Below are positions 1 to 64,000 of a stretch of 64,000 nucleotides of DNA, one piece after another. This DNA is from Bacillota bacterium (lineage in GTDB: Bacteria; Bacillota; Clostridia; Christensenellales; SZUA-584). The stretch covers positions 25,315-89,314 of the forward strand of contig JAEWCC010000007.1 in the NCBI GenBank assembly GCA_023390815.1, read 5' to 3'. Position 1 is the stretch's first letter; the number at the start of each line of letters is the position of its first letter. The notes beneath the pieces were generated by a model that was not told the origin of the DNA, searched no databases, and saw only the letters and a program-made list of their open reading frames with translations. The position numbers and the translations under genes are program-made.

Positions 1-207
1 GTCTTTACGCAATATCAGGCTGGCCTCTTTCGACCCAATCAGATAGACTTCATCATTTTTGCCCGCCTGACGGGTCGAGTCGGCAGCCACGATCACTTTC
101 GATGGTTTGCCGTTTTCAATCACCTGCACAATAAGCAGCTTGATACCCAGAAGATTTTCATTTTTAACCGTTGAGACCACCGAACCGATCACTTTGCCGA
201 TATACAT
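1..207 (-). CDS. BMC pentameric vertex protein (EutN/CcmL/PduN family), C-terminus cut by window edge
   Basis: Own translation from ATG at 207 (absent from ORF track because partial): MYIGKVIGSVVSTVKNENLLGIKLLIVQVIENGKPSKVIVAADSTRQAGKNDEVYLIGSKEAS..., open to nt 1. Same signature as 3940..4263. Confidence 0.8.
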   Translation of the reverse strand, partial: MYIGKVIGSVVSTVKNENLLGIKLLIVQVIENGKPSKVIVAADSTRQAGKNDEVYLIGSKEASLILRKD

Positions 208-236
208 GTCCTGTAACCTCGTAGACGCTGCTATGT

Positions 237-536
237 TTATTTCTGCGGTTTTACCGGGCTTGCTTCCTTAGGCAATATGCCTTCCACTTCATCGTGCGGG
301 CGCGGAATCACATGCACGCTGACCAGTTCGCCAACCCGCTTGGCCGCTGCGGCACCCGCTTCTACGGCTGCCTTGACCGCACCCACATCACCTCTGACCA
401 TGACCGTCACAAGCCCGGAACCAATCTGTTCCTTACCGATCAGCCTGACATCTGCCGCTTTTACCATCGCGTCTGCGGCCTCAATTGAACCCACGAGACC
501 TTTCGTCTCAACCATACCCAGTGCTTCCTTCATCAT
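237..536 (-). CDS. BMC-H hexameric shell protein (PduA/EutM-like)
   Basis: Canonical single BMC domain: [26 protein letters not shown]...[17 protein letters not shown]. 99 aa. Confidence 0.9.
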
Positions 537-566
537 TTACGTATCTCTCCTTTTGGATAATCTGGT

Positions 567-1118
567 TTATAATATTGCCTGCAAAATATCTGGATGCGGT
601 GAGGGAATTACAACAGCCCCCGCGACCATTCCTTTGGTTTCTTCCAGGCCCTGCGCGCTTTGTACGGCAAACCGCACCGCCGCCACATCTCCTGTCGATA
701 TGATGAACGACTTTCCGCAAAGCCCCCGGCCTAAGCGGACTTCGATCAGTCGAATATCTGCTGCCTTCACCATCGTATCTGCGCAGATCACCGCTGAAGC
801 GAGTGAAAACATCTCAATAATTCCCAGTGCGCCTAAACCTTCCGTGTCCGTACAGGCATTCAGCGCGCCGATCACCTGTTCGTGAATATTGGGAATGACG
901 ATGCTGTCGACGAGTACCGTACCCGCCATCTCCGCTCCGGCATCCACCGATGCTTTGACCGCAGCAACACTGCCCGAAACAATCACGATGTGTTTTCCCG
1001 CGCAAACCGTCTGCGCTGTTTCAAGCTTCACATCCGCAGCCTTGAGCATGGCGTCTCCCGCTTCAATACCCCTCGGTATGCAATTTGTTTCGATCATCCC
1101 TAATGCGTTCAAGACCAT
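567..1118 (-). CDS. BMC-T tandem-domain shell protein (PduT-like)
   Basis: Two BMC domains in one 183-aa chain (ALGMIETNCIPRGIEAGDAM... and ALGIIEMFSLASAVICADTM...). Confidence 0.85.
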   Translation of the reverse strand: MVLNALGMIETNCIPRGIEAGDAMLKAADVKLETAQTVCAGKHIVIVSGSVAAVKASVDAGAEMAGTVLVDSIVIPNIHEQVIGALNACTDTEGLGALGIIEMFSLASAVICADTMVKAADIRLIEVRLGRGLCGKSFIISTGDVAAVRFAVQSAQGLEETKGMVAGAVVIPSPHPDILQAIL

Positions 1119-1126
1119 TCTCCTTT

Positions 1127-2449
1127 CTACTGCGCTTTTATCGTTATGGAGCTCTCAGTGATCTTTGTAACCTGACCTTTGATACTGGCATGTATTTTCG
1201 CCCCAAGGCTCTTTTCGGGAATATCCGCGATCAGCTGCCCTTTTACGACGGCATCTCCCTGTTTGACCACGGGGACCGATGGCGCACCGATATGCATACG
1301 AAGCGGTAAACAAACCTCGCGAACAACCGGGGCGCTATCGACAAACACAGTATCGATATCAAATTTGAGTATCCCCATGCGTGCCATAAGCCGTTTCACC
1401 GGAACCTTGACCGTATCTTTACTGGAAGAGACGCTTCCCCAGACACGTTTATCTGGCTTGACACCGCTGTTTATAAGCCCCGACTTCATTTGAGTCATCA
1501 TGCGGCTGGGGCTTAAGCCAAAATTACACGCGTAATAGCTGCAAAGTCCGCAGTCACAGCACGAGAATAACCCATTTGCGTCACCCAGAAGCTCCGCATT
1601 GCCTGTAAAAATCGTGCGCATGACCTTATGAGGTTCTACCCTAAGCCCAAGCGCGTTGCGAGGGCAAAGCTGTGTGCACATGCTGCACTGGCAGCAGACT
1701 GCCTTTGCCAGCTTATATTCGAGGTTGTAGTCCTTTGTCTTTTGTTTGATCAGAGGATGGTCCGACCTAAATATCAGGACACCCCCTGTTGTTTTTTGCA
1801 CAGGTTCGCTCCAGTTGGTGCAAATCTTCCCCGTTGCGGGTCCGCCGATGATAACGGTATAGCCGTCACTTTGATCCGGCCCGCCCGCCGCTTTGATCAG
1901 GGTACTGACCGGCGTGCCGATCGGCACTTTCATGGTAACGGGATGCTCCACCTCCCCGCTCACCGTAACATACTTATCCGTTAAAGGCTTGCCTTCCAGC
2001 GCATCCGCCACGTTCATTAACGTGCTGACATTGACCACCACCGCGCCTACGTCAAGCGGTATACCGCCTGTGGGCACCACCTTGCCGGTCACTTCATACA
2101 CAATCTGCTGCTCATCCCCGGCCGGATAATAATTATCCATCGGAAAAACCGTCATATTCGGTTCATGCGCTATGGCGTTTTCAAGTGTTTCGATCGCCTT
2201 ATGGTTTTTCTTTTTTACGCATATCACACCGTTTGAAGCGCCGACCGCTTGCATAACCGCCTTCAGACCGGCTGCAATACGTGCCGGATATTTTTCCATC
2301 ATGGTACGGTCAGTGCGCAGCAACGGTTCGCACTCCGCGCCGTTCGCCAAAACGATGTCCGCTTTACCGCTTACTTTGACATGCGTCGGAAAACCCGCTC
2401 CGCCAGCGCCGACGACTCCCGCTTCGCGGATCTGATCTGCAATCCCCAT
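1127..2449 (-). CDS. RnfC/PduS-like Fe-S flavoprotein oxidoreductase
   Basis: GAGGAGFPTHVK nucleotide-binding motif. Cys clusters CCQCSMCTQLCP and CDCGLCSYYAC. C-terminal RnfC-type barrel-sandwich-like segment LPLRMHIGAPSVPVVKQGDAVVKGQLIA. Located in a BMC operon. Confidence 0.8.
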   Translation of the reverse strand: MGIADQIREAGVVGAGGAGFPTHVKVSGKADIVLANGAECEPLLRTDRTMMEKYPARIAAGLKAVMQAVGASNGVICVKKKNHKAIETLENAIAHEPNMTVFPMDNYYPAGDEQQIVYEVTGKVVPTGGIPLDVGAVVVNVSTLMNVADALEGKPLTDKYVTVSGEVEHPVTMKVPIGTPVSTLIKAAGGPDQSDGYTVIIGGPATGKICTNWSEPVQKTTGGVLIFRSDHPLIKQKTKDYNLEYKLAKAVCCQCSMCTQLCPRNALGLRVEPHKVMRTIFTGNAELLGDANGLFSCCDCGLCSYYACNFGLSPSRMMTQMKSGLINSGVKPDKRVWGSVSSSKDTVKVPVKRLMARMGILKFDIDTVFVDSAPVVREVCLPLRMHIGAPSVPVVKQGDAVVKGQLIADIPEKSLGAKIHASIKGQVTKITESSITIKAQ

Positions 2450-2463
2450 CCCATCTCCTTTGC

Positions 2464-3885
2464 TTACACGATCCTGAAGTTTCCGTAAAGCACACAGCGG
2501 CGCGACCGTGTAAACGTGCGCGCGCTTGTCAGCCCTTCGCCTGTCGGTGTCGCGATCGTGAGGGTGGTAAAGCCTTCCCCGTTAAAACCAAGGCCTGCGT
2601 ATGAAGGCGCGTTCTTGACAAATATCGTGGTATTGACGGCTTTAGCCGCCATGGATAAATGACTGACGTTCTGTGAATGCATCATCGCCGTGTGCCGGCA
2701 TCCGTTTTCCGCTTTAATCGCTTTATCAATGGCGGTCTGTATATCGTCTTCGATGCGCACGATACCCAGCACCGGCATCAGCATCTCAACCGTCACAAAC
2801 GGATGGTCTTCATCCACCGCGGCAATCACAAGCCGCGGATCACCCGTAAAGGCAACCCCGCTGTCTCTCAATATCACCGACGCATCTTTACCCACGTAGT
2901 TTCGGTTAATCACGTAACCGCCGTCTTTTTTGATCAGTACCGTTTTAACGATTTTATCGATATCGGTACCCAGCACCCTGCATGCGCCGTGTTTTTCCAT
3001 TTCTCTCATCAGCATATCGGCAACCGATTGATACACAAACACTTCCTTCTCAGCAATACATAAAACGTTATTGTCGAAGCTTGCCCCACCCACGATATCT
3101 TTGGCCGCCTGCGGTATAATCGCCGTGTCGTCAACGATCACCGGCGGGTTGCCGGGCCCTGCCGCGATCACCTTTTTACCCGTCTTCATGGCGACTCTGA
3201 CGACCGCTTCCCCGCCCGTTATGGACAGAAGCGGAATATCAGGATGCTCCATGATCACCTTGCCGCTTTCAATCGTAGGTTCCTTGACTGTGCATATCAG
3301 GTTTGCCGGGCCGCCTGCACTGACAATCGCGTCATTCAATATCCGCATCGTTTCAGCGGATACTTTTTTGGCCGCGGGATGGGGATTAAACACGACCGAG
3401 TTTCCTGCCGCGATCATGCTGATGGCGTTGTTAATCACGCTGGACGATGGATTTGTCGACGGCGTGATTGAGCCGATCACGCCAAACGGAGCGCGTTCTA
3501 CCAGGGTCAGCCCATAGTCGCCAGACATCGCATCCGCCGTTAAATCCTCTATGCCGGGTGTCTTTTCAATCGCGAGCTTGTTCTTAAGCACTTTATCAGC
3601 CACCCTGCCATACCCGGTCTCTTGATTCGCAAGCTCTGAAAGATATTGCACCTTTGCCATCGCGGCCATGCGCATCGCATCAATCAGCTTGCCTCTCTGT
3701 GCAAGAGAAAGCTTCATCAGCTGCTTTTGCGCTTCTTTGGCAGCCTGTATGGCATCATTCGGGTCATCACACAGCCAGCATGCCCCCCCTGTGCGGACGA
3801 CTCCCGCTTTGCCTGCACTACTCTGGCCGGCTTGTTTCACTGTATCTTCAATAATTTTTTGGATTTGCTCGTTCGTCAAACTCAT
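2464..3885 (-). CDS. CoA-acylating aldehyde dehydrogenase (PduP/EutE family) with N-terminal encapsulation-peptide-like helix
   Basis: 473 aa with ALDH-fold motifs (FNPHPAAK, GPGNPP, catalytic-Cys context NNVLCIAEKE). Amphipathic N-terminus MSLTNEQIQKIIEDTVKQ followed by a Gly/Ser linker. Confidence 0.9.
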   Translation of the reverse strand: MSLTNEQIQKIIEDTVKQAGQSSAGKAGVVRTGGACWLCDDPNDAIQAAKEAQKQLMKLSLAQRGKLIDAMRMAAMAKVQYLSELANQETGYGRVADKVLKNKLAIEKTPGIEDLTADAMSGDYGLTLVERAPFGVIGSITPSTNPSSSVINNAISMIAAGNSVVFNPHPAAKKVSAETMRILNDAIVSAGGPANLICTVKEPTIESGKVIMEHPDIPLLSITGGEAVVRVAMKTGKKVIAAGPGNPPVIVDDTAIIPQAAKDIVGGASFDNNVLCIAEKEVFVYQSVADMLMREMEKHGACRVLGTDIDKIVKTVLIKKDGGYVINRNYVGKDASVILRDSGVAFTGDPRLVIAAVDEDHPFVTVEMLMPVLGIVRIEDDIQTAIDKAIKAENGCRHTAMMHSQNVSHLSMAAKAVNTTIFVKNAPSYAGLGFNGEGFTTLTIATPTGEGLTSARTFTRSRRCVLYGNFRIV

Positions 3886-3939
3886 ATTTAACCTCTGTCA
3901 CGCTTTGTCCGCACATTGAGCATCGTTCGCATGCATTGA

Positions 3940-4263
3940 TTACGACTTCTCCGCAGCGATTCCTGACGCCTCGAATTTGCGAAATACAATATTGCCCCGC
4001 AGCTCAACTGAATCAATAATGGCGATGATCGCAAGATCGGATGGTTTGCCGTCTGTGATTCCGGTCTGTCTGGAAGAGCTTCCGCCCACACACATCACCA
4101 CTTCATCTTCACCCGCGCCGACCGTATCAATCGCGACAAGCGGCTGACCCTTTTCGTTGAACGACTCAATGTCGATAGGGACAACGATCAGCAGTTTTAA
4201 TCCCAGTAGCTTTTCCGCTTTGTTTGTGCTGACCACATTGCCCACCACCCGCGCTAAAATCAT
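3940..4263 (-). CDS. BMC pentameric vertex protein (EutN/CcmL family)
   Basis: MILARVVGNVVSTNKAEKLLGLKLLIVVPID...VVMCVGGSSSRQ. 107 aa. Start overlaps the stop of the upstream gene by 4 nt. Confidence 0.85.
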   Translation of the reverse strand: MILARVVGNVVSTNKAEKLLGLKLLIVVPIDIESFNEKGQPLVAIDTVGAGEDEVVMCVGGSSSRQTGITDGKPSDLAIIAIIDSVELRGNIVFRKFEASGIAAEKS

Positions 4264-4970
4264 ACTTCGTTAACTCCTTGCTCATTCACAATCGCTATAT
4301 TCAGCTCTTTAGCCTTATCCCTGGCAAGCGGCGTGATGATGGCACCAGGCAGCGTGATAACGGATGTGCCTGCCTTCTTATATGTATCTTCCACATCGGT
4401 CTCTGTCACCAGTGACAGCCCATGCATTGCCTTTTGCGTCCCGGGTGCTGTCGATACGACTTTGACGCCCATATCCTTGAGTGCATCCAGCGCGTCGCAG
4501 AGCACCTCAAATACTGTGCTGCGTTTAAACTTTGGCATCGTATAATCCAGCACGCAGGATACTTTTTTCTCCCAGAGGATTGCCCGCATGACAAGCTGTT
4601 CAATGAAGCCCGAATCGTCGCCTGAAGCGATATTCTTAAGCAGCGTGATCGGCGGTATGGCAAGAACGATTTCACCGTACTGATTAAGCGATGCCATAAG
4701 CTGCGTTTCATCCACGCCAGCCTGAAACCTTGCCGTCTTGAAGGGTGAATTTTTCAGCACCGCATTTTCCCACAGTATGCATGTCACCGGTTCTTGATAA
4801 GTTCTCTTCAAATACGACATCAATGCGGCTTCATCCGCGATATATGAAGGGATCAGCACCAACACACCGTTTTTCGCCTGGGAATTTGTTACACTTGCTA
4901 ATCCGCCCATATCCTCAACACGCCTGAGCACTTCCTCCGCAATAAGGCGAATCATATCTTGTTCTGTCAT
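4260..4970 (-). CDS. BMC-locus protein of unknown function with encapsulation-peptide-like N-terminus
   Basis: 236-aa ORF inside the operon. N-terminus MTEQDMIRLIAEEVLRRVEDMGG resembles BMC targeting helices. C-terminal motif LVTETDVEDTYKKAGTSVITLPGAIITPLARDKAKELNIAI. No family recognised by eye. Confidence 0.5.
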   Translation of the reverse strand: MTEQDMIRLIAEEVLRRVEDMGGLASVTNSQAKNGVLVLIPSYIADEAALMSYLKRTYQEPVTCILWENAVLKNSPFKTARFQAGVDETQLMASLNQYGEIVLAIPPITLLKNIASGDDSGFIEQLVMRAILWEKKVSCVLDYTMPKFKRSTVFEVLCDALDALKDMGVKVVSTAPGTQKAMHGLSLVTETDVEDTYKKAGTSVITLPGAIITPLARDKAKELNIAIVNEQGVNEV

Positions 4971-4982
4971 CTCTGCTCCAAG

Positions 4983-5618
4983 CTATCTGATCAATTCCAA
5001 TAGATCTCCGTTTTTTATCGAGGCGGCATTGGCTTCATCCGTATCAATATGCAGCTCCAGATCATGGCTGCTGCCCGCACGGACAACCACATCCCCAAAC
5101 ACCACCGGCCGCAAGCCTGACTTTCTAACGCTGACGGTATCGCCGTCTTTAAGTCCGAACCACGCAGCCTGCTCTGTCGATGCATGCAGGTGGCGCATGG
5201 ATACGATCACGCCGAAAGGCAAGTTATATTCACCTTTCGGCCCCACAAGTTTGCCGCAGGGTGTGCCCTGAACATCACCCGACATCCGAACCACAGGCGA
5301 TATTCCAAGAACGAACGAATCCGTCACCGATATTTCCACTTGTGTATCAGGCCGCACCGGCCCGAGTACCCGAATACCCTTAATCGCCCCTTTTTCACCG
5401 ACCAGTGTGACTTTTTCTTCACACGCATATTGATTCGGCTGCGACAACGGTCTTAGCTTTCTGAGCACGTAGTCTTTTCCGAACAATGCCTCTAAAGCTT
5501 CCTGCGACAGATGGATATGGCGGCTCGATACCGCTGCAGGTATATAATAATGGTTTTTTGCAGCCAGCGTCTGAATTATTGATTTTTTGATTGTTGCTTC
5601 AATATCCGATTTTTCCAT
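4983..5618 (-). CDS. pduL: Phosphate acyltransferase PduL (PTAC)
   Basis: 211 aa with duplicated PduL half-domains (SSRHIHLSQEALE... and SMRHLHASTEQAAW...) and the LELHIDTDEANA motif. Confidence 0.85.
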   Translation of the reverse strand: MEKSDIEATIKKSIIQTLAAKNHYYIPAAVSSRHIHLSQEALEALFGKDYVLRKLRPLSQPNQYACEEKVTLVGEKGAIKGIRVLGPVRPDTQVEISVTDSFVLGISPVVRMSGDVQGTPCGKLVGPKGEYNLPFGVIVSMRHLHASTEQAAWFGLKDGDTVSVRKSGLRPVVFGDVVVRAGSSHDLELHIDTDEANAASIKNGDLLELIR

Positions 5619-5647
5619 GCTTCCATCCTTGCATCATGCCAATCGCA

Positions 5648-5974
5648 TTAGTCCCTGTTAACCCAGAAAAGCAGCGTCTCCGTTTTCCCGGGGTTGCTTG
5701 ACCAATGCCATTCACCCTTCGGCAAATGAACAATCTGCCCCTGGCTGGCTGTGATATCTTCGCCTTGCTTCCTTTTTATCTTCAGTTCACCCGCAGCGAT
5801 AAAGAATATCTCATCTGAGCCATGGCTCTCAAAATCCTTCATGATTTCACCGGGCTTTAGTACCAATGTGCCGCAGCTCATCTCTGCGCCCTGGCCTGCC
5901 TTGAGCGCCTGCCGGACGATACCGCCGTATTCCGGTGTTGCTTCAATTTCTGCTAAGTTGAATACTTTCATCAT
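5648..5974 (-). CDS. Small cupin-domain protein
   Basis: 108 aa with cupin beta-barrel motifs (HGSDEIFFIAAGEL...VHLPKGEWHW). Confidence 0.6.
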   Translation of the reverse strand: MMKVFNLAEIEATPEYGGIVRQALKAGQGAEMSCGTLVLKPGEIMKDFESHGSDEIFFIAAGELKIKRKQGEDITASQGQIVHLPKGEWHWSSNPGKTETLLFWVNRD

Positions 5975-5994
5975 ATTCTTCCTTCCATTGATTT

Positions 5995-6270
5995 TTAAGC
6001 TTTGGGCAGTATGCCTTCCACATCATCATGCGGCCTCGGAATAACGTGCACCGCGTAAAGCTCTCCCACGCGCTTTGCTGCCGCTGCGCCTGCGTCCACT
6101 GCAGCTTTCACCGCACCCACATCACCGCGAACTATCACTGTTACCAAACCGCTGCCGATCTTCTCTTTTCCGCAAAGCTTCACATTGGCTGCTTTAACCA
6201 TTGCATCGGCCGCTTCCACGGCGCCAACCAATCCCTTTGTTTCCACCATCCCTAACGCCTGCTTTTCCAT
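5995..6270 (-). CDS. BMC-H hexameric shell protein (PduA/EutM-like)
   Basis: Start moved to the ATG at 6270 ([30 protein letters not shown]...), preceded by AAAGGAGA. The track start at 6348 would overlap the upstream gene. Confidence 0.9.
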
Positions 6271-6334
6271 GATCCGTATCTCCTTTAAATCGTAATGCTC
6301 CTTCAGAGCTTTTTTTAATTCTGTTTTCTGTCGT

Positions 6335-7366
6335 TTACGGTATGACAATCGCCTTTTCTGCTTCCTCGTCGATTAAGCTTTTAAATGCCTTTTCAATATC
6401 TGAAAAAGCAAATTCGGTAATATACTTCTCTACATTGAGCTGTCCGCTTGCAATCGACTCAAGCGCCTGAACGTTCTGTTTAACGGTCGATGCGTGAGCG
6501 CCAAAAACTCCGAGCTCTTTGTAGTGAATCAGGTTGCTGTCCAGATGATAGTTGTTTTCACCCGGAAGCCCGCCAAACAGGCTCATCCTGCCGTTTTTGA
6601 TCAACAGCTCCAATCCCTGCTTATGGGTAATGCCCGCCGGGCAGGCGGTAATCACCACGTCCACACCATCTTGTCCTGCGATATTGCCAATCAGTGTCCT
6701 GTAATCGGGATCACCCGAATTGATAACAAAGGCATTCGGCACCAATACTTTGGCCTTGTTGCGTCTTTTCTCGGATACTTCGGCAATAAAAACATTGTTT
6801 GCGCCCTGCATAAAGGCCAGTTCGGCATGAATACAGCCAAGATAACCCGCGCCGTATATCACGACGTTATCGCCCTTTTCAATCTTTAGAAAGCTCTGAG
6901 CGTTAATGGCGCAGGCCACAGGCTCTGCAACACTTGCGGCTTTGGATGACACATGATCCGGCACTTTAATCAAATGCCCTCTTTCGATGGCTTCCTTAGG
7001 CAGCGTGATATATTCCGCAAAGGTTCCCGGAAATTCAAACCCTACTGTTTTTAATGAACTGCACATATTGGTGCGGCCTTTTTTGCAGCTTTTGCATTCA
7101 CCGCAGCCAATCGCGGGAGCCATCACATAGCGCTCTCCGGGTTTTAAATTGACGCCATCTCCCACTTCCACGATTTCACAGCATCCTTCGTGTCCGATTG
7201 TAATGGGGGTTTTTAGTTTCGGACTCCCAAAGCGGTATGTGCGAAGATCTGTGCCGCATATGGACGCACAAATCACTTTGGCAACGGCTTGCCCCGCCTG
7301 CGCCTTAGGCATGGGTACTTCGTCAATTGAAAAATTCTTTTCGCCGTGATAAACGTATGCTTTCAT
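6335..7366 (-). CDS. Zn-dependent alcohol/polyol dehydrogenase (MDR superfamily)
   Basis: [15 protein letters not shown] catalytic-Zn motif, structural-Zn Cys cluster [15 protein letters not shown], Rossmann motif GAGYLG. Confidence 0.8.
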
Positions 7367-7393
7367 CCATGTCTCCCTTCGAAACCGGGCAAC

Positions 7394-8452
7394 CTATTCC
7401 ATCCAGGGCAGGAACAGTATCTTGTTGAAAAACAATTCTTTCTTATAGATCTTGTCAAAGATCGCAGGCGCCTCATCCAGCGGCAGCTTGTGCGTGATGA
7501 CCTTTTCGGCATCGATCGTACCGTCTGCGAGACACTCTACGCCGTGTGTCCATTCCCAGCCCGGGAACGGTTTCGAGAACGAGTTCCAGGAACCGACCAT
7601 GGTTTTCTCATGCCTCATAAACAGGTCGACACACTTCTCTGACAACTCAAGCGGTTTGTGAGATATGCCAAGCAGCACCATCTTGCCGTGCTTTGCCGTA
7701 GCCATAAGACCGTTGTGCTGCGCAGCCGGGAAGCCTGAGGCATCGATGCACACGTCTGCACCGCCTTTTGTCGCGCTGACGATCTGCTCTGCCACATCGG
7801 CAGCCAGTCCGTTGATAATCACGTCTGCACCGCAGTTTTTCGCGACAGCGAGCTTTTCATCCGTCACGTCCACCGCCACCACAACGGTCGCGTCTTTAGC
7901 TTTCATGTACTGTATCGCAAATAAACCTATGGCACCTACGCCCATTACACAGACATTGTCTCCGGGTTTAAAGCCGCTGGTTTTAATCGCATGAAGCGCA
8001 TTGGCGAGCGGATCTGCTGTTGCCGCAGCATCGTAAGTCACGTTATCTGCAATTTTTAAAAGGTTTCCTTCAGGAACAGAAACGTATTGTGCGAAAGCAC
8101 CGTCACAACGAGAACCAAAGTAGTTATAGTCCCTGCAAAGCGAGAAATGTCCCTGCTCACAGTATTCACATTTAAAGCAGGGCATCAGCGGCGGAACCGT
8201 CACGCGGTCTCCCGGGGTAAATCCTGTGACCCCGCTACCCACCTTCACGATCTCTCCCGCAAATTCATGACCGGGCGTAATCGGCGAAATGTATGCGCCA
8301 TATTCCAAGATTCTGGGGATGTCGGAACCGCATATACCCACGGCCATCACCTTAACCAGCGCTTCGTTATCCTTTATTTCAGGAACCGGCACTTGTTCTA
8401 CCTTTAAATCTCTGGGTGCATACATTCTGACTGCTTTCATCATATTGCTCAT
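7394..8452 (-). CDS. Zn-dependent alcohol/polyol dehydrogenase (MDR superfamily), second paralogue
   Basis: GHEFAGEIVKVGSGV, CFKCEYCEQGHFSLC, GVGAIGL. Confidence 0.8.
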   Translation of the reverse strand: MSNMMKAVRMYAPRDLKVEQVPVPEIKDNEALVKVMAVGICGSDIPRILEYGAYISPITPGHEFAGEIVKVGSGVTGFTPGDRVTVPPLMPCFKCEYCEQGHFSLCRDYNYFGSRCDGAFAQYVSVPEGNLLKIADNVTYDAAATADPLANALHAIKTSGFKPGDNVCVMGVGAIGLFAIQYMKAKDATVVVAVDVTDEKLAVAKNCGADVIINGLAADVAEQIVSATKGGADVCIDASGFPAAQHNGLMATAKHGKMVLLGISHKPLELSEKCVDLFMRHEKTMVGSWNSFSKPFPGWEWTHGVECLADGTIDAEKVITHKLPLDEAPAIFDKIYKKELFFNKILFLPWME

Positions 8453-8565
8453 TAAAAACTCCTTAATTCAATGAATTCTGTCCGTTTTCTGCCATCGATT
8501 GTGCACTTAACAAAGCCTTAGTCATCTAAGGTCGAAACCGAAGTACGAATAGGCGACTATCTACA

Positions 8566-9387
8566 TCAGTATGCTGTTTTACATATTGTCACATTGCCAG
8601 TGGGACATGTACCCGAGCATTTGCCGCAATTGATACAGCTGCTCTTCTGTTCTCCACCCGCAACGATTTTTGCGCCTGAACTTGTGCCCAGCCTTGTCGC
8701 GCCAGCTTTAATCATCGCCACCGCGCCATTATAGTCCCGTACGCCGCCGGATGCTTTAACGCCCATTAAAGAACCGACCGTCTGACGCATCAGGTGGACG
8801 TCCTCAACCGTAGCGCCGCCCGTAGAGAAACCAGTTGATGTCTTTACAAAATTCGCGCCTGCAAGTTTTGCAATCGTACAGACCTTTATCTTTTCTTCGT
8901 CTGTGAGAAGACATGTTTCTATAATGACCTTCACCAAAGCCCGGCATTTCACCGCATTCACAACCGCCTCAATATCTCTTTTAACGAGCGCCCAATTACC
9001 GGATTTTATTGCGCCGATATTCACAACCATATCCACTTCTTTTGCGCCAAGGGAAACCACCGCACTGGTTTCTTCTGCCTTGATCTCCGGGATCGTGGCG
9101 CCTAAAGGAAAACCAACAACCACACACGGTGCCACGCCGCTGCCGCTAAGCTGCTCTGCGACGAACTCTATATAATTTGGATTGACACATACGCTGGCGA
9201 AGTGATACCGTTTTGCTTCGTCACACACTTTGCGCACATCCTCGACACTGGCCTCCGGTTTCAAAATTGTATGGTCAATGTATTTGGCCAGTGAGGCCGG
9301 TGAATAGTCGTCTGAATTCGTCTGTTGGCCGGCATATTTGGCACAAACTTCTTCTGTCACTTGTCTGATAAGTTCATTTAGATCCAT
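8566..9387 (-). CDS. deoC: Deoxyribose-phosphate aldolase (DERA) with N-terminal targeting-like helix and C-terminal CX2CX2CX3CP tail
   Basis: [27 protein letters not shown] and FVKTSTGF (Schiff-base Lys context). N-terminal extension [21 protein letters not shown]-terminal [25 protein letters not shown]. Confidence 0.85.
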
Positions 9388-9463
9388 GGATTATTTCCTC
9401 CCAAAAACTGAATTTTAATAACACCTGTAAATGTGTTCATGCCATTGATCGATGCGGCAATAC

Positions 9464-10963
9464 TCAATCTTGAGCCCATTTTAATGACCGCTCTACCGCA
9501 CGTTTCCAGCCATCATACAGCGTCTCCCTTTGGTCAACGCCCATCTTGGGCTCAAACACTTTCGCGACTTTCCATTGCTTCGCGATTTCTTCTTTGCTCT
9601 TCCAGAAACCTACGCCAAGCCCCGCAAGATAGGCAGCGCCCAGCCCTGCCATTTCGGTAATGACAGGCTTTTGGATGGGTATTCCCAGAATATCCGATTG
9701 AAACTGCATGAGAAAATCGCTGGCAGTTGCTCCCCCATCCACGCGGAGCGATTCCGCTTTCTGGGCTGAATCCGTCTGCATACATTCCAGTACGTCGCGT
9801 GTTTGGTAAGCAATTGCTTCGAGAGCGCTCCTTGCGATATGTTCATTTGTGGTGCCCCGCGTAATCCCCACAATCGTTCCTCTGGCATACATATCCCAAT
9901 AGGGCGCGCATAGTCCAGTGAATGCGGGTACCAGATATACACCCCCCGTATCCTTCACTCTTGCCGCAAGGTCATTCACTTCAGCCGCAGACTGAATGAT
10001 CTTAAGACCGTCTCTGAGCCACTGTATGGCAGCGCCGCCCATGAAAATGACACCTTCAAACGCGTATTCTGTTTTATCTCCAATGACCCATCCAAGATTC
10101 GTGGTCAATCCTGTTTTGCTCAGCTTTAATTCTTCGCCGATATTCATCATCAGCGCCAGCGCCGTTCCGTAAGTATTCTTTGCCATTCCGGGTTCAAAAC
10201 ACGTTTGTCCGAAGGTGGCTGCATGCTGGTCGCCCGCGTCACCCGCTATGGGTATTTCCTGCCCAAAGAAAACGTCCTTGCTTGTCATGGCCAATAAACC
10301 GCTGGACGGTTTTAATTCGGGAAGAATATGCGCAGGTATATTTAAGGCATCCATTATTTTCTGATCCCATTGACGCGTATGGATATTAAGAAGCAGTGTT
10401 CTCGATGCGTTTGAATAATCTTCGACGTGGGATGCGCCGCCGGACAGCTTATACATAATCCACGAATCGATATTACCGAAGCACACCTTTTTCTGTGCAA
10501 CCTTTTCCTTAACACCCGGTACATGATCAATAATCCATTTGATCTTCGTACCGGAAAAATACGCGTCGATTAATAAGCCAGTCTTTTCTCTTATATAGCC
10601 TTCATATCCTTGCGCTTTCAGCTCTTCGCAAATGCTTGCTGTTTGCCGCGACTGCCATACAATGGCGTTATATAATGGCTCACCCGTATCGCGATCCCAT
10701 AAAATTGTTGTTTCGCGCTGGCAAGTGATACCGATAGCGGCAACTTGGGATGCATGCGCGTTTCCTTTTTCAAACGCCTCTGCCATACCTTCCACCACAG
10801 TGCTCCAGTATTCGTTCGGGTCATGCTCCACCCATCCGGGCTTTGGATATATTTGCTTAATATCCCTATATGCATAAGAGTGAATCTGGCCCTCTTTGTT
10901 AAAGAGTATCACCCTTGTTCCCGTTGTTCCCTGATCGATGGCCATGATATAAAGTTTTTCCAT
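9464..10963 (-). CDS. glpK: Glycerol kinase family (FGGY) sugar kinase
   Basis: Start moved to the ATG at 10963 (MEKLYIMAIDQGTTGTRVILF...). KPGWVEHDPNEYW is the GlpK hallmark. 499 aa. Confidence 0.85.
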   Translation of the reverse strand: MEKLYIMAIDQGTTGTRVILFNKEGQIHSYAYRDIKQIYPKPGWVEHDPNEYWSTVVEGMAEAFEKGNAHASQVAAIGITCQRETTILWDRDTGEPLYNAIVWQSRQTASICEELKAQGYEGYIREKTGLLIDAYFSGTKIKWIIDHVPGVKEKVAQKKVCFGNIDSWIMYKLSGGASHVEDYSNASRTLLLNIHTRQWDQKIMDALNIPAHILPELKPSSGLLAMTSKDVFFGQEIPIAGDAGDQHAATFGQTCFEPGMAKNTYGTALALMMNIGEELKLSKTGLTTNLGWVIGDKTEYAFEGVIFMGGAAIQWLRDGLKIIQSAAEVNDLAARVKDTGGVYLVPAFTGLCAPYWDMYARGTIVGITRGTTNEHIARSALEAIAYQTRDVLECMQTDSAQKAESLRVDGGATASDFLMQFQSDILGIPIQKPVITEMAGLGAAYLAGLGVGFWKSKEEIAKQWKVAKVFEPKMGVDQRETLYDGWKRAVERSLKWAQD

Positions 10964-10994
10964 ACTATGTCCGCCTTTCTGTAGCATTAAAAAA

Positions 10995-11984
10995 CTAAAG
11001 TCCGAGTTCTTTGCACCGTTTGAGCACACTGGCCGCCGTTTTCTCATCCATATAAAGGGACGTCATATATCCGCCTCTTAAAGCGCCGATAATGGCATCG
11101 GCTTTCTCGGTTCCAACCGCAATACCGATCCTCAGTTTCTTCTTTTTAAGCCCGGTCAGCTCAATGCCGATCGTTCTTGCATTGTATTCGTTGTTAACAA
11201 GGTTTCCTTCAATATCAAAATACCGGGTACATATATCCCCAACGGCTCCGACGGTTCGCAGCACATCAACATCCTTCAGCGTGATGGAACCACGCTCTAT
11301 AAGCACAGAGTTCTCTGAGATTTGTCCGATGCTGAAAACGGCGATATTGGCCTCTGCAGCCAGTTCCAGCACCATTTTAATGCGTGTGTCACTTTTGATG
11401 GCTTTTGCAATGTCTTTACTATCAACAAGAGCAGGAGCCGCAATCATATAACCAACACCAGAGTAGACTTCTGTAAATTTCTGCAATATGCTTGCGGTCT
11501 TTGTGGAGAGTATGCTTGTTGCGATTGAGCCGTTGAGCTGGACCACCTTAACCCCTTTTTTGGGAGTTGCAGGCGGAACTAAAAGCTCAGCAAGCTGTTC
11601 AATGGTACGGCCCCATGATATGCTGATAATGTCGTTATCACACACATGCCGGTTAAGATCCTCAACCACCATCTTGCATGTATCCATCATGCAAATTGCC
11701 TTGTTGTCCACCATCAGCGGAGACACAAAAATGTGCTCAATGTCAAAGAATCTCTTGATAAGTTCTTCCTGCAAAGCCATAGACTTAACCGGATAAATTA
11801 CCTTATGCATGATATATCCAAGCTTCTCAGCCCTATCCAGAATACGTGAAACCGTTGACTTGGAGATATCTTCTTCTATCGATATCTGTTCCTGGGATAA
11901 ACCAACTTCATAATATTTTTTGGCAATCCGGATCATCGTGTTGATATCATTGATCGTTACATTTTCCATCACGTATGCTCCCAT
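10995..11984 (-). CDS. SorC/DeoR-type sugar-binding transcriptional regulator
   Basis: N-terminal HTH (LSQEQISIEEDISKSTVSRILDRAEKLGYI) plus a SorC sugar-binding body. First gene of the minus-strand operon. The true start may be the internal MENVT. Confidence 0.8.
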   Translation of the reverse strand: MGAYVMENVTINDINTMIRIAKKYYEVGLSQEQISIEEDISKSTVSRILDRAEKLGYIMHKVIYPVKSMALQEELIKRFFDIEHIFVSPLMVDNKAICMMDTCKMVVEDLNRHVCDNDIISISWGRTIEQLAELLVPPATPKKGVKVVQLNGSIATSILSTKTASILQKFTEVYSGVGYMIAAPALVDSKDIAKAIKSDTRIKMVLELAAEANIAVFSIGQISENSVLIERGSITLKDVDVLRTVGAVGDICTRYFDIEGNLVNNEYNARTIGIELTGLKKKKLRIGIAVGTEKADAIIGALRGGYMTSLYMDEKTAASVLKRCKELGL

Positions 11985-12328
11985 GCCTTTTTCGGCTGCA
12001 ATCCAAGTGATAATACATATCTATGTATCCAGATTGATACAAATTTCAATCAATGAATTTTTTCTCTGATTAATTATGGTTTCATTTTAGAATTTAATTG
12101 TGAATCCGTCTTTACGATTAGTTGTCCAGTTTAAGGTTTCTTGAATTAAATTTAATCCATTGAAACAAATTTAACTTAAAGACACACTGTTTTAATCCGG
12201 CAAACTGATGAGCATAATATGGCATAAATATTAACCATCATGTTTCATATCTCATTCAAAAACGACAATAGAGCGTCGTTTGTTTAGTCTCTTTGTTGTC
12301 GGAAAATCTGCAGCTCTGTTTACCGCAA

Positions 12329-12406
12329 AACAAAAAAGAGCTGACTGACACTCAAAATCAGTTAGCTCTTTTATATGGATCATATAATCAATGTTACCAA
12401 AACGTT
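12329..12406. repeat. Repeat R1, left copy (partner 30595..30670)
   Basis: From TGACAC onward, ~61 nt differ at only 3 positions from the copy 18.3 kb downstream (...AAAATCAGTTAGCTCTTTTATATGGATCATA(T/C)AATCAATGTT(A/G)CCAAAACGTT). Confidence 0.85.
12337..12373. terminator. Bidirectional-looking rho-independent terminator hairpin
   Basis: Stem AGAGCTGACTGA (12337-12348) pairs with TCAGTTAGCTCT (12358-12369), with 1 mismatch and a 9-nt loop. A-run upstream and T-run downstream. Confidence 0.6.
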
Positions 12407-12460
12407 GCTTTATCAGGCGGAAATTCGCAACTACCGACTATACTCCGCCTTCTCAAATTA

Positions 12461-12537
12461 TTCCCACTCGCTCTTTGAAAGCGTTTCTTAAACAATTCTG
12501 TTTATAGAATATGGCCCGTGGTATTTGTATTATATCA
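12461..12537. repeat. Repeat R2 short form, copy 1 (TTCCCACTCGC-headed element)
   Basis: TTCCCACTCGCTCTTTGAAAGCGTTTCTTAAACAATTCTGTTTATAGAATATGGCCCGTGG... aligns with 30736..30805. The head is shared with 20735 and 33437. Confidence 0.75.
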
Positions 12538-12809
12538 GTTATCAATATCTTTTGGGCTATCTAATTTTTTGTTGCCAGATTGTTGCCACTTCTATTATTA
12601 GCTAGTCCAATTTGTTATTAAGTTTGCACAAACGCTATGCCTTTGTTCAGTATCTCATGGAAACCATCATAAGGAATCTATTAAAGGGAAAAATCTTTTG
12701 TTCTCTTATATTCTACTCCTTGTTTCATCCGAGCTATTTATATATCTCCAGATTTCCATATAACTTAATTTCAAGAAATCTCGCACTTCCTGTATGTTTG
12801 CATCTGCCC

Positions 12810-12856
12810 AAAATAAAAGGGAATTGGAGGATATCCCAATCCTCTGAATATCCTCC
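12810..12856 (-). terminator. Putative terminator downstream of the glycosidase gene
   Basis: Perfect 9-bp inverted repeat GGAGGATAT (12826-12834) / ATATCCTCC (12848-12856). On the minus strand it is followed by AATTCCCTTTTATTTT. Confidence 0.5.
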
Positions 12857-12936
12857 GTATGTCCCTTCTGTATCCACAAAACTGCTTCAAAAACAGGTTT
12901 ATGGGCTCTGCAAGCCTTGCAGTCTGCGGGGTATGC

Positions 12937-13199
12937 CTAAGCGGTGTCTGTTTCTTCGGAGGCAGCGCCGCCGTTAACGGACTCTATGGCAGAAAACTCA
13001 CTGTACGTCTGCACAAAGCCGTGACTGAATACCTGATACGCCCGCACCTTATAATAATATGTTTGGCCTGCCTTGCATCCGACGTCCGTAAAACCATGGA
13101 ATGTGTGCTGCATACGCACGTATACGGCCCGTCTTCAGACGCCGCACGGTATACCTCATTCCCGGTAGCGCGCGGATTCAACAGCGGAAAACCCGCCAT
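12937..13199 (-). pseudogene. Decayed terminal FN3 module of the glycosidase gene (frameshifted)
   Basis: After the stop at 13156, two other frames continue the FN3 signature: LNPRATGNEVYRAASEDGPYT (ORF 12984..13199), then FTDVGCKAGQTYYYKVRAYQV...YSEFSAIES (ORF 12937..13119). Confidence 0.6.
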
Positions 13200-16100
13200 A
13201 TACTTGGATATAGCCGAAAGACCGATATGCGCATACCTTGTAGTAATACGTTACCCCGGCATCAGCGTCATAATCCATGGCGCTGGTATCACAGGTGCTG
13301 CCGATGAGCTTATATGGACCGTTCTCCCACGAAGAGCGCCATATTTCGTACCCGGTCGCACCCGGAACGCTGTCCCAGGTAATCGCGACGCTGCCATCCG
13401 TTACGGGTTCTGCCGTGATGGTCGGTGCGGACAGTTTGGGCGTCGTGGTCTTCACCTCCGAGAATCTCCTATATGCGGTCTCCTCATCAACAGTCTTGAA
13501 CGCGCATACCTTGTAGTAGTACATCTGTCCGGTCCAGAGCCCTGTGTCGGTAAAGCTCAGCGTACCGGGCTGCGCCGTGAACACCTTCACATAAGGAGCC
13601 AGACGGCTGCCCGCGCGGTACACCTCGTATCCGCTCGCGTCCGGGACTTCATTCCATGATACTTCCACACTGTCAAATCCGGCGCTGACCACTGTGATAT
13701 CAGGCGCCTGCACCATGGGCTTCACCATGATCTTGATCGAGCCCATGACGCCGCTGCCATCCTTCGCCGCGGCAGTAATGACCACCCTGCCTATCTTGTG
13801 CGCGGTCACCAGGCCTTGCTCGTCTACTGTGGCCACCTTCGTGTTGCTGGTCGACCAGTTTACGCCCGTCACCGTGGCGTGCTCCGGCGACAACACAGCA
13901 GTAAGCTGCTCCGTATCACCTGGCTGAACGATTGTCTCACCCGTCACGGTGATGCCGGTTACCAGTACGACTTCCTCGGGCGGCGTCTCGGTCTGTGCCC
14001 AGGTGTCAGTCTCGCCGTCGTAGGTGAACTCGCAGTCCGCCGCAAGATGCACGCCTTCATACGTGGCCAACTCCTGCGACAGGCCGATGACATTTTCTTT
14101 CCCCGGCCTGAAGTCCGCGGAGGAGGTCTTCGCCACAAACACGCTCAGGATGTTGTTGACGACGTCGTAATTCATCCTCACCGAATCCGGGTCTTCAGCC
14201 AGCAGCTGCGTCACCGTTTTGCCGTTGATTGTGATGACGTCCTGATAATCCGCCTGCACGCTCTGTTCCACGGAACCTTCATCATTGCCCAGCACCGTTT
14301 CGCGCAGCCACATGTTCAGCCGGATATCCACATAGTACATATCCTCACTTTCGCGGATGCCTTCCCTATACTGCCCGCCCGCGGTGGTCTTGGTGATATT
14401 GGCCACAAGTGCCCTCGGGGTGAACGGCTGGGAAGCTTCCTGGATGTAGATGATGTCGGATGTCTTTGCCGCCGGCAGGCTCATCTCGAAGCCCTTGTTC
14501 ATCAGGTCCCGGCCTCTCGCGGTAAAGTAATCGTTACGGTCTTCGAACCAGATGCGATAAAGCGCGCCTGGCCTGAGGCCTTTGAGCTTGACTGTCTGCG
14601 AAACGGGCCCGCTGGACCGCCGGTACATGATGGCGTAACCATCGCTCTTATCCCGGCTTAAGTACTCCCAACCCATCCACTTCGACTCGCTTCGGCTGTA
14701 CTCTGTCAGCTTATAGAAGTCGTCATAAATATACGGCGCAATCTTCTCATGCTCTTCCACCGCGTCGCGCACAATGTCCCAGTCGATGGGTTTGTCGGAA
14801 TTGTAGTTTAATACCATCCACGGAACCATGGCGGTGCGCAGGTTGTACTTGTCAGAGAACGTCGTGTCGTTTGAGTCTGCCTTGGTGCCGAAATACGGCA
14901 TCCACGGAGCCATCTCCAACGCGTATCCCTGCTGTGCGGTGAGGTCGCCATAGTTGTAATCCGTTTTATGCACCGGCACCCCCCGGCGCATGGCCTCAAG
15001 GTCGTTGCGGTTCCCGCCCGAAGCGCACGAGTCGATGATGGCGTTCGGCAGGCGCTCCAATATGATATCCCAGAGCCGCAGGTGGCCTTGCACGTACAGG
15101 TTTTCCGTGATCCCTTCACGGTTTTCGCCCTGCGCGCTGTCGCCCGCCCGCCAGTTGCCTGCCGGTTGGATATTGAAGTCCTCGCGATAGAGCGATATAC
15201 CACCCTTCTCCATGATATCCGCGATGCGATTCGCAATCCAGTCTACCGCATCCGGGTCGCCAAGGTTCACGAGCGTTCCCGCCAGCAGCCAGTCTGGATG
15301 AATGGTGGAGCCGTCCGTCTTCAGGCTGCTAACCGGCATGCCCACGCGCTCAGGCTCGAACCAGAGCAGCGTCTTGACGCCCACTGACTCAGCATAATCG
15401 GATATCGCACTCATTCCGCTCGGGAAGCGGCTGGTATCTACCTTCCACGTTCCGGTCGCGGTCCAGCCCCAGGGCGGAAGTGACTGGTCGTCTACGTTAT
15501 AGTACCAGCCTGCGTCCATCCACCAGAAGTTGATTGGAATGCCGTTGTCCTCATAGCGCGAGATGGCCTCTACCTGGTTCGCGTCGGTCGCCAACGTCAT
15601 CTCGGCGTACTGCACAGAGGTACCGGCGGATATTACAGGTTCGAACAGATGCGGCTCCTCGCCCGGCTCGGCCACTTTATGCATATTGCAGTCGATGAAC
15701 CAGCGCCGCCAGAGGTTGCCTGCGCGGTCTTTATCGCGCCCGTCGTACATTACAAACGCCACAAGCGGCGTGCGCACTGTCTCGCCCGGCTTCAGATAGG
15801 ATTTGAACGCGCTCTGCCCTATAGTCACGTGCGTCTTGCCGCGGTCAGCCGTATTGTCAAACACCGCTTTCCAGTTGCCCGACCAGCCGATGCCGATGAG
15901 CACGCCTTTCTCGCCATATTCCATGTTGTAATACGAGAACGCGCCTTCCGTGCTGCGGCCCGATGTGGGCCCATACTCAAGGTGCCCCGCAATCCGCCGC
16001 TCGTCGGGCAGGAACTGCCGCGAGTCGCCGTAGCTGGTCAGCAGGTACGGGTCCGCGCCTTCGAACACGAGGTTCGCGCCACTCAGGTTACTCACCACAG

Positions 16101-19100
16101 GCGAGTTGCTATCTGTATTGTTGCTGATGTATATCGTCCAGTCGAAGGCCGCATAAGCGGGATAGTAGGCGCTCTTCAGCTCAAACTCCAGCCCTGAGAT
16201 ATGCGTCAGTTTGGTGACAGTCGTCTCAATGCCGTCCGCTGTAGTCGTCGTCTGGTCGTTCACATTAAAGTCCGCGCCGAAACCGCTATAGTCGGTTTCG
16301 CCGATGGTGAACGTCGCCGGGAAGGTGCTGAGATCGCTCAGGTAGCCTTCGTATTGCGTCTCCGCCCTTTGCTTCTCGGTCTGTGACGCCGTATTGTCAT
16401 AATTGGCTTCTCCCACCTCGCCGGTTACGGACGAGAAATAGGGTTCTGCCTGTTCGGTGAACATGAACTGCATCCCGAGCGCCGCGCCTTGGACTTCCCC
16501 GTCGACGTACGACACGGAGGTCGTGGACGGATACAGCCCGATCGTGCCCGGACCGTCCAGCACCAGCAGGTACTCGCCCGGATCCAACGTGCTGAAGAGC
16601 GGCACAAACGCCATATCCTCGCCGGGCATCATCTGCGCCTGCAGCATCGGAGCGCTTTGCAGCGTGCGCAGGTAGGTGTTCAGCCACTGGTATACCTTTA
16701 CGGTGACAGGCTCGGTCAGCTCGGCCTCGGTCAGCACAAGCGCGTTGAAGGGCTCTGTCGCCTCGAAGTGCATATTCGCGCCGCTGATGTTCACCACGGT
16801 TTTCTGCGTGTCAGGGTTGTATGCGTTGATCGGATTCCGGTAAAGCGCGTCGCGGCTGGCCGCCAGCACCGGCTCGCACCAATCCGCGGAGCACCACGCG
16901 TAATCGCCGTTCACATTGGTGACGCGTAGCGTGAGCGTCTCGCAGTCCGCCGGTATATCGGCTGTCAGGTAATACATTTCGCCGGTATACAGCGCCCCTG
17001 ACCTTGCGAGGATCTGTCCGTCCGCAAGGACGATGAACTCCACATGGCCGAGAGTGGTGGCTCTCCAATCGCACAGGCCCACGGCGGACTGGAAGTAGGT
17101 GAGGCCGCTCCCTTTAAGGTTCAGGTCGAGGTCCGCGTAGGACTGCTCCACCGGCGCGTTAAGTGGGTGTGTTTCGAAGCCGTTTTTCGTGATAACGGCA
17201 CCGCCGCCCACCGAGAGATAGTCGTTGAGGTAGCTGAACCCGCGCCGCAGGCTGTCCGGCGGGTTGAACGTCGTGCGGCCCCAGACCATGTCCGCCACGT
17301 TGACGACGTCGCCGCCGCGGTCGATCTCCACCTCGTAGCTGCTCATCGCCTCGCCGTTCACGATGGACTCCGCCTTGATCGTGACGGCTCCGCCCGGCAA
17401 GTTGTTCACCTGCGCCTGCCATTTGCCGTCCGTCACCGGGGCGGTAACGCCGGTGTACTCCCCGTTGGCATAAAGCTTAATGGCATCCGCGCGCGCAAAG
17501 CCCGAAAGCGTAGCCGTGTCGCTCACGTCGATAAGGTTGCCGCGCACCGCGTGGGAGGTGATGCGCACCATTCCCTCGCCCGCCGGGTAGTTGATCGCCG
17601 CATTGCCCCAGCTTCCGCCGTCGTAGCTGTAGCCGTCGCCGCCGTCCGTCTGGACGATCTTCAGCTCGCTTGCGCCGGTGATATCCACGTCAAAGTAATG
17701 GATGTCACCCCAGCGCATGATGGGCGACTGGGCTTTCTGTACGCCATCCACGTACACCTTGAACTGCGTCTGTCCCGGCCTGCCATTGCGGTCCCGGCCC
17801 ACATACGCGGTAAACGAGGTGCATCCGTAGCCGGAGATGTCATACACCACTTCCGCATCGTAGGAGGACCCCGGATGCGTCCGCACGCCCTTCTCATAGG
17901 AGACGATATCGCAGATGTTGATCATGCCATTACCTGTGGTATCGTCGTCGTACCAGGGCTGATAGCTGCCCTCTATCCGGTAGCTCTCCCAGGGCAGGTC
18001 GCTCAGATAGATCTTGCCCATATTCGTATCGTTAATCTCCGCTTCCTTGACGGCGATGTCGTCGAAATACACCGCGCCAGTTGCCTCCAGTTTCACCCTC
18101 ACCGAGGCGTTGGCCCCTGTCTTGAACACCTTTTTGAGGAGTATCCACTGGCCCGTGGGCGCATCCGCGACCAGCGAAACCGAGGCCGTCCCATTCAGCA
18201 CGGAAATGCTGGCGGTATCCGAAGCGTTCGTCTTGTACACCCAGCCGGACACCACATAGTCGCGGTATTTGCCGACCGCAGCCGCGTCAGACTGCACCGA
18301 GAGCGTATCCTCCGAAACAATTTGCAGGGAAACGCCACCTGAGTTCTTCTGTTCCGAAGTGATGACCGCACCCTTGGGGAGCGTCCAGCCGGCTGCCGAA
18401 TAGTTGAAGCTGTAATCCTCGATATCGCCGTTGGGCAGTATATTTTCGCCCGCTATGGACGACGCCGCCTTACGGAACGAGATATTGTCAAAGTATACTG
18501 AGTCCGTTACCGTCGCCGCGTTCGCGCGCGCTACGGCCCGTATTTTGACCGAGGTATGGCTGCCGCTGTTCCAAAGGCCCGAAACATATTCCCAATGGCC
18601 CGTAGGGTCGGACGCCTGGGAGATGTCCCATACCGTGCAGTTATAGCGCGTGCCGGTAACGCTGAATACCGTCTCGTCCCCGTCAAGCACCTCGATGTAC
18701 CCTGAAATGGTCCTGTTCCCGCCGGTGCGGTACAGGTATCCCGAAAGGAAGTAATCGGTATTGGGTTCCACCTCGATCGCCTCGCCGTCATTGGCGACAG
18801 CTACCGCGTCCCCGGAGGTGTTGTCGGCAAGATGCATATACAGCGACCCATCGCCGTACAGGCGGATGGCCTCAGAATACTCGGCCTTTCCGGCGTCGGG
18901 TATCTGCCAGCCAGATGTTTCAAAGGTGCCGTCCTGCAGCAGCTCGTCACCCACATCCACCTGCATGAACGATATATCATCCAACCAGACGTTGCCCACG
19001 GGCGCTTTGCCGCTGTTGGGGTTGTCCCAGTTGTTCTCCATCACCACGCGCAGGGATAGGGAGGTGCGACTGCCTGAGTTCCACAGGCCCGAGACATGTT

Positions 19101-19920
19101 CCCATTCCCCGACCAGCTTTGTGCCCCGCAACTGGATCTCGCCCGCGATATCGTTCATGTCAATATAGGCCCATCCGGCGTCCGCGCTCTCCCGGTAAAC
19201 GTATCCGGAATACAGATACCAGTGGTTCGGCTGAACGCTGACCGCCGCGTGTGTGGCAACGCCGACTCCGCCGGGCGCGACCCGCATCGATGCGGACCCG
19301 CTGTGCGCCTTCGAGGTGTCGACGCTGGCCTGTGTGTTGGCGCTCCAGCCTGTCACGCCGTTTTCCAGCCCGCCGTTGCTGACCAGCTCGGTCGGCGCCA
19401 TGTTGATCTTGCGCACCGTTATGCCGTCGAACAGTACGGTTCCTTTTGCCACCGCGCGGAGGATCACGCTAGTGGTGCCACCGCTGCTAAACGTGCCGCT
19501 TAAGCTTACCCACTCGCCGGATACGGTGGCTTCCAGCGTCTCGCTGACGCCGCTGCCGGTAACTTGCAGCCTGGCTACGTCCTCCGCGGCCCCTTTGCGG
19601 ACCCATGCAGAAAACAGATAGTCGGCCCCTGCTTCCACGGTCAGCGCGTCCGTTACCGCGGCCTCCTCTGCCGTCCCGCTATACGCGAGCGCATTGCTGC
19701 CCTCCCGCGCGCCCTGATTGGTCACCGTGAAACCATCAGGCAATGTCCAGCCGTTTAAGCCTTCCGCCGGCGGCGTCCATGTTTCGAACGAGCCGTTGTC
19801 AAGGCTATTTCCGGCGTCTGCCTTGGCTGACGGTGCGCCTGACCCTGCGAACAGGAATACCATGAGCACCACCAGTAAAGCTGTGGTCTTGAGAACCTGC
19901 TTTGAATTCCTGGCTTCCAT
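13156..19920 (-). CDS. Secreted multimodular glycoside hydrolase, GH36-like (clan GH-D alpha-galactosidase / alpha-N-acetylgalactosaminidase type)
   Basis: Signal peptide MEARNSKQVLKTTALLVVLMVFLFAGSGAPSAKA. 4-5 CBM4/9-like jelly-roll modules (NGSFE/NGGLE starts). Two NPCBM-like modules. Catalytic region with WWMDAGWY, LYREDFN and SCASGGNRND (GH36-type nucleophile and acid/base contexts). One Big_2 and three FN3 modules. RBS AAAGGAGAAGG. Confidence 0.7.
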   Translation of the reverse strand: MEARNSKQVLKTTALLVVLMVFLFAGSGAPSAKADAGNSLDNGSFETWTPPAEGLNGWTLPDGFTVTNQGAREGSNALAYSGTAEEAAVTDALTVEAGADYLFSAWVRKGAAEDVARLQVTGSGVSETLEATVSGEWVSLSGTFSSGGTTSVILRAVAKGTVLFDGITVRKINMAPTELVSNGGLENGVTGWSANTQASVDTSKAHSGSASMRVAPGGVGVATHAAVSVQPNHWYLYSGYVYRESADAGWAYIDMNDIAGEIQLRGTKLVGEWEHVSGLWNSGSRTSLSLRVVMENNWDNPNSGKAPVGNVWLDDISFMQVDVGDELLQDGTFETSGWQIPDAGKAEYSEAIRLYGDGSLYMHLADNTSGDAVAVANDGEAIEVEPNTDYFLSGYLYRTGGNRTISGYIEVLDGDETVFSVTGTRYNCTVWDISQASDPTGHWEYVSGLWNSGSHTSVKIRAVARANAATVTDSVYFDNISFRKAASSIAGENILPNGDIEDYSFNYSAAGWTLPKGAVITSEQKNSGGVSLQIVSEDTLSVQSDAAAVGKYRDYVVSGWVYKTNASDTASISVLNGTASVSLVADAPTGQWILLKKVFKTGANASVRVKLEATGAVYFDDIAVKEAEINDTNMGKIYLSDLPWESYRIEGSYQPWYDDDTTGNGMINICDIVSYEKGVRTHPGSSYDAEVVYDISGYGCTSFTAYVGRDRNGRPGQTQFKVYVDGVQKAQSPIMRWGDIHYFDVDITGASELKIVQTDGGDGYSYDGGSWGNAAINYPAGEGMVRITSHAVRGNLIDVSDTATLSGFARADAIKLYANGEYTGVTAPVTDGKWQAQVNNLPGGAVTIKAESIVNGEAMSSYEVEIDRGGDVVNVADMVWGRTTFNPPDSLRRGFSYLNDYLSVGGGAVITKNGFETHPLNAPVEQSYADLDLNLKGSGLTYFQSAVGLCDWRATTLGHVEFIVLADGQILARSGALYTGEMYYLTADIPADCETLTLRVTNVNGDYAWCSADWCEPVLAASRDALYRNPINAYNPDTQKTVVNISGANMHFEATEPFNALVLTEAELTEPVTVKVYQWLNTYLRTLQSAPMLQAQMMPGEDMAFVPLFSTLDPGEYLLVLDGPGTIGLYPSTTSVSYVDGEVQGAALGMQFMFTEQAEPYFSSVTGEVGEANYDNTASQTEKQRAETQYEGYLSDLSTFPATFTIGETDYSGFGADFNVNDQTTTTADGIETTVTKLTHISGLEFELKSAYYPAYAAFDWTIYISNNTDSNSPVVSNLSGANLVFEGADPYLLTSYGDSRQFLPDERRIAGHLEYGPTSGRSTEGAFSYYNMEYGEKGVLIGIGWSGNWKAVFDNTADRGKTHVTIGQSAFKSYLKPGETVRTPLVAFVMYDGRDKDRAGNLWRRWFIDCNMHKVAEPGEEPHLFEPVISAGTSVQYAEMTLATDANQVEAISRYEDNGIPINFWWMDAGWYYNVDDQSLPPWGWTATGTWKVDTSRFPSGMSAISDYAESVGVKTLLWFEPERVGMPVSSLKTDGSTIHPDWLLAGTLVNLGDPDAVDWIANRIADIMEKGGISLYREDFNIQPAGNWRAGDSAQGENREGITENLYVQGHLRLWDIILERLPNAIIDSCASGGNRNDLEAMRRGVPVHKTDYNYGDLTAQQGYALEMAPWMPYFGTKADSNDTTFSDKYNLRTAMVPWMVLNYNSDKPIDWDIVRDAVEEHEKIAPYIYDDFYKLTEYSRSESKWMGWEYLSRDKSDGYAIMYRRSSGPVSQTVKLKGLRPGALYRIWFEDRNDYFTARGRDLMNKGFEMSLPAAKTSDIIYIQEASQPFTPRALVANITKTTAGGQYREGIRESEDMYYVDIRLNMWLRETVLGNDEGSVEQSVQADYQDVITINGKTVTQLLAEDPDSVRMNYDVVNNILSVFVAKTSSADFRPGKENVIGLSQELATYEGVHLAADCEFTYDGETDTWAQTETPPEEVVLVTGITVTGETIVQPGDTEQLTAVLSPEHATVTGVNWSTSNTKVATVDEQGLVTAHKIGRVVITAAAKDGSGVMGSIKIMVKPMVQAPDITVVSAGFDSVEVSWNEVPDASGYEVYRAGSRLAPYVKVFTAQPGTLSFTDTGLWTGQMYYYKVCAFKTVDEETAYRRFSEVKTTTPKLSAPTITAEPVTDGSVAITWDSVPGATGYEIWRSSWENGPYKLIGSTCDTSAMDYDADAGVTYYYKVCAYRSFGYIQVYGGFSAVESARYRE

Positions 19921-20086
19921 ATTCCTTCTCCTTTACTTATTATTTTTTGTTTCACCTTTTTTTTCAGGCGAAACAAACCTTTATCGAAAAGCAGAAAAAA
20001 TCTGCTGCCTTTACCCGGTGTCATGAAATCCAAAGGCGGACCAATAGAATGTCCTTCTGTCAGGTTTAACCTCATCCGGCACAGGA

Positions 20087-20102
20087 GCGTAACCGGTTAC
20101 GC
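20087..20102. promoter_or_regulatory. Palindromic operator candidate, copy 1
   Basis: Perfect 16-bp palindrome GCGTAACCGGTTACGC, 167 nt upstream of the glycosidase start. Confidence 0.5.
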
Positions 20103-20176
20103 CAAAGCAGCTTTGCTTCTTAAACTGTCCATACGCATTTTGCCCTGGTGATTTAAAAATTCTGTCCGAATCATCC

Positions 20177-20194
20177 GGCGTAACCGGTTACGCC
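20177..20194. promoter_or_regulatory. Palindromic operator candidate, copy 2
   Basis: Perfect 18-bp palindrome GGCGTAACCGGTTACGCC. Confidence 0.5.
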
Positions 20195-20267
20195 AAAACA
20201 AAGCTAAAATTCATTTTTTTTGATTTAAATTTAGATCTGGCAGGGATTTCGCTTCTACGACCTCGGG

Positions 20268-20375
20268 TCATCTCGGCTGAAAGGGACTATTCTCCCTATC
20301 GCTTCCAATGAGCATGAGCATGGCGACAATCAGAGCTGCGGAAGTTTTTGCATATACGCGACCTTTTTGTTTCAT
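20268..20375 (-). other. 35-codon ORF resembling an orphan signal peptide (possible gene remnant)
   Basis: Own translation: MKQKGRVYAKTSAALIVAMLMLIGSDRENSPFQPR*. Lies between palindrome copies 2 and 3. Too short for the ORF track. Confidence 0.25.
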
Positions 20376-20471
20376 CTTTGACATAACTCATTTTCTCCTT
20401 ATGCTTTAGTGAAAACCCAGAGAATAGAGTAACCGCGAAACGATACGCTCCTGATCATCTTATATTTTAGA

Positions 20472-20487
20472 GCGTAACCGGTTACGC
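20472..20487. promoter_or_regulatory. Palindromic operator candidate, copy 3
   Basis: Perfect 16-bp palindrome GCGTAACCGGTTACGC. Confidence 0.5.
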
Positions 20488-20688
20488 CAAAGCGACTTTA
20501 CTTTTCTTAATGCTGAAGTTCTATTTTTAAGGTATATATAAACAATTCCCATGGTACTTAAACATATTTTTCTTATTTTTCGATCAGTCAAGTGGGCTAT
20601 ACGCTCCTGCATGAGGTAGGATTTCGCGATATCTATCACCGATAAGTGCTTTTAGACTTATAGTATCAAAATCACGGAATATAAAAAA

Positions 20689-20723
20689 TCCCCGGAAGTG
20701 CCTATTTATAACGTTTCCGGGGA
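20689..20723. terminator. Rho-independent terminator hairpin (strongest on minus strand)
   Basis: TCCCCGGAA (20689-20697) pairs with TTCCGGGGA (20715-20723). The minus-strand reading is followed by TTTTTTAT, the plus-strand reading by TTTGTCT. Confidence 0.6.
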
Positions 20724-20733
20724 TTTGTCTACT

Positions 20734-21168
20734 ATTCCCACTCGCAAATTCAAAGCTTAATCTAAACAATTCCGTTTAGATTTCGTGATGATTCTTTAAT
20801 CCATCTGATACCAGTTATCCACCTTCTACGGCGTTCGCTGATCTTCTGTTATCAAAAAGTTATCAATGTGCTGTTATCAATCCTCATTATGACACTTGCA
20901 TATGTGAATAATTAAACTCACTTTTTACTCTATTTTAATATACTATCACGAAACTGTTCAAATTTCAAACCGCTAAACTGCAGCATGATAAACGATTTGG
21001 GCCTTAATAAATATAGAGATGTTCAAAATACTACATTTTTACTACACTTTAAAGCAATAACCCAAATAAGCAAATGTGTTTACATTAATTTGACCCAATT
21101 TAACGCCATAAATATCCCTTAAAACAGGCCTTTTAGCCCTCCCCCGTATATAGTTGAACTATAAGCAT
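20734..21168. repeat. Repeat R2 long form, copy A (~435 bp, non-coding, AT-rich)
   Basis: Aligns along its length, by eye at roughly 75-80 percent identity, with 33436..33852. Starts ATTCCCACTCGCAAATTCAAA. Contains three GTTATCAA boxes, a TTATCCAC box and a TACTACATTTTTACTACAC direct repeat. Confidence 0.8.
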
Positions 21169-21352
21169 GCCGCCTGGGAGGCGATATCCTCGGGTTTCTA
21201 TGAGGCTTTCGGAAGCTCGAACCAGTCGTGATATCTAAGTCTTTTAAAAGTATACTTTGCACGTCAATAGTTTGTGTTAGTAGGTATGCAACACATTACA
21301 CGCAATATAAATGAACCCATTGCTTAAGATCTCGTTCTAATACATTCCTATA

Positions 21353-21381
21353 TTTACTCTTGTTACATTACATAGTATAAT
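21353..21381 (+). promoter_or_regulatory. Sigma-A-type promoter candidate for the TetR/surface-protein operon
   Basis: TTTACT (21353-21358), 17-nt spacer, TATAAT (21376-21381), 68 nt upstream of the TetR ATG. Confidence 0.4.
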
Positions 21382-21448
21382 ATATTCATTGACCGCAGTC
21401 ATATAAATTACTGAGCAAATTATCTGTTTAAAGTTTGGTGTAGAAGAA

Positions 21449-22060
21449 ATGGCATATAACGGAGAAAACAGAAAAACGAACGCTCAAAACACGAAGCAAA
21501 AGATCTACGAAAGCGCAACGAAATTATTCTCGTCCAAGGGTTTCAACGAGGTAAGCGTGGACTCTATTGTAAAAATGGCGGGCGTTTCAAAGGGCTCTTT
21601 CTATGTTCATTATGCGTCAAAAGACGCCCTTGTTACTTCTTTAATAGAAGATCATGTGGCAAAAGTAGATATGGATTACAGAAAATTTCTTGATGCCTAT
21701 CCAAGCGATTCTTCGACGGAAGCGTTATTTCTTGCGCTTATTGCTAAAATCGCTGATGTGTTGATGGATATTGGCTGGGATAAACTTCAAGTATTATATC
21801 GGGCGCAGATCACCAAGGATGTGGATACAGGGGCAGTCACAAGTTATAACAGAGAGATTTACAAAATGTTCAGCGATATGCTACACCGTGGAATTAAACG
21901 GGGAGAATTCAAGACCGATATTCCGCTCGATGTTCTGACCAAGCATTATATTATGGCGATCCGGGGAATTACCTATGAGTGGTGCATTCGTTATCCTAAC
22001 TTTGATTACAAAACGGAGGTACTTACGCATTTTAAGCTCGTGCTAAAAGGATTGCGTTAG
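21449..22060 (+). CDS. TetR/AcrR family transcriptional regulator
   Basis: N-terminal TetR HTH (IYESATKLFSSKGFNEVSVDSIVKMAGVSKGSFYVHYASKDAL). 203 aa. Confidence 0.85.
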   Translation: MAYNGENRKTNAQNTKQKIYESATKLFSSKGFNEVSVDSIVKMAGVSKGSFYVHYASKDALVTSLIEDHVAKVDMDYRKFLDAYPSDSSTEALFLALIAKIADVLMDIGWDKLQVLYRAQITKDVDTGAVTSYNREIYKMFSDMLHRGIKRGEFKTDIPLDVLTKHYIMAIRGITYEWCIRYPNFDYKTEVLTHFKLVLKGLR

Positions 22061-22127
22061 CGAATTGCGTATTATTATAGCGACTGATGCTTTGATTATT
22101 GACTGTATATTAAGGGGGAAGAGGAAC

Positions 22128-25100
22128 ATGAAAAAAAAGCTTTTGGCATTGCTATTATGCATAGGGCTGATGTTGATTTTTTTACCTCAGACTGTGCAGG
22201 CGGCAGATGATTATACCTATATTGATCAAAATGGCGCAACAAAAACGACTGAGGGATTAACTGTTACCCCCATTACGGCCGACACTGCTACGTTGGCCAC
22301 CGGCTGGTATGTTGTGGACAGTGATGTGACCCGAGACGGTACCATCACCGTGAGCGGCGACGTTCATTTAATTCTCATGGATGGGTTTACGCTGACTGTA
22401 ACGGGCAGCACTGATAACGCAGGGATGAGGGTGTCACCAGGGAACAGTCTGAACGTTTACGGACAAGCGGCAAGAACAGGTACGCTGGATGCCCAAGGCG
22501 GCCTCAATGGTGCAGGCATGGGCGGCGGAAAAAACAGTTCGTCAGGTAGCATAACCATCAACAGCGGTTTTGTGACGGCAATTGGGGGTAACTACGGCGC
22601 TGGAATCGGCGGAGGGTATTATGGTAACGGTGGTACGATCAATGTAGCGGGCGGAACAGTTAACGCCACAGGTGGCAATGCCGGACTTGTCATCGAAGGC
22701 ACTTCTCTATACACCGGTGCAGGCATTGGCGGCGGGTACAATGGTGCAGGCGGAACTATCACAATATCAGGAGGCACCATTAACGCGGTAAGCGGGCCAG
22801 CTGATACTGCCACCGGGGCAGGTATCGGCGGCGGCAGCGGAAAAGACGGTGGAACCATCACCATATCCGATGGAATTGTAACCGCCAGAAGTGCCCGGAA
22901 TGGCGCGGGTATCGGCGGCGGATACTTTGGCTCAGGCGGTACCATAGCGATTAATGGCGGAAATATAACGGCAAGTACCCCCTATCGGGCGGCGGGCATC
23001 GGCGGCGGAGATATGAGAGACGGCGGATCGATCACGATCCGCGGCGGCACAATCAACGCCTACTCTGAATACGGTGGCTCAGGTATTGGCGGCGGTTATC
23101 TTGCAACCGGCGGAACAATCAATATTCAAGGCGGTAACATCACAGCCTCGGGCGGTACGTGGGGGGCCGGTGTCGGCAGCGGAGGAGAATATAACGCTGG
23201 AAATATCACGGTATCAGGCGGTGTTATAACGGCAAACGGCGGAGATTTTGCCGCCGGTATTGGTGCGGGAGGAACAAATTCAGCCAATTCTCATAATGGC
23301 GGAACAATTAAAATCCTTGGCGGCAAAGTAACTGCCAAAGGCGGTGCCTCGGGTATGGACGCCGGACTTGATATCGGGCGGGGCCGCAATGGAATTAACG
23401 GTACGGTATTGATAGATAATGCCGCACAGGTCACGCTGGCTGCCAATGGCATAGATTCTTCAGTCACAACAGTGGGAACATGCATCCTTCAAGGCTCAGC
23501 TTCGGGCTCGCTTTTGGGTGCATATGAAGACGGCACAAAGATAGAAGGTGCATTGATCGATGTGAGCAATCCGTCGCTTACGAGCGGCACCGACTACACG
23601 GTCAGCGGTGATACCGTCACTCTTTCCGGCAGCGGCAACTCGTATGTCCTCTTTGGCAGCACAACCAGCCGAAACGTCGTCGTATCATCGGGCAGCAGTG
23701 CGAATATAGCTCTGTTTGCGGCGGATATAAGACCTGCATCCGGATGTGCGCTCAATATGACGGGCGCAACCGTTAATATGAGGCTTGTGGAATCTAATAC
23801 GCTCACCAGCACCAGTGGTTTCGCTGGCCTTCAGGCTCCGGCGGGTTCAGTCCTGACCATAAACGGCAGCGCCACAGCCACGCTGACCACGCAGGGCAGC
23901 GCAGATGCCGCAGGCATTGGAGGCAGCAGCAACAATTCGGGCGGTACGATCACCATTAACAGCGGTACTGTGATAGCGACCGGCGGTTCAAGAGGCGCAG
24001 GTATAGGTGGTGGTTATTACTATAGTACAGGCGGCACCATCACCATTAATGGCGGAACTGTCAAAGCGCGTGGCGGCAGTGGCGCCGCAGGTATCGGCGG
24101 TGGCGACAGAGGCTCAGGCGGTAGCATTACAATAAATGGCGGAACGGTTGAGGCTTGGGGCGGAGCGGCGAGTGTCTCCAGCGGCGCTGGTATCGGCGGC
24201 GGCGTCTTTGGCAATGGTGGTACCATCACCATCATCAGCGGTACCGTCATTGCTCACGGCGGCGGCGACGGCGCAGGCATCGGCGGCGGCAGCAGCAGTT
24301 CGGGCGGCAACATCAACATCAGCGGCGGCAACGTCAACGCTTACGGCGGCAGTTATGGCGCTGGTATCGGAGGCGGCTGGGCCGGTAGCGCCGGTAACAT
24401 TTTCATCAGCGGCGGAACGGTTATGGCGCAGGGCGGTAGTAATGGGTCGGGTATCGGTGGTGGTGGTCGCGGCGGCACGGGCGGCTCTGTTGCCATCAGC
24501 GGTGGAACGATAACGGCTTATGGCGGCAGTGCGGGCTACTACGGCGGCGGCGGTGCGGGTGTCGGCGGCGGCGGTGGCACCGGTAGTATCGGTAACGGCG
24601 GTGCAAGCGGCGAAGTCACCATCAGCGGCAGCGCAGCAGTGACTGCGCGTGGCATTGATGGCGGCGCGGGTATCGGCGGCGGCGGCACGGGTGGTGGTGT
24701 TGGCGGCGCAGGCGGCACCCTGTCGGCAGACGGCGCTAACGTAACCGTATCGGCAACCGGCAGCGGCAACGGATATGACATCGGCTCCGGCAATAGCAAT
24801 ACAACTGGCGGCAGCCTGTCCGTTACCAACAATGCTGCTGTTATGATGAACTTAAACGGCACAAATGCAAACGCCAGCTTCATCACAGGCACTGTCGGAG
24901 GCGATGGGGCAGGGCTTAAGGCGGGAACATATCTGAATGCTCAAAAGCTGTTGTCCTTCAGCGCTGTCAATGTTTCTCCAAGCTCGGGTGCTGATGCTTT
25001 TGATACCGTTACTTTGAATGCAGTTGTAGATGGTATATCAGACACTCTCCCCGAAGGACTCATTTCGTTTAAGGTTAACGGCGAGGAGATTGGACAATGC

Positions 25101-28064
25101 TCTGTGACGCGCACAGAAGCAGGAAGCAGTGAGGGCATGGCAGATATTGAATGGCCTGCGGCCGGAGGAATATATACGATTACGGCACAATATGTCCAAA
25201 ACGATATTTCTGACAGTTATTATACTACAGGTTACGGCCAGATTGCAGTTTACACAGTCTCCAGGGTTGATCAAGCAGCGCTATCTATCAACGATCCGGG
25301 GACAGTAATCTATGGAGACGCGCCTTTTAGCTTAATCGTCAGCGGCGGCAGCGGAACCGGAGCGCTCAGCTACGCAGTAACGTCGGGTGACGCTGTGAGC
25401 GTAAACGCAAGCGGACAGGTGACGATAAGAAAGGCGGGCACAGCAACCGTCACCGTAACCAAAGCCGCGGACAGCAATTATGAAGCGTCCCAGGCGACTC
25501 TTGATATCATGGTCGGTAAGGCAACGCCTGCGGCTGTGATTTTCCCGACATCAAGCGGTATCACTTACGGTGCAAAGCTTTCTTCGTCGGTATTGTCCGG
25601 CGGCAGCGGCGACGGAAGCTTCGCGTGGGAGAACCCGGACACTGTGCCGACTGTCAATAACAGCGGCTATCAAGTGATATTCACTCCTCGGGATGCTGCC
25701 AACTATGATTATTCAGGCGTTACGCTGGAGAGCACGGTCGATATATCGGTGAGCAAAGCAGTACCAACGGTGACATTTCCCACCGCGGAAACGATCACAT
25801 ACGGCGCAAAACTATCCGCCTCAGACTTGACGGGAGGCAGCGGTGACGGCAGCTTTGCATGGAAGAATCTAGATATCATACCGCCTGTGATAAACAGCGG
25901 CTATAGCGTGATATTTACACCAAGCGACACGGACAACTATCTCACGGTAGAGCGAAATGTGAGCATCATCGTAAACAAAGCCGAGCAGGCGGCGCTGGCT
26001 GTCAGCGGCATACCGGAGGTTATCCGTTATGGCGACGCGGATTTCGCAGTTAGTGTGAGCGGCGGCAACGGAGCCGGCGCACTCAGCTACCAAGTAACGT
26101 CGGGCGATGCCGTTGCTGTAGATGAGAACGGTAAAGTCAGCGTTCTTAAACCCGGCACGGCGGTACTGACGGTGACCAAGGCGGCCGACAGCAATTATAT
26201 CAGCCAGCAGCAGACTGCCCAAATCAGCGTGAGCAAAGGCATTCAAACCTCTTTATCGTTGTCCGGCATACCAAGCACCATCCGTTACGGAGACGCGCCT
26301 TTCGATCTGATCGTCAGCGGCGGCAGCGGTTCCGGAGCGCTCAGTTACGCGGTGATGTCGGGCGACGCCGTCAGTGTTGATGCGAACGGGCAGGTGACGG
26401 TGGAAAAGGCGGGCACGGCGACAGTTACGGTGATCAAAGCAACGGACATCAATTATGAAGCGGCCCAGGCGGCTATTGACATCACGGTCGATAAGGCAAC
26501 GCCTGCGGCTGTGATTTTCCCGTCATCCAGCAGCATCACATACGGTGCAAAACTGTCGACCTCGGTATTATCCGGCGGCAGCGGCGATGGCAGCTTCGCG
26601 TGGGAGACTCCGGACACTGTGCCCACTGTCAATAACAGCGGCTATAAAGTGATATTCACACCGCGGGATGTCGCCAACTATGATTATACGGGCATTGCGC
26701 CGGAGAGCATGGTCGATATATCGGTGAGCAAAGCGGTACCGACGGTAATTCTTCCGACATCAAGCGCTATCACATATGGCGCAAAATTGACGTCCTCGGT
26801 ATTATCCGGCGACAGCGGTGACGGCAGCTTTACATGGGAGAACCCGGACATCATACCGCCTGTGATGAACAGCGGCTACAATGTGGTATTTACGCCGAGC
26901 GATATAGAAAACTATCTAACGGTGAAGCAGATTGTGAGCATCAGCGTGAACAAAGCCGAGCAAGCGACGCTGTTGGTCAACGATATTCCGGAGGTTATCC
27001 GTTACGGCGATGCGGATTTTTCTGTCAGTGTGAGCGGTGGCAACGGAAGCGGTACTCTCAGTTATCAGATAACGTCGGGTGATGCCGTTTCTGTGGATGC
27101 GACAGGTAAAGTAAGCATTCTTAAGCCCGGTACAGCAGTACTGACGGTCACCAAGGCCGGTGACAGCAATTATATCGGTCAGCAAAAAACTGCCCAAATC
27201 AACGTGAGCAAAGGCATTCAAACCTCTTTATCGTTGTCCGGCATACCAAGCACCATCCTTTACGGAGATGTACCTTTCGATCTGATCGTCAGCGGCGGCA
27301 GCGGTACCGGAGCGCTCAGCTACGCAGTGACGTCGGGTGACGCTGTCAGCGTAAACGCAAGCGGACAGGTGACGGTGAAAAGGGCGGGCACCGCGATCGT
27401 TACCGTAACCAAGGCGGGAGATCATTTGTACAATAAAGCATCTGTGTCGGCGGAGGTTCAAGTCAAAGATGCAGTGCCGCTGGATAATTCGTCAAACGAG
27501 CCAACGCCTTTACCATCCGCTAAGCCGTCGTCTCCAACGCCCACCGCGCCTGCTGCGCCTTCATCTACACAGACACCGCTTCCCGATACAAGAACAATTA
27601 CGGGGACATTAGTTGATTCAAACGGTAATCCGTTGGTGGGGTACGTCGTTGAACTGCATTCTGACCCAATTACGACGATTACAGATGCGGACGGTCACTA
27701 TACGTTCTACAATGTGGATTATATAGACCATGAATTGATTGTGAAAACACCAAAGAGCGAGGAGATTGCAGCGTTTAAACTGTCATTCTTAGAAGGCGAT
27801 AAATTCACCACGAATATAATGAAAAAAGGCGTGGATATTACGTTCACAAAAAGCACGGTAACGGTAGATATTCAGGTTGTCGTGGAGGCGAGCCAAAGCT
27901 GTGCGGCAATCTCGCAGGTTTTGGGTAACGATATTCCGAGAACAAGCGATAGCTTTTGGGGTATCGGCACACTACTATGGATCGGCGGCATTGTCGTTTT
28001 AATCATCATTACAGCGTTGTTCATCATTTTACGAAAAAGAAAAGTCAATGATATTTACGATTAA
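22128..28064 (+). CDS. Giant cell-surface protein: Gly-rich beta-helix repeats, Ig-like/MBG-type repeats, C-terminal membrane anchor
   Basis: Start moved to the ATG at 22128 (MKKKLLALLLCIGLMLIFLPQTVQA signal peptide, RBS AAGGGGGAAGAGG). ~25 GxGAGIGGG...GGTITIxGGTVxA units. Repeated YGDAPF/ITYGAKL Ig-like modules. P/S/T linker. CarboxypepD-reg/Cna-B-like domain (ITGTLVDSNGNPLVGYVVEL). TM anchor LLWIGGIVVLIIITALFIILRKRK. Confidence 0.8.
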   Translation: MKKKLLALLLCIGLMLIFLPQTVQAADDYTYIDQNGATKTTEGLTVTPITADTATLATGWYVVDSDVTRDGTITVSGDVHLILMDGFTLTVTGSTDNAGMRVSPGNSLNVYGQAARTGTLDAQGGLNGAGMGGGKNSSSGSITINSGFVTAIGGNYGAGIGGGYYGNGGTINVAGGTVNATGGNAGLVIEGTSLYTGAGIGGGYNGAGGTITISGGTINAVSGPADTATGAGIGGGSGKDGGTITISDGIVTARSARNGAGIGGGYFGSGGTIAINGGNITASTPYRAAGIGGGDMRDGGSITIRGGTINAYSEYGGSGIGGGYLATGGTINIQGGNITASGGTWGAGVGSGGEYNAGNITVSGGVITANGGDFAAGIGAGGTNSANSHNGGTIKILGGKVTAKGGASGMDAGLDIGRGRNGINGTVLIDNAAQVTLAANGIDSSVTTVGTCILQGSASGSLLGAYEDGTKIEGALIDVSNPSLTSGTDYTVSGDTVTLSGSGNSYVLFGSTTSRNVVVSSGSSANIALFAADIRPASGCALNMTGATVNMRLVESNTLTSTSGFAGLQAPAGSVLTINGSATATLTTQGSADAAGIGGSSNNSGGTITINSGTVIATGGSRGAGIGGGYYYSTGGTITINGGTVKARGGSGAAGIGGGDRGSGGSITINGGTVEAWGGAASVSSGAGIGGGVFGNGGTITIISGTVIAHGGGDGAGIGGGSSSSGGNINISGGNVNAYGGSYGAGIGGGWAGSAGNIFISGGTVMAQGGSNGSGIGGGGRGGTGGSVAISGGTITAYGGSAGYYGGGGAGVGGGGGTGSIGNGGASGEVTISGSAAVTARGIDGGAGIGGGGTGGGVGGAGGTLSADGANVTVSATGSGNGYDIGSGNSNTTGGSLSVTNNAAVMMNLNGTNANASFITGTVGGDGAGLKAGTYLNAQKLLSFSAVNVSPSSGADAFDTVTLNAVVDGISDTLPEGLISFKVNGEEIGQCSVTRTEAGSSEGMADIEWPAAGGIYTITAQYVQNDISDSYYTTGYGQIAVYTVSRVDQAALSINDPGTVIYGDAPFSLIVSGGSGTGALSYAVTSGDAVSVNASGQVTIRKAGTATVTVTKAADSNYEASQATLDIMVGKATPAAVIFPTSSGITYGAKLSSSVLSGGSGDGSFAWENPDTVPTVNNSGYQVIFTPRDAANYDYSGVTLESTVDISVSKAVPTVTFPTAETITYGAKLSASDLTGGSGDGSFAWKNLDIIPPVINSGYSVIFTPSDTDNYLTVERNVSIIVNKAEQAALAVSGIPEVIRYGDADFAVSVSGGNGAGALSYQVTSGDAVAVDENGKVSVLKPGTAVLTVTKAADSNYISQQQTAQISVSKGIQTSLSLSGIPSTIRYGDAPFDLIVSGGSGSGALSYAVMSGDAVSVDANGQVTVEKAGTATVTVIKATDINYEAAQAAIDITVDKATPAAVIFPSSSSITYGAKLSTSVLSGGSGDGSFAWETPDTVPTVNNSGYKVIFTPRDVANYDYTGIAPESMVDISVSKAVPTVILPTSSAITYGAKLTSSVLSGDSGDGSFTWENPDIIPPVMNSGYNVVFTPSDIENYLTVKQIVSISVNKAEQATLLVNDIPEVIRYGDADFSVSVSGGNGSGTLSYQITSGDAVSVDATGKVSILKPGTAVLTVTKAGDSNYIGQQKTAQINVSKGIQTSLSLSGIPSTILYGDVPFDLIVSGGSGTGALSYAVTSGDAVSVNASGQVTVKRAGTAIVTVTKAGDHLYNKASVSAEVQVKDAVPLDNSSNEPTPLPSAKPSSPTPTAPAAPSSTQTPLPDTRTITGTLVDSNGNPLVGYVVELHSDPITTITDADGHYTFYNVDYIDHELIVKTPKSEEIAAFKLSFLEGDKFTTNIMKKGVDITFTKSTVTVDIQVVVEASQSCAAISQVLGNDIPRTSDSFWGIGTLLWIGGIVVLIIITALFIILRKRKVNDIYD
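25263..27470 (+). repeat. Intragenic tandem repeat, ~975-bp unit, ~2.3 copies
   Basis: GGCATTCAAACCTCTTTATCGTTGTCCGGCATACCAAGCACCATCC occurs at 26238 and 27213 (period 975 bp). The protein unit of ~325 aa (four Ig-like modules) is repeated. Confidence 0.85.
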
Positions 28065-28072
28065 GTTATTAT

Positions 28073-28096
28073 GGGCAGCGTATAGATGCGCTGCTC
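28073..28096 (+). terminator. Weak terminator hairpin after the surface-protein gene
   Basis: GGGCAGCG / CGCTGCTC stem (one G-U pair) with an 8-nt loop, 9 nt after the stop. The T-tract is poor. Confidence 0.35.
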
Positions 28097-28294
28097 AATT
28101 TCAACTCTTTCGTAAATTTATATTGAAACTCAAACAAAACAACTCTTTTATTGACGAAAAGAGATTTGTTAGGAAATCCGGTGATTGAGCGGATGAATGC
28201 TTTTACACCAGAAGGGCTATATTCGAGAAAAGAGGGCTGCTTAATCCAAACTCTCTTAAAAAATTCTCGAGCGGCTGGACAGCCAATTTTGTTT

Positions 28295-28337
28295 TACTAC
28301 ATTTATACTACATTTATACTATATTTTCTGTAGTATA
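28295..28337. repeat. TACTACATTTA direct repeats plus inverted TACTA/TAGTA; partial echo of repeat R2 long form
   Basis: TACTACATTTA x2 (28295, 28306), then TACTATATTTTCTGTAGTA. The same TACTACATTT..TACTACAC motif occurs inside R2 copies at 21029 and about 33738. Confidence 0.6.
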
Positions 28338-28659
28338 GCATGGATTTTGAGGGGATTTATAGACTAAGTAGACACAGTAGAATCGCTCAAAACCGCTTCA
28401 AATAGGCACTTTCGGCTTCCTGCCTTGCGTATTTCGAACCATAGGCCTACCGCCTCCTAAATGAAATGAAATTACTATGTTGTAATATTAATTTCTCAAA
28501 GTCTCTCTTAAACATATTGAGACTAGAATACGGGAGAGCTGAAACCAGCCCTCCCGTTCAGGTTAACCAGATATTTTTTTCTTTTCCATTTGTTTATTCT
28601 CTAATTGTATCCGCGCCTTTTCCGTCGCATATTAATTGCTACCTCCAAATAGTCAAAGG

Positions 28660-29856
28660 TCACCTTTCGCGCTCATCGCGCTTTCTGCCATTTCGACGTA
28701 AATTGCGCCTAGCTTCACGTTCTTCACGATCCTTCAAGAAGATATCGGAAATAACCTCCTTAATGCGCTGCGGGGCTAGCTTCATAGCCTGTAAAAAACC
28801 ACTTGTCTGTTCGTACAATTGCTCCCAACTGAGCTGCGAACTAAATAGCTGCGATGAAGTATCGCGCAGCTGCCGTGTCAAATCAGCTATCTTGCCTCGG
28901 GTAAGAACGCCTTCTTTTGTGAGTGATATAACCTCCTTGAAATCCTGTTCAAGAAGAGTCACTTTGCCAAACATCTTTTTCCGGCCCAGTTCGTCAAGTT
29001 CATGAAACGACTTGCTGGTCTGCCGCTCTACAACGAGTTGATTGAAAACAGTAGCCAGCTCCTTTTGTTGTGCCTCCACCTCTTGCTCGATGCGCGCCAG
29101 TTTTGCGTTGTCTTGCTGAATCTTGTAAGCCAACACCGATAAGTACTGTATCGTACTGCCGCGAATGCCGCGCTCAAAGTCTTTAAACCCGGCGCTCCTC
29201 ATATGCTCAAAGAACCTATCTTGCAGGAGTGAATAGGAAGGGATCAGCACAGCTTTTCCGTCCTCTGTCCGTATCGGTTCGCCGTTCTCATTCAACGCTT
29301 TTATTGATGCCCACTTTTTTGAGTGGCTGACCTGATGAATCACCTCCTTGACTGCGCCGACCAGTGACTTGTCCTTACAGCGCTTTGTCCAGCGTATTTC
29401 CTTCTCCACCACAGGGATATACACAACGTGCAGATGATAGTGATATACATCCCGGCTAAGCTCCTCTGACAGGTTTTTGTTGCGCTCGTCAGCATGCATG
29501 ACTGCCGAAAGAATATACTGCTCTCCGCCCACCTCCTGAACAGCCATGTTGTACGTCTCAGTGAAGAAATCCTTTGCATATTCATAGCCGCCATGTTTTT
29601 CAAAATACATTGTGTTGACGTCAAACACCATTTCTGCAAATACATCTGCATCCGGCTTTAACCCGCGTGTGCTGATTGTTCCATCTTCAAGCAATTTGTC
29701 AAACGCTTGAGTATAAGTGCCGTCGCAGCCTCTAAAACGGATATTAAGATGGCTTCTATCCTGTACAATGTCGGGATTTGAATAGACTTCGTTCTTGCGT
29801 TCATTATGGCGCTCACGAATAGAGAAGTTGTTGCGTGGATACGCTTTGTTTCTCAC
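28660..29856 (-). CDS. MobV-family (Mob_Pre) relaxase / plasmid recombination enzyme
   Basis: RERHNERKNEVYSNPDIVQDRSHLN (HNxR, SRSHLN-type motifs) and MHADE...YHYHLHVVYIPV (HxDE...HxH). GTG start. The N-terminus appears ~5 aa shorter than canonical MobV and no ATG is available upstream. Confidence 0.8.
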   Translation of the reverse strand: MRNKAYPRNNFSIRERHNERKNEVYSNPDIVQDRSHLNIRFRGCDGTYTQAFDKLLEDGTISTRGLKPDADVFAEMVFDVNTMYFEKHGGYEYAKDFFTETYNMAVQEVGGEQYILSAVMHADERNKNLSEELSRDVYHYHLHVVYIPVVEKEIRWTKRCKDKSLVGAVKEVIHQVSHSKKWASIKALNENGEPIRTEDGKAVLIPSYSLLQDRFFEHMRSAGFKDFERGIRGSTIQYLSVLAYKIQQDNAKLARIEQEVEAQQKELATVFNQLVVERQTSKSFHELDELGRKKMFGKVTLLEQDFKEVISLTKEGVLTRGKIADLTRQLRDTSSQLFSSQLSWEQLYEQTSGFLQAMKLAPQRIKEVISDIFLKDREEREARRNLRRNGRKRDERER

Positions 29857-29921
29857 GACCGTGCGATCAATCTTTGAAATACAACATCACTTCCTTTCAT
29901 CATCGTAGCTGGGGAGACGGG

Positions 29922-29974
29922 CACTTCCGTAGGAAGTGTATTACCCACTATGACACTTTCAGACGAGCTGAAAG
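29922..29974. promoter_or_regulatory. Candidate oriT hairpins upstream of the relaxase gene
   Basis: CACTTCC-GTA-GGAAGTG (29922-29938), followed by TATTACC. CTTTCAG-ACGAG-CTGAAAG (29956-29974). An extra CACTTCC sits at 29888. MobV oriTs normally lie just upstream of mob. Confidence 0.4.
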
Positions 29975-30060
29975 ATGCCATGTGGGCGCTCCCGCGGGGC
30001 TCTGCGAGGCTTATAGCACCTCGGCATTCTGCAAAACATCCAATACGCTGAAAACAAATA

Positions 30061-30612
30061 ATGCACCATAAAGGTGCAAATATTTGTTGCTTGATCAGAT
30101 TAATTCGCAGCTTACGAGGAATGACCCAGAAATACTTGGGCATGTCCATTGGTTTTGATGAAAAGACCGCTGATATTCGCATGGCACAATATGAGTCTGG
30201 CACCAGAACGCCGAAGGAAAAGCTGGTGACTGATCTTGCCAATGCCTTGGAAGTCAGTCCAAAGGCACTAGATGTTCCCGAAATCGACAGCCATATCGGG
30301 CTCATGCATACGCTGTTTGCCATGGAGGACTTGTACGGCCTTAATATCAACAGCATTGACGGTGAACTATGCCTGACGCTTAATAAAACCAACGGGAACA
30401 CCTACCTTTCCATGTTTGACATGTTGAACGCTTGGCAGCTTGAAGCCGATAAGCTCAAACGCGGTGAAATCACCAAAGAGGAATACGATGATTGGCGTTA
30501 TAACTATCCTCGTATTATGGCCGAGAGACTAAAAGCTGAACTTGATGCTCACCGAACAGAGAAATACGCTGAATCCACGAATAACCAGCATAACAACAAA
30601 AAAGCCAATTGA
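30061..30612 (+). CDS. XRE-family helix-turn-helix protein
   Basis: LIRLIRSLRGMTQKYLGMSIGFDEKTADIRMAQYESGTRTPKEKLVTDLANALEVSPKAL. Divergent from the relaxase. Its last codons run into repeat R1. Confidence 0.75.
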   Translation: MHHKGANICCLIRLIRSLRGMTQKYLGMSIGFDEKTADIRMAQYESGTRTPKEKLVTDLANALEVSPKALDVPEIDSHIGLMHTLFAMEDLYGLNINSIDGELCLTLNKTNGNTYLSMFDMLNAWQLEADKLKRGEITKEEYDDWRYNYPRIMAERLKAELDAHRTEKYAESTNNQHNNKKAN

Positions 30613-30670
30613 CACTTAAAATCAGTTAGCTCTTTTATATGGATCATACAATCAATGTTGCCAAAACGTT
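30595..30670. repeat. Repeat R1, right copy (partner 12329..12406)
   Basis: See 12329..12406. Same orientation. Confidence 0.85.
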
Positions 30671-30735
30671 AAAACAGGGCTATTTGATGAGACGGAAAGC
30701 CGCATGATGAGTGGCATCTCCGCTGCGCGGATTTA

Positions 30736-30805
30736 CTCCCGCTCGCTCCTTGAAATCGTTTCTAATATTCTTTTATAGGATATGGCTCATGGTTTTAATT
30801 TTATC
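30736..30805. repeat. Repeat R2 short form, copy 2
   Basis: CTCCCGCTCGCTCCTTGAAATCGTTTCTAATATTCTTTTATAGGATATGGCTCATGG... aligns with 12461..12537. Confidence 0.7.
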
Positions 30806-30816
30806 TTTGAAACAAT

Positions 30817-31767
30817 CTATCTATAATCAGATGCTTCCTCTTCATATTCCATCAGTTGTATGATTTGAGCCTTGCACTCTATTAGTTTCTCCCAATCATT
30901 CTCAGAGAAAAGCGACTTGTATTGCAGAATTAAAAACATAGCAATTTGGACTGAATGTTTTTTTTCATCTTCTTTTAGTTGATTTTCACGTTTTTCCAAG
31001 CCGTCTATACTTCTCATGTCTTTACGCGCGGTATCCTTCATTTTATTATCACTTAAAAGACATAAAACATTTGATATTACTCTAATCATTCGATACGCCA
31101 AGTTAAGAGTTTGTTGCCCCAAATCTTTGTCCATCAAAGGCTTTCTGCAGATTAAGGTAATGAAAATCGACAATTCTCGGAAATATAACTCAACGCTCCC
31201 GGTTGCTTGTGCGTTTTTTACCATTTGCTTTATGGCTAGGTTCTCCTCATTATTTTTGAATTTCAAATTTTGGCTAATATTAGTATTCGAGGTGCAGTAA
31301 TTGGCCGGTTTTGTTATGTAAAATAATAGTGCTCTATATGCGCGCCCAATCATAGGAAGTCTTGTGCTTATTATTCTTTGCGTTGATTCAATTTTCTCAA
31401 GTAACGTTTTTATTTCTTTTACACCTTCACATTTTTCTAATCCCATATAAACAGAAAGAGCTTTATAGTTCGATGAGTCTTCAGATAGCATCCATTTACT
31501 AAAAGATTCAATTGTATGCCCCTCGAACATTGGTTTCATTTCTTGCGCAATGCTATTCCCGATTGCTGCAAATAGCGATTCTGACAAAAGTCGATTTAAT
31601 TGTTTACAATAAACCGGTAGAGCAATCAAAGCATCACGCAATTGTTGGAAATTTTTCTCATCGTTTGTCTTCATATAAACTTTAATTGCCCATAATAATG
31701 AAAAGAATGCAGCAAGTGCACCAATTGCTTCAACAATCCGAATAAGAATATCAATGGTTATCTTCAC
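30817..31767 (-). CDS. Membrane-anchored alpha-helical protein of unknown function (partner of Lon-like ATPase)
   Basis: GTG start preceded by AAGGAGA, 11 nt after the upstream stop. N-terminal TM IVEAIGALAAFFSLLWAIKVY. 316 aa. Very AT-rich. Confidence 0.65.
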   Translation of the reverse strand: MKITIDILIRIVEAIGALAAFFSLLWAIKVYMKTNDEKNFQQLRDALIALPVYCKQLNRLLSESLFAAIGNSIAQEMKPMFEGHTIESFSKWMLSEDSSNYKALSVYMGLEKCEGVKEIKTLLEKIESTQRIISTRLPMIGRAYRALLFYITKPANYCTSNTNISQNLKFKNNEENLAIKQMVKNAQATGSVELYFRELSIFITLICRKPLMDKDLGQQTLNLAYRMIRVISNVLCLLSDNKMKDTARKDMRSIDGLEKRENQLKEDEKKHSVQIAMFLILQYKSLFSENDWEKLIECKAQIIQLMEYEEEASDYR

Positions 31768-31778
31768 AACTGTTCTCC

Positions 31779-33122
31779 TTATATATATTTTTCCTTATAT
31801 AGTTTTTTATTCTTTATTTCTTTCTTTTTAAAAATTGGTGCTTCGACTGTTTGTTCTTCATAATGTATTGTAGATAACATTTTTTTCATGTTGTCAATAG
31901 TAATTTTATCAACCATTTCTCCTGTAGAATAATAAAGACTTATAACCGCTTGACATAGCTGATTAAAATATCTTTTCAACGACCTTACTCCTGGTTCATT
32001 TGTAAGATTATCAATTATATATTCTATCACATTATCGTCAATACTTAATGTGTACGGATTACATAATACACCATTATTGTTTGGTAAATTGATATTTCCA
32101 AGTTTATTTTCTTGAATTAAACTAGGCCATATATATCTTTTTGAAATAGCAATTTTCTCTTCGCGTGTATATTCATTCAATTCTACTACCTCCAATCTAT
32201 CAATTAGAATGGGGGATATCGTGCTCAATGTATTCGCTGTAGCAATAAAAAGTATTTTACTAATATCTATCGAAACTCCAAAAGAATCATCAATGAAATT
32301 TGTGCGATCACTATCTAAGATGTTAATTAAAGCGTTTACTGGATCTCCATTTTCTGTGGATTGACCCATTTTATCAATTTCATCTAACAGTATCAATGGT
32401 GACATATGTTTAGCGTTAATTATTGCTTCAATTATTTTCCCGGGTTTTGAGTTGCTAAAAACAGTACTTGTACCACTTAATGCGACAGCATCAGATAAAC
32501 CCGCTAATGAAATTTTAACGAAAGGTCGTCCCATCGCTTCAGCTATAGAAGCGGCAATTGACGTCTTGCCCACCCCCGGTGGACCAATTAATAGGAGTAC
32601 AGCACCGTAATCATCTCCAATATGTTTTTGACATGCAATATACCTTAGAATTTTTTCTTTCACTGTAACCATGCCATAGTGAGTCTTATCTAACAAATCT
32701 TTTGCTTCAGGTATGCTAATATTGTTAATCATCTCATTCCCCCAGGGAATTCTGGATAGGTATACAATCTGTGATTCTTTAATTTCTCCTTCTTTTGAAT
32801 CTATTAGATACGATTGGACATTTTGAGGCATTTGTAAAAATAAATCCATCGAAATCAGTCGTCTGATTTTATTATTCAATTTATAATATGAATCGACATC
32901 TGTATTACTTATCCATGGAATACTGTTTAAACTTTTAAGAATATTTTCGCTTAATTCTTGGGAACCACTCTTTGTTAAGTATTCTTTAAATCCAATCGGA
33001 CAATTAGCATAGGTTGTATATGTGATGTGATCTTTTAAAGAACTATCTAAATTCATATACTCTTCGAAAAGGTCTCCCATTTTATTTTCTCCATTCCCAT
33101 TCATTGAAGATATTGATTGCAT
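31779..33122 (-). CDS. Lon-like AAA+ ATPase lacking N-terminal LAN and C-terminal protease domains
   Basis: Collinear with the LonA ATPase module: HYGMVTVKEKILRYIA, Walker A GPPGVGKTS, SLAGL...PGKIIEA, Walker B LILLDEIDKM, FIATAN, LIDRLEVVEL, EPGVRSLKR. Ends ~60 aa later with no Ser-Lys protease domain. An alternative start is MGDLFEEY at 33080 with a GGAG RBS. Confidence 0.8.
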   Translation of the reverse strand: MQSISSMNGNGENKMGDLFEEYMNLDSSLKDHITYTTYANCPIGFKEYLTKSGSQELSENILKSLNSIPWISNTDVDSYYKLNNKIRRLISMDLFLQMPQNVQSYLIDSKEGEIKESQIVYLSRIPWGNEMINNISIPEAKDLLDKTHYGMVTVKEKILRYIACQKHIGDDYGAVLLLIGPPGVGKTSIAASIAEAMGRPFVKISLAGLSDAVALSGTSTVFSNSKPGKIIEAIINAKHMSPLILLDEIDKMGQSTENGDPVNALINILDSDRTNFIDDSFGVSIDISKILFIATANTLSTISPILIDRLEVVELNEYTREEKIAISKRYIWPSLIQENKLGNINLPNNNGVLCNPYTLSIDDNVIEYIIDNLTNEPGVRSLKRYFNQLCQAVISLYYSTGEMVDKITIDNMKKMLSTIHYEEQTVEAPIFKKKEIKNKKLYKEKYI

Positions 33123-33435
33123 TATTTATACTTATTAAGAACACGGGTAGTTAGGTTGGTAATATTTTAAAATATTTTATCATATTATATTACATATGGC
33201 AAATTATTATCAAATGTTGTTAATACTTGTGATGTTAACGTTGTTGTACAAAATGTTAAAGGTTGCCTGGCTACTGGACGGGAGTTTGTCTTATTTTGCG
33301 ACTGCTCCTCCACAATCTTATTCCACTGCAATTCTATGTCCGCTAAACAATCAACGCCCCGTCTTCTGCTGAAAACGGGGCGTTTGTCACTTGCCTGACG
33401 CCGCAATTCTGCGGTGTCTTTTGTATAAGTAAATC

Positions 33436-33852
33436 ATTCCCACTCGCAAATTCAAAACTTAATCCAAACAATTCTGTTTAGACTCCGTGATAAGTTTTTA
33501 CTCAATTTGATACCAGTTATTCACCTTCTACGGCGTTTGCTGATCAATTGTTATCAAAATGCTATCAAGGTTGTGTTATCAATCCACATTGCAACACTTG
33601 CATATGTGAATAAATTAAATCACTTTTTAACTCCTGTTATATATACTATCACGACGATTTCCTAATTTCAATCCGAAAAACTGTAGTATTATAAACAATT
33701 TAGACCTTAACAAATATGAGATATTTTATATACTGCATTTACTACACCTTGAAGTATTCCAAATTAGCGAATCTTTCTAATCTAAGTTAGGTCATAAATA
33801 TCCCTAAACCAAGCCTTTTTGCCCTCCTCCATACATATTTAAACTATAGGCA
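33436..33852. repeat. Repeat R2 long form, copy B
   Basis: See 20734..21168. Preceded by a strong hairpin GACGCCGCA/TGCGGTGTC (33397-33418) plus TTTTGT. Confidence 0.8.
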
Positions 33853-34002
33853 TATCTTGTGGGAACCAAAGTCGCATTAATGAATTATCAATACTCTTTG
33901 TTACTTTTAGTAAATATTTATGTTTTCTCACACGACGTGCGTCGAGGTTAGTCATCTGCTGAATATGTTTCCACACCAAGGGGACGTCGTACGTGTGGTT
34001 AT

Positions 34003-34035
34003 TATAAACCTAAAACCTCCGCTCTATATCTAGAA
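34003..34035 (-). terminator. Terminator hairpin after the 1435-aa surface-protein gene
   Basis: AAACCTCCG (34003-34011) pairs with CGGAGGTTT (34027-34035), 43 nt downstream of the stop on the minus strand, followed by TAGGTTTATAAT. Confidence 0.5.
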
Positions 34036-34077
34036 ACGGAGGTTTCGTGATTCACGAATCTTTGTGGTATCTTCCTT

Positions 34078-37000
34078 CTATGGTGTCGCGCTCGCCACAG
34101 CCGTAAAGCCGCTGTAGTACTTCACGCCCTTCACCGTTACGTATGCGCGTACCATGTAGTAGTATGTCGTACCGGTTGTAAGCCGGGAATCGGTAAAGCT
34201 CCGCGAAGTGGTGGATTTCAACAGCGCGAATCCGCTATCAGAAGAAGTGGATCTCCATATCTCGTAGCCGCTCTTGCCCGTTACCGCCCCCCACGACAGC
34301 CTGATCTTAGTCGCGTTGCTGCGTACTGCCGTTACACCTGCCACATCACCTAAAACCGGTCTGGCGCTGGCAACCGGAGAAAACGAGCTGTAGACTCTCA
34401 CCCTGGCTACTGTGCGGTATGCCCGCACCATATAGTAATATGTGGTGAACGGCGGCAGTTTGGCGTCTTTGTATGACGTACCCGTTACCGATTTAATGAG
34501 AACAAACCCGTTATCCGGCGACGTTGACTGCCATACCTCATACCCGCTCTTACCCCCTACAGCAATCCACGATATTTTAATACCCGTTGGGCTGTAGACT
34601 GACGCGGACGCGCTCGTGACCGAAGAGATCATAGGCAAAACGGATGCAGCGGCACTATAGTTGCCATATACCTTCGTTCTGCCGACCTTCATATACGCAC
34701 GCACCATATAGTAGTATGTCGTGCCGGTATTCAGGCTTTTATTCGTATAGCTCGTTGCCGTCGTACTCTTGATCAGGCGGTAGCCGCCAGACGGCGATGT
34801 GGATCGATATAGCTCATATCCGCTTGCGCCAGGTACTGTGCTCCACCACACCTTCGCGCTGCTGTAGCTCGTCATAGAGGCATACGTTGAGGGCGCGGCG
34901 GGAACAGGCACTGCCACCGCAGCACCCGACTGCCCGCCGTATGTCGTAGCCGTAGAGGCTGTACAGTATGCGTTGACCTTGTAATAGTATGTAGTGTTGG
35001 GCGTAAGTCCGCCATCACCATAGGAAGTGCCCGAAACCGTACGCAGGTTTGTATATGTGCCACCTGCGGCCGTACTGCGCCAGACTTGATATCCCGCCGC
35101 GCCGTCTACAGCCGTCCAACTGAGCTGGACGCTGGTATACCCCGCCGAGGCTGCCGAGAGCGTGGGCACTCCGATGAGCGCGAATTCTGCGGTGATGTTC
35201 CGATCCGCATTTGCCGTGAACGAGTACCTGGCATCTGTAGATAACTGCCCCGAGCTATCTGACCAACGCCCGAAGCGGTAACCTGCGTTGGGTGTGGCGG
35301 TGAGCGTAACCGACGCGCCATTGGTATATGTACCACCGCCTGTAGTCGAACCATAGCCCGCGATGTTGGCAGTAACGGCGATATCATAGGTTGCAGGCTG
35401 CACCGTTACTTCGCAGGTATCAGATACTCCGTCAGCCGTTGCGGTGATCGTCGCACTGCCGGGAGCAACCGCAGTGACTCTTCCTGTCTGATCGACTACT
35501 GCCACAGACGTTTTGTCGCTTGACCAGGTAACCTCAGGATTTGTTGCGTCCTCCGGAAGCACTGCCGCGGTAAGAGACAACTTATCGCCAACTGTAATCG
35601 TTGCAGCATGGCTGATTAGGATAATACTTTCAACAGGTTTAATGGTAAGGTTGGTGTATACCGCGCTTACAGTGAGCGGCTCAGTCACACTCGTAAAGGT
35701 CTTGTCCCACCCGTCGAAGCTGTACCCATCTGGCGGTGTTACTGCGGGCTCCTCCGCATCTTCACCACTCTTTACGCTCTGAACAAGGGCGCCGCCGCCC
35801 GTCCGTACACCGCCTCCGATATCAAAGCTGACATAATACTCGTCAGTCGTGTTAACACAATGATACAGATAATCAAACCCTACCTGTCCTGTCCTTCTTG
35901 CCGCCGCTGTAAATGATCCCGTCGATGACGATGAAAATGATTCGCCATACCAATGCCAATCCATTGAATTCTCACCAAATATGGCTTCAGTTGATGCCCT
36001 GAACTCACTTAATATCGTTTCAGCCGTTTCGGGACTTCCAATGGGGTAAGCGGATGCCAAGTCAGACATATCCAGAATTTCGCATATAAATCCCGTGATA
36101 GTATTGTCGTGTATATCAGGCTGTCCGCAGGAGTTGTTATCAAGAACTGTGCCTTCTTCTATCCTAGGCCATGGTTCTAATATATCTGCTGCGATTATAC
36201 CCGGTACCGGGCGGCTAGTATTCGCCCCTTCAATTCTTGCAATGGTATTATCAGAAACGCTCACAGAGTCTAATAGATTCCCTTCAATTGATCCCTCAAC
36301 TGGCGCGTTTACATATGTACCGGCAAGAAGTATGCCGCCCGACGCTGTAATTCTGTTTCCGCTTATCGTTATATCCTTTACCGAACAGTTTGTGCTGCCG
36401 TTATAAGATTCACCTCCGTAAGCATCAATAATATTCCCCGCCGCGATGATACCGTATTCGCCGTCTGCTTTACAGGCGACCGTGTTGCCACAGACTGTAA
36501 CGCTTTCAATCAAGTGCGCGTTTACGCCGTTGCCAAACGAACCCGCAACAACAATCCCGTTCCGGTAACCAGATATCGTATTGTTATCAACCGAAATATC
36601 TGACATGGTATTATTATGGTATAAAGGTATGTGGGTGTTCATAACGTTACTGTGGTTGCATACCTCGAGACCATTGATTTCCCATCCGAGTTCCACTCCG
36701 GTAAGCTCATTCCCCGAGAATACAATGTTACGCATCGTGTTATCCGATACGTCATTATTGATCGTGCCGCATTCACCGCCTATGTTTGTGAAGAACACGC
36801 CATGATCACTTTCTATTTTGTTATTTTTGATCTGTATATTCTCTATCAGATTGCCTGTTCCGTCCATATAGCTGTCACGCACGCATCCCCCCTGAACGTT
36901 GTAGACCCCGAATTTACTCTTGTCGCCTATTTCGAAATCGTTGTTTTCCACATAGACGTTGCGCATGACATTGTCGGCGGTGTTGTGCAGCAGTTTATCG

Positions 37001-38385
37001 GATGTATAGTTATCATCCCTGCCGATGCTTGCGTTCTCAAACGAGACACCGCTTTCAAGGCCGTCGGCAACCACCGCGGTATTATTGCGCACATACATGT
37101 TTTCGATCAGGTTGTTTGAATTTCCCTGGTTCGCGGTTGTCGCGCCGACGATACCCGCGTTCTCCGTATGGTCGAAATAGTTCCCCGTAATATAAATATT
37201 CTTAAGCTGGTTGTGCTCGCAGAATCCGATCTGTCCCGCGACTCCCCCGTTCCCGTTTGAGTCGCTTGATCCATACACATACCATGTATGAGCGTCCGCA
37301 GCAAGCATACCGATACTTCCGTTAAAAAAACTGTTTGCACAAATGTAATAGCCGTCCATTATGTTATAGTCCTCATCTCCCGCGCCTGCGAACGAGAAGA
37401 GCGAGGTTTTTACAAATGTATTCCCCGAAAAAACAAGGTCCGTAAAATTCGTTGTACCGGCTCCGCCGTAGCTTGTCCCGCCGTATCCGTATGCTCCGCA
37501 AGTAGCTACGCCTGTTCCCTGACTGTGATCGAGCGTACATCCCAGTATCCGAACGTTGTTAACATCATATTTCAATATATTTTTGTCGGGAACGCGGAAT
37601 ATCAAAGTACTATAAGAAAGTGCTTCGTCGCCTTTGAAAATAACCCCTGCCAACGTAACATCAGAAGCATATATATTTAAAACGCTGCCTTTCGGTGAAC
37701 TCGGCGAGCCGTTTGTATAGGGTTCAAGGGTTATATCCGCGGTGCCGTCACGGTCAATATCGCCGTTGATGGTCATGTTGCCGCGCTTCTCAATATACAG
37801 GTTCTGAAGCATCCAATCTTCCACAGGGAATTTCTGATCACCCGGCCTAAAGAGGCTTATCGTGCCGCCTTTAAGGCTCGCATCAAATTCGATTCTGTAA
37901 TGTCCGCTTGCAGCCGGTTCGTTTTTGACTGCCTGTATTGCCTCTCTTAAGGATATAGCCGTCCCGGCATCCGCTTTTAGCTGCGCAACGGTTATTGAGT
38001 TCATACCACTGACATCGCTCCACCTTACTTTATCCTGAAGCGTTGTTACCGTTATCGTATGACCTGTATCGGTCTCAATAAGCGCAGGCAGTTGTACAAT
38101 GTTGCTTAGAGCCGTTGCCTCACCCGTAGTTATCTCTACATTTTCATTCGTATAGTCCTGGTATCCTTGTATTTTTAGCTCTACCTTATGTATACCTGCT
38201 GCTAATTCTATTTCACATGGAGTGACGTATTCTGAGAATTCACCATCGATATATACATCTGCTCCAGCAGGAGAAGAGGATATCAGTAAAGTACCCGCAC
38301 CCTGTTCAGATGCATAGGCGAAACTGGGCATCAGCAAAGAAATAATTAATAATATTAGTACTCCCGAGATAATTTTTCTCATCAT
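34078..38385 (-). CDS. Secreted/surface protein: PEGA domain, right-handed beta-helix, Listeria-Bacteroides-type repeats, Big_2, six FN3 modules
   Basis: Signal peptide MMRKIISGVLILLIISLLMPSFAYA. PEGA (LLISSSPAGADVYIDGEF...). Long NxxxxN-rich beta-helix region. Big_2 (ITVGDKLSLTAAVLPEDATNPEVTWSSDKTSVAVVD). FN3 modules with GYE(V/I)W/YRS and YYYMVRAY. Confidence 0.75.
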   Translation of the reverse strand: MMRKIISGVLILLIISLLMPSFAYASEQGAGTLLISSSPAGADVYIDGEFSEYVTPCEIELAAGIHKVELKIQGYQDYTNENVEITTGEATALSNIVQLPALIETDTGHTITVTTLQDKVRWSDVSGMNSITVAQLKADAGTAISLREAIQAVKNEPAASGHYRIEFDASLKGGTISLFRPGDQKFPVEDWMLQNLYIEKRGNMTINGDIDRDGTADITLEPYTNGSPSSPKGSVLNIYASDVTLAGVIFKGDEALSYSTLIFRVPDKNILKYDVNNVRILGCTLDHSQGTGVATCGAYGYGGTSYGGAGTTNFTDLVFSGNTFVKTSLFSFAGAGDEDYNIMDGYYICANSFFNGSIGMLAADAHTWYVYGSSDSNGNGGVAGQIGFCEHNQLKNIYITGNYFDHTENAGIVGATTANQGNSNNLIENMYVRNNTAVVADGLESGVSFENASIGRDDNYTSDKLLHNTADNVMRNVYVENNDFEIGDKSKFGVYNVQGGCVRDSYMDGTGNLIENIQIKNNKIESDHGVFFTNIGGECGTINNDVSDNTMRNIVFSGNELTGVELGWEINGLEVCNHSNVMNTHIPLYHNNTMSDISVDNNTISGYRNGIVVAGSFGNGVNAHLIESVTVCGNTVACKADGEYGIIAAGNIIDAYGGESYNGSTNCSVKDITISGNRITASGGILLAGTYVNAPVEGSIEGNLLDSVSVSDNTIARIEGANTSRPVPGIIAADILEPWPRIEEGTVLDNNSCGQPDIHDNTITGFICEILDMSDLASAYPIGSPETAETILSEFRASTEAIFGENSMDWHWYGESFSSSSTGSFTAAARRTGQVGFDYLYHCVNTTDEYYVSFDIGGGVRTGGGALVQSVKSGEDAEEPAVTPPDGYSFDGWDKTFTSVTEPLTVSAVYTNLTIKPVESIILISHAATITVGDKLSLTAAVLPEDATNPEVTWSSDKTSVAVVDQTGRVTAVAPGSATITATADGVSDTCEVTVQPATYDIAVTANIAGYGSTTGGGTYTNGASVTLTATPNAGYRFGRWSDSSGQLSTDARYSFTANADRNITAEFALIGVPTLSAASAGYTSVQLSWTAVDGAAGYQVWRSTAAGGTYTNLRTVSGTSYGDGGLTPNTTYYYKVNAYCTASTATTYGGQSGAAVAVPVPAAPSTYASMTSYSSAKVWWSTVPGASGYELYRSTSPSGGYRLIKSTTATSYTNKSLNTGTTYYYMVRAYMKVGRTKVYGNYSAAASVLPMISSVTSASASVYSPTGIKISWIAVGGKSGYEVWQSTSPDNGFVLIKSVTGTSYKDAKLPPFTTYYYMVRAYRTVARVRVYSSFSPVASARPVLGDVAGVTAVRSNATKIRLSWGAVTGKSGYEIWRSTSSDSGFALLKSTTSRSFTDSRLTTGTTYYYMVRAYVTVKGVKYYSGFTAVASATP

Positions 38386-38535
38386 TACTGCCTCCTGATA
38401 AAATTCAACCTTACTTTCAGGGATATTCTTCCGTAATCATAACAAATCGTGAAGACATATGGTGTGCACACTGCACACAAAAACATATCCAATTATAATT
38501 TGTTTACTTTCTTATGTTTCCGGCTCACCGAACTC

Positions 38536-39780
38536 TCAATCCGGAAAATCGAAATGTGCATAGTTATCCTCGTGTTTATTGTTATATATTTGATCGTGAT
38601 GATGAGATGATTGCTTTTCTTTAAAAGCTCTAATTATTCTACTGTGGGGACCGGAGCGCCGGTAAATCTCTTTGATACAGTTCTGATACTCAAAAAGATT
38701 ATCACTATCCAAAATGTATTCTATCAACTTTTCATCCGCGCATGACGCGTCTGAGTCCGTTACTTTCATCAGCTGCTTGAGAGCTTTCATCCTTATTATC
38801 GCATCGTCGCATCTTCGCACAATGCATTCCAGCGCGGATCTATCGCCGATATTTTCTACTGCGTACTGCCTGACCCAAAAGGAAAAGTGCTCTCGAAGTA
38901 CCGCGGAAGCTTGTGCGGCTCCGTCCTTCATCCGTAATATAGCCGCTGCGCGTACACGCTCGCTCTCATCTATCGAGAAAATCTTTTCCAGTGCAGTCTG
39001 ATCGTTCAGCCTTGCTACGGCTGACTCACGATTACGCACGGATTTATCTGACGTGGCAGCCTTCAGCAACACATCATCAGCTATCAGCTTTTCAATTGCA
39101 GTCCGCCTGACAGCTTCATTTGCATCCCGTAACGCGATATGCGCCAGCGTTAATTGATCCTTCAGCTGCTCTGTTGCTGTTTTACGGACGTTGTTGTCTC
39201 TATCATTTAAGGCAATATCACCCAAGAACGGCTGGTCATCCAACCTTTCAACGGCTGCCATTCGTACGCCAGCATCCCTGTCTTTAGCGGCCCTGGCCAG
39301 TTCGGTCTGGTTCGTCAATCGCCTAACAGCTCTGCTATGGACAGTCGCGCTCGTGTCGTATATGGCTATATTCTCCAATGCAGTTTGTACGGTCACTCTT
39401 TCCACCGCCTCGCTGCGGACAGACGCGTCATCACTAAATCGGGCAATGCATTCCAGCGCACTCTGCTCCGATATCTGCTTAACAGCACTCACGCGCAGAG
39501 TAAATATTACATTCTCAGCCATCGCAATGTTGGTGAGGAGTTTATCGTCATTAATTTTATGAAGGGCAGCCATTCTGGTTTCTATCCGAAATTTGTTTTC
39601 GCGAACCAACCAATACAAGCGCCTTTCATCTCGTATACCGGCTATTGCGACGTCCACCGCATGGCAATGGGGACAGTTCAGGGCAACTTCATATAATATT
39701 TTTTCGTCTTTGATCCCCTGGATAGCCGTAAGAGCCTTTGTTTCATCTGCGTTCATCCATTTTGGTTTAAACAGCCCCAT
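38536..39780 (-). CDS. MGLF / HEAT-like repeat / HxD-tail family protein (member 1)
   Basis: MGLFKPKWMNADETKALTAIQGIKDEKILYEVAL. About 8 VRxxAxxRLxDQxxLxxIA repeats of ~26 aa. Tail SSHHHDQIYNNKHEDNYAHFDFPD. RBS AAGGAGAGGG. Confidence 0.8.
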   Translation of the reverse strand: MGLFKPKWMNADETKALTAIQGIKDEKILYEVALNCPHCHAVDVAIAGIRDERRLYWLVRENKFRIETRMAALHKINDDKLLTNIAMAENVIFTLRVSAVKQISEQSALECIARFSDDASVRSEAVERVTVQTALENIAIYDTSATVHSRAVRRLTNQTELARAAKDRDAGVRMAAVERLDDQPFLGDIALNDRDNNVRKTATEQLKDQLTLAHIALRDANEAVRRTAIEKLIADDVLLKAATSDKSVRNRESAVARLNDQTALEKIFSIDESERVRAAAILRMKDGAAQASAVLREHFSFWVRQYAVENIGDRSALECIVRRCDDAIIRMKALKQLMKVTDSDASCADEKLIEYILDSDNLFEYQNCIKEIYRRSGPHSRIIRAFKEKQSSHHHDQIYNNKHEDNYAHFDFPD

Positions 39781-39855
39781 ATCCCTCTCCTTATCCGTCT
39801 TGATACCTCAATACTGTGCTTAAAAGCTCCCCTACGGATGACCTGAATTCAGATT

Positions 39856-40872
39856 TTATTGAGCTGCTATAAATTCAATCGCCTTTTTTACCAAAGATTC
39901 AATATCGCCGGCATCAATGCCCTCATCGATATAAACACTGTTATCACGATCTTCGGAAGATACAATACTGTCGGGCGGATCGCTGCCATATGCCGTACCC
40001 ACGCTCTTTATCAACGTCATGTCTTCTGCGGTGTAGACGCCAACGCTGGCTGACTGCCTGTATGCGGTTATATTTTCGCCGCCATCCATTGGATAAATAC
40101 CTTTGAATATGAGTTTAAAATCGATTACTATCAGATATTCTATCTCGTTTGGAGAAGACGCAAGACGATCTTCGAGCAGATGGGAATAGCGCAGTGATAT
40201 CCCGTTTCTTCTGGCGTCGTTATCTAATGCCAGTAAGTCCTCATCAGTGTATCTGATATATACTGCCGCTTTACCGTCCGGAAATTTCCCGCATTCCGAA
40301 AGCCATGTACCATCGGCATCCGATATACAGTCGAACGGGTCATATTTTACGGTTTCCGAATCCGGTACATCTTTCATATAATCGGAAAGGAACATTCTGT
40401 AGTACTCCCATGCGTTTATTGCGGGAATCTCGTTGTGTTGCGCCAATACATAATAAAGATGCCTGCAAAGGTCCTGTTTTGTAATACTGCTGTCCTTATT
40501 GGAAAAGTATCGTTCGGCTTTTACACGAAAAGTTTCAGGGTCGTTTTGATACAAAAGAGCGCTTATCAGATCCCACGATTGAGCGCTGTCCTTAATAATC
40601 CCCGCCCTGCCAAAATCGTTCATAGCGCTTTCCAGCGAATAATCCAGCGGCGTTGTGCGTTTAATCTCGTAAAGAGCGGAGTCGTAACACTGATATGCGT
40701 TTCCAATATCGTTGCATAAGAACGCCGCAGCAGCAGACACCGCGACCAACAAAAACGCAAGTATGATGCTTTTCCTGCCCTTTTTCTTAATTGCTCTCAC
40801 AATCCCAAGTACAAGGAAAAACAGGCACGAAGCAAGCGCTGCAAATCCGATGACATTATAAAAGTCTTTCAT
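39856..40872 (-). CDS. Membrane protein of unknown function (two N-terminal TM helices)
   Basis: VIGFAALASCLFFLVLGIV and IILAFLLVAVSAAAAFL, followed by a ~270-aa soluble domain. RBS GGGGGA. Confidence 0.6.
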   Translation of the reverse strand: MKDFYNVIGFAALASCLFFLVLGIVRAIKKKGRKSIILAFLLVAVSAAAAFLCNDIGNAYQCYDSALYEIKRTTPLDYSLESAMNDFGRAGIIKDSAQSWDLISALLYQNDPETFRVKAERYFSNKDSSITKQDLCRHLYYVLAQHNEIPAINAWEYYRMFLSDYMKDVPDSETVKYDPFDCISDADGTWLSECGKFPDGKAAVYIRYTDEDLLALDNDARRNGISLRYSHLLEDRLASSPNEIEYLIVIDFKLIFKGIYPMDGGENITAYRQSASVGVYTAEDMTLIKSVGTAYGSDPPDSIVSSEDRDNSVYIDEGIDAGDIESLVKKAIEFIAAQ

Positions 40873-40926
40873 ATACGTCCCCCTGCATACTTAATCTTTG
40901 GTTCGGCGCTCCTCGCTTGGCTCCGG

Positions 40927-41494
40927 TCACACGTAATCTTTCGGCCCGAAGTCCGTCTCGATTACCTTCCGGTATCCGAATAATACCGCACTTTCCTTCC
41001 ACAGCTTGCCTGCCCCTCAGCTTCCGAAATATATCGTATAGAGCGTTTTGCCATCCGCCTCAAACCAGGCTTTGGATTTTGATTTATCCTGAACTTCCTG
41101 ACCCGCTATATACCATTTGTAATCCGGCGTTTCTTCAAAATCGACCCTAGCTATAAAATGGTAGGCAACATTGGCTTTCACATCGGTTACCTCCTCGTCA
41201 TCCTTGTTTGTCAGCAGCAACTTATATGATTCTCCATATACCTGGTAACGGGAGTCCGCAGTAAAGTTCATGCCAAGCGACACGTTTTAAAAATCCTTTT
41301 TGAAGACAACGGTTCCTTTAAAAACGCGTTTTTGTGTATCCATATTCGTCAAATGTAAACGTCAGATTGTTGTTCTCATTCGAATGAGCTGCCTTCATTA
41401 ATAAGGAGTAAAGGCCGACTGCCAGTCCCACTAGGACGCAAAGGATGAGCAGTCCCCAGAGCGTCGTACGGATTTTCTCTTTCTTTGTCCACAT
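40927..41494 (-). pseudogene. Decayed gene: TM-anchored protein with ETDFGPxDYV tail (1 frameshift, 2 in-frame stops)
   Basis: ATG at 41494 (RBS AGGAGA) gives MWTKKEKIRTTLWGLLILCVLVGLAVGLYSLL...TRF*. The next frame reads MDTQKRVFKGTVVFKKDF*NVSLGMNFTADSRYQ...TIYFGS*GAGKLWKESAVLFGYRKVIETDFGPKDYV*. 40927-40989 is a ~63-bp copy of the 3' end of 41642..41875. Confidence 0.5.
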
Positions 41495-41641
41495 ATTCGT
41501 TCTCCTGATTTACTGTTTTCCCAACCGTCTCTACTGGCTGTTGGTCGTCACCTCAGCGGCATCAAACAGGCGGCACAGGTAAGGCATCCTCTTTTTTTGT
41601 CGCTTTCTGTCTGAGTCACAGTGCTCACCATCGCGTTCAAG

Positions 41642-41875
41642 TCACACGTAATCTTCCGGCCCAAAGTCTGTCTCGATTACCGTTCCGGTATCCGAATAAT
41701 ACCGCTCTTTCTTGCCGCAGCGCTCACACCATGTGGTCGCTACCCTGCCCGAAGCAGCGTAAGACCCGTCATCATCGTCCTTGAAATCGTGTACTGTCTT
41801 GCCGCAAATTCTACATTCGCAATTACCGTCCAGGTACTCTATGCAGTTGTGATTCTTTTCCTTATCCTTGCTCAT
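41642..41875 (-). CDS. Small zinc-ribbon protein with family-type tail
   Basis: CxxxxxxCxCxxC...CxxC (CIEYLDGNCECRICG...WCERCG). Tail YYSDTGTVIETDFGPEDYV resembles the AYHSDTGIGLKF tails of 42843 and 44125. RBS GAGGAGG. Confidence 0.65.
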   Translation of the reverse strand: MSKDKEKNHNCIEYLDGNCECRICGKTVHDFKDDDDGSYAASGRVATTWCERCGKKERYYSDTGTVIETDFGPEDYV

Positions 41876-41906
41876 CGGAATACCTCCTCATATCTTTTTT
41901 ATCGAT

Positions 41907-42824
41907 CTATAGCTCCGTGCCCAGCATCATATCGGCATGGGGAATCCACTCTCCGCATAAAGGCGCGTCTCGGTACACATCCATGTGGATCTGCGCCTTC
42001 GTCAGCTTTTTTCTGACCATAGAAGATTTACCGTTTATCTGATAAATTGCTTTAAGTAGTCCATACACCTCAGGTATCCCGCCCAAAGCGTTTCCTCTTT
42101 GCAAAAGTCCGAATTTCGTATATATGATCAGCTTGTCGACCAGGGCATCGTCCGCGTACCGCCCCCATTCGCGCACATTCAGCTTTAAAAGCCGCTTAAT
42201 TGCATCGCTGTCCCGTTTATGACAGACATATTTTACGAGCCATTCCGGGTCCAGAAGGTTCACCGCAAATTCGCGCGCGCAGCCTTTCGCTTGTGACGCA
42301 ATATGAAACAGCGTTTCCTGCGAGCGTATCCGCTTCATACCTTGTCTGCAGATTACCGGATCATCTGTAGATATGAACAATTCCCCAAGCTTGCCTTCCC
42401 GCTCCGCTCTGGTTATGGCGAGCTGCCTTCTGGCACACGCCCGCACATCGGCGGACATTGCACGGTCAGCCACATCCTGCAGCCACCCCTCATCGCCGAG
42501 CCTTCGCGCGGCGTTCAGGGAAATGGAGTCGTATGGATCCCGGTCGTAAATCATGACCCCTGCCTCGGCCACCGCAGCGATGTACTGCGCTTCGCGTATC
42601 CGCGCAGCGGCAGCCATGCGGCTTTTTGGACTAAGCTCTTCGCTGAGCACAAGCTGCAACAGCAGCTTATCTTTTTTAATCCGCGATATTGCGGCCTGCT
42701 CAACGAGCGGATGTACACATGTCAGCGCGGCCTGATATAACGTATCCTCGTCCGTCAACTGATCGACAGCCGTAAGCGCTTTCATCTCATCTTTACTCAT
42801 CCACCTTGGTTTAAACAGCCCCAT
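41907..42824 (-). CDS. MGLF / HEAT-like repeat / HxD-tail family protein (member 2)
   Basis: MGLFKPRWMSKDEMKALTAVDQLTDEDTLYQAAL. Tail IHMDVYRDAPLCGEWIPHADMMLGTEL. RBS GGAGGGAG. Confidence 0.8.
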   Translation of the reverse strand: MGLFKPRWMSKDEMKALTAVDQLTDEDTLYQAALTCVHPLVEQAAISRIKKDKLLLQLVLSEELSPKSRMAAAARIREAQYIAAVAEAGVMIYDRDPYDSISLNAARRLGDEGWLQDVADRAMSADVRACARRQLAITRAEREGKLGELFISTDDPVICRQGMKRIRSQETLFHIASQAKGCAREFAVNLLDPEWLVKYVCHKRDSDAIKRLLKLNVREWGRYADDALVDKLIIYTKFGLLQRGNALGGIPEVYGLLKAIYQINGKSSMVRKKLTKAQIHMDVYRDAPLCGEWIPHADMMLGTEL

Positions 42825-42842
42825 ACTCCCTCCTCGTATTAT

Positions 42843-44051
42843 TCAATCACATGGGTTAAAGCCTTCATATTCGCGGAATTTTAGGCCGATGCCGGTGTCC
42901 GAATGGTAAGCCAGCTCATCGATGTGACCTCCGGTCCATTTGTATTCATCAACAGCAAGCGTGTCAAAAGTAACATGGCGTTCTTCGATCAGTCTGGATG
43001 CGTCGCGGCCTAAAACAGTCAATGCGAGCTTGTCGTGCTCAAATAAATCCATTAGCGCCTGCGCCGCCTTTTCCCGGATGTCGTAATCCGCATCTGACAG
43101 TTCGCCGTGAAGCCTGACCGCCTCCCTGTTGCATTCAGGCAGGCCTTCATAAGCGGCAATACGCACCCCTATGCTGCAATCATGAATGGCCGCATCACGC
43201 ATCCACTCCGTTTTATTGGGGAAATCTGAATTGACCAGTTTTTTTGCTGCCTCAGGACGCAGATACCAATCGGACGTGTTTTTGACTAAGTCCATCAGCA
43301 AATCAGGGTTGGATATTTGGTTTAACAAATTAATTCTATCATAAGTAATTTTTCCATAACGGAGCATCACATGCACAGCTTCCTCGTTGTGCCCGAGCCG
43401 TTTATAAAGATACTCCTTTTGGGAAAGCGTCAGTCTTTCGTCCTGTAGCTGCGTTTCTAGCAGTGCGATATCCGTGCAATTTTCCACTGCGGTAAACCAG
43501 TTCGTTTCCTGCGGATTCATCACATACCAGGCGATGATGCTTTGATTCTCCAGTTCAATTGCCGCATGCAATCTGTTCGAAGGCAAGGCATCCTCTCCGC
43601 AAACTGATTGCCGAAGCGCTTCATCATTCAGCCTCCGAAACGCCAGAACGCCCGCCTTTTTCCATTCGGCGGTTTTAGCCACCTGCGCTAGCAAAGTTTC
43701 ATCAGATAGCGTTTCCACCGCGGCAACGTAGAGATCCTTCTCGTTAATTGCCAAGCGGTACAGCAGAGACTGATTCATAGATTTTCTGATAGCTGCTTCC
43801 CGCGCCTTCGCGATATACGGGCCACCCGCAATGCTGTCGATGAATTCCGGGTCTGAAATAATCGTAACCGCGGCGCACTGGGTTGGAGGCCAGCCGGCTT
43901 TACAGGCGATCTCGCATAAGGCCTCCCGATCTCCTTTCAGCCGCTCTATTCCTATCTCCGCGAGCTTGTTGTCATGGGTTTTGGTTATCGTCTTTATGAG
44001 CCAGCGTCGGCTCTTAGTACGCCGCATCTTTCTGAGTTTACCAGATTCCAT
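42843..44051 (-). CDS. HEAT-like repeat / HxD-tail family protein, KLRKMRRTKSxRW N-terminal variant (member 3)
   Basis: Start moved to the ATG at 44051 (MESGKLRKMRRTKSRRW, RBS AAGGAGG), which removes the overlap with the upstream gene. Tail GGHIDELAYHSDTGIGLKFREYEGFNPCD. Confidence 0.75.
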   Translation of the reverse strand: MESGKLRKMRRTKSRRWLIKTITKTHDNKLAEIGIERLKGDREALCEIACKAGWPPTQCAAVTIISDPEFIDSIAGGPYIAKAREAAIRKSMNQSLLYRLAINEKDLYVAAVETLSDETLLAQVAKTAEWKKAGVLAFRRLNDEALRQSVCGEDALPSNRLHAAIELENQSIIAWYVMNPQETNWFTAVENCTDIALLETQLQDERLTLSQKEYLYKRLGHNEEAVHVMLRYGKITYDRINLLNQISNPDLLMDLVKNTSDWYLRPEAAKKLVNSDFPNKTEWMRDAAIHDCSIGVRIAAYEGLPECNREAVRLHGELSDADYDIREKAAQALMDLFEHDKLALTVLGRDASRLIEERHVTFDTLAVDEYKWTGGHIDELAYHSDTGIGLKFREYEGFNPCD

Positions 44052-44124
44052 TCGTGATTCCTCCTTGCTATGAATCAATGCTCGCCTCCAACCGTGATTC
44101 TTCACCTTTACTCGTGCCTTTTCG

Positions 44125-45390
44125 TCACGTGTCAAAGCCTTCATATTCGCGAAATTTAAGGCCAATTCCAGTATCCGTATGGAAACCCGGTTCGTCAGCA
44201 TAAGTTCCGTTCCACATCACTTCATCAAGGTACGGCGATTCAGACGATTCTCGGGGCATTTCTATTCGCTTTAACGCGGCGCGGCCTAAAACTGTCAAAG
44301 CGAACCGATCCTGCTCGAAAATATCCATCAATTGATGCGCTGCGCTCACCCGGTCTGTGTAAAGAGAAGAGTCCAGATCGTTGTATAGCCTGACTGCATC
44401 TTTGCTGTACTCCGGCAGATACGCATATGCGGCAATGCGCACGCAGATATCAATATCGTGCAAAGCGGTATTTCGCAGCCATTCCATTAGGTCAGGAAAC
44501 TCCGATTTTACCAGCCGACTCAGCGCTTCTTTTCTGATCGTTGTATCCGTGTTGGTTTTAAATACTTCCATCAGCGCTTTGTAATCGCCAAGTTCAGCAG
44601 CTGCCCCAAGCCTGTTCTCTGGCTTCGCGTCTTCGCCGCATACAGAGCGCCGCAGCGTCTCATCTGTCAGCTTGTTGAATGCCAGTACACCCGACTTTTC
44701 CCATTCTGCGTTCTTGGCTATCTCTACCAGCAGTGCTTCATTGGCCAGTGTTTCTACTGCTTTTTCCAGCCGATTCAGCGTTTCTTGCCGCGTCTGTATC
44801 TCCGGAGTATTTTTAAATACTTCCACCAGCGTCTCGTAATCTCCAAGCTCGGCGGCAGCCTGAAACCTGTTCTCCGACTTTGCATCCTTGCCGCATACGG
44901 AACGCCGCAACGTCTCATCTGCCAGCTTGTTAAATGCCAGCACACCCGCCCTTTCCCATTCGGCGGTCTTGGCTACCTCTGCAAGAAATTCTTGATCGGT
45001 CAGCGTTTCTACCGCGGCTCCATATAATCGCTTATCATATATAGCCAGCTCGCGCAGCAGCGGTTGATTGACCGATTTCCGGATTGCCGCTTCCCGCACC
45101 CGAGGTTTATACTCCTTAATAGGCAAACTGCCGCACACCCCCCGGCGAACAGAGTCTTTTATCTCTGCGATTGCGTCGATGAGTTCCGGGCTTTGTATAT
45201 ACTGTATTGCGGCAATTGATCCAGCCGCCCATCTAGCTTCGCGCATGATCTCGCCGAGCGCCGCCTGATCACCGCTCAGCCGCGCCGCACCCAACGCTGC
45301 CAGCTCGTCATCGTTTGTTCTGATTACCGTCTTCTTAATCCAGCGCATGCTCTTCGTGCGCCGCATCTTTCTTAATTTCCAAGGCTGCAT
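44125..45390 (-). CDS. HEAT-like repeat / HxD-tail family protein, KLRKMRRTKSxRW N-terminal variant (member 4)
   Basis: MQPWKLRKMRRTKSMRW. Internal ~70-aa duplication (AKTAEWERAGVLAFNKLADETLRRSVCGKDAK... / AKNAEWEKSGVLAFNKLTDETLRRSVCGEDAK...). Tail GFHTDTGIGLKFREYEGFDT. Confidence 0.75.
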   Translation of the reverse strand: MQPWKLRKMRRTKSMRWIKKTVIRTNDDELAALGAARLSGDQAALGEIMREARWAAGSIAAIQYIQSPELIDAIAEIKDSVRRGVCGSLPIKEYKPRVREAAIRKSVNQPLLRELAIYDKRLYGAAVETLTDQEFLAEVAKTAEWERAGVLAFNKLADETLRRSVCGKDAKSENRFQAAAELGDYETLVEVFKNTPEIQTRQETLNRLEKAVETLANEALLVEIAKNAEWEKSGVLAFNKLTDETLRRSVCGEDAKPENRLGAAAELGDYKALMEVFKTNTDTTIRKEALSRLVKSEFPDLMEWLRNTALHDIDICVRIAAYAYLPEYSKDAVRLYNDLDSSLYTDRVSAAHQLMDIFEQDRFALTVLGRAALKRIEMPRESSESPYLDEVMWNGTYADEPGFHTDTGIGLKFREYEGFDT

Positions 45391-45424
45391 TGGCGACTCC
45401 TCCTTGTTTGGTCAAATCATAACT

Positions 45425-47623
45425 TCATTCAAATTCGATGGTTTCCTCCACCATTACATCGCAGCTTTTTGATGCACAAGAAGAATTGAAATCATGATGC
45501 AGGGAAACATTTCTGCCGCCAATTCCCTCAAGCTTCTCCCGGTAATGTTCCGACCTTCCATATGCATAGCGCAGAAAGGCTAAAGTTTCTTTAAACTTTT
45601 CCAGCTCTGTTCTGTGCAAAAGGTAATCAATCTGCATCTGCATGAACTCTATACCACCGTACCGGATACACACGTCTTTCTCGTCTTCACCTGTAAGCCC
45701 CGCAATAATTGCCGCAAAGCGCAGCGCTGCCTCCTCATCACCCTTCCGCAGATTAAGCGCTGCAGCCGCCACGATCTCATCCCGTTTACCGGCAAAAGCA
45801 TCGCTGCACAACAGCTTTCTCGCAAGTATGATACTTACGCTGTTGCGGCTGACCATGTCAAGCAATACTTCCCACCTTTTAAGCCGCCACGCGGCCGCGG
45901 CGTGCAAACTTAATTTCTTATCATCAAGCGCTATTTTTTCAATGAAATCCTGATCCTCAATACGTTCGATCGCAGCAGCACTCACAAGAAATGACTCGTC
46001 ATCTTCGTCGGCGAGTACATACGTTTTTAAAAAGTCCTGATCCGTAATGCGTTTAATCGCCGCAACTCGCACGCTTATCGATTCGTCATGAAGCACGGCT
46101 TCCTTGAGAGCATCCCCGTCTGCCTGCTCTAATGCCGCGATACGCATGGCCTCCAGCTTTTTATATGCCACGTAGTACACATCGCCTGTAGGCTTGGCCT
46201 CTCGAATAATCTCCTTAAGCGCTGCTTCTTCTTCAACCCTCTCCGCAGCCGCTTTGGAAAAACGATTGCGGCCCACCGCAACTTTAAGTAAAATGCTTGT
46301 GTCAGATATATAGTTCAATGCTTCGACGCCGATATATGTATCCAGTCCATCCGCAAGGCCCATGGCCTGATAGATGATGTCCTGATTGTGTATTCTGCTG
46401 AGCGCTGCTTCTACAAGTTGCTTATCATCTTCCGACTGCCTGAACTGCGTACGCTCCCAAACTACCTGCCCCAGCCGTTCATCCACCGTTAAACGGCTGA
46501 CCGCAGCCAGTCGTATCGGCTGCTGGTAACGGTATCTGTCACATGCCAGCTCCGCAAGCAGCGGCTGGCTGGTCAGACGCAGTACTGTTTTCTCGTCCAA
46601 CTCCCTCATATGACGCCGCGCGTACAGGTTTAAGTCGGACGGATCTGTAATCAGCGATACCGCTTTCTGGCGTGCCTTATGATACCGGGATTTGATTGCC
46701 ACATCCAAAAGCTGTTCTTTCGAAAGCGAGGCCGAAGTTGTATTTGCTGGTTTTTTTTCGCTGCCTTTTTTCTCAGCCGTCGCAGGCCGAAGCGCTTTGC
46801 TCAGGAGGTCCTCTGAAACGTCGTCGGGATTCATGGTAATAAACTGAATGATGTCGGCCTGCACTATTAGCCTATCCGCCGCTTCCTGCCGGATGACGGA
46901 TGAGCCGTTATGCAGAGCTATTTCAAGTAGTGTTGACTGATCGGTGATACGTTCGAGCGCCATCTGTCTCGCTTTGATAGCTTTTGCAGTGCGGACCGCT
47001 TCAAGCACCGACTCTGGTGCTGTAAGCCGCTGCACCAGTACTCCCGCGGATTCGCTCAGAGTAATACCTATATCGTCAATGGTTTCCAGTGTCTTTAATA
47101 TCGTTGTATCCGAAAACCGCCATATAAGCGCGTCCATCTCCTGCGCGGTGCACGAGAATAACCCCACGCAATGCAAAAGTACCATCGACATATAATTATC
47201 GTCTTTAACGCAGCGCTTCAGATATTCATTCCTTTCCTTAGGCTCGAGGGCTTTCAGAAACTTTGCAAATAAGGCCGGATCCGCCGTCAGATCCATTGCG
47301 GCGTTAAGCAGCGCCGTCACACGAGGCTCCCCCAAAGATGCTTCGTATTCCAGGCGCTGCAATATAACTGGAAACTCCTGATGGTTATCCGCAATGCGCA
47401 AAAGCGCAGCAGCTGCAACATGCGCACTGATACGTGATTCGCCAAGCGCCAGCTGCTCAAGCAGCAGTTCGTCTTTGATACGCGAAACGGCAAAAAACGC
47501 CACCATCTCATCATGCGCGCCTTTCGCCGCGCGCAGCAGCGCGCCATCGGATTTCAGCAAAGACACTGCGGCTAACGCCTTCTTAGTATCCTTTTTATGC
47601 CACTCATTTGAAAACAATCCCAT
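45425..47623 (-). CDS. MGLF / HEAT-like repeat / HxD-tail family protein (member 5, 732 aa)
   Basis: Start moved to the ATG at 47623 (MGLFSNEWHKKDTKKALAAV, RBS GGGAGG). Tail VSLHHDFNSSCASKSCDVMVEETIEFE. Confidence 0.75.
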   Translation of the reverse strand: MGLFSNEWHKKDTKKALAAVSLLKSDGALLRAAKGAHDEMVAFFAVSRIKDELLLEQLALGESRISAHVAAAALLRIADNHQEFPVILQRLEYEASLGEPRVTALLNAAMDLTADPALFAKFLKALEPKERNEYLKRCVKDDNYMSMVLLHCVGLFSCTAQEMDALIWRFSDTTILKTLETIDDIGITLSESAGVLVQRLTAPESVLEAVRTAKAIKARQMALERITDQSTLLEIALHNGSSVIRQEAADRLIVQADIIQFITMNPDDVSEDLLSKALRPATAEKKGSEKKPANTTSASLSKEQLLDVAIKSRYHKARQKAVSLITDPSDLNLYARRHMRELDEKTVLRLTSQPLLAELACDRYRYQQPIRLAAVSRLTVDERLGQVVWERTQFRQSEDDKQLVEAALSRIHNQDIIYQAMGLADGLDTYIGVEALNYISDTSILLKVAVGRNRFSKAAAERVEEEAALKEIIREAKPTGDVYYVAYKKLEAMRIAALEQADGDALKEAVLHDESISVRVAAIKRITDQDFLKTYVLADEDDESFLVSAAAIERIEDQDFIEKIALDDKKLSLHAAAAWRLKRWEVLLDMVSRNSVSIILARKLLCSDAFAGKRDEIVAAAALNLRKGDEEAALRFAAIIAGLTGEDEKDVCIRYGGIEFMQMQIDYLLHRTELEKFKETLAFLRYAYGRSEHYREKLEGIGGRNVSLHHDFNSSCASKSCDVMVEETIEFE

Positions 47624-47868
47624 GCGTTTTCCTCCCTCGCACCGCTGCAGGACAGCAGCCGCGATCACCGTTCCGGGTCGAAATAAAACCCATAATCCGC
47701 GTATCTACCGTTACGGTGAGTGTTGAGGGTATACCTCCCCTGCTGCTGCGCAATGCGTTTCCTGTATAGGTCTGAATGCCGATAAAGCGCAAGCATGAGC
47801 CTTTCTCGCAAAAAACTCAATTTACAGGTCAATCGTTGCCGGTAGTCGCTGCCCAAGAATATTTCAGA

Positions 47869-48981
47869 TCATACGGGCAAGTCAAAGTGCACCTTTGCTT
47901 TGTCTTCATGCGGAGAACAACGATCTTCTCTATAATCGTCATGCGCGTGATATATACGCCGGGGGATTACCAAAATCGCTTCACGCACAGCATCGTCCTT
48001 GGCTTCGCGGTACATTTCCATTAAGGCTTGCTGCGCAAAGGGCGCAGCGCGTCGACTTTTTTCCATTATACGCAGAAGCGCTTCCACCGATGCTTTGGTT
48101 CGGATATCTCTGAACCGGTCACAAACTTCCCGATATTGATGAAAATCTTTGCGATCAATCAGCCTCTCCAATGCCGGAACAACACGTGGATCGTCAAGTT
48201 CCATCAGATAATACGCATTATCGTTGCGCAGACACCCGCTTATTAAAGAGGCAAGCGGCTGTGAATAGTGTGAAGAATCACGCTTCATGAGTTCAACTGC
48301 CACAAGGCAGCGGACATACTTCAAGTTATCGGTGCGGAGCGCGAAGGACAGCAGCGAAGCATTGGATAATCGCGACATGGCCAATTCAGCAATTCTTGCT
48401 CGGCACTTCTCGTCCGCATCTTCCAAAATATTTTTTTCGAGCAGGGCTAAATCGTCAATCTTATCGAAAATGTCCTTATTCCAATAGGGGTCTCGACGAA
48501 AACAGAAATACAATGTGTTTGGATCGGCAGTAATTTTTGCCAGGTGTTGGGCGGTATTCCTGCAGACCTGGTGGTCCTTTTCAGTCATTATGAGTTTTTT
48601 CAGCAGTTCCACGTTCATTATTCTTTCCGAGGCATTCATTCTGGCGAAGAGACTTGTTGCTTCTGCCGCTATCTTGAACAGCATATTATCGTCGCTGATT
48701 TCCTCCATTGCTTTTCTCGCAAATTGACTCGCCTTATTACGATAAATTTTTGAATAATCGCATTTTATAATTGCCTCCGTTCGCACATAAACCGAGCTAT
48801 CCGTTGCGGCGATTTTCGCGATTACTTCCTGATCCGTCAGCTTTTTTACAGCAATGGCGCGCGTTGTTTCAAGCGGTGCTTTGAGCGCTGCTTCGGCTAT
48901 CTTTTTCTGGTCGTTCAGATTTCCAATGGCATTTTCAGCCCGAGGCCTGTCCTTGCTCATCCATGGTGTAAATAATCCCAT
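47869..48981 (-). CDS. MGLF / HEAT-like repeat / HxD-tail family protein (member 6)
   Basis: Start moved to the ATG at 48981 (MGLFTPWMSKDRPRAENAIGNLNDQKKIAEAAL, RBS AGGAGG). Tail IYHAHDDYREDRCSPHEDKAKVHFDLPV. Confidence 0.8.
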   Translation of the reverse strand: MGLFTPWMSKDRPRAENAIGNLNDQKKIAEAALKAPLETTRAIAVKKLTDQEVIAKIAATDSSVYVRTEAIIKCDYSKIYRNKASQFARKAMEEISDDNMLFKIAAEATSLFARMNASERIMNVELLKKLIMTEKDHQVCRNTAQHLAKITADPNTLYFCFRRDPYWNKDIFDKIDDLALLEKNILEDADEKCRARIAELAMSRLSNASLLSFALRTDNLKYVRCLVAVELMKRDSSHYSQPLASLISGCLRNDNAYYLMELDDPRVVPALERLIDRKDFHQYREVCDRFRDIRTKASVEALLRIMEKSRRAAPFAQQALMEMYREAKDDAVREAILVIPRRIYHAHDDYREDRCSPHEDKAKVHFDLPV

Positions 48982-49080
48982 ATTAGTACCTCCTATTGGG
49001 GTGCAAAGCATCTTCATTCATCGTAAAACTCTTAATCTTCATGTCTAGTGCTATTAACAGCGGGTACTCAAAAAAACGGC

Positions 49081-50439
49081 TTACATAGACAGGTCGAAGT
49101 GCACCGCTGAATCATCAATGTGGTTACAATTATTGTTACCTTTGTCCTTGTCGGAATGCTCATGATAAACGCGCTGAGGTATTTTCAATATGGTTTCTCG
49201 TGCCGCATCATCCTTAGTCTCGCGGTATATTTTAATCAGGGTTTCCCGTGCGAAAGTCCCGCCCTCATGATTCTTTTGCATAATACGCATCAGCGCTTCT
49301 ATTGATGCTTTTGTTTGGATTCTGCCGAGCTCTTCACAACAATTACGTTTGAGAATATGGTCTTTCTCACTTTTACAAGCCATCGCCTCCAAAGCCGGAA
49401 TAAGACGGAAGTTATCGATCACCTTAAGTTCCGCCAGATCGAGCACTCGTTGGCTGTGCAGACATTCGTTTATTAATGTGGCAAGCGGCTGTGAATAGCG
49501 TGAAGCCTCGCGCTTCATGAGTTCAACTGCCACATCACAACGTTTATTCTTTTCGTTATCCGTACGCAGAGCATAAGAGAGCAGCGCGGCATCGGACAAC
49601 CGCTCCATTGCCCAACCTATAATCCCACTTCGGCATTTCTTGTTTGAGTCTTCCAAAAGTTTTTTTTCGAGAAAAGCTATATCATCAATCTTATCGATAA
49701 GGTGCTTAGAGCAATATGGATCTTGACTAAAACAGAAATACAATGTATTTGGGTCGTTCGCCTTTTTTGCAAGGCGAGTTAGTACGTTATAATAGACTTT
49801 CGTGTTTCCTTTTTGGGACATTACCAGTTCCTTCAATCGTTCTTCCCCATCTGAAAACTGCATAATCTTATCCAGTATCCAGTAGTCGTCTTTATTATTT
49901 TCGGCGGCAATCTTCAGAAGCAGTCCCTCGTTTTCAATCTTTTTCACGGCAGTTTCACGTGCCCTAAATTCATACGCTGATTTTGCTATCTCTGCCAGTG
50001 TATTTTCATCGCTGATTTGCTCAACAGCTTTGCACGACCGTTTCCCAATATAGTTTTCGCATGCAAGCTGCTTAAGTAGTTCCTTGTTCTTAATTTTTTC
50101 TATGGCGGCTATTGCTGTATCGTCGCAACGTGTCTCTTTTGCTATCTGGGCTAGTATATTTTCATCACAAGCTCGTTCAACTAATTTGCGCCCCGCTTCT
50201 TTATCAAAGTTTTCATATCGTCTTAGTGCCGTCTCGCGCATATAGTACGATCTATCCGCTATAACGATTGTAGCGATTACTTCCTGATCCGTCAGCTTTT
50301 TTACAGCGATGGCGCGCGTTGTTTCAAGCGGTGCCTTGAGCGCTGCTTCAGCAATCTTTTTCTGATCAGTCAGATTCTTAACGGCCTTTAGCGCCTTCGC
50401 TGCGTCTTTGCTCATCCATGCAGGTGCAAATAGTCCCAT
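49081..50439 (-). CDS. MGLF / HEAT-like repeat / HxD-tail family protein (member 7)
   Basis: MGLFAPAWMSKDAAKALKAVKNLTDQKKIAEAAL. Tail VYHEHSDKDKGNNNCNHIDDSAVHFDLSM. RBS AAGGAGA. Confidence 0.8.
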   Translation of the reverse strand: MGLFAPAWMSKDAAKALKAVKNLTDQKKIAEAALKAPLETTRAIAVKKLTDQEVIATIVIADRSYYMRETALRRYENFDKEAGRKLVERACDENILAQIAKETRCDDTAIAAIEKIKNKELLKQLACENYIGKRSCKAVEQISDENTLAEIAKSAYEFRARETAVKKIENEGLLLKIAAENNKDDYWILDKIMQFSDGEERLKELVMSQKGNTKVYYNVLTRLAKKANDPNTLYFCFSQDPYCSKHLIDKIDDIAFLEKKLLEDSNKKCRSGIIGWAMERLSDAALLSYALRTDNEKNKRCDVAVELMKREASRYSQPLATLINECLHSQRVLDLAELKVIDNFRLIPALEAMACKSEKDHILKRNCCEELGRIQTKASIEALMRIMQKNHEGGTFARETLIKIYRETKDDAARETILKIPQRVYHEHSDKDKGNNNCNHIDDSAVHFDLSM

Positions 50440-50724
50440 TTATATTCTCCTTTTCTATAGCTCAATCATGCCTTTTAAATGCTCAAATGTCCCCTTTTGC
50501 GCTGTGCAGTCAAATCGCCGCCATCGATGGTCCATTTATCTGAAACTCACATCGCTTCGTCTCGATTCGGTCCGAAACAGTAGACACACGACGCTTGACA
50601 GACCGCCGTTGTATAAGCATGAAATTGCGGGGCAAAATGAAAATAGCCCTACACCGCCGTTATGTTCACAATCCGGATTTACACAACTTTCCTCTCAAAT
50701 CGCACTCATATTTTTCACCTTGAT

Positions 50725-51294
50725 TTATTTTGGGAAATGCACTATGGGTAGTCTATCCTTCTGTCCTCTCAGTGCCCTACCTTTTATCAATTCGTCAATT
50801 CCCGCATAAGTGAAGGCAGCGCCAAGCATGCTGCATATCACACCCATAATTGCGTATAGAGCGCCTTCGTCTCCGGAAGAGAAACCCTTCTTGCCAAATT
50901 GAACAAGCATAAGGACGCCAAATGCTACGACAAATGGACAGAGTATTGCTTCCAACCATCCTCGTTTTGAATTATAAGCCCACTTCTGTTTGCTGTGGCA
51001 GTGGGGGCACTCTTTATAGGCATCCAAAAAATCATAGTTCCCTTTTTGCACTTGTGCTTGATAGAGGCTCAATTCCTTTTCTACGGCTTCCCGCGCTTTT
51101 CCCTCACCGCACCTACGCTCATAATCGGTTAATCCAAGGTCCCCCTGTTTGCCTGCGGTTTTCCTGTATTCATATATTAAGGCAACAGGCCTTTTCCCTG
51201 AAACGGCTTTACCGCAATTACCGCAGATATAATCAAACTGAACGTCTGCTTGTGATTGAAATTTGTATGTTGTTTCCCAATAATGGCGTGCCAT
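50725..51294 (-). CDS. Zinc-ribbon membrane protein
   Basis: Start moved to the ATG at 51294 (MARHYWETTYKF, RBS GGAGGG). CGNCG...CPHCH. Two C-terminal TM helices. Ends LPIVHFPK. Confidence 0.6.
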   Translation of the reverse strand: MARHYWETTYKFQSQADVQFDYICGNCGKAVSGKRPVALIYEYRKTAGKQGDLGLTDYERRCGEGKAREAVEKELSLYQAQVQKGNYDFLDAYKECPHCHSKQKWAYNSKRGWLEAILCPFVVAFGVLMLVQFGKKGFSSGDEGALYAIMGVICSMLGAAFTYAGIDELIKGRALRGQKDRLPIVHFPK

Positions 51295-51340
51295 ATCTAC
51301 CCTCCAACGCAAATTGATTTCTCTGTATATCAACAAAGCT

Positions 51341-52363
51341 TTATTTTGCGGGCGATTTGCCGAGCAGCCAATTAAATGTTGTTATGCGGTTGCCGACAGA
51401 GTTGTTCTCCCTTAGCGACGCGCGCGTTAATGCTTCTTGCAGGGCAGGGAACTTGGTAATCTGTGCTGGCTGATATTGCTTGCGCAACACGTCCGCACAT
51501 TCCCATCGCACAAAGCGGGCGGAGTCGCCCAATGCCTTGGTATAGAATGAAACAGCCGTATTTCTGCTCTCCTTTTCCGTGACATAACTCATCGAGGTAA
51601 CTGCGGCTCTGCGAATATAGACCGCATTGAACATATCGGAAAAGCCGCTCTCGGGGTGTGAATAGATATTGTCGTTTATATAATCGTAGAATGCCGAAAT
51701 GTAATCTGCTCGCCCCACCTCCGAGAACCGTCCCAACAATATGATACTGCGCTTCAAACAGTCCGAATAAGCTTCTATCACGGCGCTTTTGCGTTTATCC
51801 GCATCCTTGGAAAAATCCAGACTGCGAATAGGGGAAACATATTCATTGAATTGAACCAAAAGCTTGCTTACATAAACCTGCACCTGCGGATATGCAGCGG
51901 CTCCAAAGGATAAAAGCTCATCCTCAATGCACTTGCAGCCGTTACTGTTCTCTCCGGTGTAATGTTGCAAAAGACAGGGTATGGAAGCCTCTCCGCACGC
52001 GGCACATTTTATATAATCGCCCTGCTTTGCCCAGTATTTAGGAGTGCCCTCTGTCAGCTCGGCTTTTCTTCCCGATGCGTCGGCTTTCGCCTGCCGTTTC
52101 GCGTTTTCGGCTTTCTTCTGCTCACGCTCTTTTTCAAGCTGTTTGCACTCGCGGCGGGACTTACCCTTCAGATAAAGAAGTCTATCGTTCGCCAACTCTG
52201 TCACATCGTAAAACCGCGTTGTATCGGCCACCTCTTTCAGCCATTTGGGGTCGAAGCTGCTTACGGCCGCTTCCAAAGCGTTTTTATGCGCGGCGGCTTC
52301 GCCCTGCGTCACAACCGTCATGTTTTCGCAGTCTTTATAGGAAAAATGATTGAATAGTCCCAT
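51341..52363 (-). CDS. MGLF-initiated protein of unknown function (non-HEAT body, Cys cluster)
   Basis: MGLFNHFSYKD. Lys/Glu-rich coiled segment, then CAACGEASIPC...GCKC. RBS AAGGAGG. Confidence 0.6.
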   Translation of the reverse strand: MGLFNHFSYKDCENMTVVTQGEAAAHKNALEAAVSSFDPKWLKEVADTTRFYDVTELANDRLLYLKGKSRRECKQLEKEREQKKAENAKRQAKADASGRKAELTEGTPKYWAKQGDYIKCAACGEASIPCLLQHYTGENSNGCKCIEDELLSFGAAAYPQVQVYVSKLLVQFNEYVSPIRSLDFSKDADKRKSAVIEAYSDCLKRSIILLGRFSEVGRADYISAFYDYINDNIYSHPESGFSDMFNAVYIRRAAVTSMSYVTEKESRNTAVSFYTKALGDSARFVRWECADVLRKQYQPAQITKFPALQEALTRASLRENNSVGNRITTFNWLLGKSPAK

Positions 52364-52526
52364 TGCGCGCCTCCTTATTTATACTCATCTGCTTCGTCAC
52401 ATCTTTTAGGATGCATTGGCGCGGCCGTGCAAAATGCACCATCGTGTTGTTCGGGCTGTGTTAATCACTACGATCGGCTCTGCTTCTATGCATCTGGTTA
52501 TTTGATAACTGGTATGTTTCAACTAT

Positions 52527-54023
52527 TTAGTTCGCGGGCAGTGCATATAGTTCCTCAACACTCATGCCGAAACGCGCCTGAACGCTCTCTTTGAAAATAT
52601 TCATTGGCACGTTCATAAAATCATCACCCTGCGTATTAAAGGCTTCGTTAAGCACCGAGCGTAAGGGTTCAATACTTTGCGGGTTATATTCAAATTTATT
52701 CGCGGCAGGATAATAGTCAAATCTTGCCTCAGCGCCGTCCTTTTCCAAAGAAATGAAATAAACATTCTTGTCTGCGAAATACAAAATCATCATCTGATAG
52801 CCCTTCACATTGGGATCAACAAACGATATGCTCCAGTCAAGCCTATTCTCGACGGCGACATTATTATCCCATTCCGGTTTATGTATAGAGATTTCCATGC
52901 CGTTTTCTTGGTAAGTATAAGTTCCCTTATAATCAAGAAATGCAAATCCAAGTGTTTCATACGGTGATTGCAGCACAATATTTTCATCAAAGGGCATGCT
53001 ATACAGAATATCGATAGGAATTCCTAACGCCTCCTGAATTGTATTGTCAAAGAAGATGAAGGGGGTAAGCAGTACATCTTCGTCGTTCACATCGCCAAAC
53101 GCCTCCCGCACAATTGCCTCCATGCTTGCACGGTCGCAATTGGTGCTGTTTGTCGCGACATCATAGACATAGGTATAGTTTTCCTGAGTGTTTGGATTAA
53201 ACATCCACACAACATAGGCGTTATGCACAGGATAGAAACCGATAGCATTCTTATAGCCACTCTCCGACCCGGTAACCACTCGAATGCAGTTTTGCCAATC
53301 TTGCTGCGGCGGAGTACCCCACTCGACATGATTGATGCGTATGTCATATTTGTCCGTTTGATACAAGGCCAGTTTGTCACCATCGTTGAAGCTAAAGCCA
53401 AACTCGGCAAGGGTGAAGGCCACAGTAAAATCGGCTTGTTCGAGGTTCGCGCGTAGATCCGCAAGCGGAAAATAGTTCCCAATCTGGCTATTCTCAAGGT
53501 ACAGACATTTTAGGTTGGTGAGGGCTAAAAGCGGCGTTGGGTCTGCGATTGTGGAATGGTCCAGCATCAAGACACTCAGGTTGGTCAGACTGGCAAGCGG
53601 AGTATAGTCTTCTGCCGTGCAGCCGGTGAGTATCAATGCTTTTAAGTTGGTCAGAGCTGACAGAGGCGTAATATCGGTGATTGCGTTACCGGATAAATCG
53701 AGACTTTCGAGGCCGGTGAAGTTTTCCAATCCGGCAAGACTGCTAATCGGTGCTTTTTCCGATATGTATTTCTGCCACTCCGCAAAAGCGAGGTTCAAGC
53801 TTGTCACAGCTTGCGCTTCCGTAACCGTAATGTCACCGGTGGGCTTGCCCATCGCACCACGCACTATCACCTCAAGCGTTGGGTCGGCAAAGGTCACAAC
53901 GCTAGTCGTCGCCGTTTCTGTCTGCGTTGGTGTTGGTAATGGTGTTGTCGAAGCCGGTGTGCTGCATGCCACCAGTGAAGTGAGCAGCAGCAGAGCAAAC
54001 AATGCGGGCAGTACCTTTTTCAT
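52527..54023 (-). CDS. Lipoprotein with leucine-rich repeats (internalin-like LRR) and unknown C-terminal domain
   Basis: Lipobox LLLTSLVAC. LRR run LAGLENFTGLESLDLSGNAITDITPLSALTNLKALILTGC...LASLTNLSVLMLDHSTIADPTPLLALTNLKCLYLENSQI. Confidence 0.75.
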   Translation of the reverse strand: MKKVLPALFALLLLTSLVACSTPASTTPLPTPTQTETATTSVVTFADPTLEVIVRGAMGKPTGDITVTEAQAVTSLNLAFAEWQKYISEKAPISSLAGLENFTGLESLDLSGNAITDITPLSALTNLKALILTGCTAEDYTPLASLTNLSVLMLDHSTIADPTPLLALTNLKCLYLENSQIGNYFPLADLRANLEQADFTVAFTLAEFGFSFNDGDKLALYQTDKYDIRINHVEWGTPPQQDWQNCIRVVTGSESGYKNAIGFYPVHNAYVVWMFNPNTQENYTYVYDVATNSTNCDRASMEAIVREAFGDVNDEDVLLTPFIFFDNTIQEALGIPIDILYSMPFDENIVLQSPYETLGFAFLDYKGTYTYQENGMEISIHKPEWDNNVAVENRLDWSISFVDPNVKGYQMMILYFADKNVYFISLEKDGAEARFDYYPAANKFEYNPQSIEPLRSVLNEAFNTQGDDFMNVPMNIFKESVQARFGMSVEELYALPAN

Positions 54024-54049
54024 TTGGTGAATCCTCCTTTTTTAATCAA

Positions 54050-55237
54050 TTAATTGTTGATAAAGCTCCAGTAATCCGAGAAATTTTCCTCACTTAGAAG
54101 AATACTTGCTCCGTAGAGCTGCTTGCCCTTTGCGGCATCGAGCATCTCTTTGCGCACGCTCTCGCCGACAGTAGTGGCATAGTCAAACAATCTTTCGGAG
54201 AAAATGCTCTCTCCCGATGTAAGGTTCAACAATTCGGCATCCAGCGAGGCGTTGTATTGCGGAATGGTAGAATCATCATCACTGAAATGGAACGTCCCGA
54301 TTTCGTTTTCATAGCTGTAATGCAATAGAAGCGCATAGGTGGCTTTGTTGGGATCATCGGTCAAGATCAGTCCGCCGAACAAAAGATTGCCTGAGGTTTC
54401 GATCATGTCCTGCGTGCTGATTGGTTTATGTCGGGCGGAGGCACTGTTGTACCCGCCTTCGGATTCCCTTTTGGTTACGGGATCGATCACCATATCCGCA
54501 CAGACGATGTAGTATTTGGGAATGGGAGAGGACGGCGTAAAGGCGCGGATGTCCGAGATCCCATAGGCGCTTTGAAGGGCTTGTTCGTCCCAATTACGAA
54601 GCAACGTCTCAGCGAAAATGGTTTCAGCGGGGTCTCTTAGTGCGGCTAGCTCGTCTTCTGCTTGAGACGAATCGTAGGTGCTGGGATCCTGTATGGATAA
54701 TTTGAAATCGAAAACGCCACACCCGATTTCTGTTTGCGTGCCATCTGTTCCGCTGTACAAATAGTTGTACACCAATAAGAACGGAGCAAGCTCTTCGTTG
54801 AAGCACAGGTTTGAAATCGTGTTCGCACCCACAGAAAATTCATCAGTATATTTGCCATATTGAACAGGGTATGGCCCCGCGAAGTGCTCTGTGGCTGATG
54901 CTACTTTTATTTTGGTCTTTGAATCCCCACTGCCCGCTGATGCGTTTAAGTTTGTAATCTTAATGGTTACGTCATGAATGTACGTTTTGTCGGCAGAGAG
55001 AATAAAGCTGCATTTGATATCGCCAACACCGGAATTTTTGCTATGCCCTGCGAAGAGCAATTCGCCTTCTTTGGGCTTGACCACAGGTTCCGCAGTGGGG
55101 GCTACCGTTGGTTCAACCGTGGGCGCTGCGGACGATAGTACTTCCTGCGATGCCGTTACCGCGGGAGCGGGTGCACTGCAGGCTGCCATCGAAACAATTA
55201 GCAACAACGCGGTAAATGTGAACAGTGTCTTTTTCAT
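54050..55237 (-). CDS. Lipoprotein of unknown function
   Basis: Signal peptide plus lipobox LLIVSMAAC. A/P/T-rich linker. 395 aa. Confidence 0.65.
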   Translation of the reverse strand: MKKTLFTFTALLLIVSMAACSAPAPAVTASQEVLSSAAPTVEPTVAPTAEPVVKPKEGELLFAGHSKNSGVGDIKCSFILSADKTYIHDVTIKITNLNASAGSGDSKTKIKVASATEHFAGPYPVQYGKYTDEFSVGANTISNLCFNEELAPFLLVYNYLYSGTDGTQTEIGCGVFDFKLSIQDPSTYDSSQAEDELAALRDPAETIFAETLLRNWDEQALQSAYGISDIRAFTPSSPIPKYYIVCADMVIDPVTKRESEGGYNSASARHKPISTQDMIETSGNLLFGGLILTDDPNKATYALLLHYSYENEIGTFHFSDDDSTIPQYNASLDAELLNLTSGESIFSERLFDYATTVGESVRKEMLDAAKGKQLYGASILLSEENFSDYWSFINN

Positions 55238-55293
55238 AATAGAAACCTCATTTTCTTATTAACCTCACCTGGTGAAAGATATCTTGTCATGCG

Positions 55294-56290
55294 CTACTTA
55301 AACAAATTCCATGATAAATCCGTCAGATCATACAGCACTTCATGCGTTATCTTACTTTCATTGCACAATTTTCCCGTCAGCAACAATGTTCCATTCCGCT
55401 TTAACCCAGCGGTTATATCAGCGTTGGCTTTTATGGCCACAATGTCAAGCCAGTGCTGCGTTGCTGTTTCTCCATTTTCACTGAATCCTGCGGAAACAAC
55501 GGTACCGTCTCCCTTAAGCCCTATTGACGTATGGTTACCAGCCGCAACAGCAACGATATCATGCCATTGCTCCACCGCGAGGCAGCCGCCTGCGTCGTTA
55601 CCAAACGCTTTTACCGTTCCGTCAGCTTTCAACAAAAGCGTGTGGTTAAAGCCCTGCAGCGACTCCAATGACATTATCAATTCCGAAGATATCACATTGC
55701 CCGCAGTCGTTATCGCCGGCGGCAAGCACTTTACCATCGGCGGTGATTCCAATGGTATGATTATCTCCTGTAGCGACGTCGATCACGTTTCTCCACCCGC
55801 TTACATCGCATTGCCCATAGGCGTTGTAACCCGCTGCACTGACGCTGCCATCCTCATGAACGGCAACAAAATGATTCATCCCAGCGGAGCCTGTCACCAC
55901 GTTGCACATCCCTGCAACGTCGCATCGCCCGTGCGCATTCTCTCCGGCTGTAAGCACAGTCCCTTTATTGGTGATCGCTGCCGAAAAGTAGCCACCACCA
56001 CAAAGAACTACTACATTTTTCCAGTCTTTGCTATTGTTTCTGCCATCCTTACCGAAACCTGCGGAGAGAACACTGCCGTTGTTCCTGAGGCCCATCACAT
56101 AACCACCGCCAACGGCGATTCGAGCCATCATTTTTCTTGTTTCACTAAGACTGAATCGAGCTGCTTGCACCGCTTCTGCATAAACCAAGCCGCCCGCCCG
56201 TTTTGTCTGTTGTATCTGCGGTTCTTGTCCCGATGCCAGTGAGTTGTTGTTCTCCTTTTCCGTCTTTTTCAAAATATCAAAAAATCCCAT
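55294..56290 (-). pseudogene. RCC1-repeat (beta-propeller) protein interrupted by a single frameshift
   Basis: ORF 55646..56290 (MGFFDILKK..., repeats GxNxxGQCDV) stops at ...IGVAAGL*. ORF 55294..55752 continues the repeats in another frame (GFNHTLLLKADGTVKAFGNDAGGC...). Deleting one T from the TTT run at 55648-55650 restores VAAGLNHTLLLKADGTV. Confidence 0.7.
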
Positions 56291-56415
56291 CTTTATATCT
56301 CCTTTGTTTTGGTTTTAAATCATCAATAAACTGTAGACCGGTTAGCAGCTAAGAGTTCTGCGTCTACCGGTTAAAATTCCCTGGCTTGAAACCTACCTCA
56401 ATCACTGTACTGGTG

Positions 56416-57675
56416 TCATAGTGGCTCAATAAGCCCGTCCTTGTCCACATAATCACTATGACCGGCACAATTGCTGCTGATGGGTCCGTCGTTGTGGACA
56501 TCGCGAAACCTCTTTTTCTGGCGGTCGGCGTGCTGTGCGAACAGCTCCGGCAGCTCTGCATCGGAATAGAGCCAGCGCAACTGTACGGAGGCGTGCCAAT
56601 TTCCCTCCGATACCATTTCCTCTAGTAATTCAATCAGCGCGAAAGAGCACCGCTTCTCAAAGAGCTTGCGAATATTTATACCATCGCCGATGTGCTGCCG
56701 CACGAAACGCACGGCTTCATCCTCGCTGCCGCACATGGCAAGCCGTTGCATAATGATATCGCTGTGCTGCGGATATTCCGCCTCGCGTTTCCGCCACCAG
56801 CAAGTCGGCGCGTATTCTACTGGTATCCATGTGGCAATATGTTCACGTTTCAGACTGTCTTTTGGTAAATTTTCAAACAGCGCCATAAGCTCATTGGCCT
56901 TCATTTTTTTCATCGCGGCGGTTTCGACATCTACTACTGTCGTTTTGATAAATACGTCTTGTGCGTCGCTAGGATCAATACGATTGGCGGCTCCGCCACT
57001 TACATAGCTATCCATAAGGGCAATCTGTTTTAGAAGAGTTGGGTTTTTGATACGCTCATCCTCGATGCACTTGATCCACAGCTTTTGCATGCTCTTCTCG
57101 TCAGCGAATGAGAGGATCAATCTGCATAGCATATTCTCATCCGTTATCTGTTCGCCGCAGAGAGCACGCAGCTTCCCGTTTTCCGAAGCATCCATCGCAA
57201 TTTGCGCAAACAGCCTTTGGTCAGCCTCGCCCCAGTCGGATTGTTTAAGCTCCCCCAGGCGCTCCATCGTGGCACAACGCACATCTGCAGAAAGCGCGCT
57301 ATTCGCCACAATATGGGTAAGTACTCGGACGTCGCTCAGGTGTCTCACAGCTGCGCGTTTCCCGGAGTCGCTGGGGTGCTGTCGGACAAGCGCATACAGC
57401 AAGCTTGGGTCGGTCAGCCGTTTCAATACGATCCAGCCGAAGGCTTCCAATGGCGGTTCTTGCGTCAGTGCCATAAAGAACTGTGCAAGAAATTGCTGGT
57501 CATTAATACGTTCAATGCAAAGCTGACGCAAATGAACCTGATCGTCGGGGGACAGCCCGGAATGGGCCAAATCCGAAAGCAGTATTTCAATCAGCTTCTT
57601 CTCGTCGCGTATTCTGCCGATGGCCTTTTTTTGCTTACCCCAATTTGTCGTCATATAAGGCCTAATAATACCCAA
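56416..57675 (-). CDS. MGLF-like / HEAT-like repeat / HxD-tail family protein (member 8, divergent)
   Basis: TTG start with RBS AAGGAGGA: (M)GIIRPYMTTNWGKQKKAIGRIRDEKKLIEILL. Tail RDVHNDGPISSNCAGHSDYVDKDGLIEPL. Begins 17 nt after the rSAM stop. Confidence 0.7.
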   Translation of the reverse strand: MGIIRPYMTTNWGKQKKAIGRIRDEKKLIEILLSDLAHSGLSPDDQVHLRQLCIERINDQQFLAQFFMALTQEPPLEAFGWIVLKRLTDPSLLYALVRQHPSDSGKRAAVRHLSDVRVLTHIVANSALSADVRCATMERLGELKQSDWGEADQRLFAQIAMDASENGKLRALCGEQITDENMLCRLILSFADEKSMQKLWIKCIEDERIKNPTLLKQIALMDSYVSGGAANRIDPSDAQDVFIKTTVVDVETAAMKKMKANELMALFENLPKDSLKREHIATWIPVEYAPTCWWRKREAEYPQHSDIIMQRLAMCGSEDEAVRFVRQHIGDGINIRKLFEKRCSFALIELLEEMVSEGNWHASVQLRWLYSDAELPELFAQHADRQKKRFRDVHNDGPISSNCAGHSDYVDKDGLIEPL

Positions 57676-57692
57676 TATTATCCTCCTTGCCT

Positions 57693-59897
57693 TTAATTGA
57701 GCATACCCGCCAGATGCTCAAACGCAGCTTTCCGAGCCGTACAGTCAAAATCACCGTTGTCGATGTTCTGTTTGTCTCTTGACCATGCCTTACACATACC
57801 GCCGCAGAGGTATCGAACTTCGCATTCTCTGCATTTTTCATTTATGTCCACATCGTGCCGGGTTAGTTCACGGAAAGTTACGCCCTCTACAACATCCTCG
57901 AGCCTGTCTTTAAGCAGGTTGCCCAGCCTCTTATCCGCACCGCACCACGCATAGCACGGATAAGCGCCGCCGTCCGGCTCCACGTAAAGGTTCTGCCCAA
58001 GGCCGCAGGAGAAGCGCGGCCTGAAAGGCCGTTTTTTCTCATTCTCGTCTATGCAGAGAAAATCCGAGTCCTTCGGTGCGCTTTCTGCTCGGCCTAACGG
58101 TAGAATTGGTCTGAATCGCACATTTTCGATCCCAAGACGTTCGCACAATTCATCAATCGATTTCCCTTCTTTTCCTTCGCGCTGCGTTTTCGTCAGCGTC
58201 GCGCAGACGCCTACCCTGCGGACAAAGCCCAATTCCTTAATTCGTTCAAGGTTATCTATCGTCCGTGCGTAACGCCCTGCGCCGCGTTGCGCATCGTGGC
58301 TCGCTTCGTCGCCGTCTACGCTGACCACAATTTCAGGAAAGGCCTCGCATACAGCTTTCAGGCGCTCATCGGAAATCAGAAAGCCAAGCGACGTGCGCAG
58401 TATCAGCCGCATACCTTTCAGCAAAATACGCCTGATTCCCGCTAGCATTGCGTCGATTTCGGTATGCACTAGTGGCTCTCCGCCCGTCACCACCACCGCG
58501 CGAAAAAACGACTTCTGCGCGTCTTTGATAATATTAAGTATCGCGTTTGCAGGCATCTCGCTCATTTCACTCTCGCCGCCCAGCGCATAGCAATGTCCGC
58601 AGCGCAGCGGGCAATCGAACGTGACGTGCAGATACAGCTTGTTGAGTTCATTGACTCGGTTTTTCTTGTAACGCTCAAGTGCAGTACTCGCACCATACGG
58701 ATAACGGCCCCACTTGGATGCCTGTCTCATACGCTGTTCGTTGATTTCCAGATCGTAGGGATGCGGCTGGTCGCCTGCCATTTGTAGCAGCGGAGCATTC
58801 TCAGGAGTTATGCGTTTCGTCATAATGTAACCCATCTCAAGTGCCATATCGCGCGATATCTCATCGAATACCGCGCGATACGCCTCGCAGTAAGGATCCT
58901 TGTTTGTATTCGATGCGAACATGTTGTAAAGGCATCCGCCGCTGCAATACGGGAAGTGTACGCACGTCCCGCATTCCGCATGCGCGCCTTCCTGCTTTTC
59001 CAGTAATTTGCGATACGCTGCGCTTTCAATAATCTGTGCTTCCGTCAGGTCGTCCATCACGTTCCCCAGCACAAATTCAGCATGACCGCAGAAGCGCTGG
59101 CATGAATATACGCTGCCATCTGGCGCGATCGCCGCGAAACGACCGAGGCACGGGAAAAAAGTGCACGTATGTCCCTCTCCGTCAAAGCAGCCTTTCGCCA
59201 TGGAGTCCAGCGTCGATACCCTTGTCTGCCGCATATTGTTTTTATACGCTGCCAGAGTGTCCAGCATAATTTTGGTCATGTCCGCTACGGCCACAGTATA
59301 CGCGTCAGTTTCGCGGCCAAGTGCGCGTACCGCGCCGTGTAAAGCATATGGAATACCACTGCGCAAACTGCCTGCGTAATGCCGGAATACGCGCTCCGCC
59401 TCTCCCGCGGATTCGTGAGTAAATGTGCAGATGCGGCTGGCCTCCACGCCATATTGCAGCAGCACCGACCGCCCGCGCTCGTTGGCGGCGTAGTACCCTT
59501 TTCCACGTTGTACATCACACATCGCCTCATCGCCGTCTATGCTCGTGCCCACTGCTATTTGGTAACCTCGGATGAGCTGTGCCATATGCTCATCCATCGC
59601 GATAAGGTTGCTCTGCATGGAAAGGCGCAGCCTACGCCCGAAGCGTTGCTGCAGCTTTGGTAATATGTATTCGTAAAACTCCGGTCCGGCCAGCAGCGGT
59701 TCGCCGCCGTGAAATGTGACGCGTACGTTTCCCTCTTCAGGCGCGATCCGTTCCATAAAATCAAGAGCTTTATCTGCCACCTCACGCGTCATGGTTTCGC
59801 CCCGGTTGGGGCCGAAGCAATAGGTACACGAGGCCTGGCAGGCCGCTGTGGGCACGAGCATGAAGTTGGAGGGGCAAAAAGCGGATGTATGTTCCAT
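57693..59897 (-). CDS. Fused double radical-SAM / SPASM-domain enzyme (two complete maturase-like units)
   Basis: Start moved to the ATG at 59897 (MEHTSAFCPSN, RBS AAAGGAGAC). Unit 1: CQASCTYC plus SPASM Cys array (CTFFPC, YSCQRFCGH, CGTCVHFPYCSGGCLYN, YCEAY). Unit 2: CPLRCGHC plus SPASM Cys array (SCGLGQ, YPCYAWCG, CRECEVRYLCGGMCKAW, DC). Confidence 0.85.
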   Translation of the reverse strand: MEHTSAFCPSNFMLVPTAACQASCTYCFGPNRGETMTREVADKALDFMERIAPEEGNVRVTFHGGEPLLAGPEFYEYILPKLQQRFGRRLRLSMQSNLIAMDEHMAQLIRGYQIAVGTSIDGDEAMCDVQRGKGYYAANERGRSVLLQYGVEASRICTFTHESAGEAERVFRHYAGSLRSGIPYALHGAVRALGRETDAYTVAVADMTKIMLDTLAAYKNNMRQTRVSTLDSMAKGCFDGEGHTCTFFPCLGRFAAIAPDGSVYSCQRFCGHAEFVLGNVMDDLTEAQIIESAAYRKLLEKQEGAHAECGTCVHFPYCSGGCLYNMFASNTNKDPYCEAYRAVFDEISRDMALEMGYIMTKRITPENAPLLQMAGDQPHPYDLEINEQRMRQASKWGRYPYGASTALERYKKNRVNELNKLYLHVTFDCPLRCGHCYALGGESEMSEMPANAILNIIKDAQKSFFRAVVVTGGEPLVHTEIDAMLAGIRRILLKGMRLILRTSLGFLISDERLKAVCEAFPEIVVSVDGDEASHDAQRGAGRYARTIDNLERIKELGFVRRVGVCATLTKTQREGKEGKSIDELCERLGIENVRFRPILPLGRAESAPKDSDFLCIDENEKKRPFRPRFSCGLGQNLYVEPDGGAYPCYAWCGADKRLGNLLKDRLEDVVEGVTFRELTRHDVDINEKCRECEVRYLCGGMCKAWSRDKQNIDNGDFDCTARKAAFEHLAGMLN

Positions 59898-59907
59898 TTT
59901 GTCTCCT

Positions 59908-60736
59908 TTATTCAATCGTAAAAAACTCGGGCGGTATCATACTGTCGGAATGTCCGAAATCCACATGGTCGCCAAGGTCCTGATAGTGGGACTCCGAATC
60001 GTTATGCTCTTCTTCACGAATCACGTGTCCGTTCAGCCGCGTAATATGTTCCTGAAACCTCCCGCTCCGGTATATATGTTGCAGTAAAGTGCATGCGTCA
60101 ACGGATTTGCGTTCAAAGCAGTGATCGGTCAGCTACTGGAACGCGGCTTCGTCTATCTCTGTGATCCAATCCGCTTCCCCATGAGCGCTTTCCTGAACAA
60201 GTCGGCAGCCCACATACCTTGAGAGTGTTTGCTCTTCCTCCAGAAAACCGGCAAGCAGCCCCGGAGACGAAAGTTTTTGTATAGCGGCTCGCCGTACCTC
60301 AGCGTCCCTATCCTCCCGGCATATGCGAAGCAGCAAATCCGCACCTTTCCGGACAGTATGGCCTGAATACATCCCTGTTTTGCTGCGCGATCTGCGCGAG
60401 AGCCACCGGATCGTTGATCCTGTCCATCGCTGTTCACCGCACGATGGACTCCCCGGCCTGTGCAATCGGCACCAGCAGTTTGTTCGGGACTTGCAGCCGC
60501 TTCATCATCCCGGTCAGCGCCATGGATACGCTTCTGGACAGCGTTCCCACCGCCAGGCCGAGCTTCAGCAACATATCCTCGTCCACAATATGGCCTATCG
60601 TCTCGGCCTTTGCGGTATCGCAGGTCAGCTCGTCAGGAGCAATCAGCTTAAGCCTTCTGGCTTTTCATTCGCGATATGCCCTCAGTGCTTTGTCGGGATT
60701 ATCTCTATTTTCCCAAACGGGTCTGAACAGTCTATG
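59908..60736 (-). pseudogene. Decayed member of the MGLF / HEAT-like / HxD-tail family
   Basis: Own translation: degenerate start (CAT AGA CTG TTC = xRLFRPVWENRDNPDKALRAYRE), in-frame TGA at 60665-60667, second TGA near 60435, frameshift near 60375, in-frame TAG at 60133-60135, then a family tail ...LLQHIYRSGRFQEHITRLNGHVIREEEHNDSESHYQDLGDHVDFGHSDSMIPPEFFTIE*. Confidence 0.7.
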
Positions 60737-60739
60737 CCC

Positions 60740-63412
60740 CTACATCTCATTCGTCAGATTGAAATATGTATACCCCTCGTCCATGTGGCACCATTCGTCC
60801 CGGTATGCTTTGCCTTGCACGTCCACATGGGATATGGCTTTTTGTTCGAGCCCTTCTATGGCTCCGGAAAAACGACCCGCTGCGTAGACCCGCTTCAGCG
60901 CCGTCGCCACGGGTCGGTAGTCGAATTGCTCGTCCTTTTCGTTTTCCGCAATGATGGAGATCATCTTCACGACCGCTACGTCATTCAGCCGCCATGCCCA
61001 ACGCTTGTCAAGTTCGTCCAAACGCGAACAGATTTCAGGCGTACAATAGCGCGGGATATCAGAAATCACGGTCTCAAAAAGCGCCTTCGCGTCGGTAACG
61101 CGCCGCAACGCCTCTTTCCGTACGTTCAGCGCCTTCGCCTCCCGGGCGATTATCAGCAGCTTATCCGGATCGGTGATTCGCTTCATATCCATATCCGCTT
61201 TTTCAAGGTTCAATGCTATGTCCATCAGCGTATCCTCGTCAGCAATGCGCCGGACGGCTTCCTCCCTCATCAGCAGCGGCATATACGTATCAAGCGCAAG
61301 CTTTTTTAACTCTTCCGGGCTGGTGATCGCATCGAGTGCTGCCATCTGTTCCCTAAGCTCCTTTTCGTAATATGGGATGCGGTCTTCCGCATTCGTTTCC
61401 GGCACTACCGCGGGGACATGTTCTTCAGGTTTCGGCAACAAGTCAAAGTAGATGTAATCCCCGTCCTGATGGCACCATTTATCGCGATATTCCTTTCCGG
61501 TATAGTCGAAGTGCGCCACGGCTTTTCCATGCAATCCCTCAATGGCCGCTTTTGCACGTCCCTGCCGGTATATGCTTTTTAGCGCAGCCGCATAATGTCG
61601 GTAGTCGAACTGCTCATCCTTTTTGTTGTTCGCGATAACGCAGGTGAGCGTTTTAACCGCCGCGTCGTCAAGCTGCTGCGCCCAATCCGCATCCAACTCG
61701 CTCAGGCGCTCGCAGATCTCGGGCTTAAAGCTATTTTGCACATTGGCGCTTACTAATTTAAAAAGCGCTTTCGCGTCATGAATACGCTTTAGCGCCTGTT
61801 TGCGTATCCGCAGGTCTTTTGCGTCGTTGGCGACAAGCAGTAACATATCCGGGTTTTTAATCGTGTGCAGGTTGAAATCCTGTTCCTCCGGCATCTCGAT
61901 CTTCAGCGCAACGTCGAGCAGCGTATATTCGTCCGTGATTCGACGGGCTGCCGCCGCGCGTATTCTCGGCGCAACATCGCCGTCCAGTGCGATTTCCTTT
62001 AATGCCAACTGGCTTGTGACCGCCTGCAGATCCTGCAGCGCGTCGTTTACGTCCCTATTGTTTTGACGTCTGAATATCACCGGATCGATATCCGGCTTTA
62101 TATCGTCAAGTTCCAGATAGGTAAAGCCTCCGTCCTCGTGGCAGCCCTTATCACGGTTTACCTTCCCGCTGGAATCGCTGTGAGATACGGCAGTCCCTTT
62201 AAGCGCGGCGATATGCTGCACCGCATGTCCTTTCCCGTACATGCGCCTCAGCGCGGCTGCAATATGAGTATAATCGAACCGCTGGTCCGCCGTATTCTCC
62301 GCCAGTATCCCTGCCAAACCCTCCACGGTACGGTTACCGGCTTTTTGTACCCAGTCTTTATCGATTTCGTCGAGTCGCTCGAAAAATTTTCGGTCTCTGT
62401 AGCGCTTTGGGTTGTTGTCAAACAGCGAAAGCATCGTATCCAGTCTGCCAATGCGCAGCAGTGCGTTCTCGCTGATCTCGCTGTCCTTAGCGCCATGGTG
62501 GACGCGCAGTAGCGCCTCGTCCCCCGACACATATTTCAGTGCATCCGAACACAGAAAACTCGTTTGGTATTCGGATGGAAACCGTTCCGGGCCGTCGTGC
62601 ATGGCGATGCGCTCAAATACCCCAAAATCCCGGATGCGGCTTTTGGCCTGAACACGCGCCTCCTCCGGCCCGCTCAGCGCCATCAACGCCAGCTGCCGAT
62701 CGTCTTCGAGGTCTTCCGGGCTTACCAGCTTTGTACATTCACGCAGTATGTATTCATTCAACGTTTGGTCCATGATTACCAGTGCAAGTGCCGGGTCACC
62801 CGCTTTCTTCACTGCACCGGTGCAAATGTGTGCCTTCTGCGCAGTGTGTGCCAGCTTGACCGCACGGCCGGTATCCGTCATATTGGCTATTGCAGCCAGA
62901 CGGATATCTTCGTCATCCGCCGAGTCGAACGCTTCATTCAGGTATTGCGGATCATTGACCCTCTCCAGCGCGATCATGCGTACTCCTTGATCCAGGTCTT
63001 TCGCAGCCAGCCACTTGAGTGTCGCCTGATCTGCCAGATGCGCCGCTGCCTTGCGGCGCAGCCCGTACCCCCCCGCGTACCGAGCTACGGCGGCCAAACA
63101 GCTTTGCAACTTCGCGTCACTTTCGATCGCCCGCTTATCCATCTTTTCAAGGCCGTCCCACACGCGGCAAAGCGGCTCCACTGCCCTGAGGCGTTTGATC
63201 GCTGCTTCGCGCGGGACGCTTAATTTTGGCGTGTTTATCACATCTAGAATTAGCTGGCAGTCCCAAATCCGTTTTACCGCTTCCTCGCGAATATAATGAT
63301 TGGATGCATTCAATGCCGCGTCGCGAAGTGTTGCTTCCTTTTGAACTTTGTTCAGCGCCGCCAATGCATTTTTAAAGTTCTCCGACATCCATCCCGGCTT
63401 GAAAAGGCCCAT
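60740..63412 (-). CDS. MGLF / HEAT-like repeat family protein with three tandem tail-bearing modules (member 9, 890 aa)
   Basis: Start moved to the ATG at 63412 (MGLFKPGWMSENFKNALAALNKV, RBS AAGGAGG). Three copies of ...H.D..GK.(Y/N)RD..CH.D....Y..L: VSHSDSSGKVNRDKGCHEDGGFTYLEL, VAHFDYTGKEYRDKWCHQDGDYIYFDL, ISHVDVQGKAYRDEWCHMDEGYTYFNL. Confidence 0.8.
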   Translation of the reverse strand: MGLFKPGWMSENFKNALAALNKVQKEATLRDAALNASNHYIREEAVKRIWDCQLILDVINTPKLSVPREAAIKRLRAVEPLCRVWDGLEKMDKRAIESDAKLQSCLAAVARYAGGYGLRRKAAAHLADQATLKWLAAKDLDQGVRMIALERVNDPQYLNEAFDSADDEDIRLAAIANMTDTGRAVKLAHTAQKAHICTGAVKKAGDPALALVIMDQTLNEYILRECTKLVSPEDLEDDRQLALMALSGPEEARVQAKSRIRDFGVFERIAMHDGPERFPSEYQTSFLCSDALKYVSGDEALLRVHHGAKDSEISENALLRIGRLDTMLSLFDNNPKRYRDRKFFERLDEIDKDWVQKAGNRTVEGLAGILAENTADQRFDYTHIAAALRRMYGKGHAVQHIAALKGTAVSHSDSSGKVNRDKGCHEDGGFTYLELDDIKPDIDPVIFRRQNNRDVNDALQDLQAVTSQLALKEIALDGDVAPRIRAAAARRITDEYTLLDVALKIEMPEEQDFNLHTIKNPDMLLLVANDAKDLRIRKQALKRIHDAKALFKLVSANVQNSFKPEICERLSELDADWAQQLDDAAVKTLTCVIANNKKDEQFDYRHYAAALKSIYRQGRAKAAIEGLHGKAVAHFDYTGKEYRDKWCHQDGDYIYFDLLPKPEEHVPAVVPETNAEDRIPYYEKELREQMAALDAITSPEELKKLALDTYMPLLMREEAVRRIADEDTLMDIALNLEKADMDMKRITDPDKLLIIAREAKALNVRKEALRRVTDAKALFETVISDIPRYCTPEICSRLDELDKRWAWRLNDVAVVKMISIIAENEKDEQFDYRPVATALKRVYAAGRFSGAIEGLEQKAISHVDVQGKAYRDEWCHMDEGYTYFNLTNEM

Positions 63413-63498
63413 TGTATCCTCCTTGCTGGTTTCCGCCTGTTTTCCCTTCACCGCGCGCAACTCTTTCCGACCACTCCGCTGTTTATTCAGTTTTGTTC

Positions 63499-64000
63499 TC
63501 AGTCCAGCGTAAAGTAAGTATAACCTTCATCGTTATGGCACGACGCACTACGGTACTCCTTGCCATGATGGTCGCTGTGAGCAATCGGTTTGTTCATTAA
63601 ACCTTTAATCTCCGTTTGAATACGTCCCCTTTGGTATACCCGTTTCAGCACCGAACCAATATACCGCATGTCGAATCTCTCATCCGCCCTGTTACACGAA
63701 ACAGTTTTAACGAGCGCTTTTACCACGTCGTCATCCAGCCGCAGCGGCCAGTCTGCATCCAACTCGTCCAGCCGTGTGCATATTTCCGGCGTGAAGCTGC
63801 GCGGCATATCTGCTCTGACCACTGTATAAAGTATTTCTACATCCGTTATGCGCCGGAGGGCTTCCTCCCGCACCTCGCGCGCATTGGCTCCTTTAGCCAG
63901 CGCCAGCAGTATACGCTCATCGGCAATTCGGCTGACGGCCTGTACGCTGAGCTTATTGGGCATATTCGGATTTAAAGCGACAGCCCTCAAAAATTCGGGG
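63499..64000 (-). CDS. HEAT-like repeat / HxD-tail family protein (member 10), N-terminus outside window
   Basis: The frame is open to nt 64000 (the track M is a TTG; upstream codons are not stops). Ends IAHSDHHGKEYRSASCHNDEGYTYFTLD, the same module as in 60740..63412. Confidence 0.75.
   Translation of the reverse strand, partial: PEFLRAVALNPNMPNKLSVQAVSRIADERILLALAKGANAREVREEALRRITDVEILYTVVRADMPRSFTPEICTRLDELDADWPLRLDDDVVKALVKTVSCNRADERFDMRYIGSVLKRVYQRGRIQTEIKGLMNKPIAHSDHHGKEYRSASCHNDEGYTYFTLD

Follow-up and report, generated by a model that had tools for sequence, protein, structure and literature searches.

Introduction

To our knowledge, few full-length proteins besides sulfatases, QhpC, and HxsA are known to be modified by radical SAM enzymes. 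QhpD introduces Cys-Asp/Glu links into the protein subunit QhpC, and PapB forms Cys-X3-Asp ranthipeptide thioethers. The HXS antiphage system comprises HxsA, the radical SAM enzymes HxsB and HxsC, and HxsD (PMC13128918); HxsA contains H-x-S repeats and is matured by two radical SAM enzymes, a DNA-binding mechanism has been proposed for the basic HxS repeats, and 99.7% of HXS systems belong to Pseudomonadota (PMC13128918). Triceptide synthases are radical SAM (rSAM)/SPASM enzymes that couple an aromatic residue at position i to the beta-carbon of residue i+2, and His-X-X cyclophanes are made by HaaB (HAA), YhhB (HNR), and HtkB (HTK) (PMC11499958). In the literature searched, no cyclophane of the H-x-D type was found.

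Here, we analyze a gene array from a Bacillota bacterium, located in a window of 64,000 nucleotides (the whole stretch of DNA studied), for which the HXS antiphage system is the closest analogue. The paralogues of the array probably serve as substrates in a protein-maturation system of two components, in which one enzyme would modify H-x-D loops, often containing Cys, of cytoplasmic HEAT scaffolds.

Results

Organization of the paralogue array

Ten minus-strand paralogues and one pseudogene are distributed over an array of about 25 kb (Table 1). ORFs at these coordinates and an all-against-all BLASTP comparison, in which paralogue pairs were 21-45% identical, confirm the first-pass annotation of this DNA, which had listed ten paralogues and a remnant. 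The strongest BLASTP pairs were F/G (6e-112), C/D (1e-105), and I/J (1e-45), the remaining pairs were mostly in the range from 1e-20 to 5e-3, and a few (for example C/E) were joined only via other members. The paralogues are co-directional, as had been described, but the array is not made up of them exclusively, as the radical SAM gene, two lipoprotein genes, a split RCC1-repeat gene, and a gene for a zinc-ribbon membrane protein are interspersed. Coupling is tight along the series I, pseudogene, radical SAM enzyme, H, and paralogue H has a TTG start 17 nt past the stop codon of the radical SAM gene. An AGGAGG-like ribosome-binding site is located 5-10 nt before every paralogue start, and comparison with orthologues in a related genome gave dN/dS values of 0.15-0.29 for the HEAT paralogues and 0.09 for the enzyme, in agreement with the earlier view that these are operon-like genes with their own ribosome-binding sites and not repeat debris.

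Table 1. Features of the array in the 64,000-nucleotide window.
Feature	Coordinates	Strand	Length	Characteristics	Evidence
Paralogue A	38536..39780	-	414 aa	MGLFKPKWM start; 26-residue HEAT-like repeats; tail HHD..HED..HFD	ORF
Paralogue B	41907..42824	-	305 aa	tail HMD..C..HAD	ORF, BLASTP
Paralogue C	42843..44051	-	402 aa	KLRKMRRTKS start; tail HID..HSD-TGIGLKFREYEGF	
Paralogue D	44125..45390	-	421 aa	tail HTD-TGIGLKFREYEGF, single H-x-D	
Paralogue E	45425..47623	-	732 aa	tail HHD..C..C, single H-x-D plus Cys	
Paralogue F	47869..48981	-	370 aa	tail HDD..C..HED..HFD	
Paralogue G	49081..50439	-	452 aa	tail HSD..C.HID..HFD	
Paralogue H	56416..57675	-	419 aa	tail HAD..HND..C..HSD	
Tandem radical SAM/SPASM enzyme	57693..59897	-	734 aa	from ATG at 59897; AGGAG site 5 nt upstream	
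Pseudogene, eleventh paralogue	59908..60736	-		tail HND..HVD..HSD readable	ORF fragments, tblastn
Paralogue I	60740..63412	-	890 aa	three tandem ~190-aa modules, each ending H-x-D..C-H-x-D..YxYFxL	
Protein I, internal H-x-D loop 1	62093..62182	-		residues 411-440, SHSD..CHED..FTYLEL	
Protein I, internal H-x-D loop 2	61424..61513	-		residues 634-663, AHFD..CHQD..YIYFDL	
Protein I, C-terminal H-x-D loop 3	60743..60829	-		residues 862-890, SHVD..CHMD..YTYFNL	
Paralogue J, C-terminal part	63499..64000	-	166 residues	tail HSD..C-HND..YTYFTL	

The pseudogene consists of two pieces in frames -1 and -3 and, as judged by tblastn, about 65 residues corresponding to residues 145-209 of its orthologue are missing; intact counterparts of 354-379 aa occur at the related loci L017 and L014 (354 aa in L017). 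The three modules of paralogue I are 33-51% identical to one another (z of 40-70 against shuffles). The suggestion of further copies past position 64000 proved fruitful, as on the parent contig the array runs on, with paralogue J being completed to 471 aa and two smaller related genes following it. Mobile-element genes are located nearby, namely a Mob_Pre relaxase gene in the window and a NikA-like gene past position 64000, and in relatives a serine recombinase is encoded at the end of the array.

Paralogues with a HEAT-like body

The start MGLF-x-P-x-WM, which had been called near-invariant, is present in A, B, G, and I, whereas E (MGLFSNEW), F (MGLFTPWM), H (MGIIRPYM), and J (MRLFQPEWM) deviate from it; C and D start with KLRKMRRTKSxRW instead, in accordance with the two members for which this had been reported. 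The claimed repeat length of about 26 residues is visible as spacing in A (25, 26, 52), but the repeat body is not unique to these proteins and forms part of a large family of 26-residue HEAT-like repeats with 3,699 representatives at E<=1e-3; among the closest body-family representatives only about 5% bear H-x-D tails. With Pfam HEAT_2, only A scored above the gathering score (29.1 bits versus 27.7), C, D, F, and G gave sub-threshold scores with Pfam HEAT models, and B, E, H, I, and J had no match.

In AlphaFold models, paralogue F forms an alpha-solenoid (pLDDT 86) with short beta strands on both sides of its tail (residues 344-370, pLDDT <50), and module 3 of protein I is built of helical pairs (pLDDT about 86) with a low-pLDDT loop between two short beta strands, the loop models being based on alignments of 4-8 sequences. 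Fold matches obtained with Foldseek were alphaRep, HEAT, ARM, importin, AP-complex, and CpcE/F proteins, and deoxyhypusine hydroxylase was also listed. As modelled, the paralogue body is a HEAT-like alpha-solenoid, and the H-x-D loop, which is of low confidence in the models, appears to be exposed. The earlier statement that the N-terminal motif and the tail belong to no named family holds for Pfam, NCBIfam, and PADLOC, there is no NCBIfam or Pfam model for the HEAT/H-x-D partner, no full-length match to a characterised family was found, and public sources label the proteins 'hypothetical'.

Enrichment of H-x-D motifs in the tails

The His-x-Asp tail recognised in the first-pass annotation could be upheld, as at least two H-x-D motifs in the last 70 residues were found in 8 of the 38 non-overlapping ORFs of the window, all of them family members, while D and E contain one tail H-x-D each. 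In 39 tails, 105 H-x-D motifs were counted, which is about sixfold the 17.7±3.8 obtained in composition-preserving shuffles (2000 in all, highest count 30), and the counts for other spacings in the same tails were 16 for HD, 13 for H..D, 19 for D.H, and 6 for H.S. Tails carry between 1 and 7 H-x-D motifs, and the i,i+2 spacing is strict. In paralogue F, H and D of three motifs are invariant over 8 homologues; these two residues are likewise fixed throughout the F/G subfamily and the I/J modules, whereas the middle residue varies. His accounts for 7.5% of the tail versus 1.6% of the body, and tails are also enriched in Asp and Cys; of 42 tails, 23 have a Cys 0-4 residues ahead of an H-x-D and 5 have no Cys at all. 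Tails with a single H-x-D were those of D and E and those at loci L011, L015, L019, L038, and L040, and the tail type of paralogue E recurs in the neighbours at L011, L015, and L019. The ending G-I-G-x-x-F of paralogue C is also seen in tails from Armatimonadota, Coatesbacteria, and Lamprocystis. H-x-D tails are acidic.

A tandem radical SAM/SPASM enzyme of family TIGR04083

The gene located between the pseudogene and paralogue H, which had been missed in the first-pass annotation and which encodes the one partner conserved across phyla, codes for a fused double radical SAM/SPASM enzyme matching Pfam Radical_SAM and SPASM twice each. The N half passes the cut-off of NCBIfam model TIGR04083 (341.3 bits over residues 18-362, cut-off 300), which is also passed by homologues from a Lokiarchaeon (L027, 325 bits) and from Armatimonadota (L020, 363 bits). 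TIGR04083 is an NCBIfam hypothetical equivalog named "peptide-modifying radical SAM enzyme", the name that NCBI gives to full-length homologues too; in the libraries searched it is assigned no reaction or substrate, and no mention of it was found in the literature searched. The C half is a generic rSAM/SPASM unit with StsB (94 bits), PapB, and SCIFF as best matches. Each half has an invariant CX3CX2C motif (C20/C24/C27 and C429/C433/C436) together with at least eight invariant SPASM cysteines; among 117 full-length homologues, 107 have retained both CX3CX2C motifs. In full-length homologues the first CX3CX2C occurs at median residue 17, leaving no room for an N-terminal leader-recognition domain.

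The nearest solved structure is that of the anaerobic sulfatase maturase anSME (4k37, 95 bits over residues 11-345). When compared with models for characterised maturases, the enzyme scored below the cut-off for PapB (194 bits versus 340), anSME (196/349), DynA (171/450), HxsB (137/370), and QhpD (122/453), and likewise for the cyclophane synthases YhhB (113/445), GrrM/OscB (96/310 with GrrM), FxsB (92/370), and AmcB (108/425). As the enzyme remains far below all these cut-offs, its chemistry is not readable from homology. In PADLOC-DB 2.0, only generic viperin-type radical SAM matches were obtained for the enzyme and none for the paralogues.

Pairing of enzyme and H-x-D tails across genomes

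Loci with a full-length or contig-truncated enzyme homologue were compared in about ten bacterial phyla, including Bacillota, Chloroflexota, Armatimonadota, and Planctomycetota, and in one Lokiarchaeon, an Asgard archaeon. In 26 of 27 such loci, one or more adjacent genes encode a HEAT-type protein ending in an H-x-D loop with 1-7 motifs, the 27th contig being too short to judge. From the 23 genome loci, it is evident that 19 have a same-strand neighbour within 4 kb bearing at least two H-x-D in the last 70 residues, and that the neighbours at L011, L015, and L019 bear a tail with one H-x-D and Cys, resembling that of protein E; L022 (3.7 kb), too short to judge, is counted among the 23. In three further loci found through the enzyme (Lamprocystis, a Thermoguttaceae-like contig, and a 3.7-Mb contig), a HEAT protein with H-x-D is encoded directly downstream in each. 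Such tails were present in 34 of 103 ORFs near the enzyme versus 5 of 126 elsewhere (23 genome loci and L009), and in none of 54 ORFs at four control loci having only single-domain, weakly related radical SAM genes.

When the search was started from the tail proteins, 4 of 5 found by body homology adjoin a tandem enzyme (L009, L042, L044 with five paralogues, and L045), the exception being L041, a short contig of 4 kb with no adjacent enzyme. Some enzyme loci hold a single HEAT gene. In distant phyla, the HEAT neighbours belong to the canonical HEAT/PBS-lyase repeat type and pass the Pfam models clearly, with up to 480 bits for HEAT_2 and up to 409 bits for HEAT_PBS. The enzyme and the HEAT/tail proteins are the only two gene families common to 20 diverse loci, among which no protease, transporter, small-peptide substrate, or other third partner is conserved. 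In phage and plasmid collections, no homologue was found.

Discussion

The tandem radical SAM/SPASM enzyme of family TIGR04083 is the predicted maturase of the H-x-D loops. Its substrates would be cytoplasmic HEAT-like alpha-solenoids whose short terminal loop is rich in His and Asp and, in most cases, has a single Cys immediately ahead of an H-x-D, and protein I would provide additional internal substrate loops. The enzyme may act on the full-length protein, targeting its loop directly, in the way that anSME matures sulfatases and HxsB/HxsC mature HxsA. Hydrogen abstraction from the Asp beta-carbon would then lead to an intramolecular cross-link, for which a triceptide-like three-residue ring from His to Asp, a PapB/QhpD-like thioether from Cys to Asp, or both are candidates. 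Each half of the enzyme may be responsible for a different mark, and the modified protein would remain intact in the cell.

Metals are typically coordinated by residues such as His, Asp, and Cys, and the H-x-D/Cys loop of the HEAT proteins might itself be an intrinsic site for a metal (Zn, Fe, or Ni), with the enzyme acting on another substrate or with the HEAT proteins serving as its scaffolds or chaperones. The richness of the tails in these three residues would be compatible with such a site, and so would the beta-hairpin closing the modelled loop, which resembles that of small metal knuckles, the presence of deoxyhypusine hydroxylase, a metalloenzyme with HEAT repeats, among the Foldseek matches, and the low-confidence AlphaFold loop with its alignment of 4-8 sequences, which could correspond to a folded metal site. 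However, 1-7 H-x-D per tail with strict i,i+2 spacing suit repeated enzyme-recognition motifs better than fixed ligands, up to 13 paralogues per enzyme together with three loops in one protein suggest a multiplicity of substrates rather than chaperones, and no small-peptide substrate that the enzyme might use instead is conserved beside it across loci, so that a metal site appears rather unlikely. It seems distinctly improbable that the paralogues act as RiPP precursors of the classical kind, in which a giant HEAT 'leader' would precede a tail that is cross-linked, cleaved, and exported as a bioactive peptide. Although the enzyme falls into the group of rSAM/SPASM peptide maturases, has an NCBI family name with the term 'peptide-modifying', and is accompanied by several paralogues, as is common for precursors of one maturase in RiPP clusters, it lacks an N-terminal recognition domain, the 20 diverse loci have no conserved protease or transporter and the window array has none, two of the loops of protein I are internal, and the 'leaders' would have to comprise 300-1000 residues and are diverged and under purifying selection throughout.

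From copy number alone, the first-pass annotation had deduced an immunity, polymorphic, or host-interaction family. The family is indeed large, diverged, and co-directional with mobile-element genes close by, but toxin, secretion system, and signal peptide are all absent from the array and its proteins, and the earlier reading was not borne out in that form. That such a locally expanded family would function without enzymatic maturation, the radical SAM gene being an unrelated insertion, is highly improbable, as enzyme and tail proteins are found paired in a Lokiarchaeon and in some ten bacterial phyla, also at loci where only one HEAT gene is present, which argues that the enzyme is not an incidental insertion.

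Going beyond the maturation of H-x-D loops in this array, a wider reading is put forward tentatively, as one that falls somewhat short of an even call: a widespread and undescribed modification system, in which tandem TIGR04083 enzymes cross-link His-x-Asp loops of full-length HEAT proteins in bacteria and Asgard archaea, could create a new protein-derived cross-link or cofactor or enzyme-armed intracellular recognition proteins, would have been expanded to arrays of 5-13 scaffolds in gut/rumen Christensenellales-like Bacillota, and might be a cytoplasmic counterpart of HXS, a candidate system of innate immunity or conflict. The presence of at least 13 diverged scaffolds with a single enzyme in a gut-type Bacillota genome suggests a recognition repertoire that may serve phage defence or another conflict, and together with the island-like setting it suggests, more speculatively and by analogy, a function in recognition or defence comparable to that of HXS; the indications for defence are circumstantial. 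If the proposed maturation is correct, TIGR04083, an orphan in many phyla including Asgard archaea, gains H-x-D loops of HEAT proteins as candidate substrate; with a fourth case of such broad distribution, the maturation of whole proteins by radical SAM enzymes, and not only that of peptides, would prove to be common. On a repeat scaffold, a ring between His and Asp or a thioether between Cys and Asp would be a new natural protein cross-link and, since HEAT-like alphaRep scaffolds already serve as designed binders, such a cross-linked scaffold would be of engineering interest.

Compared with known proteins, the paralogues share the alpha-solenoid fold with CpcE/CpcF, NblB, and alphaRep. With respect to PBS-lyase HEAT-like proteins, the repeat of the window copies is shorter (26 residues) and barely at Pfam thresholds, the bilin-lyase context is absent, and the H-x-D tail is specific to the enzyme-linked subset. 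Like the enzyme studied here, anSME is an rSAM/SPASM protein without leader-recognition domain and modifies a full-length protein; however, an assignment as anaerobic sulfatase maturase was rejected on the basis of the score given above and of the motif C/S-x-P/A-x-R, which occurs in 0 of 42 tails. PapB and QhpD use Asp as radical acceptor and Cys as its partner, which corresponds to the Cys ahead of H-x-D in the tails, the target of QhpD is a protein subunit and not a secreted peptide, as proposed here, and the best matches of the enzyme C half (StsB, PapB, SCIFF) are thioether formers. A ranthipeptide system of the PapB type was rejected, given the PapB score, a variable Cys-to-Asp spacing (C-x0-4-H-x-D), and the tails without Cys. 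Triceptide precursors often contain several aromatic-X-X motifs, and H-x-D has the same i,i+2 geometry; as with the aromatic-X-X motifs of triceptide precursors, enriched H-x-D is found here beside an rSAM/SPASM enzyme. A triceptide cross-link joins an aromatic carbon to a beta-carbon and lowers the mass by 2 Da per motif. Known triceptide substrates are short leader-dependent peptides, unlike the HEAT proteins, and the known cyclophane-synthase families were rejected, as the YhhB, GrrM/OscB, FxsB, and AmcB models all remained below cut-off.

Both HXS and the array encode a sizeable protein with repeated His-x-small-polar motifs beside two radical SAM modules, and the matured protein is the effector in HXS, as is proposed here. 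Membership in HXS was rejected from the HxsB model (137 bits versus 370; 62 bits for the C half), and HxsD is absent, no third gene being conserved across loci. Since the tails are acidic, DNA binding of the HXS type is unlikely to apply. The two enzymes are separate in HXS whereas here two modules are fused into one polypeptide, the motif is H-x-S in HXS and H-x-D here (6 versus 105 occurrences in the 39 tails), a peptidoglycan-binding periplasmic protein contrasts with a predicted cytoplasmic HEAT solenoid, and HXS is a system of Pseudomonadota whereas the enzyme-tail pair extends over many bacterial phyla and an Asgard archaeon.

Array genes and the enzyme encoded among them

The ten minus-strand ORFs predicted by the first-pass annotation between 38.5 and 64 kb were all present, and an AGGAGG-type ribosome-binding site was found at each paralogue. 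All-against-all BLASTP placed their products, named A (38536-39780) to J (from 63499 past 64000), in a single family with 21-45% identity, C/D, F/G, and I/J being the closest pairs. The supposed remnant at 59908-60736 is indeed a frameshifted and internally deleted copy, whose tail, the C-terminal loop with His-x-Asp (H-x-D) motifs, is still legible and whose 354-aa orthologue is intact in related genomes. Comparison of the paralogues with orthologues in a related Bacillota genome gave dN/dS values of 0.15-0.29, indicating that the array genes are functional and, as had been claimed, not repeat debris. On the parent contig past window position 64000, J is completed to 471 aa and two more small related genes are present. 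Protein I consists of a triplicated module of about 190 aa, and an identical type of His-x-Asp loop closes each module; self-BLAST of protein I gave no off-diagonal match, and local pairwise alignment with shuffle controls was used instead. G (49081-50439) is intact in the window and is called as pieces of 48 and 386 aa in three other samples (L002, L003, and L004), indicating that single paralogues decay in some strains. Scanning of 44-64 kb was uninformative on operon boundaries, since terminator-like counts were the same as in shuffles and promoter-like counts showed only a slight excess (32 versus 21.3 ± 4.7).

The first-pass annotation treated the array as paralogues alone and overlooked a gene for a tandem radical SAM/SPASM enzyme, located between the pseudogene and H. 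This gene starts 10 nt past the preceding stop codon and stops 17 nt ahead of the following start. The N half of the enzyme exceeds the curated cut-off of TIGR04083 ('peptide-modifying radical SAM enzyme'), which is a hypothetical equivalog without an assigned reaction in NCBIfam, and the C half is of generic type, with thioether-forming maturases as its best matches, all sub-threshold. The nearest solved structure is that of an anaerobic sulfatase maturase, and PADLOC returned generic radical SAM (viperin) matches only. As the first Fe-S motif begins at about residue 17, the enzyme has no N-terminal leader-recognition domain. The motif CX3CX2C is kept in both halves in 107 of 117 full-length homologues.

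Recurrence of the enzyme-tail pair across phyla

When one genome per species was scanned for the pattern, 23 loci proved to carry an enzyme homologue, either full-length or cut short by the contig, and four, which served as controls, to carry weak single-domain relatives only. Enzyme loci were found in the bacterial taxa Christensenellales, Oscillospiraceae, Lachnospiraceae, Armatimonadota, Coriobacteriales, Desulfovibrio, Flexilinea, Prevotellaceae, and Coatesbacteria, and in the Lokiarchaeon 'Ca. Harpocratesius repetitus'. A same-strand neighbour at most 4 kb away with at least two H-x-D motifs at its end was present in 19 of the 23; in L011, L015, and L019 the neighbour's tail has a single H-x-D plus Cys, as in protein E, and in L022 the contig is too short to judge neighbours. 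In the 23 loci and L009, tails with at least two H-x-D motifs were carried by 34 of 103 ORFs near the enzyme versus 5 of the remaining 126 ORFs; in the four control loci they were carried by 0 of 54. In three further contigs reached from the enzyme, one from Lamprocystis, one Thermoguttaceae-like, and one of 3.7 Mb, an H-x-D-bearing HEAT protein is encoded directly downstream each time. When tailed proteins found by body homology were taken as the starting point, the tandem enzyme adjoined four of five (P0009, P0225, P0215, and P0265). Another array, with five paralogues, is found among these four loci, and the fifth case is an uninformative 4-kb contig. Clustering of all neighbours showed that exactly two families, that of the enzyme and that of the HEAT/tail proteins, are common to 20 diverse loci. 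In two contigs not related to each other (L039 8363-8977 and L041 3294-3872), the H-x-D-tailed HEAT gene is followed by a gene for an AAA_28-family ATPase of about 200 aa, a possible accessory component of the system in one sub-lineage.

Tail and scaffold

In 39 tails, 105 H-x-D motifs were counted versus 17.7 ± 3.8 in composition-preserving shuffles, and neither other His-Asp spacings nor H-x-S or H-x-E were enriched. Alignments of F/G and I/J show invariant H and D positions around a variable middle residue. Across phyla the last helix is followed by 1-7 H-x-D motifs, often with S-D-C or C-x(0-4)-H-x-D in the same region, and then by a hydrophobic segment that closes the tail, for example G-I-G-x-D-F-P...D-F, F-P-P-Y-P-F, V-H-F-D-L, or Y-T-Y-F-x-L. 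In the AlphaFold models, this closing segment forms a short strand that pairs with another one immediately before the first H-x-D; the two strands enclose an 18-25-residue loop of low confidence.

Pfam gave only marginal HEAT_2 matches to the paralogues and NCBIfam gave none; the N-terminal motif and the tail, which the first-pass annotation could not assign to a named family, were matched by nothing in these scans. No signal peptide or membrane segment was found in the paralogue proteins. The AlphaFold model of F, computed from 8 aligned homologues, is an alpha-solenoid predicted with confidence (pLDDT 86), and Foldseek matched it to alphaRep, HEAT, ARM, and CpcE/F structures. A phmmer (HMMER) search of 1.84 billion representatives recovered 3,699 relatives of protein A, almost all aligning over the generic repeat body only, and was of little use for tracing the tail; H-x-D-rich tails occur in just 7 of the best 146 relatives. 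Because relatives, including some with the MGLFxPxWM start, mostly have no tail, body and N-terminal cap are assigned to a large 26-residue HEAT-like repeat family, of which the tail marks a small special subset. Partners in Armatimonadota, the Lokiarchaeon, Flexilinea, and Coatesbacteria are canonical HEAT/PBS-lyase repeat proteins (HEAT_2 up to 480 bits) and therefore the solenoid body belongs to the conserved design. The 340-aa helical protein encoded at 51341-52363 starts with MGLFNHFSYKD, has neither an H-x-D tail nor BLAST similarity to the family, and may be a degenerate or unrelated carrier of the MGLF start.

Proposed mechanism and alternatives

Conserved neighbour genes, a conserved motif, two intact enzyme halves, and the lack of any accessory gene in common suggest that the tails are probably the substrates of the enzyme, which would act on the loop while the protein is intact. 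The characterised relatives of the enzyme and the other precedents considered (anSME, PapB, DynA, QhpD, and YhhB) remove H from a carbon in a side chain, mostly the beta-carbon; all of them but anSME then couple this carbon to S, an aromatic carbon, or N (PMC11499958 and established knowledge). The most likely products would therefore be a three-residue His-to-Asp ring (i,i+2, triceptide geometry) and, alongside it or instead, a Cys-to-Asp thioether; the His-Asp ring specifically is a tentative proposal. The two enzyme modules may install one linkage type each.

The main alternative to modification of the tails is that they are metal-binding loops. That they are secreted RiPPs with a giant leader is unlikely, since no protease or transporter is conserved with the enzyme-tail pair and loops occur internally as well, as in protein I. 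A polymorphic family independent of maturation, which corresponds to the immunity, polymorphic, or host-interaction family envisaged in the first-pass annotation, is contradicted by the recurrence of the pairing across phyla. Sulfatase-type formylglycine formation was rejected because its target motif is in no tail.

A role in defence or conflict appears rather doubtful. The idea draws on an analogy with the antiphage system HXS, whose H-x-S-repeat protein, once matured by a pair of radical SAM enzymes, prevents phage DNA from entering (PMC13128918), and on the diversified paralogue expansion, a higher rate of evolution in the scaffolds than in the enzyme (58-88% versus 93% identity), and island-like neighbours (relaxase, recombinase, integrase, transposase, and toxin-antitoxin genes). 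A tblastn search with the enzyme gave no match at E<=1e-30 in plasmid and phage collections. Carriage by plasmids or phages does not look typical of the system. In L009 (9600-12600), the enzyme gene has 0.50-0.54 GC versus 0.30-0.36 GC in the contig on either side, and two H-x-D-tailed HEAT genes just upstream of it are AT-rich, which points to a recent horizontal event that replaced only the enzyme gene. The GC contrast had raised the suspicion of a chimeric assembly, which was rejected since both flanks are AT-rich, making the gene an embedded island and not an end-join. Three more radical SAM genes lie upstream in L009.

Other genes in and beyond the window

A low-GC island at 28000-34000 (0.33-0.44 versus about 0.5 around) may be a mobilisable element with a candidate defence gene pair. 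An RCC1-repeat gene with an MGFFDILKK start is split into two ORFs in the window (55646-56290 and 55294-55752); its counterpart in the related contigs L002 and L005 is a single unbroken gene of 331 aa, and the window copy is thus probably frameshifted. A gene of the same size as that for the 77-aa Cys-rich protein occupies the same place in L001, L005, and L006, and similar small Cys-rich genes lie past 64000 (L037 5972-7413). By visual inspection, 567-5618 seems to hold genes for bacterial-microcompartment shell proteins and aldehyde dehydrogenase; these and the giant proteins appear unrelated to the enzyme-tail system.

Features in the window and on the parent contig past position 64000 (L037)
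Feature	Position	Strand	Remarks
Tandem radical SAM/SPASM enzyme	57693-59897	-	734 residues, two complete modules
Mob_Pre relaxase	28660-29856		In low-GC island
316-aa gene	30817-31767		In low-GC island
Lon-lid AAA+ ATPase	31779-33122		In low-GC island; weak PADLOC matches DolB, PDC-M37B
Cys-rich (zinc-ribbon-like) protein, 77 aa	41642-41875		Directly downstream of B
Giant secreted or surface protein, 2254 aa	13156-19920		Domains read from sequence
Giant secreted or surface protein, 1999 aa	22065-28064		Domains read from sequence
Giant secreted or surface protein, 1435 aa	34078-38385		PEGA, Big_2, fibronectin-type-III matches
217-aa protein ending RHNDFAPHCCEEFDLEME	L037 1-8500		Upstream of J
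175-aa HEAT-like protein	L037 1-8500		Upstream of J
Two paralogous HTH_31 regulators	L037 1-8500		Upstream of J
NUDIX hydrolase	L037 1-8500		Upstream of J
Ser/Thr kinase fused to leucine-rich repeats	L037 1-8500		Upstream of J
NikA-like relaxosome gene	L037 1-8500		Upstream of J

Relation to known systems

The enzyme family is catalogued without a characterised member and its partner proteins are labelled 'hypothetical' throughout public sources. A search of a literature library returned nothing relevant on TIGR04083 or on a link between HEAT/PBS lyase, H-x-D motifs, and radical SAM/SPASM. Systems in which a radical SAM/SPASM maturase acts on a substrate with repeated motifs are already known; the present one is set apart from them by its motif and scaffold, by the tandem fusion that forms its enzyme, and by its spread over bacteria and archaea.

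Follow-up and report, generated by a model that had tools for sequence, protein, structure and literature searches.

The gene under study lies on the reverse strand of a 64,000-nucleotide stretch of DNA from a Bacillota bacterium, which we call the window (Table 1). The longest reading of its open reading frame (ORF) covers 57693–59915 of that strand and gives 740 amino acids from a TTG codon. The real start is the ATG at 59897, which has AGGAG ahead of it and gives 734 amino acids. The gene is packed between two members of one protein family at distances of 17 nt and about 10 nt, as the sequence-only reading had stated. Its TAA stop codon is followed by 17 nt that include AAGGAGG and then by the TTG start of the intact partner at 56416–57675; on the other side, a decayed partner ends 10 nt before the ATG. 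Shine-Dalgarno sequences are found at both junctions, and we counted this operon coupling in favour of the maturation module proposed below.

Table 1. Features of the enzyme gene and of the partner genes in the window.
Feature	Position (nt)	Strand	Length	Description and evidence
Double radical-SAM/SPASM enzyme	57693..59897	(-)	734 aa + stop	ORF; Pfam 2x PF04055 and 2x PF13186; NCBIfam TIGR04083, 341 bits; AF2 pLDDT 87.7
N-half unit, residues 1-345	58863..59897	(-)		CQASCTYC 59817-59840; SPASM core CGTCVHFPYCSGGC 58932-58973; TIGR04083/anSME-like
Helical linker, residues 346-415	58653..58862	(-)		Conserved PLLxMAGDxPHPxD; cross-phylum alignment and model
C-half unit, residues 416-734	57696..58652	(-)		CPLRCGHC 58590-58613; SPASM core CRECEVRYLCGGMC 57792-57833; thioether-synthase-like, without curated family
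Partner	56416..57675	(-)	419 aa	17 nt downstream of enzyme; N-terminus MGIIRPYM..W; tail 56419-56538 ...HADRQKKRFRDVHNDGPISSNCAGHSDYVDKDGLIEPL
Decayed partner, pseudogene	59908..60735	(-)		Tail intact ...HNDSESHYQDLGDHVDFGHSDSMIPPEFFTIE*; tblastn against L005/L003 orthologues
Partner	60740..63412	(-)	890 aa	From MGLFKPGWM; three tandem C-terminal modules: ...CHED.., ...CHQD.., ...CHMDEGYTYFNL
C-terminal module only	63499..63990	(-)	163 aa	Tail ...HSDHHGKEYRSASCHNDEGYTYFTLD; aligns to residues 309-471 of a 474-aa L005 protein
Partner	49081..50439	(-)	452 aa	MGLFAPAWM...; tail ...YHEHSDKDKGNNNCNHIDDSAVHFDLSM
Partner	47869..48981	(-)	370 aa	MGLFTPWM...; tail ...YHAHDDYREDRCSPHEDKAKVHFDLPV
Partner	45425..47623	(-)	732 aa	MGLFSNEWH...; second tail subtype ...HHDFNSSCASKSCDVMVEETIEFE
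Partner-like protein	44125..45390	(-)		Tail ...FHTDTGIGLKFREYEGFDT; cross-phylum H[ST]D.GIG form, one HxD only
Partner-like protein	42843..44201	(-)		Tail ...GGHIDELAYHSDTGIGLKFREYEGFNPCD; cross-phylum form
Partner	41907..42824	(-)	305 aa	MGLFKPRWM...; tail ...HMDVYRDAPLCGEWIPHADMMLGTEL
Partner	38536..39780	(-)	414 aa	MGLFKPKWM...; tail ...HHHDQIYNNKHEDNYAHFDFPD; without tail Cys

The window holds 10 intact or near-intact copies of the partner and one pseudogene, and these are mostly HEAT-type alpha-solenoids with an MGLF.P.W head. Searches of the partners against NCBIfam and Pfam gave only generic HEAT/PBS-lyase matches below cutoff. Within the partner subfamily alignment, the invariant positions are found at the two termini. 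In the model of the 49081–50439 protein, residues 13–418 form a confident alpha-solenoid, and an exposed tail loop at residues 427–444, with pLDDT < 50, contains a Cys and the invariant HxD. The second tail subtype was also detected at loci L003, L006, L008, L052, L054 and L063, and the L003 orthologue of the 419-aa partner occupies the same position relative to the enzyme.

The decayed partner carries one frameshift and three in-frame stops relative to its intact L005 and L003 orthologues, and over its last 145 amino acids it is 83% identical to the L005 orthologue. It had been claimed that no separate short precursor ORF exists here and that the stretch in question is the tail of the decayed family member, and the ORF list agrees. 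No classical short precursor ORF is present near the enzyme; the sole notable small ORF (59908–60024, 38 aa, GTG start) spans the decayed partner's tail alone.

The sequence-only reading described the enzyme as a single ORF with two complete radical-SAM/SPASM units, and Pfam, the SPASM cores and the AlphaFold2 model all bear this out. Both AdoMet-cluster motifs of the CxxxCxxC form that it named are present, CQASCTYC at residues 20–27 and CPLRCGHC at residues 429–436, so the second lies near residue 430 and not near 440. Each cluster is followed by its own SPASM region, as proposed, with a CX2CX5CX3C core at residues 309–322 and 689–702. Membership in the Radical SAM superfamily is met by two PF04055 stretches, two motifs and two barrels in the model, and SPASM membership by two stretches each of PF13186 and TIGR04085. 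Across an alignment of 16 sequences from different phyla, the cysteines of the AdoMet clusters and of the SPASM regions were invariant or nearly so. Since an AdoMet cluster and a complete set of SPASM cysteines are present separately in each unit, we infer up to six [4Fe-4S] clusters. The model (pTM 0.87) consists of two barrel-plus-SPASM modules joined by a helical linker, with helices at residues 337–359, 380–398 and 405–414; outside Bacillota this linker is about 40–60 aa longer in the alignment.

The two halves share 24% identity. Judged by their sequences, they are not duplicates of one another but members of different lineages, the N-half anSME/TIGR04083-like and the C-half thioether-synthase-like. 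The whole protein meets the TIGR04083 cutoff of 300 bits (Table 1), and the N-half alone, at 276 bits, does not; the whole-protein score reaches the cutoff only by adding stretches of the C-half. Isolated N-halves of relatives score 334–350 bits and single-unit bacterial relatives 372–417 bits, and we assign the N-half, from these comparisons, to the bacterial branch of TIGR04083. The archaeal members of this family (Methanosarcina/Methanocella type, a hypothetical equivalog) score 708 bits and are single units of about 380 aa. The single-unit architecture of the TIGR04083 model and of the archaeal members (about 376 aa) is not met here, where 734 aa include a second, unrelated radical-SAM/SPASM unit. 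We found no described function or substrate for TIGR04083 in the literature.

For the C-half, the best NCBIfam match was StsB (94 bits, cutoff 625), and the closest solved structures were CteB and SkfB. Its clade is small, with only 109 cluster representatives at E ≤ 1e-30, of which 59 are in proteins of at least 600 aa. Scoring each half separately against the NCBIfam rSAM-SPASM models, a check that had been suggested, showed that the Hxs, PapB, anSME and QhpD cutoffs were all missed. No PqqD/RRE or other recognition domain was matched by Pfam in the enzyme, and the N-half starts at the cluster motif. The features of a classical RiPP maturase, an adjacent short precursor and an RRE/PqqD-like domain, are therefore absent, and no short precursor is conserved across the 79 loci.

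A search for relatives of the fused enzyme returned 786 matches, more than 100 of them full-length at 690–825 aa. Relatives are encoded in at least 573 species' genomes from about 13 phyla, and such proteins already carry the NCBI name "TIGR04083 family". This fused architecture is old and not peculiar to this locus. It could be argued that the fusion is an assembly or annotation artefact, or that its adjacency to the partners is incidental, since split or fragmented enzymes exist at several loci (L051, L056, L063, L065 and L087). However, more than 100 independent clusters contain the fusion as a single ORF, as do isolate genomes (Lamprocystis purpurea, Parabacteroides sp. PF5-9, Lachnospiraceae C6A11 and Anaerolinea), and the co-occurrence holds in both directions across phyla, so that we regard this explanation as effectively refuted. 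No enzyme copies were found in the plasmids and phages searched. PADLOC returned only generic viperin (rSAM) and HEAT matches and no link to a defence system.

We then analyzed the gene neighbourhood at 79 loci. Only one neighbour family, cluster 1, is conserved; it comprises 90 proteins and is present in 49 of the 79 loci. Partners are on the enzyme's strand in 66 of 69 cases, either upstream or downstream, typically 0–25 nt away and 1–4 per locus. Among well-flanked bacterial loci, 36 of 51 have an adjacent same-strand gene with the tail described below. The two neighbourhood findings that would have refuted the initial interpretation, homologues that usually occur without this family or beside a classical short precursor, were thus not encountered. 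Some minor neighbours recur as well (an ABC ATPase, a histidine kinase and a giant WD40 protein), in at most 11 loci each, and we judged them incidental.

The family had been defined as MGLF/HEAT proteins. Its co-occurrence with the enzyme holds, but the head and body are not the conserved feature; this is a C-terminal Cys + (His-x-Asp)n tail instead, which the sequence-only reading had overlooked. We rejected the MGLF head as the defining feature, as it is present in only 37 of 71 partners and, in the window, also on an RCC1-repeat protein and on a protein without the HxD tail. At least two HxD in the last 50 aa were found in 62 of 90 partners and in 10 of 1000 other ORFs (p = 5.6 × 10−68), and nine of those 10 exceptions also adjoin an enzyme and carry the identical tail type on non-HEAT bodies. 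The HxD density of the tail is 22-fold above that of the body. Compared with shuffled tails, 178 HxD were observed against 31.9 ± 5.1 (z = 28.6); HD, HxxD, DxH, HxE, HxN and HxS were not enriched in this comparison (HxS: 13 observed, 23.8 expected). The enrichment is specific to spacing and orientation. Exactly one Cys is present in 57 of 71 tails, and C-x(0-6)-H-x-D in 59 of 71. Ser and Cys are common in the tail loop (S-S-D-C, G-S-H-E-D). Between close orthologues, tail and body are equally conserved (71% vs. 69%, p = 0.44), so the tail is conserved as a motif and not residue by residue.

A reverse search of metagenomes with a DNA pattern for HxDxGIG[VLIMF]DFP yielded 76 true C-terminal tails. 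When at least 1.5 kb was visible beyond both ends, the enzyme was in the locus for 15 of 18 tails. The cultured Lamprocystis purpurea has an 810-aa enzyme and, after a 4-nt gap, a 970-aa HEAT protein ending NSSDCVSTHEDKGIGIDFP...DF.

Some relatives have a single unit of the N-half type only, and these pair with tails that keep HxD without the loop Cys. We counted as tail Cys any Cys between the first and last HxD, excluding the helix Cys (ILACR) of L079-type tails. Pooled over loci, a tail Cys occurs in 0 of 16 tails beside single-unit enzymes and in 76 of 92 beside double-unit enzymes (p-value = 1.2 × 10−10). This Fisher p-value overstates independence because the 16 single-unit tails represent about four tail types. 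Because tails of single-unit relatives keep HxD without Cys, the correlation suggests that the N-half (TIGR04083/anSME/ChlB-like) works on His-x-Asp and the C-half (CteB/SkfB/StsB-like) on Cys. The link between C-half and Cys is not absolute, since a Cys is truly missing from some tails encoded next to double enzymes (L120, L125/L025, L151, L066, the L003/L005 type and, in the window, 38536–39780). Loci with only a C-half (L062, L064 and L068) were unusable for this comparison, being truncated double enzymes or contig-edge fragments, and P0221/L087 was rejected as a single-unit enzyme because it is a fragmented double enzyme.

We consider it probable that the enzyme and the tail proteins constitute a two-gene maturation module, in which the enzyme modifies the C-terminal tails of the adjacent full-length proteins. 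The earlier proposal that the enzyme matures the family proteins beside it is thus supported by the cross-phylum neighbourhood and the tail motif, with the chemistry untested. The pairing of enzyme and substrate is inferred only from gene neighbourhood and motif conservation, and there is no biochemical evidence for it. Loci without an adjacent tail gene, Cys-less tails next to double enzymes, the missing recognition domain and the equal conservation of tail and body also weigh against the module.

The tail proteins could instead be accessory subunits, such as scaffolds or donors of metal or Fe-S through His/Asp/Cys ligands, with the true substrate encoded elsewhere. Their tail composition (His enriched 4.8-fold, with Asp and Cys) is typical of metal-binding tails, and a tail like this could also serve as a metal ligand while unmodified. 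That rSAM maturases can depend on small partner proteins is known from HxsD and PqqD. Moreover, no tail gene adjoins the enzyme in about 30% of the well-flanked loci, both Anaerolinea genomes (L014 and L059) among them, and the archaeal TIGR04083 genes have no conserved neighbour, linked partner or HxD-tail gene in the context examined. However, one enzyme has up to four partners elsewhere and at least 10 in the window, with bodies of 200–1180 aa, some of them non-HEAT; because the partners are so numerous and their body sizes so diverse, many substrates per enzyme fits better than a subunit in fixed stoichiometry. What the tails share is H-x-D in strict spacing and orientation and not a general richness in His and Asp, and where the C-half has been lost the tail Cys is missing too, as would be expected for an enzyme and its target residue. 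We thus find the accessory role unlikely.

The HEAT body might also be a giant leader from which the tail, once modified, is released by cleavage as a peptide natural product; the system would then be a RiPP whose leader is as large as a protein. Most rSAM/SPASM enzymes mature RiPPs, the modified region would lie at the extreme C-terminus like a core peptide, and the decayed partner retains its 38-codon tail ORF intact. Against this, no protease, exporter or immunity gene is conserved in the 79 loci, where the partner is the only conserved neighbour, and the partners have no signal peptides. The body folds confidently into a solenoid in the model and is conserved within subfamilies, and the 890-aa protein has three internal copies of the module and not only a terminal one. 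Cleavage of this kind seems improbable to us. With no conserved protease or exporter alongside the module, we think it probable that the end product is the modified protein and that no peptide is released.

The N-half can be aligned over its full length to anSME (4K36-39, E = 1.6 × 10−26), and anSME is its best match in both sequence and structure; both lack an RRE, and anSME acts on whole proteins. One or both units might turn the tail Cys or Ser into formylglycine, or might bring about some other oxidation or an epimerisation of a residue, without crosslinks; anSME (TIGR03942) is the second-best NCBIfam match, and the loop often offers Ser and Cys. However, the TIGR03942 score is only 196 bits for the whole protein and 141 bits for the N-half (cutoff 349), and the partners are not sulfatases. 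The sulfatase motif is C/S-x-P/A-x-R, a target that differs from the conserved H-x-D. In addition, the N-half-only systems have no tail Cys, and among Foldseek neighbours the cyclophane synthase ChlB (TM 0.77, second) is about as close as anSME (TM about 0.8, best). We therefore give anSME-type chemistry little weight.

HxsB and HxsC mature the protein HxsA, and the modification has been mapped to the HxS motif (PMC13128918). The His-Xaa-Ser (HXS) system (HxsA, HxsB, HxsC and HxsD) likewise has two rSAM/SPASM units and a linked protein substrate with repeated His-x-small/acidic triplets. The comparison with HxsB/HxsC had been drawn from the outset; it stands as an analogy but not as membership, because the HxsB model TIGR03978 (cutoff 370) gives 137 bits for the whole protein, 80 for the N-half and 62 for the C-half, and a linked substrate with His-Xaa-Ser repeats is not met, HxS not being enriched. 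Unlike in HXS, the units here are fused, HxsD is missing, and the repeat reads His-x-Asp. This motif stands at the C-terminus of cytoplasmic HEAT-type proteins that have neither a peptidoglycan-binding domain nor a signal peptide; nor is there evidence of an antiphage role, PADLOC being negative.

QhpD is an rSAM/SPASM enzyme that acts on a ribosomal protein, QhpC, the gamma subunit of quinohemoprotein amine dehydrogenase, and forms intra-protein thioethers from Cys-S to methylene carbons of Asp/Glu (PMC8172795). The tails described here likewise pair a Cys with downstream Asp residues, but neither a QhpC-like substrate nor a qhp operon is present, the chemistry here remains untested, and with the QhpD model TIGR03906 (cutoff 453) the whole protein scores 122 bits and the N-half only 86. 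PapB crosslinks Cys-X3-Asp from S to Cbeta and is reported to be strict for this spacing (PMC8172795). The PapB/ranthipeptide model NF047865 (cutoff 340), among the top NCBIfam matches for both halves, scores 123 and 78 bits. In contrast to PapB and the ranthipeptides (freyrasin), there is no short precursor here, and each tail has one Cys and not six. The Cys-to-Asp spacing varies from X2 to X9, which, set against the strict Cys-X3-Asp of PapB, counts against the maturation module.

Triceptide synthases are RRE-less, anSME-like rSAM/SPASM enzymes that join aromatic residues, including His C2, to the Cbeta of the +2 residue (HAA, HNR, HTK, YDR), and HaaB, YhhB and HtkB form such His-C2-to-Cbeta crosslinks on H-x-x motifs (PMC11499958). 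At the level of sequence, the strict i/i+2 periodicity of H-x-D matches the aromatic-x-x (Omega1-X2-X3) motif logic of HaaB, YhhB, HtkB and ChlB, although the inferred substrates here are proteins and not peptides. In the triceptide literature that we examined, no pairing of His with Asp as X3 acceptor was documented. The cyclophane models (AmcB, GrrM/OscB, XyeB, YhhB and FxsB) all scored far below cutoff (AmcB 92/425, GrrM 80/310 and XyeB 59/450 bits). A pair of radical-SAM units in a single chain has a precedent in FbiC (PMC11917521). FbiC, a fusion of CofG and CofH, takes part in the synthesis of a small-molecule cofactor (F420), without SPASM domains and without a protein substrate.

The literature that we searched contained nothing on TIGR04083, on rSAM + SPASM + HEAT, on His-Xaa-Asp repeats or on tandem rSAM/SPASM, and no curated model describes the enzyme and HxD-tail system. 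We conclude that the system is an undescribed form of rSAM maturation at the protein level, and that HxsA/B/C comes nearest to it in logic.

As we infer it, the substrates would be the full-length proteins encoded beside the enzyme, which would act on their exposed C-terminal tail. The putative target comprises a first His-x-Asp, a flexible loop, the next His-x-Asp and a short hydrophobic strand (GIGVDFP, or Y.YF.L in the window's lineage); the loop usually has a single Cys, often in an S-D-C context, 2–6 residues before the Asp of the next His-x-Asp. The N-half would act on the His-x-Asp triplets and the C-half on the Cys. By analogy only, a hydrogen atom may be abstracted at the Asp beta-carbon, leading to a three-residue His-to-Asp cyclophane of the triceptide type, and the Cys may be joined through S to a carbon in a thioether of the QhpD/PapB type. 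Each such crosslink would cost 2 Da, and an intracellular protein would end up with a rigid cross-linked knot that possibly binds metal. Only tentatively do we extend this to a widespread, undescribed class of cross-linked proteins, in which a two-headed enzyme makes a His-to-Asp carbon-carbon cyclophane with its TIGR04083-like head and a Cys thioether with its second head on the Cys + (His-x-Asp)n tails of full-length HEAT-repeat and other carriers. If this were true, the tail would be a protein-borne, possibly metal-binding knot or cofactor, and the orphan family TIGR04083 would gain its first substrate class.

New peptide cross-linking chemistry comes mainly from rSAM/SPASM enzymes, and almost all characterised ones act on short precursors; those acting on whole proteins are few (anSME, QhpD and HxsB/C). 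From sequence alone, our analysis offers a compact and testable enzyme-substrate pair in hundreds of species of about 13 phyla, with a cultured source organism (Lamprocystis purpurea) and a precise candidate target motif of one Cys and strictly spaced His-x-Asp triplets; it also predicts which half handles which residue. TIGR04083, until now a family without a function, is linked by it to a substrate class. Confirmation of the chemistry would add a new protein modification and would explain a large unannotated 'hypothetical' HEAT family that is expanded in gut Bacillota, with at least 10 copies in the window.

We placed the start of the double radical-SAM/SPASM enzyme at the ATG at 59897, which has AGGAG ahead of it in the junction sequence and gives the 734 aa reported by the sequence-only reading. 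That reading had also recognised two CxxxCxxC AdoMet clusters, each followed by its own SPASM region. Both clusters are present, CQASCTYC at residues 20-27 and CPLRCGHC at residues 429-436, although the second had been put near residue 440 instead of 430. The SPASM cores are CGTCVHFPYCSGGC (residues 309-322) in the N-half and CRECEVRYLCGGMC (residues 689-702) in the C-half; Pfam assigns two Radical_SAM and two SPASM stretches, and TIGR04085 (SPASM) matches twice. In an alignment of 16 sequences (identities down to 37%), no variation was seen in the second AdoMet motif or in either set of SPASM cysteines; the first AdoMet motif was only nearly invariant because one aligned sequence is N-terminally truncated. 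The AlphaFold2 model was confident (pLDDT 87.7, pTM 0.87) and consists of two barrel-plus-SPASM modules with a helical linker between them (about residues 337-414).

Both junctions were as previously described. Beyond the stop codon of the enzyme lie 17 nt, including AAGGAGG, and then the TTG start of the family member at 56416-57675. Upstream, the decayed family member (59908-60735, minus strand) ends 10 nt before the ATG. One frameshift and three in-frame stops interrupt it; identity to the intact L005 orthologue is 83% over the last 145 residues and 66% over the N-terminal part. The reported lack of a separate short precursor also held, since the ORF list of the window contains no classical one near the enzyme: the sole notable small ORF, a 38-codon GTG ORF at 59908-60024 (minus strand; MIREEEHNDSESHYQDLGDHVDFGHSDSMIPPEFFTIE), is the intact His-x-Asp (HxD) tail of the decayed partner.

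The two halves were searched separately against the NCBIfam models, as the sequence-only reading had proposed. They are only 24% identical to each other, so they do not reflect a recent duplication, and they are different enzymes. Taken alone, the N-half matched TIGR04083 best (276 bits, below the cutoff of 300), and the model for the anaerobic sulfatase maturase (anSME) came second. In sequence searches it aligned end to end with the anSME structures 4K36-39, whereas CteB and the triceptide synthase ChlB gave weaker matches; Foldseek ranked anSME (TM about 0.8) and ChlB (0.77) at the top. The C-half reached no curated NCBIfam cutoff. Its best curated match was the sactipeptide maturase StsB (94 bits, cutoff 625); among solved structures, those of CteB and SkfB, which form thioethers, are closest. 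An exhaustive search of 1.84 billion cluster representatives yielded just 109 that match the C-half at E <= 1e-30. Of these, 59 (counted from the table) have at least 600 aa and match in their second half, and the others are fragments or stand-alone or split forms of about 360-490 aa.

A word-indexed search with the enzyme returned 786 matches, of which more than 100 were full-length (690-825 aa, identity down to 36%) and several bear the NCBI name "TIGR04083 family peptide-modifying radical SAM enzyme". In a scan with one genome per species, at least 573 genomes encode a relative. By record title, the matches listed include Bacillota, Chloroflexota, Acidobacteriota, Planctomycetota, Bacteroidota, Desulfobacterota, Pseudomonadota, Actinomycetota, Armatimonadota, Hydrogenedentota, Nitrospirota, Verrucomicrobiota, KSB1 and one Thorarchaeote, together with single-unit versions in methanogens. 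We found no published description of the fused architecture in the searchable literature. Its wide spread and the NCBI family names indicate an old architecture that has so far received only a provisional name. Thus, the fusion is ancient and widespread, and not local to this window.

ORFs were then called in all 79 loci and clustered all-against-all. Besides the enzyme, a single conserved family was found, with 90 proteins in 49 loci. Its first member starts MGLFKPWMSKN, so it is the MGLF/HEAT family whose co-occurrence with the enzyme the sequence-only reading had proposed to test. Partners lie on the strand of the enzyme in 66 of 69 cases, upstream and downstream equally, usually with a gap of 0-25 nt and with one to four partners per locus. 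Their C-terminal tails hold repeated HxD triplets and usually one Cys, a feature that had gone unnoticed. At least two HxD occurred in the last 50 residues of 62 of the 90 partners versus 10 of 1000 other ORFs (Fisher p = 5.6e-68), and HxD density was 22-fold higher in the partner tail than in the body. Nine of these ten exceptional ORFs adjoin the enzyme in loci earlier scored as partnerless; they have the same tail on bodies without a HEAT or other Pfam match. Therefore, the conserved element, and hence the inferred target, is the Cys and (His-x-Asp)n tail, and not the HEAT body or MGLF head.

A composition-preserving shuffle gave 31.9 +/- 5.1 HxD in the tails against 178 observed (z = 28.6), and HD, HxxD, HxxxD, DxH, HxE, HxN and HxS were at or below expectation. 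The enrichment is therefore confined to this spacing and this orientation. Exactly one Cys is present in 57 of 71 tails, typically after Ser-Asp and 2-6 residues ahead of the Asp of the next HxD; the median distance from the last HxD to the C-terminus is 12 residues. Tails outside Bacillota end in H[ST]D.GIGVDFP, and those of the window lineage in C.H.D..Y.YF.L or HFDLPV. The tail closes a module of about 75 residues (W.vR..AA..LV..Y.SG....IL..R..I, HxD, loop, HxD.GIGVDFP).

Some tails are extended. In Planctomycetota, Armatimonadota, Hydrogenedentota and some Pseudomonadota (L011, L012, L019, L030, L041, L064, L080 and many of the loci L090-L169), a Pro-rich stretch past GIG.DFP leads to an invariant ...[DN]-F-COOH end, e.g., GIGVDFPNPPAGRDF. 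In the L030, L064 and L135 partners, a second I.IP..PP...DF is preceded by a zinc-ribbon-like CPxC...CPxC. In locus L013, the gene immediately downstream of the enzyme and its partner (8921-15349, plus strand) encodes a 2142-aa multi-WD40 protein, and related giant proteins occur in five loci.

The window itself has ten intact or near-intact tail-bearing genes and the pseudogene. Partners are without annotation everywhere: no curated family matched, and only generic HEAT matches to CpcE/NblB models were obtained, below cutoff. In a subfamily alignment, positions at both ends are invariant (M1, P6, W8, M9; H440, D442) or near-invariant (G2, L3, F4, H428, H447, F448, D449). In the model of 49081-50439, residues 13-418 form a confident alpha-solenoid. 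Two short strands come next, and the loop between them (427-444), modelled with low confidence, contains the Cys and the invariant HxD. Judging from this model, such an exposed flexible loop is the kind of segment that an enzyme could thread into its active site. In the triple-module member, each module ends H.D...C-H-x-D..Y.YF.L (CHED, CHQD, CHMD), so two of its three putative target sites are internal, not C-terminal. The MG[LF]F head is shared by two further proteins of the window, one with RCC1 repeats (MGFFDILKK...; 55646-56290, minus strand) and one of 340 aa that lacks the HxD tail (MGLFNHFSYKD...; 51341-52363, minus strand); the head is therefore a separate feature. RCC1-like repeats continue in another frame at 55294-55752, which suggests a frameshifted gene. 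Elsewhere, a low-GC island at about 28000-34000 (0.33-0.44 versus about 0.5) is probably an integrated mobile element.

Features of the window with their coordinates
Feature	Position	Strand	Remarks
Bacterial microcompartment genes	567-5618	minus	tandem-BMC shell protein, RnfC/Nuo51-like flavoprotein, aldehyde dehydrogenase, PduL phosphate propanoyltransferase
Giant secreted or surface protein	13156-19920	minus	2254 aa
Giant secreted or surface protein	22065-28064	plus	1999 aa
Mob_Pre plasmid-recombination/relaxase gene	28663-29856		in low-GC island
AAA ATPase	31782-33122		in low-GC island
Giant secreted or surface protein	34078-38385	minus	1435 aa; PEGA, Big_2, Flg_new, fn3 domains
Cross-phylum H[ST]DTGIGLKF tail form	42843-44201 and 44125-45390		two proteins
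Double radical-SAM/SPASM ORF	57693..59915	minus	740 aa counted from TTG
Triple-module family member	60740-63412	minus	890 aa, three tandem C-terminal modules of about 220 aa

We examined the association in both directions. In 36 of the 51 bacterial loci that extend 1.5 kb or more to each side of the enzyme, a tail gene adjoins it on the same strand, and in several others such a gene lies within a few kb. None was found at the seven archaeal single-unit loci, or within 10 kb on each side of the double enzymes of Anaerolinea thermolimosa (L014) and A. thermophila (L059), whose partner, if one exists, must lie at another site in the genome. For the reverse test, metagenome contigs were searched, independently of the enzyme, with a degenerate DNA pattern for HxDxGIG[VLIMF]DFP. 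Eighty loci were returned, ten of them chance matches; in the remaining 70, 76 matches were true C-terminal tails, followed by a stop after 1-18 residues. For 18 tail genes, 1.5 kb or more is visible past both ends, and in 15 of these cases the enzyme is in the locus. The cultured Lamprocystis purpurea gives an example (L080): the enzyme (6001-8433, 810 aa) is separated by 4 nt from a HEAT protein of the PBS-lyase type (8438-11350, 970 aa) whose sequence ends in NSSDCVSTHEDKGIGIDFPDNPIGESVLPTDF.

The N-half has numerous single-unit relatives in bacteria, with TIGR04083 scores of 372-417 bits, compared with 334-350 for the N-halves of double enzymes taken alone and 708 for an archaeal member. 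Tails beside single-unit enzymes (L079, L082, L083, L085, L088 and thirteen metagenome loci) have at least two HxD and no loop Cys, e.g., HRDEYPYGSHEDAGIGVDFPE; in L082, the enzyme lies at 5001-6191 and its Cys-less partner at 6210-7499. When unique tails were pooled, a Cys lay between the first and last HxD in 76 of 92 tails at double enzymes versus 0 of 16 at single-unit enzymes (p = 1.2e-10); the 16 represent only about four tail types, and a handful of Cys-less tails adjoin double enzymes. We found no genuine C-half-only system for the complementary test. The simplest reading, which remains an inference, assigns HxD as target to the TIGR04083-like head and the Cys to the added thioether-synthase-like head. 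Locus L087 was rejected as single-unit: its enzyme proved to be a double enzyme in fragments, and the partners there have the Cys. Some single-unit TIGR04083-type enzymes have no HxD-tail neighbour, adjoining a glycyl-radical enzyme and activase (L084) or corrinoid-protein, DUF1638 and URO-D-type methyltransferase genes (L086), which hints at other substrate classes within the TIGR04083 family.

Triceptide synthases follow an Omega1-X2-X3 rule, including His-C2-to-Cbeta crosslinks on HAA, HNR and HTK (PMC11499958). The strict i/i+2 spacing of His-x-Asp in the tails matches this rule, a speculative parallel resting on analogy. QhpD forms Cys-to-Asp S-to-Cbeta thioethers inside a protein subunit, and PapB forms them on Cys-X3-Asp (PMC8172795). 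In the HXS system, the protein HxsA is matured by HxsB and HxsC at the HxS motif (PMC13128918). The sequence-only reading had compared the enzyme with HxsB and HxsC, and HXS is indeed the closest system-level analogue of the enzyme-tail pair, but the enzyme reached no curated HXS model, nor any triceptide, QhpD or PapB model. Since none was reached, it is not a member of any of those families, although by analogy it would work like their enzymes.

No conserved protease or exporter was found near the enzyme in the 79 loci, there were no defence-system matches, and no plasmid or phage copies were found; thus, the product is probably a modified intracellular protein. All elements of the earlier observation are confirmed, and its interpretation is supported apart from the revisions to the age of the fusion, the kinship of the halves and the target. 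We read this, by inference from sequence and gene neighbourhood, as a protein-level rSAM/SPASM maturation system; a metal-binding knot is one possibility for its biological role. The system appears to be undescribed and is directly testable.

Follow-up and report, generated by a model that had tools for sequence, protein, structure and literature searches.

To our knowledge, radical SAM/SPASM maturases are a main source of new peptide chemistry, and nearly all of their known substrates are short leader-bearing peptides. Multi-core RiPP precursors include the PatE-type cassettes of the cyanobactins and PapA of freyrasin, whose six C-x3-D motifs are modified by PapB. Other enzymes act on proteins: anSME forms formylglycine in sulfatases, and QhpD forms Cys-to-Asp/Glu thioethers in QhpC. 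The His-Xaa-Ser (Hxs) system pairs two maturases, HxsB and HxsC, with a substrate that carries tandem H-x-S repeats. Triceptides are three-residue cyclophanes formed on aromatic-X-X, with HAA, HNR and HTK as His motifs (PMC11499958). Here we describe a locus in a 64,000-nucleotide stretch of Bacillota DNA (the window), where entire helical-repeat proteins of 250-970 aa, each with a reactive loop of 30 residues, appear to serve as substrates, and where the enzyme has two complete catalytic units. Comparison with related loci leads us to consider it probable, with moderate confidence, that an 890-aa protein encoded at this locus is a three-site substrate of the double enzyme, made by module duplication.

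The gene for the three-module protein lies on the minus strand at 60740..63412, with the stop codon at 60740-60742 and an ATG at 63412 preceded by AAGGAGG. Its product consists of an N-terminal region (residues 1-214, 62771..63412), in which a MGLFKPGWM motif precedes an alpha-solenoid, and three modules of 223-230 aa delimited by module comparison: A (residues 215-437, 62102..62770), B (residues 438-660, 61433..62101) and C (residues 661-890, 60743..61432), all on the minus strand. The N-terminal region is homologous to that of the single-module proteins P0006 and P0007. A first-pass annotation of this DNA had placed three tail-bearing modules in this one ORF after an N-terminal region of about 430 aa; the modules are borne out by motif positions and BLASTP, but the N-terminal region measures only about 214 aa, because the first tail already falls within residues 1-437.

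More specifically, each module closes with H.D..GK.[YN]RD..CH.D..[FY].Y..L. A six-frame search for G[KR]..R...CH found the motif on the minus strand at 62138-62167, 61469-61498 and 60785-60814, all within the one ORF, and at 63535-63564 in the ORF upstream; the rest of the search yielded one chance match. With tail ends at residues 436, 659 and 887, the spacing is 223 and 228 aa (0.67-0.68 kb), in line with the module spacing of about 0.68 kb first proposed. Pairwise BLASTP gave 39% identity for A/B (E 1e-32), 34% for A/C (E 6e-29) and 48% for B/C (E 2e-68). The gene upstream (63499..64000, minus strand), which is the 3' part of a single-module paralogue with a full-length form of 471 aa (P0006), had also been said to end with the same module and tail; its module indeed matches A, B and C at 33-45% identity (E 1e-28 to 1e-51). 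The predicted self-comparison periodicity of about 0.68 kb is present in the protein and absent from the DNA, where TRF and a seed-based repeat search detected no repeat between modules and nucleotide identity is 43-56%. Synonymous sites between modules are saturated (pS 0.75-0.82), which shows that the copies are old and have been retained. It is because of this age that no DNA repeat was found and that the comparison had to be made at the protein level.

Tail A (residues 406-436, GTAVSHSDSSGKVNRDKGCHEDGGFTYLELD; 62105..62197, minus strand) matches the tail profile at 1.6e-14 and is internal here, whereas it is C-terminal in the split orthologue P0007. Tail B (residues 629-659, GKAVAHFDYTGKEYRDKWCHQDGDYIYFDLL; 61436..61528, minus strand) and tail C (residues 857-887; 60752..60844, minus strand) also match the profile, the former being internal in all versions found and the latter followed by the stop codon three residues on. 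Across 10 modules, 9 of 31 tail positions are invariant, compared with 19 of about 199 in the module body, and the nine key tail residues show no change in any module. All three tails are retained in orthologues at 76% and 58% identity. Every segment of the protein has a dN/dS of 0.03-0.27, and the internal tails are constrained at least as strongly as the terminal one. Tail B (87-90% identity between orthologues, dN/dS 0.03-0.19) exceeds the module bodies in conservation; the picture is less clear-cut for tail A (61-100% identity, dN/dS 0-0.24). By these comparisons the internal tails are under purifying selection and the linkers are not. The claim that the tail motif is not strictly C-terminal in this protein is therefore upheld, with all three sites intact.

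All three tails and those of most relatives have the C-H-x-D element; the Cys is missing from some tails of the family (for example in ORF 38536-39780). The first H-x-D reads Y-A-D, Y-S-N or H-Q-S in some family members. A Y..G helix ahead of the tail and two H-x-D motifs are common to single-tail relatives across phyla, and the 890-aa protein contains three such helix-plus-tail units, the arrangement expected of a multi-core RiPP precursor, in which every repeated core has its own flanking recognition sequence. No sulfatase motif was found in the tails.

Both internal tails are followed by P/E-rich linkers, as the first-pass annotation had pointed out, and these linkers are poorly conserved. 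The A-B linker (residues 437-470, DIKPDIDPV...; 62003..62104, minus strand) shows 15-76% identity between orthologues and is collinear with the stops, Shine-Dalgarno sequence and start of split loci. The B-C linker (residues 660-700, PKPEEHVPAVVPE...; 61313..61435, minus strand) shows 7-22% identity and is about 30 aa shorter in L002/L004; its residues 660-684 have low confidence in the AlphaFold2 model. No motif is common to the two linkers. The model of the whole protein (mean pLDDT 80) predicts a paired-helix solenoid of stacked helix pairs (pLDDT 80-95) with an entirely helical N-terminal region (pLDDT about 90, residues 1-7 at low confidence). Each of the three tails is modelled as two short strands around a flexible, low-confidence loop of 16-20 residues that carries the conserved H-x-D ... 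C-H-x-D. Foldseek against the PDB returned generic HEAT/ARM solenoids, the best being importin-beta and other karyopherins, at TM scores of only 0.1-0.2. The 890-aa protein has no Pfam match at E <= 0.01, HEAT included, and its paralogues score 22-29 bits with HEAT_2, about the cut-off of 27.7. An exhaustive profile search, which matched the module body to more than 3000 repeat proteins, was used in place of a word-indexed search with the whole protein, which returned 4 proteins and missed the paralogues.

Downstream of the gene lies a pseudogene of another family member (59920..60735, minus strand), with in-frame stops, a frameshift and a deletion but a tail that is still recognisable, and then the double radical SAM/SPASM enzyme, our proposed tail modifier (57693..59897, minus strand, 734 aa). 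CxxxCxxC, GGEP and SPASM cysteines occur in both halves of the enzyme, and Pfam Radical_SAM and SPASM each match two stretches. Across 15 relatives there is little or no variation in C20/C24/C27, C429/C433/C436, the GGEP of either half or the SPASM cysteines. Against TIGR04083, whose curated NCBIfam cut-off is 300 bits, the enzyme scores 341.3 bits (E 5.9e-102), with residues 18-362 in its N half aligned to profile positions 2-348 out of 376. Among solved structures, the N half comes closest to anSME (1.5e-26) and the C half to CteB (5e-15). No peptide-binding RRE domain is recognisable in the enzyme, and there can be none at the N-terminus, because CxxxCxxC begins at residue 20; this counts against a reading in which the enzyme recognises an 890-aa substrate. 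A known defence system was considered and rejected, PADLOC giving only weak generic similarity to viperin-type radical SAM proteins.

The association between enzyme and tails extends across phyla. In all eight lineages sampled, down to 36% enzyme identity, helical-repeat proteins with such terminal tails adjoin the enzyme, and full-length enzyme relatives (36-74% identity) in Lamprocystis and other metagenome contigs stand beside tail-bearing proteins. The tail profile matched 45 ORFs, which came without exception from double-enzyme loci and the window. This count is partly circular, since the profile was built in part from sequences later matched; the independent part is the control set of about 75 loci with other radical SAM/SPASM genes, which gave 0 matches. 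These controls derive from a metagenome scan with the enzyme alignment, in which L014 and L015 were the only true double enzymes and the rest were unrelated radical SAM/SPASM proteins. All 45 tail-bearing ORFs have one tail 0-8 residues from the C-terminus. A word-indexed search with a 23-sequence tail alignment returned no match, a result limited by the method. From this gene neighbourhood we infer that the tails are the targets of the enzyme; presumably all three of them are used.

A protein identical to the 890-aa protein (P0001) is present in other assemblies, and the fused, uninterrupted architecture recurs, at 58-100% identity, in four or more independent assemblies. Related loci carry one module, two modules, three fused modules, or a split pair of genes encoding N+A and B+C, so that the first-pass suggestion to compare split and fused versions among orthologous loci could be followed with both in hand. 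The split loci (L006-8 and L009) have N+A (438 aa, ending in TAA TAA), 24 nt with GGGAGG, and B+C (439 aa), an arrangement that keeps the order and reading frame of the fused gene. This split form is itself conserved (72% identity, dN/dS 0.21), with the Shine-Dalgarno sequence retained. Neither B nor C is ever encoded as a single-module gene; the two are always joined to each other and carry none of the N-terminal region seen in the family. Since they form one gene even when the locus is split, tail B is never terminal at the gene level. The module tree separates A from a cluster formed by B, C and the module of the upstream gene, and L005 is a recombinant of upstream module, B and C with two modules. 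The earlier idea that several single-module genes had fused is thus too simple, and we reject a head-to-tail fusion of complete single-module genes because B and C are missing the N-terminal region. Instead, these features fit module-only duplication with unequal recombination. Fission in one lineage is more likely than fusion, given that both sides of the enzyme tree include fused forms and that the only tails in outgroup loci are single and terminal. The three-module gene is a rare variant of a widespread system, found in one clade of uncultured Bacillota.

On our preferred reading, the 890-aa protein would be a cytoplasmic HEAT-like alpha-solenoid with three recognition-helix-plus-loop units, each of them a substrate site of the double enzyme whose gene lies shortly downstream. 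In the ancestor of the family, a single such unit would have stood at the extreme C-terminus; in the one Bacillota clade, unequal recombination with the neighbouring paralogue, together with module-only duplication, would have added two modules and so rendered two tails internal. The enzyme may cross-link or otherwise modify loop residues, and the product would be a single chain with three modified sites. By analogy, candidate chemistries are a Cys-to-Asp thioether (PapB/QhpD type) or an aromatic-to-C-beta cross-link on [H/Y]-x-D (triceptide type). As selection maintains tails A and B at internal positions, a free carboxyl end could not be required for the reaction, which constrains how the enzyme recognises the loop. 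The tail close to the stop in all 45 ORFs suggests that terminal position may nevertheless matter, and the internal tails might need cleavage or be poorer substrates.

This last consideration leads to the alternative, already raised in the first-pass annotation, of a polyprotein cut in its disordered P/E-rich linkers before or after modification to release three single-module proteins or small modified peptides. Such processing would agree with the near-terminal tail of every tail-bearing ORF, with a B-C linker that is neither conserved nor confidently modelled, and with an A-B junction that evolution switches, without a shift of position or frame, between a linker and stop/start codons. We nonetheless regard it as unlikely: the conserved neighbours in L001 and L006-8 have no peptidase or transporter match in Pfam, no conserved cleavage motif was found in the conserved neighbourhood, the linkers share no motif, L002/L004 lack most of the B-C linker, and B+C stays a single gene even in split loci. 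Misassembled tandem paralogues, or a fusion pseudogene with non-functional internal tails, might be suspected in a locus this dynamic, with a pseudogene directly downstream, an upstream paralogue that is broken in L001 and L009, and recombinant forms; we reject this explanation as hardly credible because the same architecture recurs in independent assemblies and dN/dS is low in every segment, the internal tails included.

A different objection is that the tails are structural metal-binding knuckles capping the solenoid modules, while the radical SAM enzyme has some other target. His, Asp and Cys are classical metal ligands, the tails conserve two H-x-D motifs and one Cys, and in the AlphaFold2 model the strands beside the loop could close round a metal. 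We find this distinctly unlikely, given that the tail-bearing proteins stay next to the double enzyme in different phyla even as the remainder of their sequence varies freely, that the substitutions in the first H-x-D suit an aromatic-x-x cross-link better than a ligand set, and that in the examined loci the enzyme has no other conserved neighbour that could be its substrate. The metal-site and substrate readings are compatible, in that modification could create a metal site. A broader possibility, which we put forward tentatively, is that the tails are undescribed radical-SAM modification sites on large folded proteins, the three-module protein being a polyvalent carrier or a polyprotein; one half of the enzyme might, for example, make His-to-Asp (aromatic to C-beta) cross-links and the other a Cys-derived link. 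If so, this would be a new class of protein-level RiPP-like maturation across several bacterial phyla, and the fused and split variants would offer a ready-made test of the need for a free C-terminus. In addition, the three-, two- and one-module and split forms provide a natural construct series for modification, processing and stoichiometry.

We found no description of the substrate family or its chemistry in the libraries searched: neither NCBIfam nor Pfam defines a substrate family for the tail-bearing proteins, and our literature search found no characterised TIGR04083 member and no experimental study of the enzyme/tail system. TIGR04083 itself is an NCBIfam hypothetical equivalog, 'peptide-modifying radical SAM enzyme', and full-length relatives 780-820 aa long carry the same name at NCBI. 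The model has 376 positions and describes a single unit, whereas the enzyme here has a second complete radical SAM/SPASM unit that it leaves uncovered. Among described systems, Hxs also brings two radical SAM/SPASM units together and has His-x-small/polar triplets in its substrate; here, however, the triplet is H-x-D, the substrate is a large solenoid protein, and the HxsB model scores 137 bits against a cut-off of 370. Like anSME and QhpD, the present enzyme would act on a short motif inside a protein rather than on a leader-bearing peptide, and it has no N-terminal RRE; it differs in being a fusion of two complete maturase units and falls below both models (anSME, 196 bits against 349; QhpD, 122 against 453). 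The SCIFF maturase model of the ranthipeptides gives 141 bits against 425.

The likeness to triceptides is a lead: each tail has two [H/Y]-x-D triplets, and a radical SAM/SPASM enzyme adjoins the substrate gene. H-x-D is absent from the His motifs named in PMC11499958, and the cyclophane-synthase models (YhhB, AmcB, GrrM/OscB, FxsB) reach 92-113 bits against cut-offs of 310-445. Compared with multi-core RiPP precursors, the 'leader' here would be a folded helical-repeat module of about 190 aa in a substrate of 890 aa, and with no protease or exporter seen at the locus, a small released peptide is not indicated. The PapB model, at 194 bits against a cut-off of 340, ranks with the best NCBIfam matches to the enzyme N half. 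As judged from established knowledge, the resemblance to these precursors lies in the arrangement, in which several copies of a recognition element plus core would be carried by one product and served by the same maturase.

The three-module gene runs from 63412 to 60740 on the minus strand and encodes 890 aa from an ATG preceded by AAGGAGG at the right spacing; we place the start at this ATG (63412) because the MGLFxPxW N-terminus is found family-wide. A six-frame search of the 64 kb for the tail signature G[KR]..R...CH gave three matches in this ORF (62138-62167, 61469-61498 and 60785-60814), one in the truncated upstream ORF (63535-63564) and a single unrelated match elsewhere. When the protein is cut after each tail, the parts are an N-terminal region (residues 1-214), module A (215-437), module B (438-660) and module C (661-890). 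The modules are 34-48% identical in pairwise comparison (E 1e-29 to 2e-68), the final 166 residues of the upstream gene product match all three, and nine tail positions (H, D, G, R, C, H, D, Y, L) never vary among ten aligned modules of three orthologues. The three-module observation is real and non-random. The first-pass annotation's layout of 430 aa followed by three modules is incorrect, since those 430 residues already contain module A. Its periodicity of about 0.68 kb holds for the protein only (223-228 aa): neither TRF nor seed searches find a DNA repeat in the gene, and the modules are 43-56% identical at the nucleotide level, with saturation at synonymous sites. Because the repeat is invisible in DNA, a DNA dot-plot would falsely 'refute' it.

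The AlphaFold2 model of the 890-aa protein (nine-sequence alignment, mean pLDDT 80) is an alpha-solenoid throughout, and its Foldseek matches are generic HEAT/ARM solenoids only, with low TM scores. Each modelled tail consists of a short strand, a low-confidence loop holding the D..GK.YRD..CH.D residues and a second short strand (408-411, 416-427 and 431-432 in tail A; 631-635, 637-651 and 652-655 in tail B; 859-862, 864-879 and 881-883 in tail C). The first seven residues and the B-C linker (660-684) are likewise of low model confidence. As modelled, a flexible loop anchored on both sides by strands where a rigid module ends fits an enzyme-accessible site.

All three tails, including the internal ones, are retained in the orthologues P0002 (76% identity) and P0003 (58% identity). 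Codon alignments with three orthologous loci give amino-acid identities of 61-100% for tail A (dN/dS 0-0.24), 87-90% for tail B (0.03-0.19), 77-87% for tail C (about 0.12) and 52-84% for the module bodies (0.12-0.30). The B-C linker is not constrained (7-22% identity), and one lineage lacks about 30 aa of it. The fused gene is present in several independent assemblies; together with the kept tails and the segment constraint, this rules out both misassembly and a decaying fusion, and we reject the explanation that the gene is an artefact. The retention of both internal tails supports the first-pass annotation's conclusion that a C-terminal position is not essential for the tail.

When 1.84 billion representative proteins were searched exhaustively with a profile, more than 3000 matched the helical-repeat body, and only about eight clusters reached the tail. 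The related proteins form a series. One module is present, for example, in P0006 (the upstream paralogue, 471 aa), P0009, P0011 and P0013. The N-terminal region plus module A stands alone in P0007 (438 aa), which ends YLELDKI followed by TAA TAA; modules B+C stand alone in L006-8 and L009 as a 439-aa gene without the MGLF N-terminus, with its own GGGAGG and ATG 24 nt past the P0007 gene. A two-module protein in L005 (671 aa) is a recombinant of the upstream gene's N-terminal region with a B-type and a C-type module, and the fused three-module form occurs in the window, L001/L003 and L002/L004. Split and fused versions of the locus therefore both exist, and their junctions are collinear to within 3 nt in identical frame. 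The split B+C gene is kept in two diverged contigs (72% identity, dN/dS 0.21) with its Shine-Dalgarno site retained. Many tail-bearing proteins share an N-terminal M-x-[LIF]-F-x-P-x-W motif, here residues 1-9 (63386-63412), which is missing from the split B+C genes.

In the module tree, copies from different genomes sort by position into A, B, C and upstream clusters; the B, C and upstream clusters group together, with A apart. The enzyme tree, whose basal branches are short, has fused forms on either side of the clade and the split form in a single branch. Outgroup loci (enzyme identity 64-72%) have single terminal tails only. Judged from these sequences, the most economical history would start from an ancestor with a single tail, to which modules akin to the neighbouring paralogue were added by unequal recombination, with later fission in one lineage. 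An origin by fusion of whole genes, as the first-pass annotation offered, is not borne out by the module series and trees, which point to module duplication and recombination instead. The three-module architecture is rare: it is restricted to a single small clade of uncultured Bacillota, whose MAGs carry the labels Bacillota and Christensenellaceae. DNA identity to L001 is only 78% over the three-module gene (60751-63644) and 92% over the neighbouring block that spans the enzyme gene and the lipoprotein genes (52509-59881); the gene has either evolved faster than the block or had a different recombination history.

The double enzyme encoded just downstream (57693-59897, 734 aa) comprises two complete radical SAM/SPASM units in one chain. 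Each has CxxxCxxC, GGEP and the full SPASM cysteine set, invariant or nearly so among 15 relatives. Against TIGR04083 (cut-off 300), a model that covers only one of the two units, the N half reaches 341 bits; its next-best matches, the anSME, PapB, DynA, CbpB and SCIFF maturases, all fall below their own cut-offs. The nearest solved structures are anSME for the N half and CteB for the C half. Full-length double enzymes occur in many phyla, at identities as low as 36%.

Genes flanking double enzymes were inspected for eight distinct lineages: the window clade, L094, L095, L010 (a Clostridia-like contig), L012 (Lamprocystis purpurea), L013, L014 and L015. In all eight, an adjoining gene, often several, encodes a helical-repeat protein with the same kind of terminal tail (for example ...RHDDYGNDCGWHNDKSVFAEFKL, ...SHRDSSDPCEGHSDRGVGIDFTL, ...CVSTHEDKGIGIDF...). 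An alignment of 23 tails gives a common order: a Y..G helix, a short strand, H-x-D, 6-12 residues usually including Cys, a second H-x-D and a hydrophobic-x-F/L end. Across 96 sequences (0.94 Mb), the profile built from it matches 45 ORFs, every one of them in the window or a double-enzyme locus, and has no match in about 75 loci with other rSAM/SPASM genes. Matches to the sequences on which the profile was trained are partly circular, so the independent evidence comes from these control loci. A tail ends 0-8 residues before the stop codon in 45 of 45 tail-bearing ORFs; the 15 internal tails are all in orthologues of the three-module gene. Nine family proteins in the window carry near-terminal tails; the 890-aa protein alone has internal ones.

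Between the three-module and enzyme genes lies a pseudogene of a further family member (59920-60735, minus strand), disrupted by in-frame stops and a frameshift and lacking about 65 aa through a deletion. L009 has an intact gene with 70-79% identity to it, and L001 an intact 349-aa version. At least eight more paralogues lie at 38536-50439 and 56416-57675 (minus strand); most of them begin with MGLFxPxW (one with MGII), contain HEAT-like repeats and terminate in H-x-D tails. Some carry distinct tail subtypes, such as H.D..H.DTGIGLKFREYEGF (42843-45390), a tail similar to the 'GIGIDF' tails of distant phyla. A single enzyme gene seems to serve all these paralogues. Double-enzyme loci tend to adjoin signalling/conflict-type genes (L010 2735-6996, L001 2828-4579, L006 2951-4699), for example a TIR-TPR protein and Ser/Thr kinases with LRR repeats, and zinc-ribbon proteins (L001 7195-7839, L006 6746-7396, window 50725-51336), which hints at a broader functional context.

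Elsewhere in the window, an RCC1-like repeat gene (55294-56290, minus strand) is broken by a frameshift near 55650 into two overlapping ORFs; its L001 orthologue (16275-17270, 93-96% identity) is one 331-aa gene. A low-GC island (28000-34000, GC 0.33-0.44) is probably a mobile or defence element that has inserted here, and it lies outside the L001 stretch aligning with this part of the window. It holds a 398-aa relaxase- or Rep-like ORF, an HTH protein and a 316-aa and 447-aa AAA+ pair, with weak PADLOC matches of an AAA+ protein to DolB and PDC-M37B. Three very large predicted surface proteins with repeated C-terminal domains (2254 aa, 13156-19920, minus; 1999 aa, 22065-28064, plus; 1435 aa, 34078-38385, minus) are unrelated to the three-module finding.

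It is likely that the double enzyme modifies all three loops and that the chain is left uncut. The chain may instead be cleaved into modules as a polyprotein, for which the strongest point is that the tail is strictly terminal in all other family members; the strongest points against it are that no conserved neighbour in L001 and L006-8 has a peptidase Pfam hit, and that B and C remain joined in one gene where A has become separate. The His/Asp/Cys-rich tails may also be plain metal-binding knuckles, but some relatives swap the first H-x-D for Y-A-D, Y-S-N or H-Q-S, residues that would suit an aromatic-x-x motif better than a metal-ligand set.

If the loops are modified, two chemistries established for related enzymes are candidates. 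PapB and QhpD make Cys-to-Asp thioethers, and a similar bond could form in the tail loop, where C-H-x-D provides the likeness, although Cys is absent from some family tails. Triceptides carry an aromatic-to-C-beta cross-link, and such a link at [H/Y]-x-D is conceivable, as a lead only. His motifs known in triceptides are HAA, HNR and HTK (PMC11499958). Speculatively, with two units and two triplets per tail, each catalytic unit would perform one reaction.

Pfam and NCBIfam contain no family describing the tail-bearing putative substrates, and our literature search returned no paper tying the TIGR04083-type enzyme family to helical-repeat proteins. A modification that proved to be new chemistry on folded proteins would be of greater interest. 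The general logic is already known: radical SAM/SPASM maturases encoded next to substrates that have a C-terminal core, as well as multi-core precursors. Compared with those systems, the substrate's size and fold, the two-unit enzyme and the core placed internally are variants.
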